DNA from: Myxococcota bacterium
Lineage (GTDB): Bacteria; Myxococcota_A; UBA796; CAJQPC01
Direction of reading: 5' to 3'
NCBI GenBank assembly: GCA_036012755.1
Contig: DASCPX010000091.1
Coordinates: 1 to 64,000, forward strand
DNA: 64,000 nucleotides
Under the pieces are notes generated by a model. It saw only the letters and a program-made list of their open reading frames with translations, made no database searches and was not told the DNA's origin. Every line of letters starts with the position of its first letter. The first letter of the stretch is position 1. Shown here one piece after another: positions 1 through 64,000 of this stretch. Both the position numbers and the translations under genes were made by a program.

Positions 1-1
1 C

Positions 2-133
2 AGGAACCACTTCCGAATCGCCCTGGGCAGCGCCGGCGAGGTGTTCGCGGTCTTTCAGATGCTGCGGCTGGACACGGAGCTGCAGGGCGACCTCCAGCGC
101 ATCGGCGCCATGCTCAGCGGGCTCGCCCGCTGA
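2..133 (+). CDS. four helix bundle protein (23S rRNA IVS-like family), 5'-truncated by window edge
   Basis: Frame 2 reads RNHFRIALGSAGEVFAVFQMLRL...LQRIGAMLSGLAR*; the F-x-I-A-x-G-S-x-x-E motif and C-terminal helix are typical of this family. Confidence 0.7.
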   Translation, partial: RNHFRIALGSAGEVFAVFQMLRLDTELQGDLQRIGAMLSGLAR

Positions 134-266
134 GCCCACACCTTGGGACCGATGCTGCACCAGACGCGCGCGAACCTCGGGCGTGTCCCCGCCAGCGGGC
201 AACAACTCGGTCACACCGACGGACCTCTGGGGACAACCAGCTAGATGCGGACCCATGGAGGTCTCC

Positions 267-1814
267 ATGCGCTTCGCGCTCGTCAGTGTGTCGGACAAGA
301 CCGGCGTCGATGTCCTCGGTCGGGGGCTCGTCGAGCTCGGCTTCACCATCCTCTCCACCGGCGGGACCGCCAAGGCGCTGCTCGCCGCGGGGGTCGAGGT
401 GACCAAGGTCTCCGAGCACACCGGGGCAAGCGAGGTCTTCGGCGGTCGGGTCAAGAGCCTGCACCCGAAGATCCATGGCGGCATCCTCGGCCGACGGGGC
501 ACGGACGACGCCGAGGCGGCCGCCAACGACATCGGGTGGATCGACCTCGTCGCCTGCAACCTCTACCCCTTCGAGGCGACGATCTCCAAGGCGGGAGTCG
601 GGCTGGCCGAGGCCGTAGAGAACATCGACATCGGCGGGCCCTCGATGGTGCGCTCGGCGGCGAAGAACCACGCGGACGTCGCGGTCGTCGTCGATCCGAG
701 CGACTACGAGCTGGTCCTCGAAGCGCTGCGCAGCGACAGCCTGGACGGGGAGCTCCGGCGCCGGCTGGCGGTGAAGGCCTTCCGGCACACGGCTGCCTAC
801 GACGGGCTCATCTCGACCTGGCTCGCCGAGCAGGCTGGCATCGCCGACATGGCGGAGGGCGGCATCCCACTGCGGCGCCTCCAGGCCCTGCCGAAGGGCG
901 AGAACGGGCACCAGCGGGCGAGCTTCTACGTGCAGCCCGGCGCCACCGGGCGCAGCCTGGCCAGGGTCGAGCAGCTCCAGGGCAAGGACATGTCCTTCAA
1001 CAACTGGGCTGACCTCGACGCCACGTTGCGCTGCGCCTTCGAGTTCGACGAGGCCCCCGCCTGCGTCATCGTGAAGCACATGAACCCCTGCGGGGTCGGT
1101 CTTCACAGCGACGGACCCGCCAGGGCTTTCGAGCTAGCGCTCTCAGGCGATCCGATCAGCGCCTTCGGCGGCATCGTGGCTTTCAATCGGCCCCTGTCCG
1201 CGGACGACGTGCGGACGATCCGAAAGGCACGCACCATGTTCGAGATCGTCGCGGCGCCCGGCTTCTCGGACGAGGCCCTCGCGCTCTTCGCACCCCGCAA
1301 GAACCTGCGCGTCATGCGGCTCCCAGAGGACTGGGCGGGCTCCCGCCCCAGCGGGATGGACGGCCGCCGGGTGCAGGGCGGCTGGCTGCTGCAGGACTGG
1401 GACCTCGGCGCCGAGATCGCCTGGAACGTGGCCACGAAGGCCAAGCCCACCGACGAGCAGGTTCGGGCGCTCCAGTTCGCGTGGAAGGTCGTCCGAAACG
1501 TGAAGTCGAACGCCATCGTGCTCGCCAGGACAGAAGACGGCGGCTGCGTGCTCAACGGCACCGGCGCTGGCCAGATGAGCCGCGTCGACAGCGTGAAGCT
1601 GAGCATCGTGAAGGCCACCCGGCCGATCCCGGGCAGCGTGCTCGCCAGCGATGCCTTCTTCCCCTTCCCGGACGGAGTCCAGGCCGCGGCGGAGGCTGGC
1701 GTCACGGCCATCATCCAGCCCGGCGGCTCCAAGAAGGACGGCGAGGTCATCGCCGCCGCCGACGCAGCCGGGGTCGCGATGGTGCTCACGGGCGCGAGGC
1801 ACTTCCGGCACTGA
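267..1814 (+). CDS. purH: bifunctional phosphoribosylaminoimidazolecarboxamide formyltransferase/IMP cyclohydrolase
   Basis: ALVSVSDKTG, STGGT, GGRVKSLHP, ENIDIGGPSMVRSAAKN, KHMNPCG, GAGQMSRVDS, ASDAFFPFPD, C-terminal RHFRH; GGAGG RBS at 257-261 before ATG 267. Confidence 0.97.
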   Translation: MRFALVSVSDKTGVDVLGRGLVELGFTILSTGGTAKALLAAGVEVTKVSEHTGASEVFGGRVKSLHPKIHGGILGRRGTDDAEAAANDIGWIDLVACNLYPFEATISKAGVGLAEAVENIDIGGPSMVRSAAKNHADVAVVVDPSDYELVLEALRSDSLDGELRRRLAVKAFRHTAAYDGLISTWLAEQAGIADMAEGGIPLRRLQALPKGENGHQRASFYVQPGATGRSLARVEQLQGKDMSFNNWADLDATLRCAFEFDEAPACVIVKHMNPCGVGLHSDGPARAFELALSGDPISAFGGIVAFNRPLSADDVRTIRKARTMFEIVAAPGFSDEALALFAPRKNLRVMRLPEDWAGSRPSGMDGRRVQGGWLLQDWDLGAEIAWNVATKAKPTDEQVRALQFAWKVVRNVKSNAIVLARTEDGGCVLNGTGAGQMSRVDSVKLSIVKATRPIPGSVLASDAFFPFPDGVQAAAEAGVTAIIQPGGSKKDGEVIAAADAAGVAMVLTGARHFRH

Positions 1815-1866
1815 GGGTCAGGAGCACCAACCCGCTGGTGTGCTCCAGACGTGTTCCAATCCCCTC

Positions 1867-2739
1867 GTGCTGCTCTTCCTGCTCGCGGCTGCTCCCAGCA
1901 AGCACCGGCTCGCTGCGGCCGTCGAGGCATACCTCGCCGGGGACATGAGCTCCGTCGAGGAGCTGGAGGCGCTCCACGCCGAGCGCCCCCTCGACGACGA
2001 GGTCGCCCTCTGGCTCGCCATCGCGCGGGTCGAGTCCAGGCGCTGTGCCGAGGGCGCGGCGCTGTTGAAGGGCCGAAGCCCCGACGCCCGAGGGGCCGCC
2101 TGGCGGGGCATGGCCGCCCGCTGCCTCGGACGGGATCCACAGCCCGCCTTCGAGGAGGCCTACGGAGCCCTGCTCCCGACCGATCCCCTGCGACGCCGCG
2201 TGGCCAGCGGCCTCGGGCTGGCCGTGCTCGATACGGACCCGGCGCGCGCCGCGGCCTTGCTCGCCGAGGGGGGAGGGGACCCGCGAGAGCACTTCTCGGA
2301 CGCACCCGATGTGCTCGGCCTGCCCGGTCTGCCCGACCTGCTCGTCAGCTACGGCGGCCAGCGCTGGCGCATCCGCGAGGGGCTGGCGCGACCCACCTCA
2401 GAGGTGCCCCCCGGCTGCGGTCTCAGCGCCGGCCCCGAGGGGGTCTACCAGGACGGCGAGCTCCTCTTGCCAGCGCCCGCGGACAGCGTGGACGTCCAGG
2501 CACGCTGCAGCCCCTCGGGAGACGTGTGGCTCCTGCGTCATGGCTCCGAGGGGGCGGTCCTCCACGGTCCGGACCTCATCGAGGCTTACGAGGGCATCGT
2601 CCGCTTCGACGTGGGCGAGGAGCTCGTCGTCGCTTCCTTCCTGGTCGGCAGCGAGGTCCGCCTGGCTCGCCTCAGCGGGGGTGAGACCGTCTACTACGAC
2701 TCACCGCTGACGCTCACAGACCCCGAGTTCCCAGACTGA
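1867..2739 (+). CDS. hypothetical secreted protein with N-terminal TPR-like helices
   Basis: Codon-biased frame of ORF 1651..2739; start moved to GTG 1867 (MLLFLLAAAP) after the purH stop; Ala/Leu helical repeats, then a beta-rich C-terminus. Confidence 0.6.
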   Translation: MLLFLLAAAPSKHRLAAAVEAYLAGDMSSVEELEALHAERPLDDEVALWLAIARVESRRCAEGAALLKGRSPDARGAAWRGMAARCLGRDPQPAFEEAYGALLPTDPLRRRVASGLGLAVLDTDPARAAALLAEGGGDPREHFSDAPDVLGLPGLPDLLVSYGGQRWRIREGLARPTSEVPPGCGLSAGPEGVYQDGELLLPAPADSVDVQARCSPSGDVWLLRHGSEGAVLHGPDLIEAYEGIVRFDVGEELVVASFLVGSEVRLARLSGGETVYYDSPLTLTDPEFPD

Positions 2740-3356
2740 TGGCCCTGTGGTGGGCCCATCTCCGTGTCGCCGAGCGCGCACACGCCCAGCTGGCGCACCT
2801 CGACCTCACCGAGCTGAAGTGGGGAGCGATCTGTCCTGATGTCGACAAGGTCTCCAGCGTCGCGCGTGAGCTCAGCCACTACAGCGCCGAGGCGCCCGAC
2901 CCAGAGGACTTCATCGACGCGGTGGGCCTGGAACCCGCAGTGGCCCGGGCCCATCGCAGCTTCCTCGCCGGCTACCTCTCCCACCTCGCCATGGACGAGG
3001 CCTGGTACGCACACCTCGGGCGCCTGCTCGCAGAGCACCCGATCGAAGGCTGGGGCCGGCAGAGCGCCAGGGCCTGGAACGTCGCGGTCGACGTCGGGCT
3101 GGCGGGGGATCCCTTCACGCCGCCGGAGCACCGCATCGAGCACGTGCTCCCCCACCTCCGGGACACAAGCGACACCATGCGCATGGCGGCTGTCGGCTAC
3201 ACGAGCTGGACCACCACGCCCATGGAAGGACCCGACGGTGAGCGGGCTGCGGCCCTGCTGGAGCACACGGGCACCTCGCGACTGTTGCAGGAATGCGAGG
3301 ACTTCGTCGTGGTGGCCCTTCGTCGCTTCCTCGACGATCTGGAGCGTCGATGCTGA
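2739..3356 (+). CDS. zinc-dependent phospholipase C family protein
   Basis: N-terminal WAH, GAICPDVD, SHY and GYLSHLAMD match the metal-ligand pattern of the Zn-dependent PLC/S1-P1 superfamily. Confidence 0.7.
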   Translation: MALWWAHLRVAERAHAQLAHLDLTELKWGAICPDVDKVSSVARELSHYSAEAPDPEDFIDAVGLEPAVARAHRSFLAGYLSHLAMDEAWYAHLGRLLAEHPIEGWGRQSARAWNVAVDVGLAGDPFTPPEHRIEHVLPHLRDTSDTMRMAAVGYTSWTTTPMEGPDGERAAALLEHTGTSRLLQECEDFVVVALRRFLDDLERRC

Positions 3357-5086
3357 AGCGCGATCTCGTGCTCACGCTGCTGCTCTCTGCTTGCGTCCTG
3401 GCGGTCGCCGTCTGGCAGTGCGGACTCCTGGAGCACGGCTGGTCCACACCCCCGCCGGTCGGAGCTGGGGAAGACTGGGACTGGCAGCTGACCCAGATCG
3501 AGGTCGCCCGGCGCGCGCTCCTCGCCGGTCAGTTCCCGGGCTGGAACCCCTTCACCCAAGGAGGTCAGCCCCTTTGGGCCAACCCGGAGCTGAGCCCGCT
3601 CACTGTGCTGTTGGCCATCCCGCTCGGCACGGTGCCCGCGATGAAGGCGATGGTCCTGCTGCACCTCGCGGTGCTCTGCCTCGGCTGGGCGCTGTTGGCC
3701 CGCGACCTGCGCATCTCCGGCGTCGTGGCCCAGCTCCCAGCTCTGTTCTGCCTGGGCTCGGCCTTCCTGGCCGAGTTCCTCATGGCCGCGCACATCATGT
3801 TCTTCGCGGTCGCCTGGCTGCCGCTGGTGTGGCTCTCCCACAGGCGCGGAAAGCCCCACTTCGCCGGCCTCTTCCTCGCGCTGAGCCTCTACGCCGGCGG
3901 CCACTACATCGTCTTCTACGGGGCGTTGCTGCTCGCTGCGGTCGGGCTCGTCGGGGTCGCTCGCTCCTGGCGGCTGCGACCGCTTGCCGTCGTCCTGTTG
4001 GCCAACGGACTGCTCTTCGACCTCAGCGCGCCCTGGCTGAAGTGGGTCCTCGCGGCGACCGTCGGCTGGACCCTGCTCCCGCCGCTCTTGTGTCTCGCAG
4101 AGGGTCGGCGGCCCCGTGTCGACCTGCGGCCGCTCTTGCTCGCTGCCGTCGCGCTGTCGATCGCGGCCCTGCTGGCGGCGCCAAGGTGGCTGCCGCTCTA
4201 CCCACTCATGGACAGCATCGAGAGGCTCCAGCACGGCCAGATCGGTGCCGTGGCCGATCCCTGGACCCTCGCTGGCGCCTACGAACACCTCGTCGCGGAC
4301 AGTCGACCGCACCACGAGCTGCCCAACAGCTTCTACTCGCCGATACCGGTCCTGCTGGCGGCCGCAGCGGTCCTCTTCGTCGCCTGGAAGCGACCGCGGC
4401 TGGCTGTGGTGACCCTGTTGTTCTGGAACTTCGGCTGGGCCGGCGCCGGGCCCATGAACCTCTGGGAGCCGCTCCAGGCCCTCCCGGGCTTCGACCAGCT
4501 GCGCACGCCGGAGCGGCTCGCGCTGTTGTGGACGCCGCTCTTGGGCCTGTGCGTCGCGGCGCTCGTAGACGCCACCCGCAAGGTCCACCCGCTGGTCACC
4601 CTCGCGCCATCCATCCTCGTAGGCATCTGGCTCTACGAGGCCCTCCCGGCGGCGAAGCAGACCCAACGCATGGGCGGCCAGGCCCACCCGGAGCAACGCG
4701 ACGGTCCCTTCACCCAGCTCGCCGAGTGCCCGGACAGCAACTGGGCCCACGTCCTGCGCAACGAAGGCTGCCTGAACCACGGCTCCGCGATCGCGCTGGA
4801 GCCGGCCGCCGGCTTGTGGGAGGGCCCTGGCGCCGAGCTCGTCGGCGTGGGCTTTCGCGTCGATGGCCCCGGCGTGCTCGACCAGAACTTCGTGCCGGGA
4901 TGGCCCGGTGAGTCACCCGAGGGCCTCGTCGAGGTCGACCTCCCGGCCGGGAGCCTGGTCCAGTACCGGCCGCCCCTGCTCGGCTGGAGTGCGCTTCTGT
5001 TCGCCCTCGGAGCCCTCTCCATGGTTGGGGTGGCGCGGGCGACGCGGCGGACGGATCCGCACCATCGTGATGATCCGACCGGGTAG
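3350..5086 (+). CDS. polytopic membrane protein, GT-C/YfhO-like glycosyltransferase
   Basis: Many TM helices; EDWD loop followed by FPGWNPF..GGQPLWANPE, LRTPER, and C-terminal QNFVPGW...YRPP. Confidence 0.6.
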   Translation: MLKRDLVLTLLLSACVLAVAVWQCGLLEHGWSTPPPVGAGEDWDWQLTQIEVARRALLAGQFPGWNPFTQGGQPLWANPELSPLTVLLAIPLGTVPAMKAMVLLHLAVLCLGWALLARDLRISGVVAQLPALFCLGSAFLAEFLMAAHIMFFAVAWLPLVWLSHRRGKPHFAGLFLALSLYAGGHYIVFYGALLLAAVGLVGVARSWRLRPLAVVLLANGLLFDLSAPWLKWVLAATVGWTLLPPLLCLAEGRRPRVDLRPLLLAAVALSIAALLAAPRWLPLYPLMDSIERLQHGQIGAVADPWTLAGAYEHLVADSRPHHELPNSFYSPIPVLLAAAAVLFVAWKRPRLAVVTLLFWNFGWAGAGPMNLWEPLQALPGFDQLRTPERLALLWTPLLGLCVAALVDATRKVHPLVTLAPSILVGIWLYEALPAAKQTQRMGGQAHPEQRDGPFTQLAECPDSNWAHVLRNEGCLNHGSAIALEPAAGLWEGPGAELVGVGFRVDGPGVLDQNFVPGWPGESPEGLVEVDLPAGSLVQYRPPLLGWSALLFALGALSMVGVARATRRTDPHHRDDPTG

Positions 5087-5719
5087 CCAGGCGTAGCGGG
5101 CCTCGACCCTGAAGGAGCCCTCGTCCTCTCTCAAGCGCAGCTCGACCGCGGCGGTGCAGTCGACGTCCGGGCGGACGAGGGCCTCGTCGAAGCCCACGTA
5201 GCGATGCACGTAGGGGTGGAGCGCCTTGTAGACGGCCTCCTTCATCGAGAAGCGCAGCACCAGGGCTGTCCAGCGCCGGTGCTCGGGCAGGGCCATCACG
5301 GCGTCGAGCTCCTCTGGCAGCAGGACACGCTCGGCGATGCCCATGCGCGCAGGGGCGAGGTCTTCGAGATCCAGCCCCAGCCGACCATGGCGGCTCCGGG
5401 CGACCAGCGCCACCGCCAGCGTGCGCTTGTGGCTCAAGGAGCCGCTGAGGCCCCGCGGAAGGACCGGCGCGCCCCAGTCGTCCACCAGGATTGGCGGCGT
5501 GCGACGGTCCATGTCGTCCAGGGCGCCCCGCATCGCGAGACGGCCACCGACCCAGTCGACCTGCCGGTACCCGTTGAGGCTCCGCGCGTGCTGGCGCTCG
5601 CTCTCATCGAGTCGATTCAGGACGTCTTCCGGGACGGGCTCCTTGCTGTCGGGGATGTGGATCGCGGCCAGGTGGCCGAAATGGACCGCCTTCGAGAAGG
5701 CGGCGGAATATGGAATCAC
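4913..5719 (-). CDS. 4'-phosphopantetheinyl transferase (Sfp/EntD-type)
   Basis: GRLA, GAPVLP, SLSH, LGLDLE and FSMKEAVYKA motifs. Confidence 0.9.
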   Translation of the reverse strand: MIPYSAAFSKAVHFGHLAAIHIPDSKEPVPEDVLNRLDESERQHARSLNGYRQVDWVGGRLAMRGALDDMDRRTPPILVDDWGAPVLPRGLSGSLSHKRTLAVALVARSRHGRLGLDLEDLAPARMGIAERVLLPEELDAVMALPEHRRWTALVLRFSMKEAVYKALHPYVHRYVGFDEALVRPDVDCTAAVELRLREDEGSFRVEARYAWLPGRIITMVRIRPPRRPRHPNHGEGSEGEQKRTPAEQGRPVLDQAPGREVDLDEALG

Positions 5720-5730
5720 TGGACGTCAGA

Positions 5731-6627
5731 CTACACCACCTCGGCGGCCAGCGCGGCTGCTCCGAGCAGGCCGAGGCGGGGGTCCGTGACGAGGCACAGG
5801 GGGACGCGCTCGATGCGCTCCGAGAAGCGCCCCTTGTGCGTGAAGGCCTCGACGACGCCTTGGAGATCGAGCCTGGGGGGGATGCCTCCGCAGAGCCAGA
5901 CTCCCCCCGCTGGGAGGAACTGCAGGGCGAGGTTCCCCGCCTGCGCTCCGAGGACCTCGACGAAGCAGCGCCGGGCGGCGATGGCGGCATCGTCATCGCC
6001 GATGGAGACCTCGGTAGGCGAGGAGGGGACCGGGCCGCCGAGACCCTCGTTTCGGAAGAAGGCGTGGAGGTCGAGCAGGCCCTGTCCCGAGAGGACACGC
6101 TCGAGGCTGACGTGGCCGTGGCGCTCCGAGAGGTGACGCCAGAGCCGCAGCTGCTCCTCGCTGTTGGGTGCGAAGTCCGCGTGGCCGCCCTCTCCCGGTA
6201 CGACGCTGTCATCGGCCAACAACAGCGCCTGACCCAGCCCCGTCCCCGGGCCCAGCACCACGGCGACGCCGGGTTCCGGGTCGACGCCGTTGAGCGACCT
6301 CCAGCCGTCGGGGCCCAGGGCACGCACTCCGCGCGCCGCGGCGTGGAAGTCGTTGACGACGCGAGCAGGGCAACCCAGGGCCTCGGCCAGCTCGTCGGCG
6401 TGGAAGCTCCAGCGGTGATTGGTCAGGGTGGCGTGGCCGTCCACGACGGGTCCTGCCACGGCGAGGCAGGCGCCGGAGATGTCGTCATCGCCGACGAAGC
6501 GCCTCAGCGGACCGAGCACGCCGGCGCCCTCCGTGTCCGCGATCTGCCTGCGCAGGAGGCGGCCATCGGCGAACAAAGCCAGCCGGCAGTTGGTTCCTCC
6601 GATGTCTCCGGCGAGCAGCAGCGACAT
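5731..6627 (-). CDS. glk: glucokinase
   Basis: LAGDIGGTNCR, AVAGPV, VNDF, GPGTGLG, GEGGH, ERVLSGQGL, GLLGAA. Confidence 0.92.
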   Translation of the reverse strand: MSLLLAGDIGGTNCRLALFADGRLLRRQIADTEGAGVLGPLRRFVGDDDISGACLAVAGPVVDGHATLTNHRWSFHADELAEALGCPARVVNDFHAAARGVRALGPDGWRSLNGVDPEPGVAVVLGPGTGLGQALLLADDSVVPGEGGHADFAPNSEEQLRLWRHLSERHGHVSLERVLSGQGLLDLHAFFRNEGLGGPVPSSPTEVSIGDDDAAIAARRCFVEVLGAQAGNLALQFLPAGGVWLCGGIPPRLDLQGVVEAFTHKGRFSERIERVPLCLVTDPRLGLLGAAALAAEVV

Positions 6628-6662
6628 GTGGGCGAGACTACATTGGCCGGGTTGGAGGGCTC

Positions 6663-8641
6663 ATGTCGGTGCTCCTCGTCCTGCTCGCTTGCGATCCGGA
6701 CCCCTACAGCTCGGACACCGCGGCCATCGCCTTCGCCGACGAGGACGCGGACGGCTTCGGGGATCTGGACAGCGGCGTGGTCACCTGCACTCGCCCCGAG
6801 AACGAGGCCCTCTATGTCCCGCGGGGCGAGGACTGCGACGACAACGGCTGTCCGGTCGAACACTGCGGGACCATCTCTTCGGACGAGACCTGGTCGGCGA
6901 GCGCCTCCCACACGGTCACTTGCGAGCTCTACGTCCAGGGGAGCGGCAGCCCGGTCCTGACCATCGAGGACGGGGTCACCGTCGAGATCGAGGCCGGCTA
7001 CGGCATCCGCATCGGCAACGGCAGCGCCGGTGCGCTCCACGCCGACGGCTCGACCTCTGGCATCGTCTTCACCTCGGCCGAGTCCTCGCCCGCGGCAGGG
7101 GACTGGGACGGGCTCTACCTGGGTGACGCCCTGGTCGACGCGGACTCCGCGATCACCGGGATCACCGTGGAGTACGGCGGCTACGACGGCTACGGCGGGA
7201 TTCGCATCGGGAACAACAGCATCGAGATCTCCGACTCGGACATCCACGACAACGAGGCCTCCGGCATCTACATCAGCTCCAACGTGACCCCCGTGATCAC
7301 TGGCAGCACCATCGAGGACAACACAGAGGACGGCCTCTACGTGCTGGGCAGTCTAGGAGGCGACAGCGAGTTCACCTCGAACACGGTCACCGGCAACGGC
7401 GGCTACGCGCTGAAGATCTGCCCGAACAAGGTCTACAACCTCGACAGCTCGAGCAGCTACTCCGGAAACACCGAGGGCGGGATCTACGTCTGGGGCGGGA
7501 ACATGAGCGCGAGCGTGACCTGGCAGGCCCTCGACGACAGCTACTACGTCAGCGACTACGTCGACGTGCAGGACGGCTCCACCAACACCACCGGGACCGG
7601 CTCCCCCCACCTGACGATCGAAGACGGCGTGGAGATCCTCTTCGCCGAGAACGCCAGTTCCGCGTCGGGCCCTATGACAGCGTCTACACCTACGGCTCCA
7701 TCGACATCGACGGCAGCTCCACCGGGGTCACCTTCACCTCTGCGGAGTCTTCACCGGCAGCCGGGGACTGGAAGGGGCTCTACTTCGGCCAGGGCCACCG
7801 CAGCGGCAACTCCCAGGTCACCGGCCTGACCATCGAGTATGCAGGCGCAAACGGCAAGGGCTGCGTCTACCTCTACAACGCCAACACGGTGTACTTCGAC
7901 GAGATCACGGTCCAGGACTGCGACAACCACGGGCTCTACGCCAACGACGACAGCTACCCCTCCATCGAGGACAGCACCTTCCAGGACAACGCCGACAACG
8001 GCATCTACGTCTATGCCCTCTCCGACGCGGGCACGCCGAGCTTCACCGGCAACACCCTGACCAACAACGGCGACTACCCCATCCGGCTGGAGGCCGGCAC
8101 GATCTCCGAGCTCTCGGACGACTCCACCTACACCGGCAACGGCACGGACTACGTAGTCGTCGACGGCGGCGAGCTCGACAGCAGCGCCGAGACCTTCCGC
8201 GCGCTGGACGTCGACTACCTCGTGCAGGGCGACGTCACGCTCAGCGGCACCGTCGACATCGAGTCGGGGGTCACGCTCTACATCGACAACGGCGTGCGCT
8301 GGAACCTCGAGGGCACGCTGACGGTGTCCGGCACCAGCTCCGACGAGGTGCTGTTCACGAGCGCCCAGAGCACCCCGGCGGCGGGGGACTGGGAGGGCCT
8401 CCGGACCCAGACCAGCAGCGCCGTGCTGTCCATGGAATACGCCACCGTGGAGTACGGTGGGGCCTCCATGAATGGGACCATCTACTGCTACCGGGCCAGC
8501 AGCATCACGCTTGACAACGTCGCCGTGGACTACAGCGACAGCTACGGGCTCTACTACTACTCGAGCTTGTGTTCGAGCTCCAAGTGGACGCTCAGCTCGA
8601 TGAGCTACACGGGCAACACCTACGGCGAGAAGAACTGGTGA
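6663..8641 (+). pseudogene. right-handed parallel beta-helix surface lipoprotein with MopE-type metal-binding repeat, split by a 1-nt frameshift near 7655 (real lesion or sequencing error)
   Basis: Lipobox LLAC at C10; DEDADGFGD..CT...DCDD repeat; the FTSA(E/Q)SxPAAGDWxGL module occurs three times, the second copy only in the shifted frame that runs into ORF 7889..8641. Confidence 0.8.
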
Positions 8642-9711
8642 TCCTCGCCCTGCTCGGGTGCACGGGGGGGGACGCGAACCGCTACCAGAGCTACCTGCTG
8701 AACGAGGGCGGCGGCTACCGCCTCGGGCCGCGCGAGATCCGCTCCCTGGCCGACCCGGAGCGCATGCGGGGAGCCCTCGGCGATGCCTACGCGGGCGGGG
8801 TGCTGCGCATCGACTTCAACACCTACGAGATCTCCTACGAGGAGGGACGTGAGCTGCAGGTGCAGTACGTCGTCGACGGCGGCGTCGCCAAGCCCCTGGA
8901 CCGCGACGGTCTCATCCTCTTCAGCTTCTACGGCCACATGCAGGACGCCAGGGACACCCTCGGCGACGCCGGAGTCGACATCAACGAGATCTTCCCTGTG
9001 TCCATCGGCGTCACGCCGGCCCTGCCACAGCTCGGTCTCGCGCTCATGCCCGTCGAGAACGCCGCCTACGCTCCCTCCGCCAACGCCTTCATCCTGCTCG
9101 ACGACCTGGAGGATCGAGAGGTCCCCCTGGCAGCCAACGCCGGGGTGGTCACCCACGAGCTCGGACACGGCGTGTTCCACCTGCTGTCCGCTGGCGACCC
9201 CTACGCACCGAAGGCCTTCGACGTGCTCGGCGGAGCGACCCACGGGGTGTCCTCTCTCGACGAGGGCTTCGCCGACATGCTCGCCGGCCTGATCACCGGG
9301 GATCCGGCCTTCATCTCCGCTTCCCTGGCCATGCCAGAGCGGGATCTCTCGGGCGACCAGACCTCGGTCGAGGTCCCCGACGCCGGGGTGCCGCTGCCCG
9401 AGAACAGCGAGGACGTCACCTTCTACGACCCCTACCCCCTGGGCTCGGTCTTCGCGGCCGTGACCTGGGACATCTACGAGGCCACCGGTGACCGCGACGG
9501 GACCCTCGTCCTCATCGCCGCGACGGTCGAGGAGTGGGCCGCCAGAGAGGTGGATGCCCAGGACGGCCTCACGCCAGAGGAGCAGCGCCTCACGGCCTAC
9601 CGGTGGCTGGGTGTGCTCGTGGAGCTGGGCGACGCCCAGCAGTCCGCCGCTGCTTGCGAGAGCATCGGGTGGCGCTTCGCAGATCACCTCGAGGTGGAGG
9701 CCTGCCAGTGA
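8638..9711 (+). CDS. zinc metallopeptidase lipoprotein (thermolysin M4/M36-like gluzincin)
   Basis: ENAAY, HELGH (HExxH) and downstream LDEGFAD third-ligand motif; GTG start overlaps the upstream TGA; MILALLGC lipobox. Confidence 0.75.
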   Translation: MILALLGCTGGDANRYQSYLLNEGGGYRLGPREIRSLADPERMRGALGDAYAGGVLRIDFNTYEISYEEGRELQVQYVVDGGVAKPLDRDGLILFSFYGHMQDARDTLGDAGVDINEIFPVSIGVTPALPQLGLALMPVENAAYAPSANAFILLDDLEDREVPLAANAGVVTHELGHGVFHLLSAGDPYAPKAFDVLGGATHGVSSLDEGFADMLAGLITGDPAFISASLAMPERDLSGDQTSVEVPDAGVPLPENSEDVTFYDPYPLGSVFAAVTWDIYEATGDRDGTLVLIAATVEEWAAREVDAQDGLTPEEQRLTAYRWLGVLVELGDAQQSAAACESIGWRFADHLEVEACQ

Positions 9712-10190
9712 TGATGTGGCTCGTCAGCGTGGCGCTGGCCGATGACAGCATGCTGTGGCGCTCCGACCTCGGCGCGAGCCTCGGACTGGTCGCGGTGAGA
9801 TCCTCGACCGGCAACCACCGCGTCGACCCGGCCCTCGGGCTCTGGGCGCGCAAGGGCTTCGGGTCTGGCTTCGCCGAGCTCGAGCTCGGCATGGCGACGA
9901 ACGCGGACCTCGTCCCGGGTGGCAAGCTGCGCCGGAACCTCTACCGGAGCGCCGTGCTCGTCGGGTGGCGGGGTGGGAGCCGGCCGATGCACGTGAGCCT
10001 CGCCGGCGGAGTCGCGGGCTCGACGATCATCGGAAACGGCGTGATGGCCTTCCAGCCTGGTGTGCGCCTCCGCGGTGACCTGCGCGTGCCGGTGGGCAAG
10101 CGCTCCGTGTTCGTCTGGCAGTCGGGCATGACGACCCGGGGCAGGGGAGCGGACGTCGATGTCGGCATCGGGTGGGGGCTGCGTTGGTGA
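9708..10190 (+). CDS. putative small outer-membrane beta-barrel protein
   Basis: Short signal ending ALA; alternating amphipathic strands; C-terminal GIGWGLRW resembles a beta-signal; GTGA overlap. Confidence 0.55.
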   Translation: MMMWLVSVALADDSMLWRSDLGASLGLVAVRSSTGNHRVDPALGLWARKGFGSGFAELELGMATNADLVPGGKLRRNLYRSAVLVGWRGGSRPMHVSLAGGVAGSTIIGNGVMAFQPGVRLRGDLRVPVGKRSVFVWQSGMTTRGRGADVDVGIGWGLRW

Positions 10191-10780
10191 TCGCGCTGTT
10201 GGCCTGCACGACGCTGCACACGGTGGACGGCGCGAGGACGCTGGAGCCCGGCCAGGTACAGGTAGGTGCGGTGGGCTCGGTCCAGGGGCGCCAGAACGCG
10301 GCCTCGGTCGCTACCGGCATCCCCATCGCCCAAGGGGAGCTGGCCTTCCGGGTGGGGCTGGTCGAGGACGTCGACATCGGCACGCGCGTCTACATCGGCG
10401 GGCTGTACGCCGACCTGCGCTACCGCTTCGCCCAGCGGGGCCGCTGGCACTTCGCCGTGGCCCCGGGCATGGGCGGCATGATGCTGCCCATCCCAGCCCT
10501 GCCCGCTGGAGTCCTGGACTTCCGGGTGCCGGTGCGGGCCACTCGCGAGCTCGGCGACATCTGGGATCTGTCGGCCGGCGTGACCCCGATGGGTCGACGC
10601 CAGCTGGGTGCCTTCGACACCTACCTGGGCACCAACGGACGCATCGAGCTGCGCTTGCCGCACTTCTACCTGGGGGCGGGCTTCGACTGGTACATGCAGC
10701 CCGCCTACGGCTACAAGCCCGCCTGGGTGATCGGCATGGACCTCGGCTTCCGGGGCCGCTCCTCCGCCGAGCGCAGGTAG
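10187..10780 (+). CDS. putative lipoprotein/outer-membrane beta-barrel protein
   Basis: MIALLAC lipobox, ARTLEPG motif, amphipathic strands (ADLRYRF, IGMDLGF); GTGA overlap. Confidence 0.6.
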   Translation: MIALLACTTLHTVDGARTLEPGQVQVGAVGSVQGRQNAASVATGIPIAQGELAFRVGLVEDVDIGTRVYIGGLYADLRYRFAQRGRWHFAVAPGMGGMMLPIPALPAGVLDFRVPVRATRELGDIWDLSAGVTPMGRRQLGAFDTYLGTNGRIELRLPHFYLGAGFDWYMQPAYGYKPAWVIGMDLGFRGRSSAERR

Positions 10781-10790
10781 CCAGAGGCAG

Positions 10791-10827
10791 CTCGCCCCCG
10801 CGGAGCGCCAGGCTCGGCGGGGGCGAG
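10791..10827. terminator. GC-rich hairpin between convergent genes (possible bidirectional terminator or REP-like)
   Basis: Perfect 11-bp inverted repeat CTCGCCCCCGC/GCGGGGGCGAG with an inner GAGC/GCTC stem; no U-tract. Confidence 0.45.
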
Positions 10828-10841
10828 GGACCCAGATCCGT

Positions 10842-12743
10842 CTACCAGTAGTAGTACTCGCTGGCGCAGGGATCCGTGCCGCTGAAGGCGACGAAGCCGA
10901 GGGGCTCTGCGTCCTCGACGTCGACCACCGTGATGCCGGCGTTGCTGATGGCGTAGGCGGCGTCCTCGATGACCACGCTGCGGCGGAAGCTCGAGCAGTA
11001 CTCGTCGACGTCGCCCCCGTCGTAGAGGACCTCGTCCTGGTCGACACCGGCGATCTCCACCAGCTCCTCGCCCACGGCGGCGTGGATCAGCAGCATCTCG
11101 CTGTCGTAGCCCCAGCCGGCGGGCAGCAGCAGGCGGCTCTCCGGTGCGTACCAGTTGAAGGCGTGGTGGTCGCTCTGGGACTCGGACCAGTCAGCCGAGA
11201 GCTGCAGGCGGGACGAGAGCTGCGGATCGGCGAGGTCGTTCACGTCGAACATCGAGACCTGGAGGTTCTCGGCCCAGCCCTCGTCCGTGGCCTCCATGCC
11301 GACGGCGAGCAGGTAGCCGTCGCCCATCGGGTGGATGTAGTTGGAGAAGCCGGTGATCTCGAGCTCGCCGACCGCCTCTGGGGCCGCGTGGTCGGACAGG
11401 TCGAAGGTGAAGAGCGGGTCGATCTGCTCGAAGGTGACGACGTAGCCGACCTCCTCCTCGAAGCGGACCGCGAAGATCTGCTCGCCCTCGGCCAGGCCCT
11501 CGACCTCGCCCACGATCTCGAGGTCGCTGTTGGACTGCTCCTCGAGCACGTAGAGCCCTGCGCTGGTGTCCCAGCCTTCCGGATCCGCTGCGGTCGTCGC
11601 GATGCGCAGGTGGCCGTCCCATTCGTCCATGGCGAACTGGTTCAGGACCCAACCGGGGACCTCGCCGGAGGCCTGGTAGGAGGGCTCCTCGGGGCCGCCG
11701 CTGATGTCGAAGCGGTGGATGATGGTCTCGATGGTGGAGTCGAAGGACTGCCAGGGACCATCCGCCGCCTCGCTGCCGACGACATAGAGCGACTCGGCGT
11801 TTGCGTAGATGGCGTCGAGCGAGCCGAGCACCGAGGTGCCGACGAAGTCGCTGTCGGGGTCTTCGATGTCGAGGCTCTCGACGTTGACCATGTAGTTGCC
11901 GCTCTCGCGGTTGCTCCCGTAGACGTTCGAGCACCGGCTGACGTCCTCGTCCACAGAGGCCCACGCCTCGCCGGTGCGGAGGTTGTCGAAGCGGCCAGGC
12001 AGCCAGTCGTCCAGCGTGCTCACCTCGACCGCCTTCAGGGCGTCCTTCTTGTTCTCGTACCACTCGGTTCGGTTGATGCCGAGGTCGCTGTAGCTGACGA
12101 CGTAGAGGCGGCCGTCGACGAGGCGGGAGTCGTAGTTCGTGCCCTGGGTGTAGACCTCGCGCTGGACGGTGGGGACGTTCGGGTCGGAGACGTCGACGAT
12201 GGTGGTCTTCACGGTCGGACCGTTGCCGGCGTTGCGAGTGCTCGTGCCGCCGGACATCGGATCCGGGGTCTCCCAGCCGAGCTGCGAGACGACGACGAGG
12301 AGGTCACCGGTGAGGAACATGCCGTCGGCGATCCCCTCGATGCCCACCCGACCGATCTGGTCGATGTCCTCTGCCGGCCAGGCCTTCGTGATCACCAGCG
12401 AGTCACCCGCGAGCACGTAGATGTGGGTGCCGTCCGTCTCGATGAGGTCGGCCTCGTCGACGCCGGAGACCTGCGTGTTCGTGTCGCTGTAGCTGCGGTT
12501 GGCGCTGCCTCCTCCGTCCATGTCATCGACCTCGGCGGCCATGGAGGCGCTGTCCTGGGCCGAGACGTCGTACTTCGTGCCGAAGCCCCAGCCACCGCCG
12601 CCCCAGGAGTAGGCCCAGCGGATCTCCTCTTCGGCCTGTCCCTTCACCGCCTTCTCGAGGGCGTCGCAGTCCTTGAACGCTGAGAGTGAGTAGCCGGGGT
12701 CTCTGACGTTGCAGCCAGTGGCGATGAGCACGGAGAGGATCAT
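10842..12743 (-). CDS. secreted beta-propeller domain lipoprotein (Beta_propel family)
   Basis: YSDTNTQVSGVDEADLIETDG, LNQFAMDE, EQIFAVRF, YVVTFEQIDPLF, GELEITGFSNYIHP, DHHAF; AGGAG RBS; MILSVLIATGC. Confidence 0.88.
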   Translation of the reverse strand: MILSVLIATGCNVRDPGYSLSAFKDCDALEKAVKGQAEEEIRWAYSWGGGGWGFGTKYDVSAQDSASMAAEVDDMDGGGSANRSYSDTNTQVSGVDEADLIETDGTHIYVLAGDSLVITKAWPAEDIDQIGRVGIEGIADGMFLTGDLLVVVSQLGWETPDPMSGGTSTRNAGNGPTVKTTIVDVSDPNVPTVQREVYTQGTNYDSRLVDGRLYVVSYSDLGINRTEWYENKKDALKAVEVSTLDDWLPGRFDNLRTGEAWASVDEDVSRCSNVYGSNRESGNYMVNVESLDIEDPDSDFVGTSVLGSLDAIYANAESLYVVGSEAADGPWQSFDSTIETIIHRFDISGGPEEPSYQASGEVPGWVLNQFAMDEWDGHLRIATTAADPEGWDTSAGLYVLEEQSNSDLEIVGEVEGLAEGEQIFAVRFEEEVGYVVTFEQIDPLFTFDLSDHAAPEAVGELEITGFSNYIHPMGDGYLLAVGMEATDEGWAENLQVSMFDVNDLADPQLSSRLQLSADWSESQSDHHAFNWYAPESRLLLPAGWGYDSEMLLIHAAVGEELVEIAGVDQDEVLYDGGDVDEYCSSFRRSVVIEDAAYAISNAGITVVDVEDAEPLGFVAFSGTDPCASEYYYW

Positions 12744-12773
12744 GTGGGCTCCTGGGATGGGTATAGCAGCCAA

Positions 12774-12790
12774 CGCAAGCGGCGTGCCAC
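12774..12790 (-). promoter_or_regulatory. sigma-54 (-24/-12) promoter
   Basis: Minus strand reads GTGGCACGCCGCTTGCG = TGGCACG-N4-TTGC consensus, about 30 nt upstream of ATG 12743. Confidence 0.75.
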
Positions 12791-12863
12791 AAGGGACACG
12801 CCGCGTGATTCCAGGCACTTGACCGATGCCGCGGTCAGCGACCGCGACACCGATGTCAGAGCT

Positions 12864-13544
12864 TCACTCCTGGTACTCGCCGGGCTCCATGGAGCCGATG
12901 TCCTCTTCGAGGGCGACCTCGACGGTGTCACCGAGGACGGGGAGGTTCACGCGGTCCCCGATCGCGAGCCGGTCGAGGTCCTTGTCCCGGTTGAACTCGG
13001 ACAGCACCCACATCGGGATCTCTGCGATCTCGTCGGCCAGCTGGGAGGCCGTGTCGCCGGTGCGCACGCGGTGCTCGTCGACGCCGACCAGCCCGCCTCG
13101 GCGGGACATGTAGCGCTCGAGCTTGGCGTCGACGAAGGCCTGGCGCTCGGCCGTGTACTGGATGCTCTCCTCCTCGCCGCCGGGGAGCGCGATGCTCTGT
13201 CCGGCGAAGATCGGATCCGAGGGATCCATGTCGTCGTTGACTGCGAGGAGCTCCTCGACGGTCACGTCGCCCCAGTCTGCGATGAGCACCAGGTTCTCGC
13301 CGGAGCGGACGGCGACCGAGTAGGTGTCGACGGCTTCGGGCGCGATGGCCTCGATTGACTCCTCGAGCTCCACATCGGTGTCGAGCACCAGCTCGAGGTC
13401 GATGGCGGCCAGCTCCTCGACCGGCGGCGACTCGGTGGTCTCGACGAGCTCGAGGGCCTCTGAGGTCGGGGCGGTCTCCATGACCTCTGCGGTCTCGGAG
13501 TCGGTGCCGCAGGCGAACAGGGCGGAAAGGGCGATGACGATCAT
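12864..13544 (-). CDS. LysM peptidoglycan-binding lipoprotein (two LysM domains)
   Basis: VRSGENL..IA...VTVEELLAVN...IFAGQSIALP and HRVRTGDT...N.....LAIGDRVNLP; LFAC lipobox. Confidence 0.85.
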   Translation of the reverse strand: MIVIALSALFACGTDSETAEVMETAPTSEALELVETTESPPVEELAAIDLELVLDTDVELEESIEAIAPEAVDTYSVAVRSGENLVLIADWGDVTVEELLAVNDDMDPSDPIFAGQSIALPGGEEESIQYTAERQAFVDAKLERYMSRRGGLVGVDEHRVRTGDTASQLADEIAEIPMWVLSEFNRDKDLDRLAIGDRVNLPVLGDTVEVALEEDIGSMEPGEYQE

Positions 13545-13588
13545 GTGTTCTCCACTGGGTGAGTGACTCGTTTGTCGTCCAGAGAGGT

Positions 13589-13605
13589 TTCAAGCCCTGT
13601 GCCAG
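13589..13605 (-). promoter_or_regulatory. candidate sigma-54 promoter for the LysM gene
   Basis: CTGGCACAGGGCTTGAA on the minus strand: perfect -24, with TTGA instead of TTGC at -12. Confidence 0.5.
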
Positions 13606-13640
13606 TTGGATCCGTCGAGTGATCTCGGCCACTTGCAGAG

Positions 13641-13657
13641 TTGGCACAATTTGTGCG
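13641..13657 (+). promoter_or_regulatory. candidate sigma-54 promoter
   Basis: TTGGCACAATTTGTGCG: GG-N10-GC spacing with TGGCAC at -24. Confidence 0.55.
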
Positions 13658-13697
13658 CCCATCCGCTTCGACTTTTTGTGTACGCGTGATCTACTTC

Positions 13698-14294
13698 ATG
13701 CTCATGCTGCTGTTGTTCTTGACCCTTGCCTTCGCCTCCGAGGCCGTAGCGGAGGGCGTCGTCCAAGAGGTCGACCCAACGGTCAAGGCCGAGTACTGGC
13801 GGCTCCACGACGAGATGCAGCGGCTCGCGAAGCGCCAGGTCTGGACGGGCGTGGCGCGCCTGTATGCCGAGATCGACGAGCTCGAAGGCATCGAACCGGG
13901 CTACGACGATTTCGTCGCAGGGGCGATGGCCGCGCGGCACGAGGGCGAGGTGCTGCTGGCCTACGAGCGGCTCACAGCGGCCGCCAAGCTCGACGGCACC
14001 CGAGAGGTCATCGAGTGGCTCTGGTCCATCGACACCGCCTACGGGCGCGTGCAGCTCGGCACGGATCCGCCTGGCCCGACGACCCTGTCCATCGAGCAGA
14101 TGCCGATGCTGCCGGACCAGCGCGCCGCCGTGGAGGCCGCGCGCCGCAGCATCGAGGAAGACGGCCTCTACGACGGCATGCTGCCGGAGGGGACCTACAC
14201 CTTCGCCGACCAGACCTTCACCGTCACCGCCGGTCCCAAGGAGGTCAACATCATCGTGACGCCCTTGGAGGACAAGCGCCGCACGAAGCGCTGA
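13698..14294 (+). CDS. hypothetical secreted protein
   Basis: Signal MLMLLLFLTLAFA, helical N-domain and beta-rich C-domain; coding-like codon bias; start uncertain. Confidence 0.65.
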   Translation: MLMLLLFLTLAFASEAVAEGVVQEVDPTVKAEYWRLHDEMQRLAKRQVWTGVARLYAEIDELEGIEPGYDDFVAGAMAARHEGEVLLAYERLTAAAKLDGTREVIEWLWSIDTAYGRVQLGTDPPGPTTLSIEQMPMLPDQRAAVEAARRSIEEDGLYDGMLPEGTYTFADQTFTVTAGPKEVNIIVTPLEDKRRTKR

Positions 14295-14295
14295 G

Positions 14296-15366
14296 GTGCG
14301 CATCCTGCACCTTGCCGACCGGCTGTCCCGGCGTGGGGGCGCCGACAATCACCTCCGTGACCTCTGCACGGCGCTGGCGCTACGCCACCGGGTGAAGCTC
14401 GCGGTGGGCCGACGACGGGCCTCCGATCCACCCGGGGTCTCGGTGGTCGAGGTCCGAGGCCTGGCAGCCACGGTGCAGTCGGCGGCCGGCCTCGATGGCC
14501 TCGACGCCCTGCTCGACGAGGCGGAGCTGGTGCACCTCCACAACGTGATGAACCCAGAGGTCCTGCGTCGGGCGACCAGGCGGGCCAGGACCGTGGTGAC
14601 GATCCAGGATCACCGCCTGTTCTGTCCGGGGCCAGGGCGCACCCTGCCCGACGGGGGCCCCTGCGGGCTGCGCTTCGAGGCAGAGGCCTGCGCCGGCTGC
14701 CTTCCTGACCCGAGCTACCGCGAGCGCATGGTGGCCACGACCGAGGCGCGGCGCTCGGCCTTGGAGGGCACACCGGTCATCGTGCTGAGCGAGTACATGC
14801 GCGAGGAGGTGACAGCGGCCGGCCTGGGACCGGTGCGGGTGATCCCACCATGGGTGGAGGCCGCGCCCGAGCCGGCTGGACCAGGGGAGGGGACGGTCAT
14901 CGCCGGGAGGCTGGTCGCCCACAAGGACCCGCTGATGGCCTGGCGCGCCTGGAAGCGTGTCGGCGGGACACTCCGCGTCTGCGGGGTCGGCGGCTTGCGG
15001 AACCAGCTGCTCGGAGCCGAGCAGCTTGGCTGGGTGTCGCGCCAGGTGCTGCGCAACGTGCTGGCGGCCTCACGTGTGCTGCTGTTCCCGGCTCGCTGGC
15101 AGGAGCCCTTCGGCATCGTCGGCGTAGAGGCCCTGGCGGTCGGGACGCCGGTCATCGCGATGGCCCGAGGGGGCATCCCCGAGTGGGCGCAGGCTGGCGT
15201 GATCCTCGTCGAGGACGAGGACCAGATGAGCGAGGCGCTGGCTCGCCTGTCGGCGGATCCGGACCAAGCCGCGCGCCTCGGCCGCGAGGGCTGGGAGCGC
15301 GTGCGCGAGACCTACGCCAAGGGCCGGATCCTGCCGCTCTACGACGAGGTCCTCAGAACAGGGTGA
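14296..15366 (+). CDS. glycosyltransferase family 4
   Basis: GGA, VHLHN, TIQDH, GRLVAHKD, EPFGIVGVEALAVGTPVIA..GGIPE. Confidence 0.9.
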   Translation: MRILHLADRLSRRGGADNHLRDLCTALALRHRVKLAVGRRRASDPPGVSVVEVRGLAATVQSAAGLDGLDALLDEAELVHLHNVMNPEVLRRATRRARTVVTIQDHRLFCPGPGRTLPDGGPCGLRFEAEACAGCLPDPSYRERMVATTEARRSALEGTPVIVLSEYMREEVTAAGLGPVRVIPPWVEAAPEPAGPGEGTVIAGRLVAHKDPLMAWRAWKRVGGTLRVCGVGGLRNQLLGAEQLGWVSRQVLRNVLAASRVLLFPARWQEPFGIVGVEALAVGTPVIAMARGGIPEWAQAGVILVEDEDQMSEALARLSADPDQAARLGREGWERVRETYAKGRILPLYDEVLRTG

Positions 15367-15892
15367 GCGTCTTGCTCGAGTCGATGGGCGTGCCGTCGAT
15401 GGTGCCCTCGACCTCGAAGGCGAGGCTGTTGCTCGTGATCTCGCCGGTGACCGTGTAGTCCACGAGGCCGGTGCCGGTGGCATCGCCGGTGGCCTCGATC
15501 TCGCCGTAGACCGTGTAGACCAGGCTGCCGCCGGTGTGGTCACCCTCCAGATCGAGGGTCCACTCGAGCCCGCCGTTGAGGGTGATGCCCTCGTCGACCA
15601 CCTCGATGTACTCCAGGCTCCACTGTCCGCTCCAGGTCGTGTCCGTCCAGCTGGCCGAGCCGGCGAGATCGACCTGGCCCGTCCACTCCGTGGTGCCGAC
15701 GACGCTGCCCTCGAAGGCGAAGCCGTCTTCCTCGGAGGTCCAGGTGAAGGTCCCGGAGTCCCGGGCCGTCGCGGTCTCCGAGTCCGCGTAGGTGGTGGTG
15801 TAGGCGTCGAAGCCCACGCGGTTGGCGCGCTCGAAGACCATGTTGGCCTCCTGCGGGCTCATGCCGGAACAAGCGACGACAAACAGGAACAT
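15353..15892 (-). CDS. hypothetical all-beta lipoprotein
   Basis: MFLFVVAC; GAGGAG upstream; Thr/Gly/acid-rich beta strands. Confidence 0.7.
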   Translation of the reverse strand: MFLFVVACSGMSPQEANMVFERANRVGFDAYTTTYADSETATARDSGTFTWTSEEDGFAFEGSVVGTTEWTGQVDLAGSASWTDTTWSGQWSLEYIEVVDEGITLNGGLEWTLDLEGDHTGGSLVYTVYGEIEATGDATGTGLVDYTVTGEITSNSLAFEVEGTIDGTPIDSSKTLTLF

Positions 15893-16016
15893 TGGGGTCT
15901 CCTCGGTGCCCTGGTGACACCTGGACTAACCCGAAGCGCTACCGAGCTTCTTCCCCCGGCACCTCGAAGGGCTCCTCCTCGGACCGAGACTTGCGCTGGA
16001 GGGTAGGCTCCCGTGG

Positions 16017-16982
16017 ATGGACTTCTTCCTTTTCATCCTCAGCATGACCTTCGCGGTCGTGCCGCTCGTCCTCGCCCTCTGGTTGGTGTGGTGGCTCGAC
16101 CGCTACGACCGGGAGCCGCCCTGGCTCGTGGGCCTGTCGTTTTCGTGGGGGGGCATCGGGGGCGTGATCTTCGCGCTGATCGGCAGCTCGATCGTGATGT
16201 TTCCCATCGAGCTGGTCGCCTCACCGGCGGTCGCCGACAGCATCAGCGCCACCTTCGTCGCGCCCCTGGTGGAGGAGCCCGCGAAGGCGCTGATCCTCCT
16301 GTTCATCGTCTTCTCGCGCCACTTCGACAACACGACCGATGGCTTCGTCTACGGGGCCGCCTGTGGCCTCGGCTTCGGCGTGACAGAGAACTTCATGTAC
16401 TTCTGGAGCGTCGGAGCCACCGGTGACATGGACGCCTATGTCGGCACGGTCGTGGTCCGCACGCTGTACTCGGCGATGATGCACGCTGCCGCCTCCAGCA
16501 CCATAGGGGCGGCGCTGGGTTTCGCGAAGTTCCGGGGGATCGGGGTCAAGCTCATCGTGCCGCTGTTCGGCCTGGGCGTCGCCATGAGCATCCACGCCTT
16601 GTGGAACGGCCTGCTCACCGCAGAGGGCATCGTCGGCGCCGGCGGCGCACTCGCGGTGCTGAACTTCCTCCTGTTCCCCCTGGAGTTCCTCACGCTGTTC
16701 ATCATCTTCCAGGCATGCCTCTGGAGTGAGAAGAGCATGATCCGACGGGAGCTCGAGGGCGAGGTGCCGGCGGCCCACCTGCCGTTCCTGGCCAGCTACC
16801 TGGCGCGCAACAAGAAGTCCTGGCTACCGCCCGGGGTGCCTCACGACGCCTACATCGTGGCCGCGACGAACCTGGCCTTCCGCAAACACCAGGTCCGCCA
16901 CGCGAGGAACAAGAAGTTCTACGAGCAGGAGGTCGGCAAGCTCCGCTCTGAAGTCCAGGGGTTGTTGTCGAAGGCCGCCTGA
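16017..16982 (+). CDS. PrsW family intramembrane metalloprotease
   Basis: DRYDREP, APLVEEPAK, DGFVYG, GLGFGVTEN, MMH and HALWN motifs. Confidence 0.92.
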   Translation: MDFFLFILSMTFAVVPLVLALWLVWWLDRYDREPPWLVGLSFSWGGIGGVIFALIGSSIVMFPIELVASPAVADSISATFVAPLVEEPAKALILLFIVFSRHFDNTTDGFVYGAACGLGFGVTENFMYFWSVGATGDMDAYVGTVVVRTLYSAMMHAAASSTIGAALGFAKFRGIGVKLIVPLFGLGVAMSIHALWNGLLTAEGIVGAGGALAVLNFLLFPLEFLTLFIIFQACLWSEKSMIRRELEGEVPAAHLPFLASYLARNKKSWLPPGVPHDAYIVAATNLAFRKHQVRHARNKKFYEQEVGKLRSEVQGLLSKAA

Positions 16983-16986
16983 GGCG

Positions 16987-18408
16987 GTGCGCCTCACCAA
17001 AAAGCGATCCACGACCGATCACGAGGATATGCGGCCCCTCCGATACCTGCGCAACGAGCTCCTGCCAGCGCTCGAGCGCAAGCCAGCGCGAGTCCTGGCG
17101 TGGCAAGGCACCTCGATGCTGGCCAGCGGCCTGCTGGGTATCGGGGCCCTGGCGCTGTTCGCTGCTTCCCCAGACACCGCCACGCGCACCATCAGCGGGG
17201 CCCTGGTCTGCACCTCGTTCATCCTCGGCGGCCTGTCGTTCTGGGGAGCCTGGTTCGTCATCTCCCGCAGCGTCCACGGCCTCCACACAGAGGTCGAGGC
17301 CAGCCAGCTGACCCTGGCCACGGCGCTCGACGGCATCCGCATGGACGCAGTGGTCGAGCGCAGCGAGGACTGGAACCTCGAGCTGCGCGACGCCATCTCG
17401 CGCCTCGAGGATGAGCATCGCTGCCTGCACGCCACGCTCTCGGCGGAGCGGCTCCAGGGGAGCTTCGTCCGCGACCTGGCAGAGGCCCTCGAGATCGCCG
17501 ACACAGAGGTCGAGGTCTTCCAGACCGCCGAGCGCGCGGCGAAGCTGGCGGTCCGGGGCGCCTTCCAGCTCATCGCCGCCTCCGAAGGTCGGATGGTCTG
17601 GGAGGTCAGCACGGAGGAGGCAGCCTGTCGCTGCGAGAGCGCCCGCACCTGTCCGGCCATGCGCAAGGGGAGGACGATGCGCTTCTCCCCGGGCTCCGGC
17701 CTGGCGCGCTGCAACCAGCTCGTCGACGACGACGCCCACGCGGTCTGCACCCCCGTCGCAGCGGCCGGCCAGACGATCGCCGTCGCCCAGGCCAGCTGGG
17801 TCGGCCCCGAGCGTCCCCAGCAGATCGCCAGCCTGGAGGCCCTCGCGACCCAGCTGGGAGCCCGCCTCGGCGTGGTGCGCACGCTCCAGGAGCGCGAGGT
17901 CCAGGCCTCGACCGACGCCCTCACGGGGCTCGCCAACCGGCGCTGCATGAACGAGCTCGGCCGGGAGTTGGAGGATCGCGACGGCGAGTACGCCGTCATC
18001 GCCTGCGATCTCGACCACTTCAAGCGCCTGAACGACACCTGGGGTCACGAGCTCGGCGACCGCTGCCTGAAGCTCTTCTCCAGGGTCCTCGAAGAGGTCT
18101 GTCGGAGCAGCGACCGCCCCTGCCGCCCTGGCGGCGAGGAGTTCACCGTCATCCTCCCGGCCAGCAACGCCCTCAACGCCATCCGCGTCGCCGAGCGAAT
18201 CCGCGACCGCCTCGCCCAGGCAGTCGCCGGAACCGCCGCGCCCTTCACCGTCTCGATGGGCGTCGCGGGCAGCGAGCACGGCGGCAGCTTCGAAGAGGTG
18301 CTCTGTCTCGCCGACACCGCGCTCTATGCCGCAAAGGAAGCCGGCCGCGACCGCGTGAGGTTGCACGGCGCGCTCTCAGAGGTCACCAGGGACATCGAGG
18401 CGGCCTAG
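16987..18408 (+). CDS. membrane-anchored GAF-GGDEF diguanylate cyclase
   Basis: Two TM helices, coiled coil, GAF-like region, TDALTGLANRR, DLDHFKRLNDTWGH, RSSD I-site and GGEEF; start may be ATG 17029. Confidence 0.9.
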   Translation: MRLTKKRSTTDHEDMRPLRYLRNELLPALERKPARVLAWQGTSMLASGLLGIGALALFAASPDTATRTISGALVCTSFILGGLSFWGAWFVISRSVHGLHTEVEASQLTLATALDGIRMDAVVERSEDWNLELRDAISRLEDEHRCLHATLSAERLQGSFVRDLAEALEIADTEVEVFQTAERAAKLAVRGAFQLIAASEGRMVWEVSTEEAACRCESARTCPAMRKGRTMRFSPGSGLARCNQLVDDDAHAVCTPVAAAGQTIAVAQASWVGPERPQQIASLEALATQLGARLGVVRTLQEREVQASTDALTGLANRRCMNELGRELEDRDGEYAVIACDLDHFKRLNDTWGHELGDRCLKLFSRVLEEVCRSSDRPCRPGGEEFTVILPASNALNAIRVAERIRDRLAQAVAGTAAPFTVSMGVAGSEHGGSFEEVLCLADTALYAAKEAGRDRVRLHGALSEVTRDIEAA

Positions 18409-18416
18409 CCCTAGCG

Positions 18417-19727
18417 CTAGACGACCAGGGCCGCCCACCGCCCGCGCCAGGTCGCGTGGCCCTTGAGGATCGACTTGGCGATCGTCGTCACGTTGACCGC
18501 CCACCAGATGCCGACGGCGCCCATGCCGAGGGGCTCGGCGAGGACCCAGGCCAGCGGGATGCGGACGACGTTGAGCGGCACGGACAGCCAGAAGAGGGTC
18601 TTCGTGTCCCCGGCGCCGCCCAGCACACCCTCGGACAGCGCCTCCCAGGCCACGAAGACCTGGGAGAAGGCCAGCACCATGGCGTAGTCCGTGGCCGCGT
18701 GATGCACGGCCTCGTCCTCTGTGAACAGGCCGGTGAGGGCATCTCCGCCGAAGTAGAAGGCCCCCGCGGCGAAGAGTCCGGCCGCCGTCGACAGCCACCA
18801 GGCCTGGCGGATCGCCGCCCAGGCGACCTCCGGCTCGTTCGCGCCCAGGGCACGCCCGACGACCGAAGCCACGGCGATGCTGATGCCCCAGAAGGCGGGC
18901 CAGGTGAAGCCCTCCAGGGCAGAGAAGCCGATGCCCAGCGCGGCGTTGACGTGCGGTCCCTGGGGGGAGATCGAGGTCTTGAGCATCGCCCAATAGACCG
19001 CCGCGTAGAGGAAGGTCCCGAGCGCCATCGGGAAGCCGACGCGCACCACCCTAGGCAGCTGTCCGGGATCGAGGCGCAGGTCGGCGAAGGACAGCTCCAG
19101 GCGGCGAGCGAGCAGGGCGACGCCGACCCCGGTCGTCAACAGCCGCGAGAGGTTGCTCGCCAGGGCGGCGCCCACCACGCCCCAGTCGAACACCAGGACG
19201 AACAGCGGCGTCAAGGCAACGTTGATCAGGAGACTCACGCCCTGGAGCCACATCGGGGTGCGGGTGTCCCCCATCGCGATGAAGGCCTGGTCCACCAGCG
19301 GCGTGAGCGCCAGGGGCATCAGTGTCCAGCCGAGAGCCGTGAGGTAGCGCGTGCACTCCGTCGCCGCGCCGCCCTCCAGGCCGACCGCCACTGTGATCTG
19401 CGCCGAGAGGAGGACCAGGACCACGCTCATCGCGACGCCGGTGAGCGCGGCCAGTGACAGCGCCGTGCCCAGGATCCGCCGGCGCAGCGCCGGGTCCCGC
19501 GCCCCGGTCGCCCGGGCGATCAGGGGCCCCGCCCCGAGGGCCGCCAGGTAGAAAGGCGAGGCCAGGGCGATCAGGACGAAGACAGAACTCCCGATCGCCG
19601 CCTGCGCGTCGGTCGACACGAACTGGATGAAGTACTGGTCTACCGAGCGGTAGGCGTTGGTCAGGATGACCGAGAGCATGCTGGGAATGGCCAGCGCCAA
19701 CAGCTCCCGGGTGCTCAGCGGCTTCAC
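18417..19727 (-). CDS. MATE family efflux transporter
   Basis: LAIPSML, GDTRTPM, GVVGAALAS, GAGDTKT; about 12 TM helices. Confidence 0.92.
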   Translation of the reverse strand: MKPLSTRELLALAIPSMLSVILTNAYRSVDQYFIQFVSTDAQAAIGSSVFVLIALASPFYLAALGAGPLIARATGARDPALRRRILGTALSLAALTGVAMSVVLVLLSAQITVAVGLEGGAATECTRYLTALGWTLMPLALTPLVDQAFIAMGDTRTPMWLQGVSLLINVALTPLFVLVFDWGVVGAALASNLSRLLTTGVGVALLARRLELSFADLRLDPGQLPRVVRVGFPMALGTFLYAAVYWAMLKTSISPQGPHVNAALGIGFSALEGFTWPAFWGISIAVASVVGRALGANEPEVAWAAIRQAWWLSTAAGLFAAGAFYFGGDALTGLFTEDEAVHHAATDYAMVLAFSQVFVAWEALSEGVLGGAGDTKTLFWLSVPLNVVRIPLAWVLAEPLGMGAVGIWWAVNVTTIAKSILKGHATWRGRWAALVV

Positions 19728-19752
19728 CGGCGCGTCCTATCCTGACCGGCGC

Positions 19753-20550
19753 ATGAGCGAGCCAAGAGCCAAACACGCCTTCATCGGGGCCGGAGCGGGC
19801 TGCGCGGTGCTGCTCCTCGTCGGGGGCATCACGGGGGTGCTGGCGGTCGTGGCCGCGTTGCTGCTTGGGAAGGGCGACGTTGGCGACCCCGCGGGCCTGG
19901 AGCGGTACGCGATGTACGGGCTCCCTTTCCAGCACCTCGCGCTGCTGTCCGTGACCCTGTGGCTGGCCAGCCGCTTCGGGGGCGCGGCCGAGCTCCTCGC
20001 CTGGAAGCCAGCCCGCCGCTGGTGGCTCGTCCTGCTCGTCTTTCCGGTCGGCTTCGTCTCGGACTTCGTCGTGCACACCGCCTACGAGATCGCCCCCTGG
20101 CTCGATCTCGGCGGCCTCGATCTGCTCGATGACGCCTTGCTCGGGTCGGGTCCCCTCGGCATGGTGCTCACCGGCCTGGGGGCCATCGTGCTCGCACCCA
20201 TCGCAGAGGAGGTCCTCTTCCGCGGCTATGTCTTCAGGGGGGTCTCCAACAGCTGGGGCACCGTCGCAGCCGTGGCTGTCTCCACGCTCCTGTTCGCGGT
20301 CTTCCACGCCGATCCGCTGCACGCCCTGGGCGTGGTGGTCATCGGCGTGTGGTTGGGCTGGTTGCGGCACGTGACGGGCTCGATCAAGACCTGCATCGCA
20401 GCCCACCTGTTGAACAACGCCTTCTGGGTCGTCGAGAGCTTCGCCTTCGAGACCGTCCCCGACAGCCCCTGGTGGATCGCGCTGATCGCGGCCGGCGGCA
20501 CGATCGGCGTGGGAGTGCTCGTCAGCCGCCGGGCTCCGGGGCTCGGATGA
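19753..20550 (+). CDS. CPBP family intramembrane glutamic endopeptidase (CAAX/Abi)
   Basis: APIAEEVLFRG, FAVFH, AHLLNN. Confidence 0.88.
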   Translation: MSEPRAKHAFIGAGAGCAVLLLVGGITGVLAVVAALLLGKGDVGDPAGLERYAMYGLPFQHLALLSVTLWLASRFGGAAELLAWKPARRWWLVLLVFPVGFVSDFVVHTAYEIAPWLDLGGLDLLDDALLGSGPLGMVLTGLGAIVLAPIAEEVLFRGYVFRGVSNSWGTVAAVAVSTLLFAVFHADPLHALGVVVIGVWLGWLRHVTGSIKTCIAAHLLNNAFWVVESFAFETVPDSPWWIALIAAGGTIGVGVLVSRRAPGLG

Positions 20551-21634
20551 AGGGGTCGTCGTAGAGGGCGATGGGGGCGCCGGTGCCCTCCGTCATCACC
20601 GTGTCTCCGTCGCGCCAGGGCTCGAGGACCTCGGCCAGGGCGTGGCCGATCAAGGCGTGCCCCTGGGTCGTCGGGTGCATCTCGTCGAGGAAGAGCTCCT
20701 GGCTTGGCCGCGCCGAGTCCCGAAACAGCGACGGGACGTCCACCACCGGCGCCCCGTGCCGGGTGGCGATGTCCTGCATCGCGCCCCGGTACACCGACCA
20801 GGCGCCCTCGGTGCGTCCCTCCACGTCCTCGCGGTTGGCGAGCATCACGAAGACGACCTGCCGGCCCTCCGAGAGCGCCATCTCCGCCAGCCTGTCGAGG
20901 TTGGTGGCGTAGTCGTTGATCTCGACCCGGCGCACGCCGACCTGCTCCTTGCTGCCGAGCTGCCAGCCCACGTTGCGGGCCTCGGCCTGCTCACCGTCCA
21001 TCACCCGCAGCCGGTAGTGGAGCACCCGGTAGAAGGCGAGGGGGCGCAGCAAGCGGTGGAGGCCCTGCGCTCCGCTCCCCTCGAAGCTGGAGTAGGCGCT
21101 CAGCAGGTCGCGGTCGACGAAGGCGTCGAAGTTGTTGTCCGACCACAGGTTGCCGATGACGAGCACGTCCGGCTCCAGCGCCCAGGCCCGCATCTCGAGG
21201 AGGTTCAGGGTCTGGAAGGTCGAGTAGCCCGGGATCGCCGCGTTCCAGCCCTCGACGCCGAGTTCCTGCGCCGTGACCTGGACGAAGGTCTCGTCGTCTC
21301 CCACGCCGAAGCCGTAGACGCTGGAGTCACCGGTCACCAGGATGCGTCGAACACCATCTGGCGTCGGGATCACGGGCTCCGCGCCGCGCAGGCCCATGGA
21401 GTTGATGGTCGCCGGGACTCCACGCTCGAGGCGTACCCCCGGGGCGTGCTCCCAAAGGAGATAGGGGTTGCCTCGCATCGTCGGCGCGCCGTACTGGGGC
21501 GACTTCGGCGGGGCTTCGACTGCCGCGAGCACCCCCTGGAACAGGACCCGCGCGGTGACCTCGAGCGCCACGAGGGCGAGCACGGTGGCCACCACGGCAA
21601 AGGTCAGCCGCTGTCGGAGCCCGGCCCGCCTCAC
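20522..21634 (-). CDS. SGNH/GDSL hydrolase family protein
   Basis: N-terminal TM, INSMGLRG, GDSSVYG, NAAIPGYST, DEMHPT; GTG start overlaps the upstream TGA. Confidence 0.85.
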   Translation of the reverse strand: MRRAGLRQRLTFAVVATVLALVALEVTARVLFQGVLAAVEAPPKSPQYGAPTMRGNPYLLWEHAPGVRLERGVPATINSMGLRGAEPVIPTPDGVRRILVTGDSSVYGFGVGDDETFVQVTAQELGVEGWNAAIPGYSTFQTLNLLEMRAWALEPDVLVIGNLWSDNNFDAFVDRDLLSAYSSFEGSGAQGLHRLLRPLAFYRVLHYRLRVMDGEQAEARNVGWQLGSKEQVGVRRVEINDYATNLDRLAEMALSEGRQVVFVMLANREDVEGRTEGAWSVYRGAMQDIATRHGAPVVDVPSLFRDSARPSQELFLDEMHPTTQGHALIGHALAEVLEPWRDGDTVMTEGTGAPIALYDDPFIRAPEPGG

Positions 21635-22800
21635 TGCTTCTTCTTGCTCTTCTTCTTCTTGACCTTCGAGACGGACGTCGCGCCCCGGACGACCAGCGCG
21701 TCCCCCACGCCCTCCGCCTGGTCCATGCTGGCCTCGATGAGCAGTCCGCCGGCGATCTCCATGGACTGGTCGACCGGGAAGGCCTGGGTCGCGGCGTCCT
21801 CGATGGAGTTCAAGATGGCGCCCTGGAGCACGAGCGCCAGCGGATCGACGACGCCAGCCATCGGCGAGCTGGCGACCTGTTCGACGTCCTCTGCGACGAG
21901 CTTCAGGCGTCCGCCCTCGAGGGTGAGCGCGCCGGTGACGACGTAGTCCCGCCACCAGGGCCGGCGGTCCGTCAGGCGCCACAGGCGCAAGCCCAGCTCG
22001 AAGCGGTCTCCGTCTACATCCAGCGAGGTCGGCTCCGCGTGCACGTCGAGCTGGATCTCGCCCTTCTCGAAGGCCCCCTTCCTGGCGAAGTCCAGCAGGG
22101 TCTCCTCCGAGATGACGACCTCTATGCCCTCCGCGGGCATCGCCCCGAGCTCGACCAGCGGCTCCCCGTGGGCGGCCTCGGTGAGGAACTCGGCGCGCAC
22201 ACCTCCATCGACCTGGACCAGCTTCAGCCCCCGGAGCGGGAGGTCTCCCCCGCCGAGGTTGCCCAGGACGATCGGCGGGATCTTCGACACGAGGTCCTCG
22301 CCCCACTCCTCGAGCGCTGGGGTGGCGTCCAGGGCCAGTTCGTCCCCGAGACGCACCCTGGCCTTGGTCACCTTGGCGACGCGGAACTCGACGCGCTCGG
22401 CGTCTCCTTCGGCGATCGAGCGCAGCCGCAGGGTCGCCTCGAGCTTCAGCGACAAGGGGACCTCGGTCTCGATCGGGCCGACATCGATCGCGGCGTTGCC
22501 CCTGAGCTTGCCCCTGACACCGAAGCAGTCGTCGCAGTCCCGCTCGATGATCTCGAGCTGCTTCACGGTCAAGGCCGGCGTGACGGTGCCGATCCCGACG
22601 TCGATGGGCTCGACCTCGGAGAAGGCAGCGTCCAGGCTCCCGCCCAGCAGGTCCGACACGAGCGAACCGGAGATGTGGAGGGCGCCGTCGGGCCTCCACT
22701 GCTCGCTCGGGGGGTTGGCGTCTTCGAGAGCGTAGGTGCGGCTGGCGTCGTAGAGCTCGTGGATCTTCGCTGCGCAGCCGATCAGGACCAGGACCAGCAT
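21631..22800 (-). CDS. hypothetical lipoprotein, possibly TULIP/BPI-like fold, with Lys-rich tail
   Basis: MLVLVLIGC; two long beta-rich halves; ends KVKKKKSKKKQ. Confidence 0.6.
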   Translation of the reverse strand: MLVLVLIGCAAKIHELYDASRTYALEDANPPSEQWRPDGALHISGSLVSDLLGGSLDAAFSEVEPIDVGIGTVTPALTVKQLEIIERDCDDCFGVRGKLRGNAAIDVGPIETEVPLSLKLEATLRLRSIAEGDAERVEFRVAKVTKARVRLGDELALDATPALEEWGEDLVSKIPPIVLGNLGGGDLPLRGLKLVQVDGGVRAEFLTEAAHGEPLVELGAMPAEGIEVVISEETLLDFARKGAFEKGEIQLDVHAEPTSLDVDGDRFELGLRLWRLTDRRPWWRDYVVTGALTLEGGRLKLVAEDVEQVASSPMAGVVDPLALVLQGAILNSIEDAATQAFPVDQSMEIAGGLLIEASMDQAEGVGDALVVRGATSVSKVKKKKSKKKQ

Positions 22801-22861
22801 GGCGTGGAGCCTAGCCCTCACGCCGTCTCGGCGCCAGTTAGCCTCTCGTTGGAGGAATCAC

Positions 22862-24124
22862 ATGGCCGAGAGAACGCTCATCGAGCAACTCGAGAGCAAG
22901 AACATCCATGACCGGGCGGATGCCGGTCGACAGCTCTCCAAGTGCGGCGTACCACAGGACATCCCGCGCCTGCTCGAGGCCGCCTTCGACGACAGCAGCC
23001 CGGGGGTCCGGCTCTACGCGGTCGGGGCGGCGGCCGACATCCTGTCCCGCTACCGGGTCGGGCCGAGCGCCGCCGAGCTGGACGAGATCTCGCGCATGCG
23101 CATCTTCCACAGCTTCAGGAGCATCGATCCTGGCGACAACGCGGGCATGTTCTCGGTGATGGCGAACCTGGGCGTGCCTCGGGTGGCAAAGCGCATCCTC
23201 GTCGGCGTCCAGGACCCTCGCCTCGATGTCCGCACCGGCGCCCTGGTCGGCATCTACCGCTACTTCGTCTCCAGCTCCGCGGCAGGTGACGACGAGATGC
23301 GCGCCAGGGTCCAGGAGCTCATCGCTTCGGGGCGGCTGCGCCCTGACGCGCAGGCCGCGCTCGTGCGCCTCTGCGCCCAGTGCGGCTGGCAGGAGTCCCG
23401 CGAACTGCTCCGGGCCCAGCTCACCCGCGGGGACCAGGCGGCGGTGGCCGCGCAGCAGTCTCTGGACAGGCTGGAGTTCAGCGCGTCCTGCGAGTCCGTC
23501 GTCGGCGTCTGGGTCTCCTACGGCACGGACGGAGGCGAGATCCCCGCGACGGACGGACCGTGGACCTGGCTCGTCCTCTACGACGGCGTAGGGCTCATCG
23601 TCGGGGTGGACCGGATCCGCGCCTTCCGATGGACCTGCGGCGATCCCGATCGGCTCGACATCGACGGGGAGAAGCCCTGGGCGCTCCGGCGCATGGTGCT
23701 CGACGAGCCCCGCAGCCGCGACTTCGTCCCGGCAATCCAGGTCGAAGCGAACACCTGGTTCCGTACGGACGACAAGGAGCTGATGACCGCCGCCGAGTAC
23801 CTGCTCGAGCGCTCGGAGGCGCTGGCGCCGGCCTGGCGCGCTGCGGTCGCCGAGATCTTCGTGCCGCGGATCCCCGAGACGGCCAACGGCACCCGCCTGA
23901 TCGCTCGCGTCGAGCTGGCAGCTGGCCGGGTCGATGCGGCCAACGCCCGGCTCGAGGCCGTGTGCAAGAAGAAGGGCGCGCCGGCGGATGCCTGGTTCTA
24001 CCTGGGCGAGGCGCGCGCTGCCCTCGGTGACGCGGAGGGAGCTCGCGAGGCCTGGGCGAAGTGTGCCGAAAAGGCCACGAAGCGCAACCCGCTCCGGGCC
24101 ACGGCGGAGGATCGCCTGGCTTGA
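22862..24124 (+). CDS. HEAT-repeat and TPR-containing protein
   Basis: DDSSPGVRLYA and QDPRLDVRTGA HEAT-like repeats; C-terminal ADAWFYLGEARAALGD TPR; GGAGG RBS. Confidence 0.7.
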   Translation: MAERTLIEQLESKNIHDRADAGRQLSKCGVPQDIPRLLEAAFDDSSPGVRLYAVGAAADILSRYRVGPSAAELDEISRMRIFHSFRSIDPGDNAGMFSVMANLGVPRVAKRILVGVQDPRLDVRTGALVGIYRYFVSSSAAGDDEMRARVQELIASGRLRPDAQAALVRLCAQCGWQESRELLRAQLTRGDQAAVAAQQSLDRLEFSASCESVVGVWVSYGTDGGEIPATDGPWTWLVLYDGVGLIVGVDRIRAFRWTCGDPDRLDIDGEKPWALRRMVLDEPRSRDFVPAIQVEANTWFRTDDKELMTAAEYLLERSEALAPAWRAAVAEIFVPRIPETANGTRLIARVELAAGRVDAANARLEAVCKKKGAPADAWFYLGEARAALGDAEGAREAWAKCAEKATKRNPLRATAEDRLA

Positions 24125-25086
24125 CCCTCAAGATCCGGCGCCACAGCAGCGCGGCGCTCTACGACAACCCCCTCGGTGACCCCTACGAGCGCGAGGTCGC
24201 GGTCTGGGTCCCGCCCGGTGGCCCCCACCCCGCGCTGTTGGCGCTGCCTGGCTTCACCGGCTCCCACCACGGCTTCCTCAACCGGCGCTGGCGCAGCGAG
24301 AGCCTCATCGAGCGCCTGGAGCGACTCCAGTCCGAGGGCATGCCGCCCTGTGTCGTGGTCATGCCCGACGTCATGACCACCGTCGGCGGCTCGCAGTATC
24401 TCGACACGCCCACCGTCGGTGCCTACGCGACCTGGCTCTGCGAAGAGCTCCTCCCGCTGATCGAGGCCGAGTTCCCGACAACGGGGAGGTGGGGGGTCTT
24501 CGGCAAGTCCTCTGGCGGCTACGGCGCGCTGCACCTCGCGCTGACGCGTCCGGGTCGCTTCCAGGCCCTGGCGGCGCACGCCCCCGACGCCGGCTTCGCC
24601 TATGGCTATGCCCCCGACTTTCCAGGCGCCGTCGAGTCGATCAGGGCTGCCGGCGGCCTCGAGGCCTGGTGGAGCCGCTTCCTCGAGGGTGGTGAGCTCG
24701 CGGGCTCCGACCACGCCGTGATCAACCTCGTCGCCATGTCGATGTGCTACTCGCCCGACCTGAAGGCCCGACCAGTTCCGGCCGAGCTACCAGTCGACCT
24801 CGAGACCGGTGAGCTCCGGCCAGAGGTCTTCGAGCGCTGGAGGGCCTTCGACCCCGTCGAGCTCGTGCCCAGGTGCGCCGGGAACCTCTCGGGAGTCGCC
24901 ATCTGGCTCGACGTCGGCCGCCGCGACGAGTTCCGCCTGCAGGTCGGTGCGCGCATGCTGAGGCGCGCCTTCGAGGAGGCGGGCGTCGCCCACCACTACG
25001 ACGAGCACGACGGCGGGCACTTCAAGCTGAACTCCCGCTTCGACTCCTCGCTGCCCTTCCTCGCCCGCGCCCTCAGCGGAACCTGA
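24121..25086 (+). CDS. putative esterase (enterochelin esterase-like alpha/beta hydrolase)
   Basis: NPLGDP, VWVPPG, GGSQY, GKSSGGYGAL nucleophile elbow, DVGRRDEF, DGGH; TTGA overlap. Confidence 0.85.
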   Translation: MTLKIRRHSSAALYDNPLGDPYEREVAVWVPPGGPHPALLALPGFTGSHHGFLNRRWRSESLIERLERLQSEGMPPCVVVMPDVMTTVGGSQYLDTPTVGAYATWLCEELLPLIEAEFPTTGRWGVFGKSSGGYGALHLALTRPGRFQALAAHAPDAGFAYGYAPDFPGAVESIRAAGGLEAWWSRFLEGGELAGSDHAVINLVAMSMCYSPDLKARPVPAELPVDLETGELRPEVFERWRAFDPVELVPRCAGNLSGVAIWLDVGRRDEFRLQVGARMLRRAFEEAGVAHHYDEHDGGHFKLNSRFDSSLPFLARALSGT

Positions 25087-25522
25087 GCGGCAGGGTCGCG
25101 ATGCCGTCCGCGTCGCGCGTGTAGCGTCCTTCCGAGAGGGCGGAGAGGAAGCAGGCCTGGGCCAGCACCGGGCAGTCCTCGACGATGAGCTCCTCGAGCC
25201 GGCCAGCGGGGTCGGCCCTGACGTAGATCCGGACCTCGTCCGGGGCATCGGGCCACATCTCGAGGCAGGGATCGATGCGCCCCTGTTGCTGCCGCCCGAT
25301 CTCCAGCACCCTGGCGGACAGGTGCATGTCGGTCTCGCGCGTCGGCAGGATCCCCAGGGCCAGCAGGGCCTCCGGCGCGGCCAGCTCCTCGTCGAGCTGT
25401 GCGACGAGGTCGGCCTCGGTCTTCGCCCGCGTGCGGCGCTGGTCCATCACGTAGGCACCCGTGAAGATCACGACCACAGCGAGGACCGCTGCCACCCTCA
25501 TCACTGTGCGTGAGCTTGCCAT
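25073..25522 (-). CDS. membrane-anchored hypothetical protein with AgmX/PglI/TonB-C-like C-terminal domain
   Basis: One TM helix, then CL...VRIYVRADPAGRL...ACFLSAL...LPLRF. Confidence 0.5.
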   Translation of the reverse strand: MASSRTVMRVAAVLAVVVIFTGAYVMDQRRTRAKTEADLVAQLDEELAAPEALLALGILPTRETDMHLSARVLEIGRQQQGRIDPCLEMWPDAPDEVRIYVRADPAGRLEELIVEDCPVLAQACFLSALSEGRYTRDADGIATLPLRFR

Positions 25523-25555
25523 GGCAGGCCCAGTATGCCGTTGTCCCGCTCGCCG

Positions 25556-25819
25556 TCAGACAGCCCGGGCGGTCACCCGGCGAACCGGCACGTTCGACAC
25601 CAGCGCGACGGCGCCGTCGGCCCGCTCGAGCTTGAAGTCGACCGAGTCGCGATCGATCTCGAGGTAGCGGCCGATCACCTCGACCACCTCTGCCTTCATG
25701 GCCTCGAGCTGGGCGGGGGTGAGATCGACGGCGTCGTGGACGAGCAAGAGCTTCAGGCGTGCCTTGGCGTCGTCCTTGCTGCCCCTTGTTCCGAACAGCT
25801 TGGAGACGAAGGACACCAT
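25556..25819 (-). CDS. minE: cell division topological specificity factor
   Basis: SKDDAKARLKLLLVHD, L..MKAEVVEVIGRYLEID, ALVSNVPV; directly downstream of minD. Confidence 0.93.
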   Translation of the reverse strand: MVSFVSKLFGTRGSKDDAKARLKLLLVHDAVDLTPAQLEAMKAEVVEVIGRYLEIDRDSVDFKLERADGAVALVSNVPVRRVTARAV

Positions 25820-26631
25820 CACGCACCTCCTGTCGCGGCGGACAGGCCCATCCATCGCTTGACGCTCTGCCAGAAGCCACCGGGCTCCATGGCGATGAAG
25901 GGGACCTCGGGCTCGCCTGTGAGGCGGCGGGCCACCCGACGGTAGGCCTCGCCGACCACGCTCTCTTCGACGTAGGCCACGGGCTGACCCCGGTTGGCGC
26001 TGATGATCACGTCCTCGTGGTCAGGGATGATGCCGACCAGCGGGATCGCGAGGATCTCGAGGATGTCGTCCTTGTCGAGCATGTCGCCCCGGTCGACCAT
26101 CTTCTGACGGAAGCGGTTGATCACCAGCCTGGGCTCCGGGAGCTCAGCGGCCTCGACCAGCCCGATGATGCGGTCAGCGTCGCGGATGGCGCTGATCTCT
26201 GGGGTGGTCACGATGATGGCCTTGTCGGCGCCGGCGATCGAGTTCCGGAAGCCCTGCTCGATGCCGGCGGGGCAGTCGACGAGGACATAGTCGAACTCTT
26301 CCTTGAGCTGCTCGATGAGTCCCTTCATCTGCTCCGGCGTGACCGAGCTCTTGTCGCGGGTCTGCGCAGCGGGGAGCAGGAACAGGGTGTCCAGCTTCTT
26401 GTCGCGGATCAGCGCCTGCTTCAGGCGGCACTCCCCCTCGATGACGTGCACGAGGTCGTACACGATGCGGTTCTCGAGACCGAGGATCACGTCGAGGTTG
26501 CGGAGACCGATGTCCGCGTCCACCACGGCGACCTTGTGACCCATGCGGGCCAGGGACACGCCGAGGTTGGCGGAGGTCGTCGTCTTTCCGACCCCTCCCT
26601 TCCCCGAGGTGATGACGATGCACTCGCTCAT
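25819..26631 (-). CDS. minD: septum site-determining ATPase
   Basis: TSGKGGVGKTT, DADIGLRNLD, ENRIVYD, DCPAGIEQGF, AIRDADR, C-terminal amphipathic GFWQSVKRWM. Confidence 0.97.
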   Translation of the reverse strand: MSECIVITSGKGGVGKTTTSANLGVSLARMGHKVAVVDADIGLRNLDVILGLENRIVYDLVHVIEGECRLKQALIRDKKLDTLFLLPAAQTRDKSSVTPEQMKGLIEQLKEEFDYVLVDCPAGIEQGFRNSIAGADKAIIVTTPEISAIRDADRIIGLVEAAELPEPRLVINRFRQKMVDRGDMLDKDDILEILAIPLVGIIPDHEDVIISANRGQPVAYVEESVVGEAYRRVARRLTGEPEVPFIAMEPGGFWQSVKRWMGLSAATGGA

Positions 26632-26656
26632 GCTCAGCTCCTGCTGCGTTTCTGCT

Positions 26657-27478
26657 TCAGCTGGTGGTCGGAAGCCGACCCAGGTAGGGCTCCATGACGA
26701 TGCAACCGTCGTCGATCCATGCCACCTCGGGCAGGTACGTCGGTCGCGGGCCGCGCCGTGGCGTGGCTCCGTCGGGGAATGCGATTCGGGCTGCGATGCG
26801 CAGCTGCTTGGGGCGGAGGTCGAAGGCGAGGATGTGTACACCCTCGTCGCCCTCGCTGCCGGCGTGGACCAGGCCCTCGCACCGTCCGAAGATCAGCACG
26901 TTGCCCTCCGAGATGATCTCGGCGCCGGGGTTGACGTCACCGTAGACGAGCACGTCGCCGCCATGGCGGACGGTCTGCCCGCCGCGGAGACCGCGCTCGA
27001 TGACGAGGGGGCAGCGGACCAGCGGGATGCTCGCTTGCGTCGAGCTCGGCTCGTCGTCCTCGAGCTCGACCATGGCCTCTGTCAATGGGGCCTCGATCGT
27101 GGACTCCAGGGTGTCCTCGACGAGCTCCTCTTCGACCTCGGGCATGCGGGCCCAGACGCGGAGCTTGAGCTCGCGCTCCGTGTAGCGGACGAGGCTCTCC
27201 TGGCTGCAGTAGAGCCCGGTGACCGAAACGCCGAACTCGTCCTTGAGCACGTGTACGAGGCGCCGCAGATCGAAGAGATCGATGGCGCGGGTGCCGAAGT
27301 CCAGGCGTGCGTCCTTGCCCCTGAAGCGATCCGGTGTCGCCGAGAAGGTGTCGCGGACCGCCTCGCGGAGGGCCTCGAAGCTTGCCTTTCCGTCGAGGGT
27401 CAAGAGCAGGACGCCGTCGACCGCGGAGACTTCCAGGACACCGGGATCGGTGCTGGCCGAGGGAGTTGCGTTGACCAT
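26657..27478 (-). CDS. minC: septum site-determining protein
   Basis: LRGGQTV, GDVNPGAEII..GNVLIFG, GLVHAG, LRPKQLRIA; first gene of minCDE; start approximate. Confidence 0.9.
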   Translation of the reverse strand: MVNATPSASTDPGVLEVSAVDGVLLLTLDGKASFEALREAVRDTFSATPDRFRGKDARLDFGTRAIDLFDLRRLVHVLKDEFGVSVTGLYCSQESLVRYTERELKLRVWARMPEVEEELVEDTLESTIEAPLTEAMVELEDDEPSSTQASIPLVRCPLVIERGLRGGQTVRHGGDVLVYGDVNPGAEIISEGNVLIFGRCEGLVHAGSEGDEGVHILAFDLRPKQLRIAARIAFPDGATPRRGPRPTYLPEVAWIDDGCIVMEPYLGRLPTTS

Positions 27479-27580
27479 GGGTCCGGGGGATGGGGGGAGG
27501 TTGGAAGAGCAGGGGAGAGGCACTCTTCCGGAAGGACTGTCCTTGACCTACCACGACCCTAGAAACCGGCGCAACTCAAA

Positions 27581-27599
27581 TCTTGCCGCGTCAAGAGTT
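27581..27599 (-). promoter_or_regulatory. palindromic motif TCTTG-N6-CAAGA (copy 1), candidate operator
   Basis: AACTCTTGACGCGGCAAGA on the minus strand, 17/19 identical to 37529-37547. Confidence 0.45.
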
Positions 27600-27845
27600 A
27601 AGGAGCTCGTCGAGCCTCCCGTCCCGCGCCAGGGCGATGAGATCCGTGTAGCCGCCGACGTGCACCTCCCCGACGAAGATCTGGGGGACGGTGCGCTGGC
27701 CCGTCTGTCGTCGCAAGGCGTCGCGGGCGTCGGCGTCATCGCTGAGATCGATCTCCTCGAAGGCGATGGTGCGCTCGTCGAAGAAGCGTTTCGCGGCGTT
27801 GCAGTAGCCGCAGGGGACCGAGGTGTAGATGCGGACCGGAGTCAC
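27591..27845 (-). CDS. grxC: glutaredoxin 3
   Basis: CGYC active site, TVPQIF, GGYTDL. Confidence 0.92.
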   Translation of the reverse strand: MTPVRIYTSVPCGYCNAAKRFFDERTIAFEEIDLSDDADARDALRRQTGQRTVPQIFVGEVHVGGYTDLIALARDGRLDELLNS

Positions 27846-28978
27846 TGGAGCCTCCTCAACAGCAAGGCCTTGAGGTAACGCCCCTCGGCGTGCTCGATCG
27901 CGACCGGGTGGTCGGCGGGCGCCTCGTGGCGCGAGAGCACGGCGAAGCGACCGACCCCCCTCAGGCCCTCCCGAACCGCGCGCTCCCAGGCCGCGAAGTC
28001 GAGGCGGGCAGTGCAGGACGCGGTCATGAGCAGCCCGTCTCGGGTCACCCAGCCCCCCACCCGCCGGTTGAGGTCCCGGTAGGCGCGACCGGCAGCCCTG
28101 TCCGAGCTCTTGCCGTGGGTCAGGCTGGGTGGATCACAGATCACGAGGTCGAAGGGGTGGGGCGGCGTCCAGGAGAAGACGTCGGCTCTCTCGAAGGTGT
28201 GGAGCCCCGAGTCCAGGCCGTTGAGCGCGAAGACTGCCTCGGCGTCGAGCAGGGCGGGAGCCGAGATGTCCACCGTGTGGACGCGGGCCGCGCCGGCCAG
28301 GGCGCAGTACACGCTGAAGCCGCCGTTGTAGCCGAAGAGGTTCAAGACCCGGCGGCCCGGCGCCAGCTCCGCGAGCCGCCGGCGGTTCTCGCGCTGGTCG
28401 AGGAACAGCCCGGTCTTCTGGCCGCTGTGCGGACGCACGAGCAGGCGCACGCCGTGCTCCTCGACGACGATCTCATCGGCGACGGAGCCGCGTAGCACCT
28501 CGAGCCCCTCGCGTCCGTCGACCCGCGCGACCCCCAGGCGGCGGGCGATCGAACCGACCCAGCCGAGCTTGCCGAGGGCGTCGACGAGGAGCTCGACGTG
28601 GGGCTCCCAGGCAGCGCTGTAGAGGCGAAGGACGGCGAGCTCGTCGTAGCGGTCGACGACCACGCCAGGGAGGCCGTCACCGGCCCCGTTCACCACCCGC
28701 CAGCAGTTGGTCTGGCCCCCGACGACGGCGAAGCGCAGGCCGTCGGCGCGCCTGACGCGATCGACCACCGTGCGCGCCAGCGTGTCGACCTTGCCGAGCA
28801 CGCGGACGGCGATGGCACCCGTGTCGAAGAGCCCGGCGGCTACCTCGCGGTCCTGGTGATCGACGAGGGCGACCAGCTCACCCGGCTCGGCGCTCCCGAC
28901 GACCCCGTCGCGGTAGACCCAGGGGTGTCCCGCGGCGATCGGCTCCAGCGCGCTGCGGGTGAGCCGGAGGCGCTTCAC
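27842..28978 (-). CDS. rlmI: class I SAM-dependent rRNA methyltransferase (RlmI-like)
   Basis: GHPWVY, DGLPGVVVDRY, GQKTGLFLDQRENR, VLNLFGYNGGFS, DPPS. Confidence 0.85.
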   Translation of the reverse strand: MKRLRLTRSALEPIAAGHPWVYRDGVVGSAEPGELVALVDHQDREVAAGLFDTGAIAVRVLGKVDTLARTVVDRVRRADGLRFAVVGGQTNCWRVVNGAGDGLPGVVVDRYDELAVLRLYSAAWEPHVELLVDALGKLGWVGSIARRLGVARVDGREGLEVLRGSVADEIVVEEHGVRLLVRPHSGQKTGLFLDQRENRRRLAELAPGRRVLNLFGYNGGFSVYCALAGAARVHTVDISAPALLDAEAVFALNGLDSGLHTFERADVFSWTPPHPFDLVICDPPSLTHGKSSDRAAGRAYRDLNRRVGGWVTRDGLLMTASCTARLDFAAWERAVREGLRGVGRFAVLSRHEAPADHPVAIEHAEGRYLKALLLRRLQ

Positions 28979-29661
28979 AGGCCCCTCAGGAACTGCGCGA
29001 GCAAGACCTCGTTGGCCTCGCGCAGCCGAGGCGCCGCCTGCTTCATCGCCTCGGGGCCCGGAGTGCCCTCGATCCGGGCGAGCATGGCCCGGTTGTCGGG
29101 CACGTCGAGCCAGGCGGCGACGCTGACGGGTTCCGCCTCGGGGTGGAAGACGCAGCCGAGCGCGGCGTCCCCGAAGCGGGCCGCGGTCGTGTCGCCCTCC
29201 TTGCCTCTGGCGAGGACGCGCATGTCACCCCCCCAGACGCCGTAGCCGCGCATCTCGAAGACCTCGCTGCTCGCCGCGGGACCCAGCCAGGGATCGAGCA
29301 GTCCGTCGCTGGTTGGTCTCAGCGGGAAGACGCCCATGCGCTTGGTCCGCAGCCGCTCGACCCGGGCCCCGAGCTCCGAGGAGAGGACCTGGAAGCTGTA
29401 GCAGATCGCCAACAGCGGAAGCTCCCCCAGGATGGCGCTCCGCAACGCGCGACGGAAGGGCGCTTGCCAGGCTCCGGACTCATGAGGGCTCCCGGGGCCT
29501 CCGGTGGAGACGAGGGCCTCGATGTTCCCCGGGATCGGATCGCCCCGTCGGACGTCGACGACGGCCGCGCGGTGGCCAGCCTGCGCGATGGCGGCGACGA
29601 TCGCAGCCACCCCGCTGTTGGGTCGCCCGGCGTTCAGGTCGAGGAGGGTGACGACGGCCAC
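28975..29661 (-). CDS. type 1 glutamine amidotransferase (GMP synthase-like)
   Basis: GGPGSP, AICYSFQ catalytic Cys, FHPE His-Glu. Confidence 0.8.
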   Translation of the reverse strand: MAVVTLLDLNAGRPNSGVAAIVAAIAQAGHRAAVVDVRRGDPIPGNIEALVSTGGPGSPHESGAWQAPFRRALRSAILGELPLLAICYSFQVLSSELGARVERLRTKRMGVFPLRPTSDGLLDPWLGPAASSEVFEMRGYGVWGGDMRVLARGKEGDTTAARFGDAALGCVFHPEAEPVSVAAWLDVPDNRAMLARIEGTPGPEAMKQAAPRLREANEVLLAQFLRGL

Positions 29662-29738
29662 GACTGGCGACTAACTTGATCCACCTGCTGAATGTTTCGT
29701 CGGAGGCTTCGTCAAGGGGTGCATCGACGGAGGACAAC

Positions 29739-30173
29739 ATGCGTTCACTTCTTCCCCTCGCCATCGGCTTCATCTCCCTGACCACCGGCTGTGTCGTCTA
29801 CACGGATGACAACCACGACCCCGAGCCCCAGCCCTACGTCAACTACGAGCCGGAGATCGTCTGGGCGGAGAGCGGCTGCTACTGGGACGACTACAACCAC
29901 GACTTCGTGTGGTGGTTCGACACAGAGGTCTTCGACGACAACGGTCGCAACGACATCGTGGCCGTCTACGCCGACGTCTACGGCCCCCAGGGCAACGTCA
30001 TCGACTCCTTCGAGCTCTACAACGAGACCCCCAACCCCGACGAGTGGTTCTCCGACTGGCTCCAGTGGTCGACCTACCTCGACTGCTACTACGGCGGCTA
30101 CGAGGTCGACTTCGTCGCCTACGACGTCCATGACGCGGTCGACGTGTACACGGTGTACCCAGCGACCTACTGA
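29739..30173 (+). CDS. hypothetical acidic lipoprotein
   Basis: GGAGG RBS; MRSLLPLAIGFISLTTGC; Tyr/Asp-rich Ig-like domain. Confidence 0.75.
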   Translation: MRSLLPLAIGFISLTTGCVVYTDDNHDPEPQPYVNYEPEIVWAESGCYWDDYNHDFVWWFDTEVFDDNGRNDIVAVYADVYGPQGNVIDSFELYNETPNPDEWFSDWLQWSTYLDCYYGGYEVDFVAYDVHDAVDVYTVYPATY

Positions 30174-30193
30174 TCGGCGGTAAGCTGGGTGGC

Positions 30194-31837
30194 GTGAGCT
30201 ACCCGCGGAACTTCGGGCCCTACCTGCTGCTGGAGCGCATCGGCGCCGGGGGCATGAGTGAGGTCGACCTCGCCCGGCGAAGTGTCGCCGAGGGGTCCTA
30301 CGTGCGCTTCGTCGTCATCAAGCGCGTGGCGACGAAGAACGCCAAGGACGCCAGCTTCCTGCGCATGTTCAAGGACGAGGCGCGCATCAACTCGCGCCTG
30401 CACCACCAGAACATCGCTCAGGTCTACGACTTCGGGCTCAACGAGGGCGAGTTCTTCCTGGCGATGGAGTACGTGCCCGGCATGGACCTGCGCGACGTCC
30501 AGAAGGCCCTGGCGCGTCGCGGCAAGATGATCCCCTTCAAGGTCTCGTTGACCATCATCTGCCAGGTCCTCAGCGCACTCCACTACGCCCACGAAGCCCG
30601 GGACGAGGAGGGCCGGTCCCTCCGGGTCGTCCACCGGGACGTGAACCCGCGCAACGTGATGGTCTCGACCAGCGGCGAGGTGAAGCTCATCGACTTCGGC
30701 GTCGCGATGGCGGAGGGGCGCCTCGAGAGCACGCAGGGCCACAGCCTCAAGGGCAAGTTCGCCTACATGGCGCCGGAGCAGATCGAGGGTGTCCACCGCG
30801 TCGACAAGCGGGCAGACCTCTTCGCCTGCGGGCTGATGCTGCACGAGCTCGCAGAGGGCGTCCACCCCTTCGCCGGGCTGCAGGAGGTGCAGATCATGCA
30901 CAAGCTCCTCGCGGCTCAGATCCCCCCGATCGCGCGAAGCCCGGCCCGCATCGACCCCCACCGCCTCGCTGTCGTCCACAAACGAGCGCTGGCCCGTGAC
31001 CGGAACCATCGCTACTCGGAAGCCGACGACTTCCGCCGCGATCTCGAGGAGCTGGCCCGGCCGCTGGGTGGGCTGTGCACCCGCGAGCAGATGAGGGAGT
31101 TCCTGGAGCGGGTCGACGCGGACGGCGTACGGGGCATCGCCGCGCGCCTGTCGCGCTACAAGAGCGGCGAGCTCGGACTCGAGCCACCCCCTGCGCCGCT
31201 GCCCACCGAGCCGGAGCTCACGGACGGGACCCTGGCGCGGTCCGGGTCCGGTCCGGTGCCAACGCGACGGCAGGTCACGGTGGCTGCGGCGACGGGTGTC
31301 GGCATAGGCCTCTTCATCGCCCTGGGCTTCATCGTTGCCCTCTTCGCGGTGGCAGCTGGCGCCTGGGTCATCTGGGATCCGGCCACGAAACCGGCGCCGG
31401 TGGCTGCAGAGGTCGAGGAGCTCGCCCCCCCCGAACCCAGCGCGCTCGAGCGGGCTCTCGAGGAAGAGGAGGAGGAGGCCCCGGCCATCGTGGTGCCGGA
31501 GCCGGCCGCGCCCGTGCAGCGGCACCCGCGCACGGTCGAGACCCGCGCCCCGGTGGAGCCTGTCGAGGAGCCCGTCGAGGACCCGGTCATCCCGGATCCC
31601 GTCACCCCCGCCGAGCCCATCGGAGAGCCAGGATTCCTCTACGTAGAAGCGGACGTCGAGGGCCTGGAGGTGCTCATCAACGGCATCGTCGTCGGAACGA
31701 CCCCGATGGCCCATCAGCGGGTCAGCAGCGGGAGACGCAAGGTCGTCGTGCGAGACCCTGTCACCGGGACCAGCCGGCCCTACACCGTCGAGATCGAGGC
31801 CGGGCTGTCAGAGAAGCTGCTCATCCGCTGGGAGTAG
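30194..31837 (+). CDS. Ser/Thr protein kinase with TM helix and C-terminal PEGA domain
   Basis: IGAGGMSEV, VIK, HRDVNPRN, DFG, YMAPE; TM; Pro-rich linker; VLINGIVVGTTP. Confidence 0.92.
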   Translation: MSYPRNFGPYLLLERIGAGGMSEVDLARRSVAEGSYVRFVVIKRVATKNAKDASFLRMFKDEARINSRLHHQNIAQVYDFGLNEGEFFLAMEYVPGMDLRDVQKALARRGKMIPFKVSLTIICQVLSALHYAHEARDEEGRSLRVVHRDVNPRNVMVSTSGEVKLIDFGVAMAEGRLESTQGHSLKGKFAYMAPEQIEGVHRVDKRADLFACGLMLHELAEGVHPFAGLQEVQIMHKLLAAQIPPIARSPARIDPHRLAVVHKRALARDRNHRYSEADDFRRDLEELARPLGGLCTREQMREFLERVDADGVRGIAARLSRYKSGELGLEPPPAPLPTEPELTDGTLARSGSGPVPTRRQVTVAAATGVGIGLFIALGFIVALFAVAAGAWVIWDPATKPAPVAAEVEELAPPEPSALERALEEEEEEAPAIVVPEPAAPVQRHPRTVETRAPVEPVEEPVEDPVIPDPVTPAEPIGEPGFLYVEADVEGLEVLINGIVVGTTPMAHQRVSSGRRKVVVRDPVTGTSRPYTVEIEAGLSEKLLIRWE

Positions 31838-31942
31838 CAGCCCGTGATACAACGAGGGCCCCTACACCCCGAGGCCCCGGACCCAGGATGAGCACGCGCA
31901 TCGCGAAGCCCCTGTCGTCGTGGCGCTCGACTGGAGTCTTTC

Positions 31943-33460
31943 GTGTCATCCGAGATCATCGTCAACAAGACGGGCCGGGAAGTCCGGGTCGCGCTCTTGG
32001 AGAACGGCCAGCTCACTGAGTTCCACATCGATCGCGGGCGCTCCCGCGGCTACGTCGGGAACGTCTACAAGGGAAGGGTGGTCCGCGTCCTGCCCGGAAT
32101 GCAGGCGGCCTTCGTCGACGTCGGCTTGGAGCGGGCCGCCTTCCTCTACGTAGGTGACATCTACAAGGAGTCCCTCGATCTCCCGAACCGGGAGCCGAAG
32201 AGCGCCGACCAGACCGTCGTCGAGGAGACGCCGCGGGCCCATCCCCGCTCGGGGCAGCCGGCCATCCAGGATCTCCTCAAGGAAGGCCAGGAGATCGTGG
32301 TCCAGGTCGCAAAGGACCCCATCGGGACCAAGGGCGCCCGCCTCACGACACACGTCACGCTGCCGGGTCGCTACATCGTCTACATGCCGACCGTCGAGCA
32401 CGTCGGCATCAGCCGCCGCATCGAGAAGGACAAGGAGCGGCGCCGCCTCCGGGACTTCGTCAACAAGCATCGCCCGAAGGGCGCGGGCTTCATCGTGCGT
32501 ACGGTCTGCGCCAACCAGCCCAACCATGTCCTCAAGCAGGACATGGACTACCTGCTCCGGACCTGGGAGAAGGTCCAGAAGGCCGCCACGGAGAAGAAGG
32601 CGCCGGCGCCGCTGCACATCGACTACGGCCTCGCCGTCCGCTTCCTCCGCGACAACCTGCGCGACGACGTGCAGCGCATCGTCGTCGACAGCCGGGACAT
32701 CTACGACGAGCTGGCCGGGTTCATGTCGAACTTCATGCCCGACTTCAACGAGCGGGTGCACGTCTACCGCGGAAAGGAGCCCGTCTTCGACGTCTACGGC
32801 GTCGAGACCGAGGTCAACCGCAGCCTCGGCCGCAAGGTCTGGCTCAAGAGCGGTGGCTACCTCGTCATCGACCAGACGGAGGCGCTCACCGCCATCGACA
32901 TCAACTCCGGCAAGTACGTCGGCAAGTCCTCGCTCGAAGAGACGACGACCAAGATCAACATGGAGGCGATCAAGGAGATCGTCCACCAGCTGCGCCTGCG
33001 GAACATCGGCGGCATCGTCGTCATCGACTTCATCGACATGGAGAAGGAGGCCAACCGCGACAAGGTCTTCAACGCGCTCGAGGAGGAAGCGAGGCGGGAC
33101 AAGGCGCGCACGAACGTCCTGAAGATCAGCGAGCTCGGCTTGGTGGAGATGACCCGAAAGCGCGTGCAAGAGGACCTCATCCGCTTCCTGACAGAGGACT
33201 GCTTCTATTGCGAGGGCAACGGTCACCTCCGAGCCCGGGAGACCCTCTGCTTCGACATCTTCCGCGAGGCCCTGCGCGAGGCGGCTCGGTCCGGTCAGCG
33301 CGAGACCATCTTCGTGAACACGCACCCGCTGGTCGCCGACATGCTCTACGGCGAGGAGTTCGAGAGCCTCGACGCGTTCGAGCGTCGGATCGAGAAGCGG
33401 ATCGTGGTCCGCGCGATGGGCCACTTCCACCTCGAACGCTACGAGGTCTACTCCCGTTGA
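31943..33460 (+). CDS. rng: Rne/Rng family ribonuclease (RNase G)
   Basis: GNVYKGRV, PGMQAAFVD, KDPIGTKGARLT, LKSGGYLVIDQTEALTAIDINSG, GGIVVIDFIDM, CFYCEG. Confidence 0.93.
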   Translation: MSSEIIVNKTGREVRVALLENGQLTEFHIDRGRSRGYVGNVYKGRVVRVLPGMQAAFVDVGLERAAFLYVGDIYKESLDLPNREPKSADQTVVEETPRAHPRSGQPAIQDLLKEGQEIVVQVAKDPIGTKGARLTTHVTLPGRYIVYMPTVEHVGISRRIEKDKERRRLRDFVNKHRPKGAGFIVRTVCANQPNHVLKQDMDYLLRTWEKVQKAATEKKAPAPLHIDYGLAVRFLRDNLRDDVQRIVVDSRDIYDELAGFMSNFMPDFNERVHVYRGKEPVFDVYGVETEVNRSLGRKVWLKSGGYLVIDQTEALTAIDINSGKYVGKSSLEETTTKINMEAIKEIVHQLRLRNIGGIVVIDFIDMEKEANRDKVFNALEEEARRDKARTNVLKISELGLVEMTRKRVQEDLIRFLTEDCFYCEGNGHLRARETLCFDIFREALREAARSGQRETIFVNTHPLVADMLYGEEFESLDAFERRIEKRIVVRAMGHFHLERYEVYSR

Positions 33461-33483
33461 GCTCTGGCGCGTAGGATTGGGGG

Positions 33484-34212
33484 GTGGTGTCCAACTTCTT
33501 CCAGAGCTTGCGGAATGCCTTCCTCGCGGGGCTGGCCGTCCTGATCCCGGCTGGGGTCACGCTGTGGGCCCTGGTCACGGTCACGAGCGTCGTGGACTCG
33601 GTGCTCGACGTGCTGCCTCCCGCCGTGCATCCAGAGGTCGTCCTCGGGCGCTACCTCGACATGCCGGACGGCGTGTTCCCACTGCCGGGGCTGGGCATCT
33701 CCGTCGCGCTGATCATCGTGCTCAGCGTCGGCACGGCCACGCGCTTCTACGCCGGGCGCAAGCTGGTCGAGTTCCTGGAGGCGATCGTCTTCCGCGTGCC
33801 GCTGCTCAGCGGCGTCTACCAGGGGCTCAAGAAGCTGGTAGACACCTTCACCGGCGAGTCGATGCGCTTTCGCCAGGTGGTGATGATCGAGTACCCACGG
33901 CGCGGCGCCTGGGCGATCGCCTTCCTCACCGGCGAGGCCGGGTACCTCGACGCCGCGCGGGACTTCGGACAGGACCAGCCCGTCAGTGTCTTCCTGCCGA
34001 CCACGCCGAACCCGACCAGCGGCTTCTACCTGGTGCTGCCTCGCCGCGACGTCAGGCGCCTGGACATCTCCGTCGAAGAGGCCTTCAAGCTCATCATGTC
34101 CGCGGGCATCGTTCAGCCCGACGAGCTGCACGAGCTGGAGACGGTCGAGGTCATTCAGCCCGCGGACGAGGAGCCCACCCTGGACACCGACGACGACGAG
34201 GCCGCCAAGTAG
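33484..34212 (+). CDS. DUF502 domain membrane protein
   Basis: FLAGL, RVPLLSGVY, EYPRRG, VFLPTTPNPTSGF, EAFKLIMSAG. Confidence 0.9.
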   Translation: MVSNFFQSLRNAFLAGLAVLIPAGVTLWALVTVTSVVDSVLDVLPPAVHPEVVLGRYLDMPDGVFPLPGLGISVALIIVLSVGTATRFYAGRKLVEFLEAIVFRVPLLSGVYQGLKKLVDTFTGESMRFRQVVMIEYPRRGAWAIAFLTGEAGYLDAARDFGQDQPVSVFLPTTPNPTSGFYLVLPRRDVRRLDISVEEAFKLIMSAGIVQPDELHELETVEVIQPADEEPTLDTDDDEAAK

Positions 34213-36366
34213 GTGGCCTACGGCTCCTCGCTCGACGGCGAGCTTCTCCGCATCGACTTCACCAGCGACGACGGGACCTTTGCCGTCGCGAGGCTGCAGA
34301 CGGAGGGCGGCGAGGTGGTCGCGATCGGTCCGCTCGCCCACCTGACCCCAGGAGCCCAGCTGCGTCTCGACGGCCGCTGGTCGGAGCACAGGAAGTACGG
34401 CAAGCGCTTCCGTGTCTTCGGCGTGCTCGTCCAGGAACCCAGGACCCTGCGTGGGCTGAGGCGGTACCTGGCCGGTGGGGCGGTCCGCGGGATCAAGAAG
34501 ACGCTCGCCGCGCGCGTGGTCGCTCGCTTCGGCCTGGACACGCTGCGCATCCTCGACGAGGAGCCCGAGGAGCTCCTGAAGGTGCCCGGTATCGGCCCCA
34601 AGACGCTGGAGCGCATCGTCGAGTCCTGGGAGCGCGACAAGGCCGGCCGGGAGCTCGCGGTGCTGCTCCAGGGTCACGGGCTCGGGGCCGGCGTCGCGCA
34701 GCGGATCCTCGATCGCTACGGCGAGCGCGCGATGAAGGTGGTCAGCGGGCAGCCCTACCGTCTCGCGGAGGAGGTCGCTGGCGTCGGCTTCCGCACCGCC
34801 GATGCAATAGCGCGCGCGGTCGGAATCGCCGTCGACGACCCCCGGCGCGCCGACGCAGCTGTGCGCTTCCTGCTCCTGGAGGCGGAGGGCGAGGGGCACT
34901 GTTTCCTCCCTCGTGGAGACCTCATCGGGCGAGCCCGGCAGCTCGAGATCGACAGGGCGGGTGTCGACGGTGCGCTGGGCCGGCTGGTGCTGGAGGGCAG
35001 AGTCGTCCAGAAGGTCTCCGCCGATCCCTCTCTGTCCGCGATCTACCGATCCGAGCTCGACGCTCGCGAGCGGAAGGTGGCCGAGGCCTTGGCTCGCCTG
35101 TTGGAGGAGCACCGGGGGCAGGGCGATGTCCGGGTGGCCCTCGCAGAGAGCCGCGTCGGACTGGAGCTCGACGACGAGCAGCGGCGCGCCGTCGCCCTGG
35201 GGCTGACTCGAGGCGTCGCGGTCATCACAGGAGGTCCCGGCACGGGCAAGACCACCATCGTGCGAGTGCTGCTGGAGGCGGCGTCGCTGGCGAAGGAGAG
35301 GTGGGCGCTCGCGGCTCCGACCGGCCGCGCCGCGCGTCGACTGGCAGAGTCCTGCGGCCGCGAGGGAAAGACCCTCCATCGCTTGCTGGAGTACTCGATG
35401 AGAAAGCAGGCCTTCCTGCGCAACGCGGGCAACCCGCTGGAGGTGGACGGCGTCCTCGTCGATGAGGCGAGCATGATGGACCTCGGCCTGACCGAGTCCC
35501 TGCTGTCAGCCCTGCCTTCCGGGGCGCGGTTGGTGCTCGTGGGCGACGCGGATCAGCTGCCGAGCGTAGGAGCCGGGCGGGTGCTCGGAGACCTCATCGC
35601 CAGCGGCGTCGTACCGGTCGCGAGCCTGAGCCAGGTCTACCGCCAGGCCGAGGACAGCGCCATCGTGCGAAACGCCTGGCGGATCCTGCGTGGACTCCCA
35701 CCCGTGAGCGCCGAGAAGAACCCGGAGACGGCGCTTCGCCAGGACTTCTTCGTCGTCAAGCGCGAGGACGCGATCCAGACGCAGGTGACGCTGGAGCGGG
35801 TCGTGGCCGAGCGGCTCCCGGCCATTGGCTTCGACCCCGTCTGCGATGTCCAGGTGCTGACGCCGATGCACAAGGGGCCCCTGGGCTCTCGGGCCCTCAA
35901 CGAGCTCCTACAGGCCCGCCTGAACCCCCACGGCAAGGAGCTCAGGCGTGGAGACAAGCGCATCCGAGAGGGCGACCGCGTCCTCCAGGTCCGAAACGAC
36001 TACGACAACGACATCTTCAACGGCGACGTGGGCCGAGTGACCGGGGTCGAGGGCGAGGCCCTGACCATCGACTTCGACGGACGCGAGGTCGTGCTCGTCG
36101 GCGAGCAGCTGGACCAGATCGAGCTCGCCTACGCCATCAGCATCCACAAGAGCCAGGGCAGCGAGTACCGCGCGGTGGTCGTGGTGCTCTCCACCGGCCA
36201 CCACGTGATGTTGCGGCGGAACCTCATCTACACAGCCGTCACGCGCGCGCGGGAGTTCTGCAGCATCGTGGGCAGCCCGCGCGCCATCGGCACGGCCGTG
36301 CGGCGCTCCGGCGGTGACCGTCGCTTCACGGGGCTGGCAGACCGGCTCGCGTTATCAGCGCGCTGA
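34213..36366 (+). CDS. recD2: ATP-dependent RecD-like DNA helicase
   Basis: HhH VPGIGPK, TGGPGTGKTT, APTGRAA, VDEASM, VGDADQLPSVG, YAISIHKSQGSEY, YTAVTRA. Confidence 0.95.
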   Translation: MAYGSSLDGELLRIDFTSDDGTFAVARLQTEGGEVVAIGPLAHLTPGAQLRLDGRWSEHRKYGKRFRVFGVLVQEPRTLRGLRRYLAGGAVRGIKKTLAARVVARFGLDTLRILDEEPEELLKVPGIGPKTLERIVESWERDKAGRELAVLLQGHGLGAGVAQRILDRYGERAMKVVSGQPYRLAEEVAGVGFRTADAIARAVGIAVDDPRRADAAVRFLLLEAEGEGHCFLPRGDLIGRARQLEIDRAGVDGALGRLVLEGRVVQKVSADPSLSAIYRSELDARERKVAEALARLLEEHRGQGDVRVALAESRVGLELDDEQRRAVALGLTRGVAVITGGPGTGKTTIVRVLLEAASLAKERWALAAPTGRAARRLAESCGREGKTLHRLLEYSMRKQAFLRNAGNPLEVDGVLVDEASMMDLGLTESLLSALPSGARLVLVGDADQLPSVGAGRVLGDLIASGVVPVASLSQVYRQAEDSAIVRNAWRILRGLPPVSAEKNPETALRQDFFVVKREDAIQTQVTLERVVAERLPAIGFDPVCDVQVLTPMHKGPLGSRALNELLQARLNPHGKELRRGDKRIREGDRVLQVRNDYDNDIFNGDVGRVTGVEGEALTIDFDGREVVLVGEQLDQIELAYAISIHKSQGSEYRAVVVVLSTGHHVMLRRNLIYTAVTRAREFCSIVGSPRAIGTAVRRSGGDRRFTGLADRLALSAR

Positions 36367-37520
36367 TGGCGCGAATCCACACCTTCGACGGGGAGCTCGC
36401 GGGCTTGATCGACATCAAGTCGCTCAGCCTCGACGAGCTGACCGAGCTGCTCCTGCAACAGGGCCACCCGAGGTTCCGGGGCAAGCAGGTCTACAAGTGG
36501 GTCTGGCAGAAGGGCATCCGCGACTTCATGGAGATGTCGAACGTCTCCAAGGCGGCCCGCGCCCAGCTCGCCGAGGTCTTCCACATCGACTTCCTCGACA
36601 GCGAGCTGCAACTGGAGAGCGAGGACGGCACCAGGAAGTTCGTCTGGAAGCTGCGGGACGGTCACCACATCGAGTCGGTCCTGATCCCGGACCCCGGCAT
36701 CGAGGGTCACAGCAAGCCTCGGATGACGCTCTGCATGTCCTCTCAGGTGGGCTGCGCGATGGCCTGCTCGTTCTGCCTGACCGGGGACCTGGGCCTGGTG
36801 CGGAACCTGCGGCCGAGCGAGATCCTCAACCAGGCGCTCCAGGTCCAGCAGGCGCTCCCAGAGGGTCAGCGCCTCACGAACCTCGTGTTCATGGGCATGG
36901 GCGAGCCCCTCCACAACCTCACGAACCTCTTGAAGAGCCTGCGCGTGCTGCTCGACGACGAGGCGCTGAACTTCAGCCACCGCAAGATCACCGTCTCGAC
37001 GGTCGGGCTCGTGCCCCAGATGCAGAAGCTCGCCGCGGAGACTCCGGTCAACCTCGCGGTCAGCCTCAACGCCACCACGGACCAGCGACGGCTGGAGGTC
37101 ATGCCCATCACGCGGCGCTATGGCCTCGAGACGCTCATGGAGGGCTGCCGTGACTTCCCGCTGCCCCACGCCAAGCGAATCACCTTCGAGTACGTGATGA
37201 TGCACGGCTTCAACGACAGCTGGGACGACGCCGCTCGGCTCGTGCAGCTGATGCGGGGGGTGAAGTCCAAGGTGAACCTCATCGCCTACAACGAGAACCC
37301 CGAGCGCCAGATCCTGCGGCCGCCAGAGGACCACGTGAAGGCATTCCAGCACTACCTGGTCAGCCGCGGAATCCAGTGCTCGATCCGCTCGACGCGCGGA
37401 GTCGACATCTCAGCAGCCTGCGGCCAGCTCGGCAGGGCCACCGATGGCATGCGGATCGAGGAGGCCGGCGTCGCCGGGCCGACGATCTCGCTCGACCCTC
37501 CTTTTTGTAGCGACACGTGA
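36366..37520 (+). CDS. rlmN: 23S rRNA (adenine(2503)-C2)-methyltransferase
   Basis: SSQVGCAMACSFC radical SAM motif, MGMGEP, ITFEY, DISAACGQL. Confidence 0.96.
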   Translation: MARIHTFDGELAGLIDIKSLSLDELTELLLQQGHPRFRGKQVYKWVWQKGIRDFMEMSNVSKAARAQLAEVFHIDFLDSELQLESEDGTRKFVWKLRDGHHIESVLIPDPGIEGHSKPRMTLCMSSQVGCAMACSFCLTGDLGLVRNLRPSEILNQALQVQQALPEGQRLTNLVFMGMGEPLHNLTNLLKSLRVLLDDEALNFSHRKITVSTVGLVPQMQKLAAETPVNLAVSLNATTDQRRLEVMPITRRYGLETLMEGCRDFPLPHAKRITFEYVMMHGFNDSWDDAARLVQLMRGVKSKVNLIAYNENPERQILRPPEDHVKAFQHYLVSRGIQCSIRSTRGVDISAACGQLGRATDGMRIEEAGVAGPTISLDPPFCSDT

Positions 37521-37528
37521 TTCAATGG

Positions 37529-37547
37529 AACTCTTGACGGAGCAAGA
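37529..37547 (+). promoter_or_regulatory. palindromic motif TCTTG-N6-CAAGA (copy 2), overlapping the mtnP RBS
   Basis: AACTCTTGACGGAGCAAGA ending 5 nt before ATG 37553. Confidence 0.45.
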
Positions 37548-37552
37548 CCTGC

Positions 37553-38410
37553 ATGCGCATCGGAGTCATCGGCGGAAGCGGCCTCTACGAGATCGACGGT
37601 CTCACCAACATTCGCGAACAGCGGCTCGAGACCCCCTTCGGGAGCCCCTCTGACGCCTTCATCCTCGGCGAGCTCTGCGGCGTCGAGATGGCCTTCCTCC
37701 CCCGCCACGGACGTGGCCATGTGCACAACCCGAGCGAGGTCCCATACCGGGCGAACGTCTGGGGCATGAAGAAGCTGGGCGTGGGCTGGATCGTCAGCGT
37801 CAGCGCTGTCGGCAGCCTGCAGCACGAGGTCGCGCCAGGCGACATGGTCGTCATCGACCAGTTCATCGATCGCACGAAGTCGAGCCGCCCCGTGACCTTC
37901 TTCGAGAAGGGCATCGTCGGCCACGTCGGCTTCGCGGATCCCGTCTGCGGCGCCCTCCGGAGCATGATCCTCTCGGCCTGCGAGGAGGTCGGCGCCACCA
38001 CTCACGACGGCGGGACCTATGTCTGCATGGAGGGTCCGCAGTTCTCCACCCGCGCGGAGTCCGAGCTCTACCGGAGCTGGGGTGCGCGGGTCATCGGCAT
38101 GACCAACCTCACGGAGGCCAAACTGGCGCGCGAGGCGGAGATCTCCTACGCGACCCTGGCGATGAGCACCGACTACGACTGCTGGCACCCGCACCACGAC
38201 GACGTCACCGTCGAGGACATCATCCGCGTGCTGATGGCCAACGTGGCCACCGCCAAGGCCGTGATCGAGGCCGTCGCGCCGAAGATCGCTGCCTTCGACG
38301 GTCCGCCCCCCGCGAGCGGCTGCATGGCGAACGCCATCATGACCGACCGGGCTCGGATCCCACCCGAGACTCGCGCCGCCGTCGAGATCCTCGTCGGCAA
38401 GTACCTCTGA
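37553..38410 (+). CDS. mtnP: S-methyl-5'-thioadenosine phosphorylase
   Basis: IGVIGGSG, PRHGRGH, YRAN, EGPQFSTRAES, GMT, TDYDCW. Confidence 0.95.
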   Translation: MRIGVIGGSGLYEIDGLTNIREQRLETPFGSPSDAFILGELCGVEMAFLPRHGRGHVHNPSEVPYRANVWGMKKLGVGWIVSVSAVGSLQHEVAPGDMVVIDQFIDRTKSSRPVTFFEKGIVGHVGFADPVCGALRSMILSACEEVGATTHDGGTYVCMEGPQFSTRAESELYRSWGARVIGMTNLTEAKLAREAEISYATLAMSTDYDCWHPHHDDVTVEDIIRVLMANVATAKAVIEAVAPKIAAFDGPPPASGCMANAIMTDRARIPPETRAAVEILVGKYL

Positions 38411-38420
38411 GGAGTCCCTG

Positions 38421-39146
38421 ATGCTTCTGCTCATCCTCGCCCTGACCAGCTGCGTGACCCCGAAGAAGGTCGTGCTCGCCGAAGCCAAGTACGATCTCGC
38501 GGCGGTGTTCATGTCAGAGGACAACCCGCAGATGGCCATCACGACGCTGCGCGAGGCCGTGAAGCTCAACCGCCGCGACCCGGAGCTCTACAACGCCCTG
38601 GCCATGGCCTACATTCAGCGCGGCGCCCACGACGAGGCGGAGAAGACCTTCAAGAAGGGGCTCCGCAAGGACCGGGACAACGCCGGCCTCAACCTCAACT
38701 ACGCCTACCTCCTGACGAACCTCGGCCGTGACGAAGAGGCCATCGAGCGCCTGGAGGTGGCGCGCGAGGACCTCACCTACGGGGAGCCATCGAAGGTCCT
38801 GAACAACCTCGGGTGGAGTTACCTGCAGGTCGGGCGGACGGCCGAGGCGGTCGCTCACCTCGAGGAGGCGGTGCGCAGACAACCGAACTGGTGCGGCGCC
38901 CGCTACAACCTGGGCGTGGCCTACGCAGCGTCCGGCGAGACGGCCAAGGCGGCCGAGGCCTTCGAGGTCGTGGTGCAGACCTGCCCTGACGAGTTCCCGG
39001 AGGCGTTGCTCCACGCCGGTGGACTCTACTGCGACATGGGCCGGATCGAGCGAGGGGTCGCCTACCTGAACGAGGTCGTCGCCCGCTGGCCGGGCACGCC
39101 GGAGGCGACCTCGGCGAAGGAGCGTCTCGAGAAGGAGTCGCTCTAG
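38421..39146 (+). CDS. TPR lipoprotein, type IV pilus secretin pilotin Tgl/PilF/PilW-like
   Basis: LTSC lipobox, tandem TPRs, DLTYGEP..VLNNLGW; conserved position after rlmN and before rodZ. Confidence 0.75.
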   Translation: MLLLILALTSCVTPKKVVLAEAKYDLAAVFMSEDNPQMAITTLREAVKLNRRDPELYNALAMAYIQRGAHDEAEKTFKKGLRKDRDNAGLNLNYAYLLTNLGRDEEAIERLEVAREDLTYGEPSKVLNNLGWSYLQVGRTAEAVAHLEEAVRRQPNWCGARYNLGVAYAASGETAKAAEAFEVVVQTCPDEFPEALLHAGGLYCDMGRIERGVAYLNEVVARWPGTPEATSAKERLEKESL

Positions 39147-39148
39147 CT

Positions 39149-39541
39149 GTGGACGCCTCCGGCGGGGGACGGATCGTAGGCGGCGCCGTGGCGCTGCTCG
39201 TCATGGCGGTGTTGCTGGTTCAGGTCGGCCGCCAGCTGGAGCACTCCGAGCAGGCGGAGGCGGAGCTCGTGCCGACGGTCACGGCAGGAGCAGGCAAGCC
39301 GCTCAGCGTTCGTGCCACCGCGCCGGTGCACGTGCGCGTCGTCCTCGACGGCGTGGAGACGGTGGATGGCACCCTCTGCCGCGAGCTGGAGTGTCGACTC
39401 GACGTAGAGGCCGCTGGCGAGATCGTCGTAGAGCTCGGCGACCTGTCCCGGGCCACGGTGATATACAACGGCAGCCGCGTCGCGCCCCTCGGAAACCTCA
39501 GCACGGCGCGCCGACTGGTGTTCGTGGACGACGCCGACTGA
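39149..39541 (+). CDS. RodZ-like protein: TM helix plus DUF4115-like C-terminal domain, no HTH
   Basis: LSVRATAPVHVRVVLDG...VELGD...VIYNG..V.PLG; sits at the rodZ position. Confidence 0.6.
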   Translation: MDASGGGRIVGGAVALLVMAVLLVQVGRQLEHSEQAEAELVPTVTAGAGKPLSVRATAPVHVRVVLDGVETVDGTLCRELECRLDVEAAGEIVVELGDLSRATVIYNGSRVAPLGNLSTARRLVFVDDAD

Positions 39542-39553
39542 GGAGGCGACGAG

Positions 39554-40903
39554 ATGGCCGAGAACCTCGTCCACGCTCGGGTCGAAGCCATCCGGCGGCT
39601 CACTCGCCGCAAGGCCACCCGTCCGCTCGAGCGCGCGCTCCAGAAGTCCTCTGCCGACGACATCGCAGAGGCCATCACCCACCTGACGCGCTCCGAGACC
39701 CGCTTCTTGATGGTCCACATCGGAGACGACCAGGCTGGAGAGGTCCTGCTCACGGTCGGCGAGGTCGACTTCAACCAGCTCATCGAGGCGGCGCCGATCG
39801 ACCGCGTCCTGGCCTGGGTCGCCGAGCTCGATCCGGACGACGAGGCCGACTTCATCGCCCGGCTGCCAGAGGATCTGCGAGAGAAGGTCCTCGAGCGCCT
39901 CGCCCCAGAAGAGCGGGAGCAGGCCGAGGGGCTGATGGCCTGGCCGGAGGACTCGGCTGGCGGGATCATGTCGCCGGTCGCCTTCCTGATGCAGGACGAC
40001 ACCACCTGCCGTGACGCGATCCTGGCGATCCAGGAGCAGGGCGACGTGGAGATGGTGTTCTACCTCTACGTCGTGAGCGAGCAGGGCCAGCTCGTCGGCG
40101 TCACCTCCCTGCGCCAGCTCCTGCTGAACTCCCCGTCGACTCCGCTCTCGGACATCATGACGCCGGACGTCATTTCGGTGCTCCCGGAAGAGGACCAGGA
40201 AGAGGTCGCGCGCATCGCCAGCCGCTACGACCTGCTCGCAGTTCCGGTCTGCGACGACACCAACCACTTCCTCGGCATCGTCACGATCGACGACGTCCTC
40301 GATGTCCTCCAGGAGGAGGCCGCAGAGGACCTCCTGAAGATGGCGGGTGTGGGCGAGGAGTACGACCCCACGGGCGCGAGCACCCTCAGGGCGTCCATGC
40401 AGCGCCTCACCTGGCTCGTGGTCACGCTCGTCGGGGGTGTGCTCTTGTCAGAGGTCATCGGTGGCTTCCGCACCACCCTGTCCGAGCACGTCATGCTGGC
40501 CTTCTTCGTGCCGGTCATCATGGCGCTGGGCGGCGGCGTCGGCATCCAGGCCGCGACCATCACCGTGCGCAACCTCGCCACCGGCCATGTCGCCGTGGGC
40601 GCAGGCAGCCTCTCCCTGATCTGGAGAGAGGCCCGGGTCGGGATCCTCATGGGCACTGTGCTCGGTGCGGCGCTGTCCGCCTACGGCTGGTTCCGGTACG
40701 GCGAGCCGGCCTTCGCCCTGGTCGTGGGCTCGTCCATCCTGAGCACGGTGCTCCTGGCAGCCACCGTCGGGACGATGATCCCGCTGGCGCTCGAAAAGGC
40801 GGGAGCTGATCCGGCCGTCGCGACGGGCCCCTTCGTGACCATCCTCATCGACGCCATCGCCATCGTGCTCTACATGACGCTGGCGACTCTCCTGATGCTC
40901 TGA
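39554..40903 (+). CDS. mgtE: magnesium transporter
   Basis: EDSAGGIM, CBS pair, GIVTIDD, EEAAED, RLTWL, ADPAVATGPFVT..D. Confidence 0.95.
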   Translation: MAENLVHARVEAIRRLTRRKATRPLERALQKSSADDIAEAITHLTRSETRFLMVHIGDDQAGEVLLTVGEVDFNQLIEAAPIDRVLAWVAELDPDDEADFIARLPEDLREKVLERLAPEEREQAEGLMAWPEDSAGGIMSPVAFLMQDDTTCRDAILAIQEQGDVEMVFYLYVVSEQGQLVGVTSLRQLLLNSPSTPLSDIMTPDVISVLPEEDQEEVARIASRYDLLAVPVCDDTNHFLGIVTIDDVLDVLQEEAAEDLLKMAGVGEEYDPTGASTLRASMQRLTWLVVTLVGGVLLSEVIGGFRTTLSEHVMLAFFVPVIMALGGGVGIQAATITVRNLATGHVAVGAGSLSLIWREARVGILMGTVLGAALSAYGWFRYGEPAFALVVGSSILSTVLLAATVGTMIPLALEKAGADPAVATGPFVTILIDAIAIVLYMTLATLLML

Positions 40904-40907
40904 GGAC

Positions 40908-41633
40908 ATGCGAGGCGGCAGCGAGGTCCTCGGCATCGTCGTCGGTCACGTCGACTACGGCGAGGCCGATCGCATCGTGCACCTCCTCACCCCCGAGCAG
41001 GGCCGGGTCGCGGCGATGGCCCGCGGGGCCCGAAAGAGCAGGAAGCGCTTCGGCGGAGCGCTGGATCTCGGCAACCGGATCCGGACCCACATCTCCCGCG
41101 GCAAGGGCGAGCTCTGGCGCCTCGCCGGGGCCACGCTGGATCACGGACGGCCTCACGTGCGCCGGGACCTGGAGCGCATCGCCCTGTTGGCCTATGCCTG
41201 CGAGCTCGTCGGTCTGCTCTGCCCCAGGGAGCAGCCCGCGCCGGTCTTCTTTGGCTTGCTGGACACCGCGCTGTTGGTCCTCGACGCGTGCAGCGAGCCC
41301 CCCAAGACGAGCTGGAGGCCAGCGCTGGAGGCCAAGGCGCTCACCTTCGCGGGCTTCGCCCCCCGGCTGGAGCGCTGTGACGTCTGCGGGCTCGTGGCCG
41401 ACGACGACATCGTGTTCTCCGCGAGCAACGGCGGGGTCCGCCACGCGGTCTGTGGGGGAGGGGCCCCGATGAGCGTCGGCTTCGCCAGGGCGCTGGAGTC
41501 CGCGCGGCGAACCCCCCTGTCCGAGCTGGTGGACACCGACCTCCCGGAGGGCGACGCCTGGTGTTTGAACGAGCTGCTCGTCTGGCACACGGGCCGTGGG
41601 CTCAAGTCCCGTTCCCTCCTCGAGGGGATATGA
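40908..41633 (+). CDS. recO: DNA repair protein RecO
   Basis: YGEADRIVHLLT..G, ARGARKSRKRFG, GFAPRLERCDVCG. Confidence 0.9.
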   Translation: MRGGSEVLGIVVGHVDYGEADRIVHLLTPEQGRVAAMARGARKSRKRFGGALDLGNRIRTHISRGKGELWRLAGATLDHGRPHVRRDLERIALLAYACELVGLLCPREQPAPVFFGLLDTALLVLDACSEPPKTSWRPALEAKALTFAGFAPRLERCDVCGLVADDDIVFSASNGGVRHAVCGGGAPMSVGFARALESARRTPLSELVDTDLPEGDAWCLNELLVWHTGRGLKSRSLLEGI

Positions 41634-41640
41634 CAGCGCC

Positions 41641-42009
41641 ATGCCGGTCATCCACGTTCGCGCGCTGAGCCCCTCTGACGAGAGCGTGCGCGCCCTGATG
41701 CAGGCGCTCCCGCTGGCGGTCGCCCATGCGACTGGCATCCGGACCGAGCGCATCTGGGCCACCTTCACCCCGCTGAGACCTGGCGCATCCAGTGTCGCTG
41801 GTCGCCTGGTAGAGAGCCCCGCCGATGGCCCCATCGCCTACGTCGACGCTCACGTCCAGCCCCGCACCCCCTTCGTCGTCGAGGCCCTGATCGAGGCCGC
41901 CGCGCGCTGCGTCGCCGAGCACCTCGAGCTCCCGGTCGAGGACGTCTGGGCGCGGGCATGGCCCATCGAGCCTGGCACCGTGTTCGCAGGCGGCGACATC
42001 CAGCGCTAA
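41641..42009 (+). CDS. tautomerase-superfamily-like protein
   Basis: Begins M-P-V-I-H-V (Pro1 after Met removal); two beta-alpha-beta units ending ERIW and EDVW; GAGGGG RBS. Confidence 0.55.
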   Translation: MPVIHVRALSPSDESVRALMQALPLAVAHATGIRTERIWATFTPLRPGASSVAGRLVESPADGPIAYVDAHVQPRTPFVVEALIEAAARCVAEHLELPVEDVWARAWPIEPGTVFAGGDIQR

Positions 42010-42019
42010 GGTTCAGCCC

Positions 42020-42700
42020 GTGCTGCTCCTCGCCTGCTATGTCGTCACACCGGAGCCCAGCTCCGAGGTCACCGTCCAGGGCTGGGTCTACGACTCGCCG
42101 CTGGCGGGCGAGGGCGAGGTCATCTCGACCGGCTCGGTCACCTACCTCGACAACAACCTCGTCGAGCTGACCGAGGCCGAGCAGCCTTTTCCGAGCTACC
42201 CGGGCTACTGGCGCGCAACCATCCCCGCGGACGAGGAGTACAACCTCGTGATCGACGGCGGCGAGGGATACCACCCGGCGATCTGGCGCGGGCGGGCGCC
42301 GACGGGCGATGCCCAGAGCTTCCCGGTGTTCGGCTTCCGATCGGAGCAGGTCGACACCTTCTTCGAGGACCTCGAGGCCGTGACCGGCGTCGACGTCCAC
42401 GTCGGGACCGAGGATCTCGTGCACGTCTGGGGCAGCCCCAACGATCCGGAGTCCGTCTCCGGCGACGAGATCGGGGTCTACGCCAACGGCGGCGCCGGGG
42501 GCGTGCTGGCTTTCGCCGTGAACGACGAGGGAGTGCTGGAACAGACGGTCGATTCGCCGGTCCACTACTTCTTCGCCTTCAACCTGGAGCCCGGAGAGAT
42601 CGTCGTCGCCTTCGATCAGGACGGCGTGGTCACGGAGGAGGCCTACGCCACCGTCGGCGGCGACATCGTCGCCCCCTGGTACTTCGAGGGCACCCGATGA
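42020..42700 (+). CDS. hypothetical lipoprotein (carboxypeptidase-regulatory-like beta sandwich)
   Basis: MLLLAC; VTVQGWVYD; FFAFNLEPG. Confidence 0.7.
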   Translation: MLLLACYVVTPEPSSEVTVQGWVYDSPLAGEGEVISTGSVTYLDNNLVELTEAEQPFPSYPGYWRATIPADEEYNLVIDGGEGYHPAIWRGRAPTGDAQSFPVFGFRSEQVDTFFEDLEAVTGVDVHVGTEDLVHVWGSPNDPESVSGDEIGVYANGGAGGVLAFAVNDEGVLEQTVDSPVHYFFAFNLEPGEIVVAFDQDGVVTEEAYATVGGDIVAPWYFEGTR

Positions 42701-43407
42701 TCCTGCTGTTGGCCTGCAGCCAGGAGCCCGATCTCGTGACGCTCTCCGGAGTCGTCGCAGGGAGTCGCGAAGACGACGACGTCGGGGCGAGCGAGATCCT
42801 CGTCGAGACCCTGGGGCCCACCTATGAAGCGGTCGACGACGCGGCCACCGATGGCCGGGGCTACTTCGAGGTCCAGGTGATCGGCAGCACGCTGATGTAC
42901 GTGACCTTCTCTGGCGACGACTTCGCCGCGACCGGCTTCACCGGCGTGGTCGGGGCAGAGGACTATGCCGTCGACGACGGGATCCTCTTCATGAAGACCG
43001 ACGACGAGGTCGCGGCGCTCGACGCGCAGTACGCCGGCTGTCCGTACGTCGAGGAGGAAGGGGTCGGCCTCGTCGAGGGCGAGGTCCGCTACCACCTGCC
43101 CGGCTACGAGGTCGACGACGGCGAGTGGCCGCTGGCCGGCAATGCCTACGCCTGGCTCACCGACGAGGGAGGCACGACCTGGGATGCCTGCTACCTCGAC
43201 GGCGAGACCGGCCTCTACGATCCTGACGCCGAGGTCACGGGAGACACAGGTCGGATCGCCATCTTCGGCGCCTTCAGTGGCCCCGCGACGCTCACCGTGG
43301 GCTACGAGATCGAAGGCGAGCCCTACTACGCGACGGAGTATATGGTCCACGTTCCAGAGGGCGGAATAGCTCCGATCTACCCCGCGTACGTACCGCTTCC
43401 TGGGTGA
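42697..43407 (+). CDS. hypothetical lipoprotein, probable paralogue of the upstream gene
   Basis: MILLLAC; VTLSGVV; TDGRGYFEV; ATGA overlap. Confidence 0.7.
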   Translation: MILLLACSQEPDLVTLSGVVAGSREDDDVGASEILVETLGPTYEAVDDAATDGRGYFEVQVIGSTLMYVTFSGDDFAATGFTGVVGAEDYAVDDGILFMKTDDEVAALDAQYAGCPYVEEEGVGLVEGEVRYHLPGYEVDDGEWPLAGNAYAWLTDEGGTTWDACYLDGETGLYDPDAEVTGDTGRIAIFGAFSGPATLTVGYEIEGEPYYATEYMVHVPEGGIAPIYPAYVPLPG

Positions 43408-43413
43408 GCTTTG

Positions 43414-43442
43414 TTGCGCGGATCTCTCCAAGTCGGTAGCGT
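43414..43442 (+). promoter_or_regulatory. candidate sigma-70 promoter
   Basis: TTGCGC-N17-TAGCGT, 33 nt before ATG 43476; AAGGA RBS. Confidence 0.4.
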
Positions 43443-43475
43443 ACGCTTCCCATTCCACACAAGGACACTTCGACC

Positions 43476-43751
43476 ATGGGTCAGATCACCAAGCCCGACA
43501 CGAACCCCATCGTTCCCGCCCTCCTGAACTTCCTGCTGTTCGGCGGCGTCGGCTACCTGATGATGGGTCAGCAGAAGAAGGGCATCATCAGCATCGTCGC
43601 GACGCTGATCCTCGCCTGCGTCGGCATCGGCTTCATCATCCCGTTCATCACCGCATACGACGCCTACCTCCTGGGCCAGAAGCTCCAGAGCGGCGCCAGC
43701 ATCGGCGAGATGGAGAACGGCCTCGATTTCCTGAACGCGATCTTCAAGTAG
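43476..43751 (+). CDS. TM2-domain-like small membrane protein
   Basis: NPIVPALLNFLLFGGVGYLMMGQQKKGI...AYDAY; strong codon bias. Confidence 0.75.
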   Translation: MGQITKPDTNPIVPALLNFLLFGGVGYLMMGQQKKGIISIVATLILACVGIGFIIPFITAYDAYLLGQKLQSGASIGEMENGLDFLNAIFK

Positions 43752-43761
43752 GTCAGGCGGA

Positions 43762-44184
43762 TTGACCACCCACGCCAATCCAGAAGCGGCGTGGGCAGAG
43801 GGCAGGGCCTCCACTCCGGGGACCCTGCTCTTGCTCGTGGGCTTCTTGTCCATCGGGATGGCGGCGCTGAACATGCTCAACGGCCTGTTCGGCTTCGCCG
43901 ACGGGGTGATGGCCAGCTACACGCCGGACGAGGAGTTCGGCGCGGCGATGAGCGGCACGACAGCCGTCCTCGTCGGCGCGTTCAACCTCGTGTTCTCCTG
44001 CGTGATCGCCGCCGCGGGCTGGCGGATGCGCCACTTGGAGAGTCACACCCTGTGCATGGCCGGGGCGATCCTCGCAGCCGTGCCGTGCCTCTCGGGCTGC
44101 TCCTGCTGCCTCGTCACGATCCCGGTGGGGATCTGGTGTCTGCAGGTACTGCGTGACGACATGGTCCGCGCGCAGTTCCACTGA
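43762..44184 (+). CDS. small Cys-rich membrane protein
   Basis: Three to four TM segments; AILAAVPCLSGCSCCLVTIPVGIWCLQVL...VRAQF. Confidence 0.7.
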   Translation: MTTHANPEAAWAEGRASTPGTLLLLVGFLSIGMAALNMLNGLFGFADGVMASYTPDEEFGAAMSGTTAVLVGAFNLVFSCVIAAAGWRMRHLESHTLCMAGAILAAVPCLSGCSCCLVTIPVGIWCLQVLRDDMVRAQFH

Positions 44185-44218
44185 CCTCTGCAGGTGCCCC
44201 CCTGCGCCTACGCCGCAC

Positions 44219-44393
44219 CCCCCTCCGGCAGCAGCGCGCCCGACCTTTCTCCTCACGGGCGTGCAAGCACGCCGATTCCGGGGGTATCTCAGGGCCCAAG
44301 GATCCAAAGCGTCTCCTTGAGCGTCGAGAACCCCGGGGTTCTCTGTTGCCAAGGATACGTTTTGGCTCCTTGAGGCCGGAGGGGGCCGGCCTC
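44219..44393. ncRNA. unidentified structured non-coding element (terminal inverted repeats, nested palindromes)
   Basis: 11-bp perfect IR at 44219-44229/44375-44385; two CCAAGGAT-N9-CTCCTTGAG units; 18-bp perfect palindrome at 44326-44343. Confidence 0.5.
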
Positions 44394-44688
44394 AGAGCCA
44401 GCGGAGCATCGCGACCCTGTCCTCGCCCCGGGCGAGTTGCCAGGCGTCGAGGGCGCTGAGGACCTGGAAGACGAAGATCACCGGCGAGACGACCATCGCC
44501 ACCTGCTTCATCTCCATGCTCGTGGCGACGAGGTTCACGAGCTGGAGCGCGAGCACGATCCCGAAGGCGATGCCGAAGCTACGCCAGCGACCCAGGTAGG
44601 CGTAGCCGAGACCTCCGAAGAGGCAGGTCAGCTGGAGGATCGCCGCCAGGACAGGTCGCTTTCTTCGGGGCTCAGAGGTGGTCGACAT
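44392..44688 (-). CDS. TM2-domain-like small membrane protein
   Basis: KRPVLAAILQLTCLFGGLGYAYLGRW...SALDAW; resembles 43476..43751. Confidence 0.7.
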   Translation of the reverse strand: MSTTSEPRRKRPVLAAILQLTCLFGGLGYAYLGRWRSFGIAFGIVLALQLVNLVATSMEMKQVAMVVSPVIFVFQVLSALDAWQLARGEDRVAMLRWL

Positions 44689-44728
44689 GGGGTGGGTGCG
44701 CAGTTAGTGCCGCCGGGGCCTAGTCGCA

Positions 44729-45577
44729 ATGACCTTCCAGGAACTCATTCTCCGACTCCAGCGCTACTGGGGTGATCAGGGCTGCGCCGTGCTGCAGCCC
44801 CTCGACACGGAGGTCGGAGCCGGGACCTTTCATCCGGCGACCTTCCTGCGTTGCCTCGGGCCCGAGCCCTGGCGTGCCGTCTACGTGCAGCCTTGTCGCC
44901 GCCCGGCGGACGCCCGCTACGGCGAGAACCCCAACCGGCTCGGCCACTACTACCAGCTGCAGGTGCTCATCAAGCCCTCGCCCCAGAACATCCAGGACCT
45001 CTACCTGAGCAGCCTCGAGGCTATCGGCGTCGACCTGTCGCGCCACGACATCCGCTTCGTGCACGACGACTGGGAGTCACCGACCCTCGGCGCCTGGGGC
45101 CTCGGCTGGGAGGTCTGGCTCGATGGCATGGAGGTCACCCAGTACACCTACTTCCAGCAGTGCGGCGGGCACGAGCTCTCGCCGGTCTCCGTGGAGCTCA
45201 CCTACGGGCTCGAGCGCCTGGCCATGTACCTCCAGGACGTGGACGACGTCTACGACCTGACCTGGGTCGAGGGCATCTCGTACCGGGACGTCTTCCACCG
45301 GAACGAGGTCGAGCAGAGCGCCTACAACTTCGAGCACGCCGACATCGAGGCGCTCTTCGCGAGCTTCAACACCGCCTTCGCCGAGTGCAAGCGCCTCGTC
45401 GAGGTGGGTCTGGCGCTGCCTGCCTACGACCAGTGCTGCAAGTGCTCCCACCTGTTCAACATGCTCGACGCCCGCGGAGCGATCTCGGTCGCGGAGCGGG
45501 CTCAGTACATCAAGCGCATCCGGGATCTCGCCTGCGCCTGCGCGGACTGCTGGCTCGGAGAGGCACACCATGCCTGA
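44729..45577 (+). CDS. glyQ: glycine--tRNA ligase alpha subunit
   Basis: [50 protein letters not shown]. Confidence 0.98.
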
Positions 45578-47597
45578 TCTGCTCGTAGAGGTTCGCTGCG
45601 AGGAGCTCCCCCACGAGATGGTCTCGCCTGCGCGAGATGCCCTCGCGGATGGTCTCGTCGCGCTGCTGTCCGGTATCGAGCACGGCGCGGTCCGGACCTG
45701 GTCGACGCCCCGCCGCATCGCCGTCGGCATCGAGGATGTCGCCACCGGGCGCCCGGTCGAGGACAAGCTCGTCACCGGACCTCCTGTCGCTGCCGCCAAG
45801 CGGGACGGCGAGTGGACCAGGGCTGCGCTCGGCTTCGCCAGAGGGCGCGGCGTGGATGTCGACGACCTCGTCATCGTCGAAGGTCCGAAGGGGCCCGTCG
45901 TGGGCGCCACGATCCGCGTGGGAGGCGAGCGGACCCTCGACCTCGTCGCTGCTGGCCTCGAGAAGCTGATCGTCGGGCTCCCGTTCAAGAAGAGCATGCG
46001 CTGGGGCGATGGCCCTACGCGCTGGGGCCGCCCGCTACACCAGGTCGTCGCCGTGTTCGATGGAAACCGAGTCCCCGCGACGGTGGCGGGGATCGCCACC
46101 AGCGACGTGGTCGTCGGGCACAGGCGCTGCACGCTGAGTCCGGGGCCGGTCAGGGACCTGGCCAGCTACCCGGAGTCGCTGGAGGCCCGGTGGGTCATCG
46201 CAGACCGGGGACGGCGGACGGAGCTCATCCGCGAGCTGCTCCTGGCCGCTGCCGCGGAGCACCAGGTCGAGGTCCCAATCGACGAGGTCCTGCTCGAAGA
46301 GGTCACGGACCTCGTCGAGTGGCCTGTGGTCGTCGTCGGCAGCTTCGACGCGGAGCTCCTGGACCTGCCGGGGCGCCTGCTCGTCGAGTCCATGAAGGTC
46401 CACCAGCGGACCTTCCCCACGATGAAGGACGGGCGCCTCCACAACCTCGTCCTCTGCGTCTCGAACAACCCCACCGGTGACGCGAAGCTCATCGCCCACG
46501 GCAACGCAAAGGTCCTTCGCGCCCGCTTCTACGACGCGAAGTTCTTCTTCGCCGAGGACAAGAAGCGGGGGCTGTCCGAGCTGGGGCAGGGGCTCTCCAA
46601 GATGCGCTGGGTCCGTGGCCTCGGCACGATGCTGGACAAGCAGGCGCGGCTGCGCCACTTCGCTGGAGAGCTGGCACCGCGTCTCGGCGCCAATCCCGCG
46701 CAGGCCCAGCGGGCCGCGCACCTCGCCAAGAACGACCTCGTCTCGCAGATGGTGGCGGAGTTCCCCAAGCTCCAGGGCCACATGGGGCGCCTCTACGCCC
46801 AGCACGAATCAGAGGACGATGTCGTCGCCCTGGCCATCGAGGAGCACTACCTTCCTCGCTTCGCCGGGGACGTGCTCCCGAGCACGGCGGAGGGCGCCGT
46901 CGTGGCCCTCGCCGATCGCCTGGACACCCTCGCGGGCTGCTTCAGCATCGGGCTGTTGCCCAAGAGCTCGGCCGACCCCCAGGGGCTGCGGCGGGCTGCC
47001 AACGGCGTCCTCGCGATCCTCCTGGATCGAGGTCTGCGGGTGGAGCTCGGTGACCTGCTCGAGCCCTTCTGTGTCCAGTATCCGGAGCTCGACGCCGCGA
47101 AGCTGGTCCAGTTCGTGCGCGGGCGACTTCGGGCCCAGCTCGTCGCCGACCACGCCACGGATCTCGTCGACGCCGTGCTCGAAGCTGGCGGAGAAGACGT
47201 CGTGCAGGTGGAGGCGCGGGTCCAGGCGCTGACGGCGCTGTCGGCCTCTGGCCAGTTCGGGTCCCTGATGACCGCCTTCAAGCGGGTGCTGAACATCTCG
47301 AAGGACCACACCGACTCGAGCTACCACCGCGGCGCCTTCATCCAGCCCGCGGAGCACGCCCTCGCCGACGCCTTCGAGGCCGCCGCAGAGGGCATACCCG
47401 CGCAGCTGGACTCCCTCGACATCGAGGGGGCCATCGACGCGATGATCGCAATGAAGCCGGCCATCGACGGCTACTTCGACAACGTCCTCGTCATGGCCGA
47501 GGACCACGAGCTGCGTACTGCGCGCCTCGGGCTGCTCCGAGCGATCTCGGGGCTGTTCCGATCCGTCGCGGACTTCCGGCTCATCCACACCGAGTAG
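45570..47597 (+). CDS. glyS: glycine--tRNA ligase beta subunit
   Basis: [48 protein letters not shown]. Confidence 0.96.
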
Positions 47598-47600
47598 GGA

Positions 47601-50237
<2,637 letters not shown>

Positions 50238-50290
50238 GCTGATCGGATGGCCCCTTCACATGGTGCCGCCGCCTCTGCACTGCGATAGGG

Positions 50291-53200
50291 ATGGGGGCCT
50301 TGCTCACCACACTGCTCGCGCTGACTGGCTGCATCGTGGACGCGCCTCCGCCGTGGGTCGGAGAGTGCGCCGAGCACCCCGAGGGGATCTACGACTACGG
50401 CGAGATCGGCATCGGCAGCTGCCTGGCCGGACCGGTGTCGCTGTCCTGGACCTCGGACGGCTCGCACCTCCTCGTCACCAACGCGAATCCCTTCCTCGAC
50501 TTCACCGGCGGGAGCGTCAGCGCCATCGACGTCGAGGCCGCGCTCGCGGGGGCCGCGGACCAGGACGACGCCCGGGTCCTCGTCAGCGACGTGAGCCCGA
50601 GCGCTCTGGACATGCCCAGCTTCCCTTCCTACGGGGAGCTCGTCGCTGTGCGCGACCTGCTGCTGGTCCCGAACCGCCTCACAGAGAGCGCAAGGACCCG
50701 TGTCGGCTACGACGATCTCTACTTCGTCGATGTCTCCGATCCGGCCGAGCTCGCGTTCGCGGAGGTCGTCGAGGGCGGAGCCCACCACCTCGAGCTGAAG
50801 GACGACCCGGCGCTGGTCGCCTACGACACGACCAGCGGGTACGCCTTCGTGGCGAACCTCACGACCCACAGCCTCTCGGTGGTGGACGTGCTCGCGGACC
50901 CGGTCGAGATCATCGACGCCGTCGACACGGCGAGGGTCTCACGGCCGCGCTTCTTCGACTCGGACGGCAGCGGCTCCCATGTCGAGGCCGCCCAGCCAGA
51001 GGTCCTCATCGCGGAGGCAGTCTTCGACCAGGAGTGGACGCTGTCCTACGCAGAGGGCAGCTACCGCGTCTGGAGTCCTCGAGCAGAGGGCGCCGTGCGG
51101 CTCACCAGCATCGGCGACGAGGACTGGTCCGAGTCTGCCCGGGGCGCCGAGATCGACGTCGATGAGCTCGGCCTCGTAGAGGTCTCGGACCCCCAGCCCT
51201 ACGAGTCAGATGCTGACGCGGGCATGCTCACGATGACCTTCGTCGACGACGGCCGCATCCTCGCCGCCGACGCAGCCATCATCTCCGGCGAGTGGGACCT
51301 CCGGAGCTCGGCCTTGCTCAGCGAGAGAGAAGGCGACTGGGACGAGATCCTCGGCGGACCGATGGCGCTGGTCGAGGACGAGCGCCACTATCTCTTCTAC
51401 GACGGCACCTCTGCGGAGGGCGTGCAGTCCATCGGGCTCGCCTCCGGGACCGACGGGACCGTCTTCAGGCGGGACAACTCCGGGACACCCGTCCTGAGCC
51501 TGGACGGTGTCCAGCTCGCGGACCCGCACGTGCTCTACGACCGGCAGGCCGACATCTACCGCATGTTCTTCAGCATGGACGACGGCTCTGGCTGGGTCAT
51601 CGGACACGCTGAGTCCACCGATCTGTCGGCTTGGACCATCGACGAGGACGCGGTCTTCGTGCCGGAGGCGGGGGAGGCAGCCGCGCCGGTCGTGACCTAC
51701 GGCAACTTCGAGTTCCGCATGTGGACATCGCGGCTCGGCGACGACGGCATCTGGCGCCTCGGCGCAGCCCGCAGCGTCGACGGCCTGAGCTGGACGGACC
51801 TCGGGGTCGTCTCGGAGCTCGACGCCGCGGAGCCCGCCGACGGGACTCCGCCAGGGGTCGGACTCCAGTCCCAGATCCTGCGCAGCTTCATCCTCAGCGG
51901 CGACGAGTACGGCACGACCCAGCTCGCGGTCCATGGCGGCGACATCCTGAACGCTTCGGGCTTCGGCTTCCTGCTTCAGCTCAGCGCCGGGGCCATCCTG
52001 GGCACGCAGCACGTGGCCGGAGTCGGCGACAACGGCGTCACGGCCGAGAGCTGGTTGGTCGACGAAGGCCTCGTCTACCTCACCCTCACGGACGCCGACG
52101 GCACCACCTCCGTTGGGGTCATCGGCTGGGACGGGGGCCCCGTCGGCGAGCCCTCCGTCCTCATCACCCCCGAGTCGGGGCCCTTCGATGGCTCGGTGAG
52201 CCACCCTGTCGTCTTCCCCTCCGCCGCCGGCTACACGATGCTCTTCGCGGGCCAGATCGACGGCCGGACCGCCATTGGGTCGGCGACCTCGACGGACGGC
52301 CTCGACTTCACGGTCGGCGATGCGCTCGTCCTCGACAACGTAGAGGACTGGGAGTCGCTGCTCGTCGCCCCCGGCAGCGTGACCGTCGAGGACGATGGCA
52401 GCTTCTCGCTCTACTACACGGGCTCCGACGGGAGCCGGTCTCGCATCGGCCACGCCACCTCCTCGGATGGACAGACCTGGACACGCGCGGCGGGACCGAG
52501 CGAGGACTGGCTCATCTCGACCGGCGCCCCCGGCTCCTTCGACGACTCGGCGGTGCGCCATCCCTTCGCGCTCGAGATCGACGGCGTCCAGCACATCTGG
52601 TACGCCGGCTTCGACGGCGACTTCTGGCGTATCGGTCACGTCTCTCGAGAGGCCGACAGCGGAGACGACTTCGAGCCCACGGAGGGCCTGGACGGAGACG
52701 CCCGCCCGGTCATCGACGGTATCGCCGGCAACTTCGACGCCATCGACGCCTACCGGCCGGTGGTGAGCTGGGACGGCAGCACGCTGGAGATGCTCTATAC
52801 CGGTCGCGACGGTGGCATCGAGCGCGTCGGGCGCGCTTCCGGGACTCGTCCGGACCGGCTCTACCGAGACCCGGCTCGCCCGACCCTCGGTGACTTCGCA
52901 CAGTTCACCACGATGGCGGGTGACGACCAGGGTGACGGCGACATCTCGCTGGTGCGAGAGGTGGAGGGCCAGCTCGCGGAGGGGCTGGCGGCGAGCTTCC
53001 TCCACATCGACGACGCGCGGGGCTTCCTCTACGTCGCGAGCAAGCTGCACAACTACATCTACATCATCGACATCCGAGACGACTCCACCGAGATGTGGGT
53101 CGACGCGAACTACCTCGACATCGAGGCGCTCCTGGTCGCCAACACGGACGTCGGCGCGCGCTCCTTCCGCGGGCTCCTCGCGCCCGAGGGCGAGCGCTGG

Positions 53201-53659
53201 CTCTACGCGCTGAACACCCAGCCGGAGAGCATCATGCTCTTCGACCTCGACGAGGTCGAGGACGACGACCGGGCGACCCTCTTTCCGGACGCTGTCGCTG
53301 GTTACATCCCCGCTCCCCGTGCCATCGAGCGCGACGCGGGCCTAGAGTCCATGACCGCGCTGGGGCCTGCCCAGCTCGTCATGCTGGGCGACCGGATGCT
53401 GGTGTCGAACTTCAACGCCAACAGCGTGGGTGTCTACGACCTCCGCCTGGGGCTCTTCGGCGAACTCGTCGACGAGGTCGACCTGCTCGGCGAGAACCCC
53501 CACGCGCTCGCCTTGTCCCCGGACGGCACGATGCTGGCGGTCGGGAACTACGTAGGCGAGATCATCGACGGTCGGGTCAGCTCCACGGTCGTCATCCTCG
53601 ACGTCGACGAGACCAGCCCGACCTACCTCGAGGTCCTCGCTCGGGTGGCGAACCAATGA
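50291..53659 (+). CDS. large lipoprotein: YVTN-like beta-propeller with two inserted GH43/GH32-like five-bladed propellers
   Basis: LTGC lipobox; repeated IG.A.S.DG..W Asp-box-like motifs and DPHV/HPVV/RPVV blades; terminal AFVANL, LYVAS and ENPHALALSPDG. Confidence 0.7.
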   Translation: MGALLTTLLALTGCIVDAPPPWVGECAEHPEGIYDYGEIGIGSCLAGPVSLSWTSDGSHLLVTNANPFLDFTGGSVSAIDVEAALAGAADQDDARVLVSDVSPSALDMPSFPSYGELVAVRDLLLVPNRLTESARTRVGYDDLYFVDVSDPAELAFAEVVEGGAHHLELKDDPALVAYDTTSGYAFVANLTTHSLSVVDVLADPVEIIDAVDTARVSRPRFFDSDGSGSHVEAAQPEVLIAEAVFDQEWTLSYAEGSYRVWSPRAEGAVRLTSIGDEDWSESARGAEIDVDELGLVEVSDPQPYESDADAGMLTMTFVDDGRILAADAAIISGEWDLRSSALLSEREGDWDEILGGPMALVEDERHYLFYDGTSAEGVQSIGLASGTDGTVFRRDNSGTPVLSLDGVQLADPHVLYDRQADIYRMFFSMDDGSGWVIGHAESTDLSAWTIDEDAVFVPEAGEAAAPVVTYGNFEFRMWTSRLGDDGIWRLGAARSVDGLSWTDLGVVSELDAAEPADGTPPGVGLQSQILRSFILSGDEYGTTQLAVHGGDILNASGFGFLLQLSAGAILGTQHVAGVGDNGVTAESWLVDEGLVYLTLTDADGTTSVGVIGWDGGPVGEPSVLITPESGPFDGSVSHPVVFPSAAGYTMLFAGQIDGRTAIGSATSTDGLDFTVGDALVLDNVEDWESLLVAPGSVTVEDDGSFSLYYTGSDGSRSRIGHATSSDGQTWTRAAGPSEDWLISTGAPGSFDDSAVRHPFALEIDGVQHIWYAGFDGDFWRIGHVSREADSGDDFEPTEGLDGDARPVIDGIAGNFDAIDAYRPVVSWDGSTLEMLYTGRDGGIERVGRASGTRPDRLYRDPARPTLGDFAQFTTMAGDDQGDGDISLVREVEGQLAEGLAASFLHIDDARGFLYVASKLHNYIYIIDIRDDSTEMWVDANYLDIEALLVANTDVGARSFRGLLAPEGERWLYALNTQPESIMLFDLDEVEDDDRATLFPDAVAGYIPAPRAIERDAGLESMTALGPAQLVMLGDRMLVSNFNANSVGVYDLRLGLFGELVDEVDLLGENPHALALSPDGTMLAVGNYVGEIIDGRVSSTVVILDVDETSPTYLEVLARVANQ

Positions 53660-55500
53660 GCCTTCTGCTGCTCGCCGCCTGCCTCAACGAGACGACCTTC
53701 ATCGAGGGTCACTTCGACGGCCCGACCTCTGTGGCGGTGCTGCACGCCGAGACGGGCGGCCCCTTCTACGAGCCCGTTGCCTTCGTCTCCAACAGCCGCT
53801 CCGGCCTCATCGTGCCCCTGGACGTCAAGCACGGCTGGCTCCTGGCCGACGACCGCGCCTCGCCCTTCCTGGAGGCTCAGCCAATACCGACCGGCGCCGA
53901 CCGCATCCTCGGGGAGATCGCCGTGTTCGCTCCGGACACGGAGCACATCTCGCTCTTCGTCGCCGACAACAAGACCGCCACCTTGCTGACGGTCGACTAC
54001 ATCCAGGGGATCGGTGGCGACGGTGCCTTCATCCACTCCCGACCGCGCCTGGTCGGCGAGGTGGACTTCGTCGACGCCGACGGCAGCGGCGATGCTGCGA
54101 CCCTCGACGGCCTGGAGCTCCGGAGCGGGTATGCGACCACCGAGGACTGGGTCCTTCAGTTCGACGGCACCTCGTGGGAAGTCACCGGCAGCCGCTCGGG
54201 GGACCAGGCCTTCGACGCTCGCACCCTCGAGCCCTACAGCACCGACGACGGCGCCCTCCACTTCCTGATCTCCGGGGCAGCGACCAAGGGAGACCGCTTC
54301 GAATTCTCGGTGGACAGCGGGGTAGGGGAGATCGACCTCGCCGGTGTGGTCGGGGGCCTCTACATGTCCCCCGTCCAGGACTGGCTCTACGCGGCGGTGA
54401 CCTCGCTCGAGGACGGCACGGGGCGCGTCGCGGTCATCGACCCGACCACAGGGCTCGAAAGAGGCAGCCTGGATCTGCCTGAGGATGCCAGGCCCCATCG
54501 CTTCAGCGGTGACCTCTCGGGCGACCTGATCTACGTCAGCGACGCCCGCAGCGGCGCGGTCTACGAGGTCATCGTCGACCCGATCGACCCCACCAGCTCC
54601 GCTGTGCGCACCCTGGAGATGCCCGGGCCGGTGATCGACGTCGCCTACCAGGCGGACGAACACTACGAGCACCTCTTCGTCGCGCTCGCCGGCGACACCC
54701 AGCTCCACCTCTACGATCTCGTCGCGGACGCCTGGAAGGACATCAACACGGCGACGCCAGAGGTCGACGCCATCGAGCTCCAGACCCCCATCACCGGCCT
54801 CGCGACCGGCCTCGATCGCATCCTGCTCCAGCAGTTCGGTCCCAACGGCACCCGGGCATCCGATCGCGTCGTCGTGGCCAGCACCTTCGAGGGCGTCCTG
54901 ACCACCATAGAGGCCGGCACTGGCTGCCTGATGGTGGACGAGAGCGGTCCCTTCGCCACCATGGACACGGACCTGCCATTCGACGACGAGGGCGAGACCA
55001 GCACCCCTTCTCTCGAGGCCAGCGGAGCGACTGGCCGCGCTGTGCAGGTCAACTCGTGCGGCGGTATCGCCAGGACCCAGACCTGGGTCCTGACCTACGA
55101 CGGCTCCCTGGGCGCCTGGGTGGCCGAGGGGGCTCGCAGCGGCGTGCAGGACAACCTCGTCTACGAGGACGAGCGGTACGTGAGCGACAGCGGGGAGATC
55201 TCGCTCCTGGTGCGCTCCGGCACCCTGCCTTCGACCAGCGGGGACCGCTTCATGTTCCACGTCGACAGCGGCGTCGCAGAGGTCGACGGCGACATCAGCG
55301 GTGACGGCGTCGTCGCCGGAGACGAGCCGCGCCTCGAGATCCCGACCCGACCAGTGCCCTTCAGCTACCTCGCGGGTCCCGACGCGGAGTCATGGGGAGA
55401 GGTCAACCGCAAGGTCGGCGTGCTCTGGCCCCAGCAGAACGCGGACATGGTGCTTCGGGTCAACCTCGAGGCCAACAAGATCGAGGTCATCTGGGACTGA
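53656..55500 (+). CDS. beta-propeller lipoprotein with a duplicated beta-sandwich insert
   Basis: MSLLLLAAC, ATGA overlap; AFVSNS and IYVSD blades; two copies of W.L.(F/Y)DG..W...G.RSG.Q...GDRF.F.VDSG. Confidence 0.75.
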   Translation: MSLLLLAACLNETTFIEGHFDGPTSVAVLHAETGGPFYEPVAFVSNSRSGLIVPLDVKHGWLLADDRASPFLEAQPIPTGADRILGEIAVFAPDTEHISLFVADNKTATLLTVDYIQGIGGDGAFIHSRPRLVGEVDFVDADGSGDAATLDGLELRSGYATTEDWVLQFDGTSWEVTGSRSGDQAFDARTLEPYSTDDGALHFLISGAATKGDRFEFSVDSGVGEIDLAGVVGGLYMSPVQDWLYAAVTSLEDGTGRVAVIDPTTGLERGSLDLPEDARPHRFSGDLSGDLIYVSDARSGAVYEVIVDPIDPTSSAVRTLEMPGPVIDVAYQADEHYEHLFVALAGDTQLHLYDLVADAWKDINTATPEVDAIELQTPITGLATGLDRILLQQFGPNGTRASDRVVVASTFEGVLTTIEAGTGCLMVDESGPFATMDTDLPFDDEGETSTPSLEASGATGRAVQVNSCGGIARTQTWVLTYDGSLGAWVAEGARSGVQDNLVYEDERYVSDSGEISLLVRSGTLPSTSGDRFMFHVDSGVAEVDGDISGDGVVAGDEPRLEIPTRPVPFSYLAGPDAESWGEVNRKVGVLWPQQNADMVLRVNLEANKIEVIWD

Positions 55501-56636
55501 TCTCCCTGCTCGCGGCCACGCCCCCGCCCATCGTCGGCGGCAGCGAAGTGCCCGAAAGTCGCTGGCCCTCCGCGGCCTCGATCCACTACGACGACCTGCC
55601 TGGTTGCAGCGGGGTGCTGGTGCATCCAGAGCTGGTCCTGACCGCTGGCCACTGTGCCTCCGAGACCCTGGACGCCGTCGCACTCGGCGGGGTGGACCTC
55701 GATGATCCGGCGGGCTTCGAGTGGCTGGACGTCGAGGAGGTCCACACCCACGACGACCACTGGAACACGAACGATGTCAGTGTGTTGGTGCTATCCGAGC
55801 CTGCCACGACGTCGCCGGCGAGGCTCGCGTTGGGGTGCGCCGCGGCCTTCGTCGTCGACGGCGCGGCGGCCAGGATCGTGGGCTTCGGCAACACCGAGAC
55901 CGACGGTGGCGGGGCGACCTCCCTGCTCCACGAGGCCGACGTCGAGATCGTCGCGGCCGACTGCCAGGACGCCTCGCGCGGCTGCAACGTCGGCTTCAAC
56001 GACCTCATCGCCGGGGGCGAGGGTGTCGACACCTGCGTCGGTGACTCGGGGGGACCGCTCTTTCTCTGGGGGCCCAATGGGCAGCCCTACCTCGCGGCGA
56101 CGACCTCTCGGGCCGCGCTCCCTTCGACCCGCACCTGCGGAGACGGCGGCATCTACGTCCGCGTCGATGGACTCGCCGAGTGGATCGAGGAGGTCTCGGG
56201 GCTGAGTCTCGAGACCCCCGACTGCGGAGAGTTCGAGAACACACCGCCTCAGCCAGCGCCTCTGCGGATGTCGTTGCGGGTCGGTGAGACAGCGACCGAG
56301 TTGCTCAGCGCAGAGGACCCCGACCCGGGCCAGGTCATCACATGGTCCCTGGCCGCCCCGGCGACCCTGGGCACGGCCACCCTGGAGGAGGCGACCCTGA
56401 CCTACGAAGCCCGTGAGGAGGGAGAGGAGTCCTTGCTGATCGAGGTCGACGACGGCATCGACGCGGTGGACCTCGAGGTCCCCGTGAGCGTGTCGGCGGC
56501 ACCTCCGGATCCCGTCGTGGATCCCGAGCCCCGCAATGGGTGCGCCCACGCTCCCGGAGGCCGCTTCTGGGTGGTGCTGCTCGGCGGCGCCTGGTTGGTC
56601 GGCCGGGGCTCGGCCAGCGATAGAGCTAGAGCCTGA
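55497..56636 (+). CDS. trypsin-like S1 serine protease with Ig-like domain and MYXO-CTERM-like tail
   Basis: IVGG mature N-terminus, LTAGHC, ND, GDSGGP; C-terminal NGCAHAPGGRFWVVLLGGAWLVGR; start uncertain, probably CTG at 55497 or 55491. Confidence 0.85.
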   Translation: MISLLAATPPPIVGGSEVPESRWPSAASIHYDDLPGCSGVLVHPELVLTAGHCASETLDAVALGGVDLDDPAGFEWLDVEEVHTHDDHWNTNDVSVLVLSEPATTSPARLALGCAAAFVVDGAAARIVGFGNTETDGGGATSLLHEADVEIVAADCQDASRGCNVGFNDLIAGGEGVDTCVGDSGGPLFLWGPNGQPYLAATTSRAALPSTRTCGDGGIYVRVDGLAEWIEEVSGLSLETPDCGEFENTPPQPAPLRMSLRVGETATELLSAEDPDPGQVITWSLAAPATLGTATLEEATLTYEAREEGEESLLIEVDDGIDAVDLEVPVSVSAAPPDPVVDPEPRNGCAHAPGGRFWVVLLGGAWLVGRGSASDRARA

Positions 56637-58245
56637 TCGCGTCGCGTCGGCGGTTGTCGCCCAGCTCCGTGTCGATGTCGTCGATCAGGCTGAGGAGGTC
56701 CTCGACGTGGGCCGTGTCGGTTCCGGAGCGCTCCAGCGTCAACAGGTGGGAGAGGGTCCGCCGCGCTCCGGAGAGGTCACCGACTCGGACCGCCTCGACG
56801 ACGGCGAGTTCGTAGTGTTCGGCGGCCTCCAGGCGCCTGCCACGTGCGGCGGCGATGTCGCCGCGGAGTCGGATGGCCCCAGCGGCGCTGGCTCGGTGAC
56901 CGCAGCGCTGGAGGAGAGGGATGGCGCGGGCCAGCAGGTCCATCGCGCTGTCGTGGTGGCCACGGCGGAGGGCGACGTCGGCTTTTCGGCGGGCTACCGC
57001 GGCCTGGAGGACCGGGACGCCGGGGGCGAGGTCTCGGGCCTCGTCCAGGCGGGTAGTCGCGCTGCGGAGGTCACCGCGCGCCAGCGCGAGCGAGGCCTGG
57101 CCAACCCGCAGGGCAGCCCGCTCCAGGTCCCCCTCGATCGATTGGAAGTCCTCCAGGATCTCCGTGGACTGCTCGAAAATGGCGTCGGCGGCAAGCGCCT
57201 CGTTCCGGGCAAGGGCGATCTCCGCCGAACCCCGCAGTCCGGCCGCGAGGCCCATGAGGGTGCCCGCCCTCCGATGGTGCACCCGCGCCCGCCGCAGGCG
57301 CTCCGCCGCCTCATCCCGCAGTCCCCGCGTCGCCAGGGAGGCTCCGCTTCCTTGCAACAGAGCGGCCGCGAGCTCATGCTCGCCGAGCCGCTCGAAGCGG
57401 TCGATCGCGTCCCGATGCCAGCCGGTCGCGTCCGCATGCAGACCGAAGGCGCTGAGCACATCCCCGCCCGCCCAGTCCAACAGCGCCTGCTCGCGGGAGC
57501 CGAGGACCGGATCCCGCGCACCGTCGAGCAGGCTACGAGCCAGCGGCAGCTGCCCGCTAACCGCGACCATCCGCACGGCCGCGGCGGCCGCTACCGCGCG
57601 CTCGGCCGGGGAGGGGAGGTGGCGCGCGAGGAAGCGCACCAGGAGGATGTCCTTGTGCTCGACGAGAGCACGCGGCGTGGCGCCCCACGCCAGCTGGAGC
57701 CAGCCGTCGGCGTGCGGACACAGGCTACGGGCGACCAGGTACTCCTCGCCGGGCTCCGCTGACAGGAGCCCGCGGACCACCGGATCGGCAGAGCGGCCAC
57801 GACGGCCGACGACCTCGACCGGGTGGGCGCTGCCCAGACCAAGTGGTTGGGCCGTCGTGAACAACCAGCGGACCCCGAGGGCCATCGCCCGCAGGGTGTG
57901 GAAGGCTACGGTGGCCTCGGGCACCGTGTCCTCGAGCACGACGAGCGGTGCCCCGAGGCGGCGCAGCGTCTCTCCGACGGCCGTGGCGTCTCCAGGGAGC
58001 GGAAGGTCCAGGGCGAAGCCGATCGCACGGAGCACGTCGTGCTCGTCCTGGCAACCCGCGAGGCTGGCCCGGACCGGAGGCGCGTCGATGTGGCTGGCGG
58101 CTGCGGCCGCGAGCTGAGATGCGACCACGCCCGAGTCCGCCACGAGCTCTACGACGGCCCCAGAAGCCTGCAGCGCGAGGGCCAGCTCTGCGGCGTGCTC
58201 GAGGTGGGCTCCGTCCAGGTCTTCGGGGCGCGCGGCAGGCAGCAT
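56626..58245 (-). CDS. degenerate STAND/NB-ARC-like domain fused to TPR repeats
   Basis: VVELVADSGVVASQLA at the Walker A position, LVVLED, FTTAQPLGL, then a long run of MalT-like TPR helices. Confidence 0.6.
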   Translation of the reverse strand: MLPAARPEDLDGAHLEHAAELALALQASGAVVELVADSGVVASQLAAAAASHIDAPPVRASLAGCQDEHDVLRAIGFALDLPLPGDATAVGETLRRLGAPLVVLEDTVPEATVAFHTLRAMALGVRWLFTTAQPLGLGSAHPVEVVGRRGRSADPVVRGLLSAEPGEEYLVARSLCPHADGWLQLAWGATPRALVEHKDILLVRFLARHLPSPAERAVAAAAAVRMVAVSGQLPLARSLLDGARDPVLGSREQALLDWAGGDVLSAFGLHADATGWHRDAIDRFERLGEHELAAALLQGSGASLATRGLRDEAAERLRRARVHHRRAGTLMGLAAGLRGSAEIALARNEALAADAIFEQSTEILEDFQSIEGDLERAALRVGQASLALARGDLRSATTRLDEARDLAPGVPVLQAAVARRKADVALRRGHHDSAMDLLARAIPLLQRCGHRASAAGAIRLRGDIAAARGRRLEAAEHYELAVVEAVRVGDLSGARRTLSHLLTLERSGTDTAHVEDLLSLIDDIDTELGDNRRRDAIRL

Positions 58246-58285
58246 CGGGTTAGTCCGTCCGCCCCCAAGTTAGCGGATTGGCAGC

Positions 58286-59134
58286 ATGTCGAACATCAAC
58301 ACCCTCGGCGTCGTCGGCGCTGGCCAGATGGGCAACGGCATCGCCCACGTGGCCGCACTCTCGGGGCTGGACGTCATCCTCTCCGACGTGAACGACGCGG
58401 CCCTGGAGCGAGCACGGGGCACCATCGACAGGAACATGGGTCGGCTCGTCCGAAAGGAGCGGATCACCGAGGCAGATGCGACCGCCGCGGTCGCACGGAT
58501 CCGCACCTACACCGATCTCGCTGCGCACGAAGGCGCCGACCTCGTCGTCGAAGCCGCGACGGAGCGAGTGGACCTCAAGCTGGACATCTTCCAGAAGCTC
58601 TCGACCCTGACGCCGGCCTCGACGCTGCTGGTGTCGAACACGAGCTCGATCAGCATCACGCTGATCGCGGCGAACACGGACCGCCCGGAGAAGTGCATGG
58701 GCATGCACTTCATGAACCCGGTTCCGGTCATGAAACTCGTCGAGCTCATCCGGGGCCTCGCGACCAGCGACGAGACCTACGCCGCCGTCGACGCTGTCGC
58801 GCAGAGGATGGGCAAGACCACCGTCGAGGGTCGGGACATGCCCGGCTTCATCGTGAACCGCGTGCTCATGCCCTACATCAACGAGGCCGCGTACGCCCTG
58901 TACGAGGGCATCGCCAGCGTAGAGGACATCGACACCGCCATGAAGCTCGGCACCAACGTGCCCATGGGCCCACTGACGCTGGCGGACTTCATCGGTCTGG
59001 ACACCTGCCTGGCCATCATGGAGGTCCTCCACGGCGGCGGCGACAGCAAGTACCGCCCTTGTCCGCTCCTTCGGAAGTACGTCGAGGCTGGCTGGCTCGG
59101 CCGCAAGAGCGGTCGCGGTTTCTACACCTACTAG
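58286..59134 (+). CDS. hbd: 3-hydroxybutyryl-CoA dehydrogenase
   Basis: VVGAGQMGNGIA, VVEAATE, SNTSSISIT, GMHFMNP, PGFIVNR, PMGPLTLADFIGLD, GRKSGRGFY. Confidence 0.95.
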   Translation: MSNINTLGVVGAGQMGNGIAHVAALSGLDVILSDVNDAALERARGTIDRNMGRLVRKERITEADATAAVARIRTYTDLAAHEGADLVVEAATERVDLKLDIFQKLSTLTPASTLLVSNTSSISITLIAANTDRPEKCMGMHFMNPVPVMKLVELIRGLATSDETYAAVDAVAQRMGKTTVEGRDMPGFIVNRVLMPYINEAAYALYEGIASVEDIDTAMKLGTNVPMGPLTLADFIGLDTCLAIMEVLHGGGDSKYRPCPLLRKYVEAGWLGRKSGRGFYTY

Positions 59135-59144
59135 GGGTCTCCGA

Positions 59145-59945
59145 ATGTCCGAACAGACCGTCCACCTCTATGGCTGCTTGAAGCTCGCCTTCGAGGACGA
59201 GGGCATAGCGCTGATCACGCTGAACCGCCCCAAGGCGCTCAACGCGCTGAACACCGCCATGGTCGAGGAGCTGGGCGAAGCCCTGGACGAGGTCGGCGCC
59301 CGCACGGGGCTCCGGGCCCTGATCCTCACCGGCGCAGGAAACCGGGCCTTCGCCGCCGGCGCCGACATCAGCCAGATGCGTGACTTCACGCCCGCGATGG
59401 CGACCTGGTTCGCGGAGAAGGGTCAGCGCATCTTCAGCCGACTGGAGAGCTTCCCGCTGCCGGTCATCGCCGCCGTCAACGGCTTCGCCCTCGGCGGCGG
59501 CTGCGAGCTGGCCATGGCCTGCGACCTCATCCTGGCCAGTCAATCGGCCGTCTTCGGGCAGCCCGAGGTGAAGCTGGGGGTCATCCCTGGCTTCGGTGGC
59601 AGCCAGCGCCTGGCTCGGCTGGTCGGTCGCCAGCGCGCCCGGGAGATCTGCCTGACCGGTCGCAGCGTGCGCGCGGAGGAGGCCGAGCGCATCGGTCTCG
59701 CGCTCCGCGTGGTGGACGGAGACGTGCTCTCCGCCGCCCGTGACCTCGCGCGTATGCTCGCGGGCAACGGGCCCCGAGCGGTCTCCCTCTGCAAGCGCGC
59801 CATCAACGACGGCGTCGACCTGCCCATGGGACCCGCGCTGGCCCACGAGGCCCAGCTCTTTGGTGCCTGCTTTGCCACAGACGACCAGGTGGAGGGCATG
59901 AGCGCCTTCCTCGAAAAGCGCAAAGCCGACTTCAAGGGGCGCTGA
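59145..59945 (+). CDS. crt: enoyl-CoA hydratase (crotonase)
   Basis: LNRPKALNAL, AFAAGADI, NGFALGGGCELA, GQPEVKLG.IPGFGGSQRL, EGMSAFLEKR. Confidence 0.92.
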   Translation: MSEQTVHLYGCLKLAFEDEGIALITLNRPKALNALNTAMVEELGEALDEVGARTGLRALILTGAGNRAFAAGADISQMRDFTPAMATWFAEKGQRIFSRLESFPLPVIAAVNGFALGGGCELAMACDLILASQSAVFGQPEVKLGVIPGFGGSQRLARLVGRQRAREICLTGRSVRAEEAERIGLALRVVDGDVLSAARDLARMLAGNGPRAVSLCKRAINDGVDLPMGPALAHEAQLFGACFATDDQVEGMSAFLEKRKADFKGR

Positions 59946-59947
59946 GC

Positions 59948-61090
59948 ATGTTCGAACTCTCCGAAGACACGCAGCAGATCCGTGACCTCGCGCGGGACTA
60001 CGCCCGAGAGGTCCTCGTCCCCACCTCGATGGGGCGCGATCGCACCAAGGAGTTCCCGGCCGAGATCGTCGCCCAGCTCGGCGAGATGGGCTTCATGGGC
60101 ATGTTCGTACCAGAGGAGTACGGCGGCTCCGATCTGTCAGTCCTCGACTACGTCGTCGCGCTGGAGGAGATCTGCTACGGCGATGCCTCGGTCGGTGTCG
60201 TCATGTCGGTCAACAACAGCCTGGCCATCTACCCGATCCTGAAGTTCGGCACAGAGGCCCAGAAGCGGAAGTACCTGCCGCCGTTGGCGTCCGGTGAGAA
60301 GCTCGGGTGCTATGCGCTCACGGAGCCAGAGGCTGGAAGCGACGCCGGGGCGCAGAAGACGCGCGCTGACAAGACCGAGAGCGGGGACTTCGTGCTCAAC
60401 GGCACGAAGATGTGGATCACGAACGGGCCCCAGGCCGACATCTGCGTCGCCTACGCCAACCGCGATCCCGCGATGCGCCACAAGACCGTGTGCGCCTTCA
60501 TCCTCGAGAACACCTGGGAGGGCTACGGGGTGGGCAAGGTCGAGCCGAAGCTCGGCATCGCCTCGAGTCACACCTCCGAGCTCATCTTCGAGGATCTCCA
60601 CGTCCCCGCCGAGAACCTGCTCGGCGCGGAAGGGGATGGCTTCAAGGTGGCGATGGGGACCCTCGACGGTGGCCGGATCGGCATCGCGGCCCAGTCCCTC
60701 GGGATCGCCCAGCGCGCCTTTGATCTGGCCGTCAGCTACAGCCAGGCGCGCTGTCAGTTCGGCAAGCCCATCGCTACCAAGCAGGCCATCCAGTGGATGA
60801 TCGCCGACATGGGCACCCGGATCGAGGCGGCCAGGTTGCTGACCTGGAAGGCCGCGGCGCTCAAGGACGCGGGCTCCCGCGGCAGCCGTGAGTGTTCGAT
60901 GGCGAAGCTTTTTGCCAGCGAGACCGCCAACTTCTGCGCCGATCGGGCCCTTCAGATCCACGGGGGCTACGGCTACTCCAAGGAGTACGAGGTCGAGCGG
61001 CTCTACCGCGACGCCCGCATCACGACGCTGTACGAGGGCACCTCCGAGATCCAGCGCCTCGTCATCGCGAAGAGCTTCCTCACTGGCTGA
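59948..61090 (+). CDS. bcd: acyl-CoA dehydrogenase (butyryl-CoA type)
   Basis: ALTEPEAGSD, NGTKMWITNG, GGRIGIAAQ, QIHGGYGY, YEGTSEIQR. Confidence 0.92.
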   Translation: MFELSEDTQQIRDLARDYAREVLVPTSMGRDRTKEFPAEIVAQLGEMGFMGMFVPEEYGGSDLSVLDYVVALEEICYGDASVGVVMSVNNSLAIYPILKFGTEAQKRKYLPPLASGEKLGCYALTEPEAGSDAGAQKTRADKTESGDFVLNGTKMWITNGPQADICVAYANRDPAMRHKTVCAFILENTWEGYGVGKVEPKLGIASSHTSELIFEDLHVPAENLLGAEGDGFKVAMGTLDGGRIGIAAQSLGIAQRAFDLAVSYSQARCQFGKPIATKQAIQWMIADMGTRIEAARLLTWKAAALKDAGSRGSRECSMAKLFASETANFCADRALQIHGGYGYSKEYEVERLYRDARITTLYEGTSEIQRLVIAKSFLTG

Positions 61091-61140
61091 TTGACCATCT
61101 GCTACGGCGCTTGCTATCTCCTCATACCAAGGAGTGGGCG

Positions 61141-61746
61141 CTGGCACGTCGCTCGAACAAGAGACGCGGGGTTCCCCCTGCGTTGCTGGCCGGAACCAGC
61201 AGTCAGTACCTCGGCGGCCGCGCGCTTCCGAAGGTGCTCCGGCAGCGTGCGCTCGTCCTGGTGCTGGGTCCCCGCGGCTCGGGCAAGTCGGCCGTCGCGC
61301 GCCAGATCCTCCCGAGCGCCACCATCCTTCGCGGCGACAAGCTCGACGCCGAGGCCGCACGCGCCGTGAGACGGCGAAGATGGCCCGAGGAGCTGTGCGA
61401 GGCCAGCGAGCTCATCATCGACGGACCGAGCTTCCTGTCACGACGGGTCGGCGTCCGGCGCCTGCTGGACCAGCTCCTCGACGAGCGGGCCGCCCAGGGC
61501 AAGCGCTCGGCCGTGGTCCAGGGGGCGGACGACAGCGCGCTGCTCTTGGCCGACGCCGTGGAACCCCACCTGCGGGCCACCGTGAACCTCCGTTTCCCGC
61601 AGCGCAATGGTCGGCTCCGCTTCGCTCGGCGCCTTGCCGAGGAGCTCGGCGTTCCGAGAGACGCTGCCGACGCGCTCGTGGTCGAGGAGCCCTGGACCTA
61701 CCTCAAGGTCATCCGGGCGCTACACCGGATGAAGCGTCAGGGGTAG
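61141..61746 (+). CDS. small P-loop protein resembling a DnaA/Hda AAA+ domain
   Basis: GPRGSGKS Walker A, LIIDG Walker B-like, FPQRNGRLRFARRLAEELG; AAGGAG 6 nt before an in-frame CTG at 61141. Confidence 0.6.
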   Translation: MARRSNKRRGVPPALLAGTSSQYLGGRALPKVLRQRALVLVLGPRGSGKSAVARQILPSATILRGDKLDAEAARAVRRRRWPEELCEASELIIDGPSFLSRRVGVRRLLDQLLDERAAQGKRSAVVQGADDSALLLADAVEPHLRATVNLRFPQRNGRLRFARRLAEELGVPRDAADALVVEEPWTYLKVIRALHRMKRQG

Positions 61747-61795
61747 CTGCTCGGGAGCTCCGCCTCGACCACGCGATGCCGCGGAGGACCTGAGG

Positions 61796-62104
61796 TTACG
61801 CGCTGCGCACGATGTCGCCGGTGACGTCCTTGCCGCCGGAGAGGTTCGAGAACAGCACCATGACGCTGTAGATGGGGCCCCAGGGAAAGCCCCACCAGCC
61901 GAAGAGCATCGTGATGATGCTGTAGGGGAGCCCCTTCACGAAGGCGCTCTCCCCAGGGCGGATGAAGAAGACGTCCGAGCTGCGCTTGAAGGACATGATG
62001 ACGACGCTGATGGCGTACTCGAAGTAGACGAACTTCCCGCCCTGCTGGACCAGGGCGTGGATCTCCTGGTCGGAGAGTCCCTCGATGCCCTTGATGTCGG
62101 CCAT
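61796..62104 (-). CDS. conserved hypothetical small membrane protein
   Basis: GAGGAGG RBS; GGKFVYFEYAIS...FGWWGFPWGPI...GGKDVT; strong codon bias. Confidence 0.8.
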   Translation of the reverse strand: MADIKGIEGLSDQEIHALVQQGGKFVYFEYAISVVIMSFKRSSDVFFIRPGESAFVKGLPYSIITMLFGWWGFPWGPIYSVMVLFSNLSGGKDVTGDIVRSA

Positions 62105-62149
62105 GGCTACCTCCTCGGTGCAAAGACGACGTGGCACCGGAGGCCGATC

Positions 62150-62947
62150 CTACAGCGCCAGATCGAGGAAGGCGCGCCAGGCATCCGGGTCATCCAGCAG
62201 GTCGTCGTTGTGCCCGACCCCTTCGACGAGTTGGAAGCTGGCGTCCGGCAGCACCTCGGCCAGCTGGCGGCCGTGGTGGGATCCGATCATCGCGTCCTGG
62301 GAGCCATGCAGCACCAGGACCGGAGAGCGCACGAGAGCGGCGCGCTCGTCAGAGCGCCAGGTGTTCCTCATCACCCAGCGCACGGGCAGGAAGGGGTAGG
62401 CCTCAGCGCCAACTGCGACGGCGCTGAGGAAGGTGCTCTCCAACACCACGGCGCGAGGCCGGACCTCCGAGGCAAGGGCAACCGCGACGCCGCCGCCGAG
62501 GGACTTGCCGAGCACGATGATGTCCTCGCTCGCGTGGCTTCGGGTTGCCAGGCTCCACGCAGCCTTCGCATCGAGGACGAGTCCGTCCTCCGAGGGCGAG
62601 CCCTCGCTGCCCGGGTAGCCGCGGTAGTTCACGTGCAGCACGGACAGGCCGGCCTCGTCGAAGCGGCGGTAGCGATCGAGCCAGGCCCCCACCGTCCCCC
62701 CGTTGCCGGAGAAGCAGAGCACGAGCCGCTCGTGGTCCCCAAGGCGCCAGCCGTAGAGCATGACTCCGTCCTCGGCGGTCACGCGGACCTCCTCCGCCCC
62801 CACCTTCGTGGCGAGCTCGGTCAGGCGCGACACCTCCACCTGCGGGCGAGGGTAGACGAGCGCGGTCTCGAACATCGACATCAGCACGACGAGGGCTCCG
62901 TAGCCGAGGAGCGCCGCGGCGGCGATGCGGGTGAGGCGGCGCCTCAG
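62150..62947 (-). CDS. alpha/beta hydrolase (ABHD13/17, Bem46-like) with N-terminal TM
   Basis: GNGG, YRGYPGSEGSPSEDGL..D, GKSLGG, HGSQD, GHND; start CTG 62947 or GTG 62971. Confidence 0.88.
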   Translation of the reverse strand: MRRRLTRIAAAALLGYGALVVLMSMFETALVYPRPQVEVSRLTELATKVGAEEVRVTAEDGVMLYGWRLGDHERLVLCFSGNGGTVGAWLDRYRRFDEAGLSVLHVNYRGYPGSEGSPSEDGLVLDAKAAWSLATRSHASEDIIVLGKSLGGGVAVALASEVRPRAVVLESTFLSAVAVGAEAYPFLPVRWVMRNTWRSDERAALVRSPVLVLHGSQDAMIGSHHGRQLAEVLPDASFQLVEGVGHNDDLLDDPDAWRAFLDLAL

Positions 62948-63720
62948 TGGTCCGGGTTGGGCTCGGCCCACTCGATGTCAGAGGAAAACGCCGCGCCGAG
63001 GCAGATGTCGTCGACGATCGTGAAGAAGCCCTGAGCCTCGACCTTGGTGTGCTGGTAGAGCCGCAGCCGCACCTCTTGACCCAGCCAGGGCTGGACGTCG
63101 GTGACCTGCCACACGAGCTCCCCCTCGGTCGGTTCGCCGTAGCCGATGTCGGGGAAGCCGGCGATGGGCACGTGTTCGCTCGAGAGCGCGGGCACGTAGC
63201 CTCCGGTGACAGCGAGGTCATCGAGGCTGGCGAGCACGGCTCCCCCAACCAACAGGTCGGCGTAGAAGTCGATGCCCTCTGCGCCGACCTCGGAGAGCTG
63301 GTACCACCAGAGGTGATCGTCCTCGATGACGAAGGGCTCTGTGGTGGCGATGGCGACGCTGTCGACATCTCCGGCGTGCGAGGACCGCATCACGAGCGCT
63401 CGGCTCTCGCGGACGTCGATGAGCTCTTCGCCGACCAGCCCGGAGAAGTCGGTGCCCTCTCGCACGTTCCAGAGCAGGGCGCCGTCCGCCAGCTGGACCT
63501 CCTGGCCGTCGTAGCCGGCACCCTCGAGGGTCCCGTCCTCCCAGTCGAGGCACCAGGAGGTCGTCGGCACGAAGTCCCCAGTGTCGACCGGACCGGTGTC
63601 GCCGGTGTCACCGCTGTCGTCGTCAGAGTCCGCGCTGTCGCCGGAGTCCACCACCACCCCCGAGTCCACCGGCAACACCTGTTGGTCGGTGCGACACGCG
63701 AGGAGCAGGAGGAAGGTCAC
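62944..63720 (-). CDS. hypothetical lipoprotein with D/T/G-rich linker and jelly-roll-like domain
   Basis: MTFLLLLAC; DSGDTGDTG linker; WLGQEVRLRLYQ...FTIVDDIC. Confidence 0.7.
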   Translation of the reverse strand: MTFLLLLACRTDQQVLPVDSGVVVDSGDSADSDDDSGDTGDTGPVDTGDFVPTTSWCLDWEDGTLEGAGYDGQEVQLADGALLWNVREGTDFSGLVGEELIDVRESRALVMRSSHAGDVDSVAIATTEPFVIEDDHLWWYQLSEVGAEGIDFYADLLVGGAVLASLDDLAVTGGYVPALSSEHVPIAGFPDIGYGEPTEGELVWQVTDVQPWLGQEVRLRLYQHTKVEAQGFFTIVDDICLGAAFSSDIEWAEPNPDH

Positions 63721-63729
63721 GAGGGCAGT

Positions 63730-64000
63730 TTAGTCGCCTTCGAGGTACCCCAGGATCTGAAGCGTCTCGATGGCCGCCGGGTCGTGGGCGGCGCCGAGGT
63801 CGCCGCGCGCGTCCTCTGCGAGGCGGTCGCGCACGGAGTCCTGGATGAGCAGGACCGGGCCGGGCTCGATGACGCTGATCGCGGAGTGGTCCCCCTCGAT
63901 GGCGACGGGCTCGGCGGGGGACAGCACCAGCAGCGTGCCCTTGCCATGGGAGCCGGGCTCGAAGGACAGCCGCAGCCCGTCCTCGCTGAGCTTCACCTGC
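63730..64000 (-). CDS. C-terminal fragment, possibly of a sulfatase-like protein (truncated by window edge)
   Basis: Ends AIETLQILGYLEGD; an L..LGY tail is common in sulfatase/phosphodiesterase families. Confidence 0.5.
   Translation of the reverse strand, partial: QVKLSEDGLRLSFEPGSHGKGTLLVLSPAEPVAIEGDHSAISVIEPGPVLLIQDSVRDRLAEDARGDLGAAHDPAAIETLQILGYLEGD

Follow-up and report, generated by a model that had tools for sequence, protein, structure and literature searches.

Hundreds of probable lipoproteins with short, uncharged leaders in a Myxococcota genome

Short uncharged leaders in the window

The window is the whole 64,000-nt stretch of contig DASCPX010000091.1 (assembly GCA_036012755.1, Myxococcota bacterium) that we analysed. 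It contains the following predicted leaders, in which Cys followed by a number gives the residue of the first Cys, and a start-bounded gene is one without an earlier in-frame ATG, GTG or TTG:

1867..1893, + strand: possible short SPase I-type leader (GTG) with unbounded start; GTG 9 codons upstream and ATG at 1651
6663..6692, + strand: uncharged lipoprotein-type leader, Cys10, of a 388-aa beta-helix protein (Pfam Beta_helix); start-bounded
8638..8661, + strand: uncharged leader, GTG start, Cys8, of a 357-aa protein without Pfam family; GTGA overlap with the upstream stop (alternative GTGs would place the Cys at 26 or 31)
9708..9740, + strand: short uncharged SPase I-type leader of 11 aa ending in ALA; GTGA overlap, earlier in-frame starts present
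10172..10207, + strand: uncharged leader, Cys7 (GTG 10187, overlapping the upstream stop) or Cys12 (GTG 10172)
12711..12743, - strand: uncharged leader, Cys11, of a beta-propeller lipoprotein (Pfam PF09826); Shine-Dalgarno (SD) sequence upstream
13509..13544, - strand: uncharged leader, Cys12, of a LysM protein (Pfam LysM); start-bounded
15869..15892, - strand: uncharged leader, Cys8; in-frame stop 11 codons upstream, GAGGAG SD
22774..22821, - strand: ambiguous leader, uncharged with Cys9 (ATG 22800) or basic with Cys16 (GTG 22821); neither start with a clear SD
38421..38453, + strand: uncharged leader, Cys11, of a PilW/Tgl-like TPR pilotin-like protein, downstream of rlmN; start-bounded, GAGGAG SD
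42020..42037, + strand: shortest leader of the window, GTG start, Cys6; start-bounded
42697..42717, + strand: uncharged leader, Cys7; start-bounded, ATGA overlap, GAGG SD
50291..50332, + strand: uncharged leader, Cys14, of a 1122-aa protein; start-bounded, in-frame stop 16 codons upstream
53656..53682, + strand: uncharged leader, Cys9, of a 614-aa protein; ATGA overlap, earlier in-frame start deep inside the upstream gene
55497..55517, + strand: possible 7-aa leader of a trypsin-family protease (Pfam Trypsin), requiring a CTG start; CTGA overlap, GAGG upstream
63694..63720, - strand: uncharged leader, GTG start, Cys9; in-frame stop 3 codons upstream

All 13 lipoprotein N-termini listed in the initial annotation of this DNA were recovered in place, with GTG starts at 42020, 10187, 8638 and 63720, and exactly the eight genes said to have no earlier ATG, GTG or TTG proved to be start-bounded (6663, 13544, 15892, 38421, 42020, 42697, 50291 and 63720). 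A fourteenth, charged lipoprotein had also been counted, but our census contained none inside the window. Two of the 13 starts are less firm: the GTG five codons upstream of 10187 lengthens a leader that remains uncharged, whereas the GTG seven codons upstream of 22800 gives a basic, near-canonical one. The clipping described for non-lipoprotein signals does extend to such proteins (see below), but 1867 and 9708 have earlier in-frame starts, and the codon at 55497 is a CTG, not an ATG, GTG or TTG, with an alternative in-frame ATG at 55392.

The two best NCBIfam matches of the 38421 product, spanning most of the protein, were TIGR02521 (PilW, 100 bits against a cut-off of 154) and NF033762 (Tgl, 89.6 against 225), both sub-threshold, and it matched the PilF structure with E=1.5e-11. 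We call it pilotin-like, as the curated PilW/PilF/Tgl HMM cut-off is not reached.

Evidence for the short starts

No earlier ATG, GTG or TTG occurs in 363 of the 839 lipobox candidates of the genome, and 221 of these 363 also lack CTG and ATH within 25 codons; an in-frame stop lies within 10 codons upstream in 192 of the 750 short candidates. Coding scores were -0.82 upstream of the short starts and +0.39 in the mature region. The SD signal peaked at -12 to -8, as in other genes; at the alternative starts upstream it had about a third of this strength. Database homologues, which were called independently, begin at the same place, and the Tgl-like gene of genome G002 has a stop three codons ahead of its 9-residue leader. 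Overlaps of the NTGA type, which had been taken to pin several starts, are present at 8638, 10187, 42697, 53656 and 9708; they are not enriched genome-wide (13.8% of bounded short-signal genes and 15.5% of other bounded genes), and so fix starts at the ordinary rate.

Together, these data indicate that the short starts are very probably real. An annotation artefact, in which true upstream starts (non-AUG, or reached by frameshift or read-through) give normal charged signals, or in which the Cys motifs arise by chance, could account for the individual ambiguous starts at 22800, 1867 and 55497 and for part of the 387 unbounded candidates, some of which are probably canonical signals with a mis-chosen start. 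For the bounded set it appears largely refuted by the nearby stops, the lack of even CTG or ATH codons, the non-coding upstream statistics, the normal SD spacing and the agreement among homologues, and we consider it very improbable as a general explanation.

Genome-wide census

We scored the first Cys preceded by Ala, Gly or Ser in 2562 start-bounded genes, applying neither a hydrophobicity nor a charge filter. It fell at residues 4 to 13 in 2, 4, 8, 60, 135, 83, 62, 34, 23 and 8 genes, respectively; thus, 340 genes have it at residues 7-10, the modal range, as compared with eight at residue 6, a sharp length floor with its cliff at Cys7. A basic n-region is missing, since only 10 of the 340 carry Lys or Arg before the Cys; among other genes, 45% contain one of these residues at positions 2-6. 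The 330 leaders without Arg or Lys likewise lack a twin-arginine (Tat) motif, and leaders with the Cys in the modal range fall short of the minimum of about 15 residues and have no h-region long enough to span the membrane. Of the 410 bounded genes with any first Cys at 7-10, the 340 have the A/G/S expected of a lipobox. A search of the genome for the pattern ATG-h-x-h-h-Ala-Cys gave 64 occurrences, and for its reverse 0.

In the candidate sets, where A/G/S at -1 was set by the filter, the leaders have a Leu-rich core, a lipobox-like L-L-A/G/S-C end (-3 Leu in 523, -2 usually Leu) and a polar mature N-terminus. Mean hydrophobicity, in a set itself filtered for hydrophobicity, is 3.0 at Cys7 and declines to 2.0 at Cys12, the trend that a threshold would produce. 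The 750 short candidates fall into 550 sequence clusters, 481 of them singletons, indicating that they are not one gene family. A further transmembrane segment occurs in just 0.8% of the 363 bounded candidates. The first 30 mature residues are strongly acidic (median net charge -5); short and canonical lipoproteins do not differ in early mature charge (p=0.33-0.45), so this acidity is background rather than a specific compensation. The claim of the initial annotation that signals are short and uncharged at the level of the lineage is upheld: judged from sequence, the trait is real and genome-wide.

Homologues, distribution and codon use

Loss of the Cys in homologues would have counted against lipoprotein signals; the Cys is conserved. 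PilW/Tgl-like orthologues have leaders of 8-11 residues in the six closest matches and up to 25 in others, homologues of the beta-propeller protein (12743) range between basic leaders (15-36 residues) and uncharged ones (11-14 residues), and all eight homologues of the 42020 product (37-72% identity) have Cys at 7-10 and no charge before it. Homologue signals therefore span canonical to clipped. Both classes also coexist in one genome, 13 of 51 canonical lipoproteins having a same-family paralogue among the short candidates (start-bounded in 6 of the 13). Extreme shortening is limited to a single order, where it is unevenly distributed: stretches sampled from family f2 gave 0/14 short uncharged leaders, and genomes G003, G031 and G054 about one in five.

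In genome G000, short uncharged SPase I-type leaders were found on BamA (13 residues, directly before POTRA), BamD (about 14) and a second LolA (12). All three carry small residues at -3/-1, followed by a mature domain known to be exported, and lack both a basic n-region and the length of about 20-30 residues. Among the orthologues proposed for comparison, the Tgl-like and BamD leaders are thus short, but Pal keeps a basic signal.

Codon use resembling that of ribosomal protein genes was higher in the 51 canonical than in 347 short lipoproteins (Mann-Whitney p=5e-7), and 22% versus 7% exceeded the 90th percentile of the genome. Inside the short class, codon bias, an indirect proxy for expression, did not correlate with leader length (rho 0.07, p=0.18).

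Export and lipidation machinery

SecY, SecA, SRP, YidC, Lgt, LspA, Lnt and deformylase are all present and look intact; lolA and three LepB-family genes are also encoded. LspA aligns to solved LspA and keeps the DF and FN.AD motifs. The short-leader proteins very probably cross via SecYEG and, judged from their sequences, are just as probably lipidated by Lgt and LspA. A lipobox is no proof of lipidation, because myxobacterial beta-lactamases predicted to be lipoproteins were soluble when expressed in E. coli (PMC13616975).

A dedicated factor for the short class, operating beside the canonical pathway (one of five Lgt or two LspA paralogues, YidC or an unrecognised chaperone), might be suggested by the lspA-lspA-lgt-lgt operon and three further lgt genes of genome G000, by the coexistence of both signal classes and by the variation of the His-Gly-Gly motif among Lgt paralogues. 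However, 2-7 Lgt copies occur in all 33 class genomes searched, seven of them outside the order, LspA is present in one or two copies regardless of the trait, its loop insertion is class-wide, YidC is single-copy in 5/5, and an Lgt or LspA paralogue would leave the shortened SPase I substrates unexplained. From the components compared, we judge such a factor improbable. Divergence of Lgt or LspA had been suggested, but the Lgt copy number and the LspA insertion extend to trait-free lineages; for SecA and Ffh, no credible column separated trait-rich from trait-poor genomes.

SecY residue 187

A modified export or lipidation route had been postulated; the standard components appear intact, but one order-wide candidate emerged. 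Residue 187 of SecY, which we take to be a pore-ring position, is Ala or Ser in 26/26 order members, trait-poor ones included, and Ile in E. coli and in 4/4 members of other orders of the class. Among 22 readable unrelated genomes it is Ile, Val or Met in 20, Ala in a cyanobacterium and Thr in a Mycoplasma. The change in TM5 is accompanied throughout the order by Phe192 to Thr, Ala or Ser, whereas the equivalents of I82, I86, I278 and I408 are kept. A literature search on Ile187 and Ile191 as pore-ring residues found nothing, and no study known to us has tested whether I187A/S acts as a prl allele. Published excerpts describe a ring of six isoleucines, naming only I408, and place prlA alleles, which let defective signals through, in the pore ring, plug and gate (PMC7530735, PMC3101351, PMC3164448). 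Within the order, the change does not track the trait: f2 carries Ser187, and trait-poor G003, G031 and G054 share the change. That it matters for the trait is possible, but less likely than not.

Discussion

Bacteria are regarded as almost universally using a tripartite signal that has a basic n-region and at least 15 residues, and secretome predictors build on this rule. In the genome analysed here, hundreds of lipid-anchored proteins are probably exported via hydrophobic, uncharged signals of about 6-10 residues. Bacterial signals are usually more than twice as long, and the textbook minimum for an export signal thus seems not to be universal.

We consider it reasonably probable that these are minimal Sec signals of the SPase II and SPase I types, that a relaxed SecY gate tolerates them, and that they arose mainly in proteins of low expression. 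Translation would begin at the short start, as supported as far as sequence allows. The basic n-region has been lost, and what remains of the h-region is a Leu-rich core overlapping the lipobox, Met plus five residues being the floor for the stretch ahead of the Cys; the acidic mature region, free of transmembrane segments, would offer no positive charge opposing export. The peptide would use the standard SecA or SRP/SecYEG route, in which the substitutions at 187 and 192 may lower proofreading as prlA alleles do. After translocation, the stub would sit in the outer leaflet without spanning the bilayer, presenting L-A/G/S-C to ordinary Lgt, LspA and Lnt, or AxA to LepB, with Lol then sorting the products. 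A tolerant gate could allow repeated signal shrinkage toward the floor in weakly expressed accessory proteins, as the codon-bias correlation suggests, whereas abundant proteins such as Pal would retain canonical signals.

Alternatively, the stub may not be a targeting signal at all: an acidic, slow-folding mature domain would target and open a permissive SecY, and the stub would serve as a chargeless, possibly N-formylated membrane tag for Lgt, LspA or LepB. Methionine aminopeptidase specificity keeps Met before Leu, Ile, Phe or Trp, one of which is residue 2 in 514/750 candidates, and the mature regions are strongly acidic. Six residues also lie far below the 15-16 aa minimum of E. coli, and a role in the recognition of internal targeting signals has been ascribed to SecA (PMC5963308), while SRP binding blocks deformylation of nascent signals (PMC5454389). 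Against it, the sharp floor and the hydrophobicity-length trade-off fit a recognition threshold, SPase I substrates keep a hydrophobic leader too (first charged residue peaking at 12-13, 101/274), and two deformylases argue against the N-formyl tag. Because of these two genes, formyl retention, raised in the initial annotation, would not result from gene loss. We regard this alternative as unlikely.

Several known systems come close to the short leaders. A lipoprotein signal has n-, h- and c-regions and a lipobox [LV][ASTVI][GAS]C (PMC8048626), and E. coli signals of all kinds have a median of 22 residues (PMC5963308). Like Sec/SPase II signals of the E. coli Lpp type, the short leaders have a lipobox-like end, Leu-rich core, polar mature N-terminus, conserved Cys and lgt/lspA/lnt/lolA; unlike them, they have no basic n-region, 6-10 residues before the Cys and usually Leu at -2, and could not span the bilayer as a helix. 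The SPase I-type leaders share a hydrophobic core and AxA directly before known mature domains such as POTRA, but are uncharged and about 10-14 residues long to the predicted cleavage site. As in E. coli prlA alleles (e.g. prlA4, I408N/F286Y), a bulky channel isoleucine is replaced by a small residue, and the signals would look defective in E. coli; the change here is natural, fixed and order-wide, lies at 187 and not 408, has a putative phenotype, and is also found in a cyanobacterium and in lineages where short signals are few. Myxobacterial B1 metallo-beta-lactamases likewise have type II signals considerably shorter than that of NDM-1, in hosts with several Lsp copies, but form one Myxococcaceae family without Leu at -3 and with alternative SPase I sites; we found no statement there on missing n-regions or a proteome-wide trait (PMC13616975). 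Our literature search found no description of the trait.

At least about 360 proteins, and probably 600-700, break the rule in one genome, and the number of envelope and secreted proteins in this uncultured order may be underestimated. Hundreds of minimal signals occurring in nature, orthologous pairs of long and short signals and one candidate substitution in SecY are now available, making old questions testable in E. coli: the shortest functional signal, the role of the n-region, and whether a prolipoprotein signal must span the membrane for Lgt and LspA. A bolder version, which we doubt, is that the order runs most of its envelope proteome, including the essential BamA, on N-formylated, uncharged hexa- to decapeptides that never span the membrane, via a fixed prl-type SecY. 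If true, the lower bound of the Sec signal would be redefined, the n-region and a spanning helix would be dispensable in nature, and the order would show how, in nature, a single gate substitution can let signals erode repeatedly across a whole proteome.

Leaders in the window

The 13 lipoprotein leaders described in the initial annotation, each with a few uncharged hydrophobic residues before the lipobox Cys, were all found in the window sequence, and eight of them, as it had counted, are bounded, that is, without an earlier in-frame ATG, GTG or TTG. The leader at 10187 possibly starts 5 codons further upstream and is uncharged either way; the one at 22800 has an upstream GTG available, which would give a basic 16-residue leader. 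Of the three non-lipoprotein signals named as similarly short, the one at 9708 has its start fixed by a GTGA overlap, that at 1867 is not bounded and that at 55497 requires a CTG start. Most of the window leader proteins have no Pfam family, the matches being to beta-helix, beta-propeller, LysM, TPR and, weakly, lactonase profiles. Two window loci in detail:

Window 55497-56636, + strand: trypsin-family protease, possible CTG start in a CTGA overlap, SD-like GAGG upstream
Window 6663-7829 and 7889-8641, + strand: two beta-helix ORFs side by side, Pfam profile matches

The IVGG mature start of the protease lies 11 codons after its putative CTG start. In the second beta-helix ORF (7889-8641) the profile match begins at profile position 82, at ORF residue 3; this ORF may be a truncated paralogue, or else the detached end of what was once a longer gene.

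Short leaders predominate across the genome

The genome containing the window (G000; 6.73 Mb, 68% GC, 250 contigs, 96% complete) yielded 21 matches to MYXO-CTERM, a family with 0 matches in 14 control genomes, which points to its Myxococcota affinity. A codon-model caller gave 5765 genes, among them 839 lipobox candidates; 750 of these, the short candidates, have an uncharged leader that begins 5-13 codons ahead of the Cys. Bounded starts account for 363 of the 750, and 221 of the 363 additionally lack CTG or ATH within 25 codons; an in-frame stop lies no more than 10 codons upstream in 192 of the 750. The coding score is −0.82 (non-coding) 5' of the short start, against +0.39 (coding) in the mature region. 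SD motifs at short starts peak at −12 to −8, the same spacing that 2029 other bounded genes show; at alternative upstream starts they occur about one-third as often. We regard a start-site artefact as very improbable.

Because the candidate set was itself filtered for hydrophobicity, we recounted without that filter. Among 2562 bounded genes, the first Cys following A, G or S falls at position 6 in 8 genes, 7 in 60, 8 in 135, 9 in 83, 10 in 62 and 13 in 8, and the sharp rise from position 6 to 7 suggests that a leader needs at least Met and five further residues to function. Lys or Arg precedes the Cys in only 10 of the 340 genes with Cys at 7-10, as compared with 45% of other genes having one in residues 2-6. 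In the hydrophobicity-filtered set, the density of the Leu-rich core rises as leader length falls.

The 750 short candidates form 550 sequence clusters, ruling out the expansion of a single family as their source. Canonical leaders, longer and basic, also occur, as a minority class of 51-61. Since some unbounded candidates are probably canonical, we estimate the short lipoprotein leaders at no fewer than about 360, probably 600-700, in a genome with about 800 lipoprotein-like genes out of 5765 (14%). Lipoprotein-like proteins have Asp/Thr/Gly-rich linkers, and their mature regions carry −0.14 charges per residue, versus −0.04 in other proteins. High-expression codon bias is stronger in canonical-signal than in short-signal lipoproteins (p=5e-7).

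An uncharged hydrophobic N-terminal run without a lipobox was found in 274 bounded genes of G000; their first charged residue most often lies at position 12 or 13. The BamA leader has 13 uncharged residues in G000 and 12 residues in another genome compared (G092), and 21 residues, basic, in a third (G003). BamD and a second LolA of G000 also have short leaders, and the Pal leader is basic, with 17 residues. The lipobox −1 residue of Pal in G000 and G002 (L428, L429) is Thr (A-A-T-C), outside the usual G/A/S.

Conservation in homologues

Starts taken from database homologues are predictions by other gene callers, not experimental. For the PilW/Tgl-like protein, the TPR pilotin-like product at 38421, the six closest homologues have the Cys at 8-11, and more distant leaders reach 25 residues and are mostly basic. 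At orthologous loci, an uncharged leader with Cys at or before position 13 was found in 9 of the 49 readable, several genomes rich in short leaders keeping an Arg. Five genomes of family f2, in the same order, have an orthologue without the lipobox Cys (L168, L170-L172, L149), apparently with an SPase I-type leader. In all eight homologues of the Cys6 protein at 42020 the leader is uncharged and the Cys falls at 7-10. In the beta-propeller family the distant homologues have basic leaders, most of the close ones have uncharged leaders of 11-14 residues, and the Cys motif is kept (among the 120 matches listed of 219).

Two proteins were dropped as test lipoproteins. BamD is a lipoprotein in E. 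coli. In our survey of 30 loci (L093-L122, G000 being L103), in which ORF choice was in the wrong frame for about a third, most order members read have an SPase I-type BamD leader without Cys, with the lipobox apparently retained in L101 and L121. LptE (PF04390) was not found in any of four order genomes searched (G000, G002, G003, G092), which may reflect divergence or loss, and was found in the one genome searched from another order.

Distribution of short leaders

Counts of the pattern ATG-h-x-h-h-Ala-Cys reach 20 or more in 15 of the 110 genomes from the order (G000, 64; maximum, 72). They do not exceed 10 in any of 26 other genomes of the class, or 16 in any of 315 from other classes in the phylum. 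Genomes rich in lipoboxes can have low counts, as in G005 (9 of 503 motif matches). In a FastTree phylogeny of SecY, SecA and Ffh from 31 genomes, the most extreme form of the trait is found in genus g1, genome G007 and family f7, each beside low-count neighbours.

In sampled stretches of 7-220 kb per group, small samples with heuristic start choice, short uncharged leaders made up 31/39 in G000, 9/14 in G005, 12/20 in G111, 5/5 in G096, 5/10 and 2/6 in others of the thinly sampled f7, 1/3 in a mix from family f5, 1/1 in G116, 4/18 in G054, 4/19 in G031, 2/9 in G003, 0/14 in f2 and 0/7 outside the order. These counts indicate that the trait is graded across most of the order.

Export and lipidation machinery

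The initial annotation proposed a modified export or lipidation route. Standard genes are present (secY, ffh with ftsY, secA, lepB, def, lnt, lolA and yidC), which speaks against it; an order-wide substitution in SecY speaks for it, yet is common to members poor in short leaders. Loss of SRP is ruled out as the cause, ffh scoring above cut-off in 37 of 37 genomes, as is loss of deformylase, present in two copies in five of five.

An lspA-lspA-lgt-lgt operon lies on contig C59 of G000 (99967-102645; L001, L003), with three further lgt genes elsewhere, and the residue before the Gly-Gly motif of the five Lgt paralogues is Tyr, His, Met, Thr or Asn. M. xanthus has four lspA genes, according to a passage of PMC8048626. 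Every one of the 33 class genomes searched has more than one lgt copy. LspA carries, throughout the class, a 12-residue insertion located between its DF and FN.AD motifs, which the nine other-class sequences read lack (LspA loci L454-L483). Lgt copy number and the LspA insertion thus do not track the trait, ruling out Lgt/LspA duplication or the insertion as its cause. That a dedicated paralogue or an unrecognised factor serves the short class is quite unlikely.

In SecY, 26 of 26 order members have Ala or Ser at the residue aligned to E. coli Ile187, which we take to belong to the six-isoleucine pore ring; the residue is Ile in all four other class members compared. Among unrelated genomes (22 readable of 26), reached in a named-genome scan via 30 loci of TPR proteins unrelated to the Tgl-like query, it is Ile in 12, Val in five, Met in three, Ala in one cyanobacterium and Thr in one Mycoplasma. 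Sections of PMC3164448, PMC3101351 and PMC7530735 describe a pore ring of six isoleucines and place prlA alleles, which admit defective signals, in the ring, plug and gate. Because members poor in short leaders also carry it, the change would be permissive at most. Comparing 5-7 genomes rich in short leaders with 14-17 poor ones gave one weak diagnostic column in SecA and none in Ffh or SecY.

Discussion

We consider it fairly probable, from sequence, that the leaders are minimal yet genuine Sec signals. The short starts, the missing n-region, the acidic mature regions free of TM segments, the intact pathway genes and the SecY substitution all fit this model. Short-leader proteins would cross via SecYEG, whose gate may be relaxed; standard enzymes would then lipidate and cleave a stub that does not span the membrane, and in weakly expressed genes signals may drift toward the length floor. 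Counting against the model, the SecY substitution does not follow the distribution of the trait, and mature acidity is not specific: in G000 it is no different from that of canonical lipoproteins, ruling out extra acidity as a compensation peculiar to short signals. Predicted myxobacterial lipoproteins were also soluble on expression in E. coli, as reported in part of PMC13616975. Alternatively, the mature domain could drive export, with the stub, which might retain its formyl group, only marking the protein for lipidation; SRP can block deformylation, according to the abstract of PMC5454389, and we judge this reading unlikely.

A longer hydrophobic stretch can reportedly offset lost positive charge, going by the title of Hikita and Mizushima (1992); in the leaders found here, unlike in that case, charge and length are lost together. 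As minimal Sec signals, they would work in apparently the same way as Sec/SPase II or SPase I signals. However, they lack the basic n-region, a canonical feature in the portion of PMC8048626 consulted, and are too short, E. coli signals having a median of 22 residues and a minimum of 15-16 in that of PMC5963308. Since both features fail, we set the variant apart from the canonical class rather than within it. We found no description of the trait in a search covering mainly openly accessible papers without their supplements; the predicted secretome lists in the supplements of PMC11495043, as its text indicates, might bear on it. The short leaders are a large and surprising departure from the textbook rule, and, with their mechanism as yet a proposal, they are readily testable in E. 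coli.
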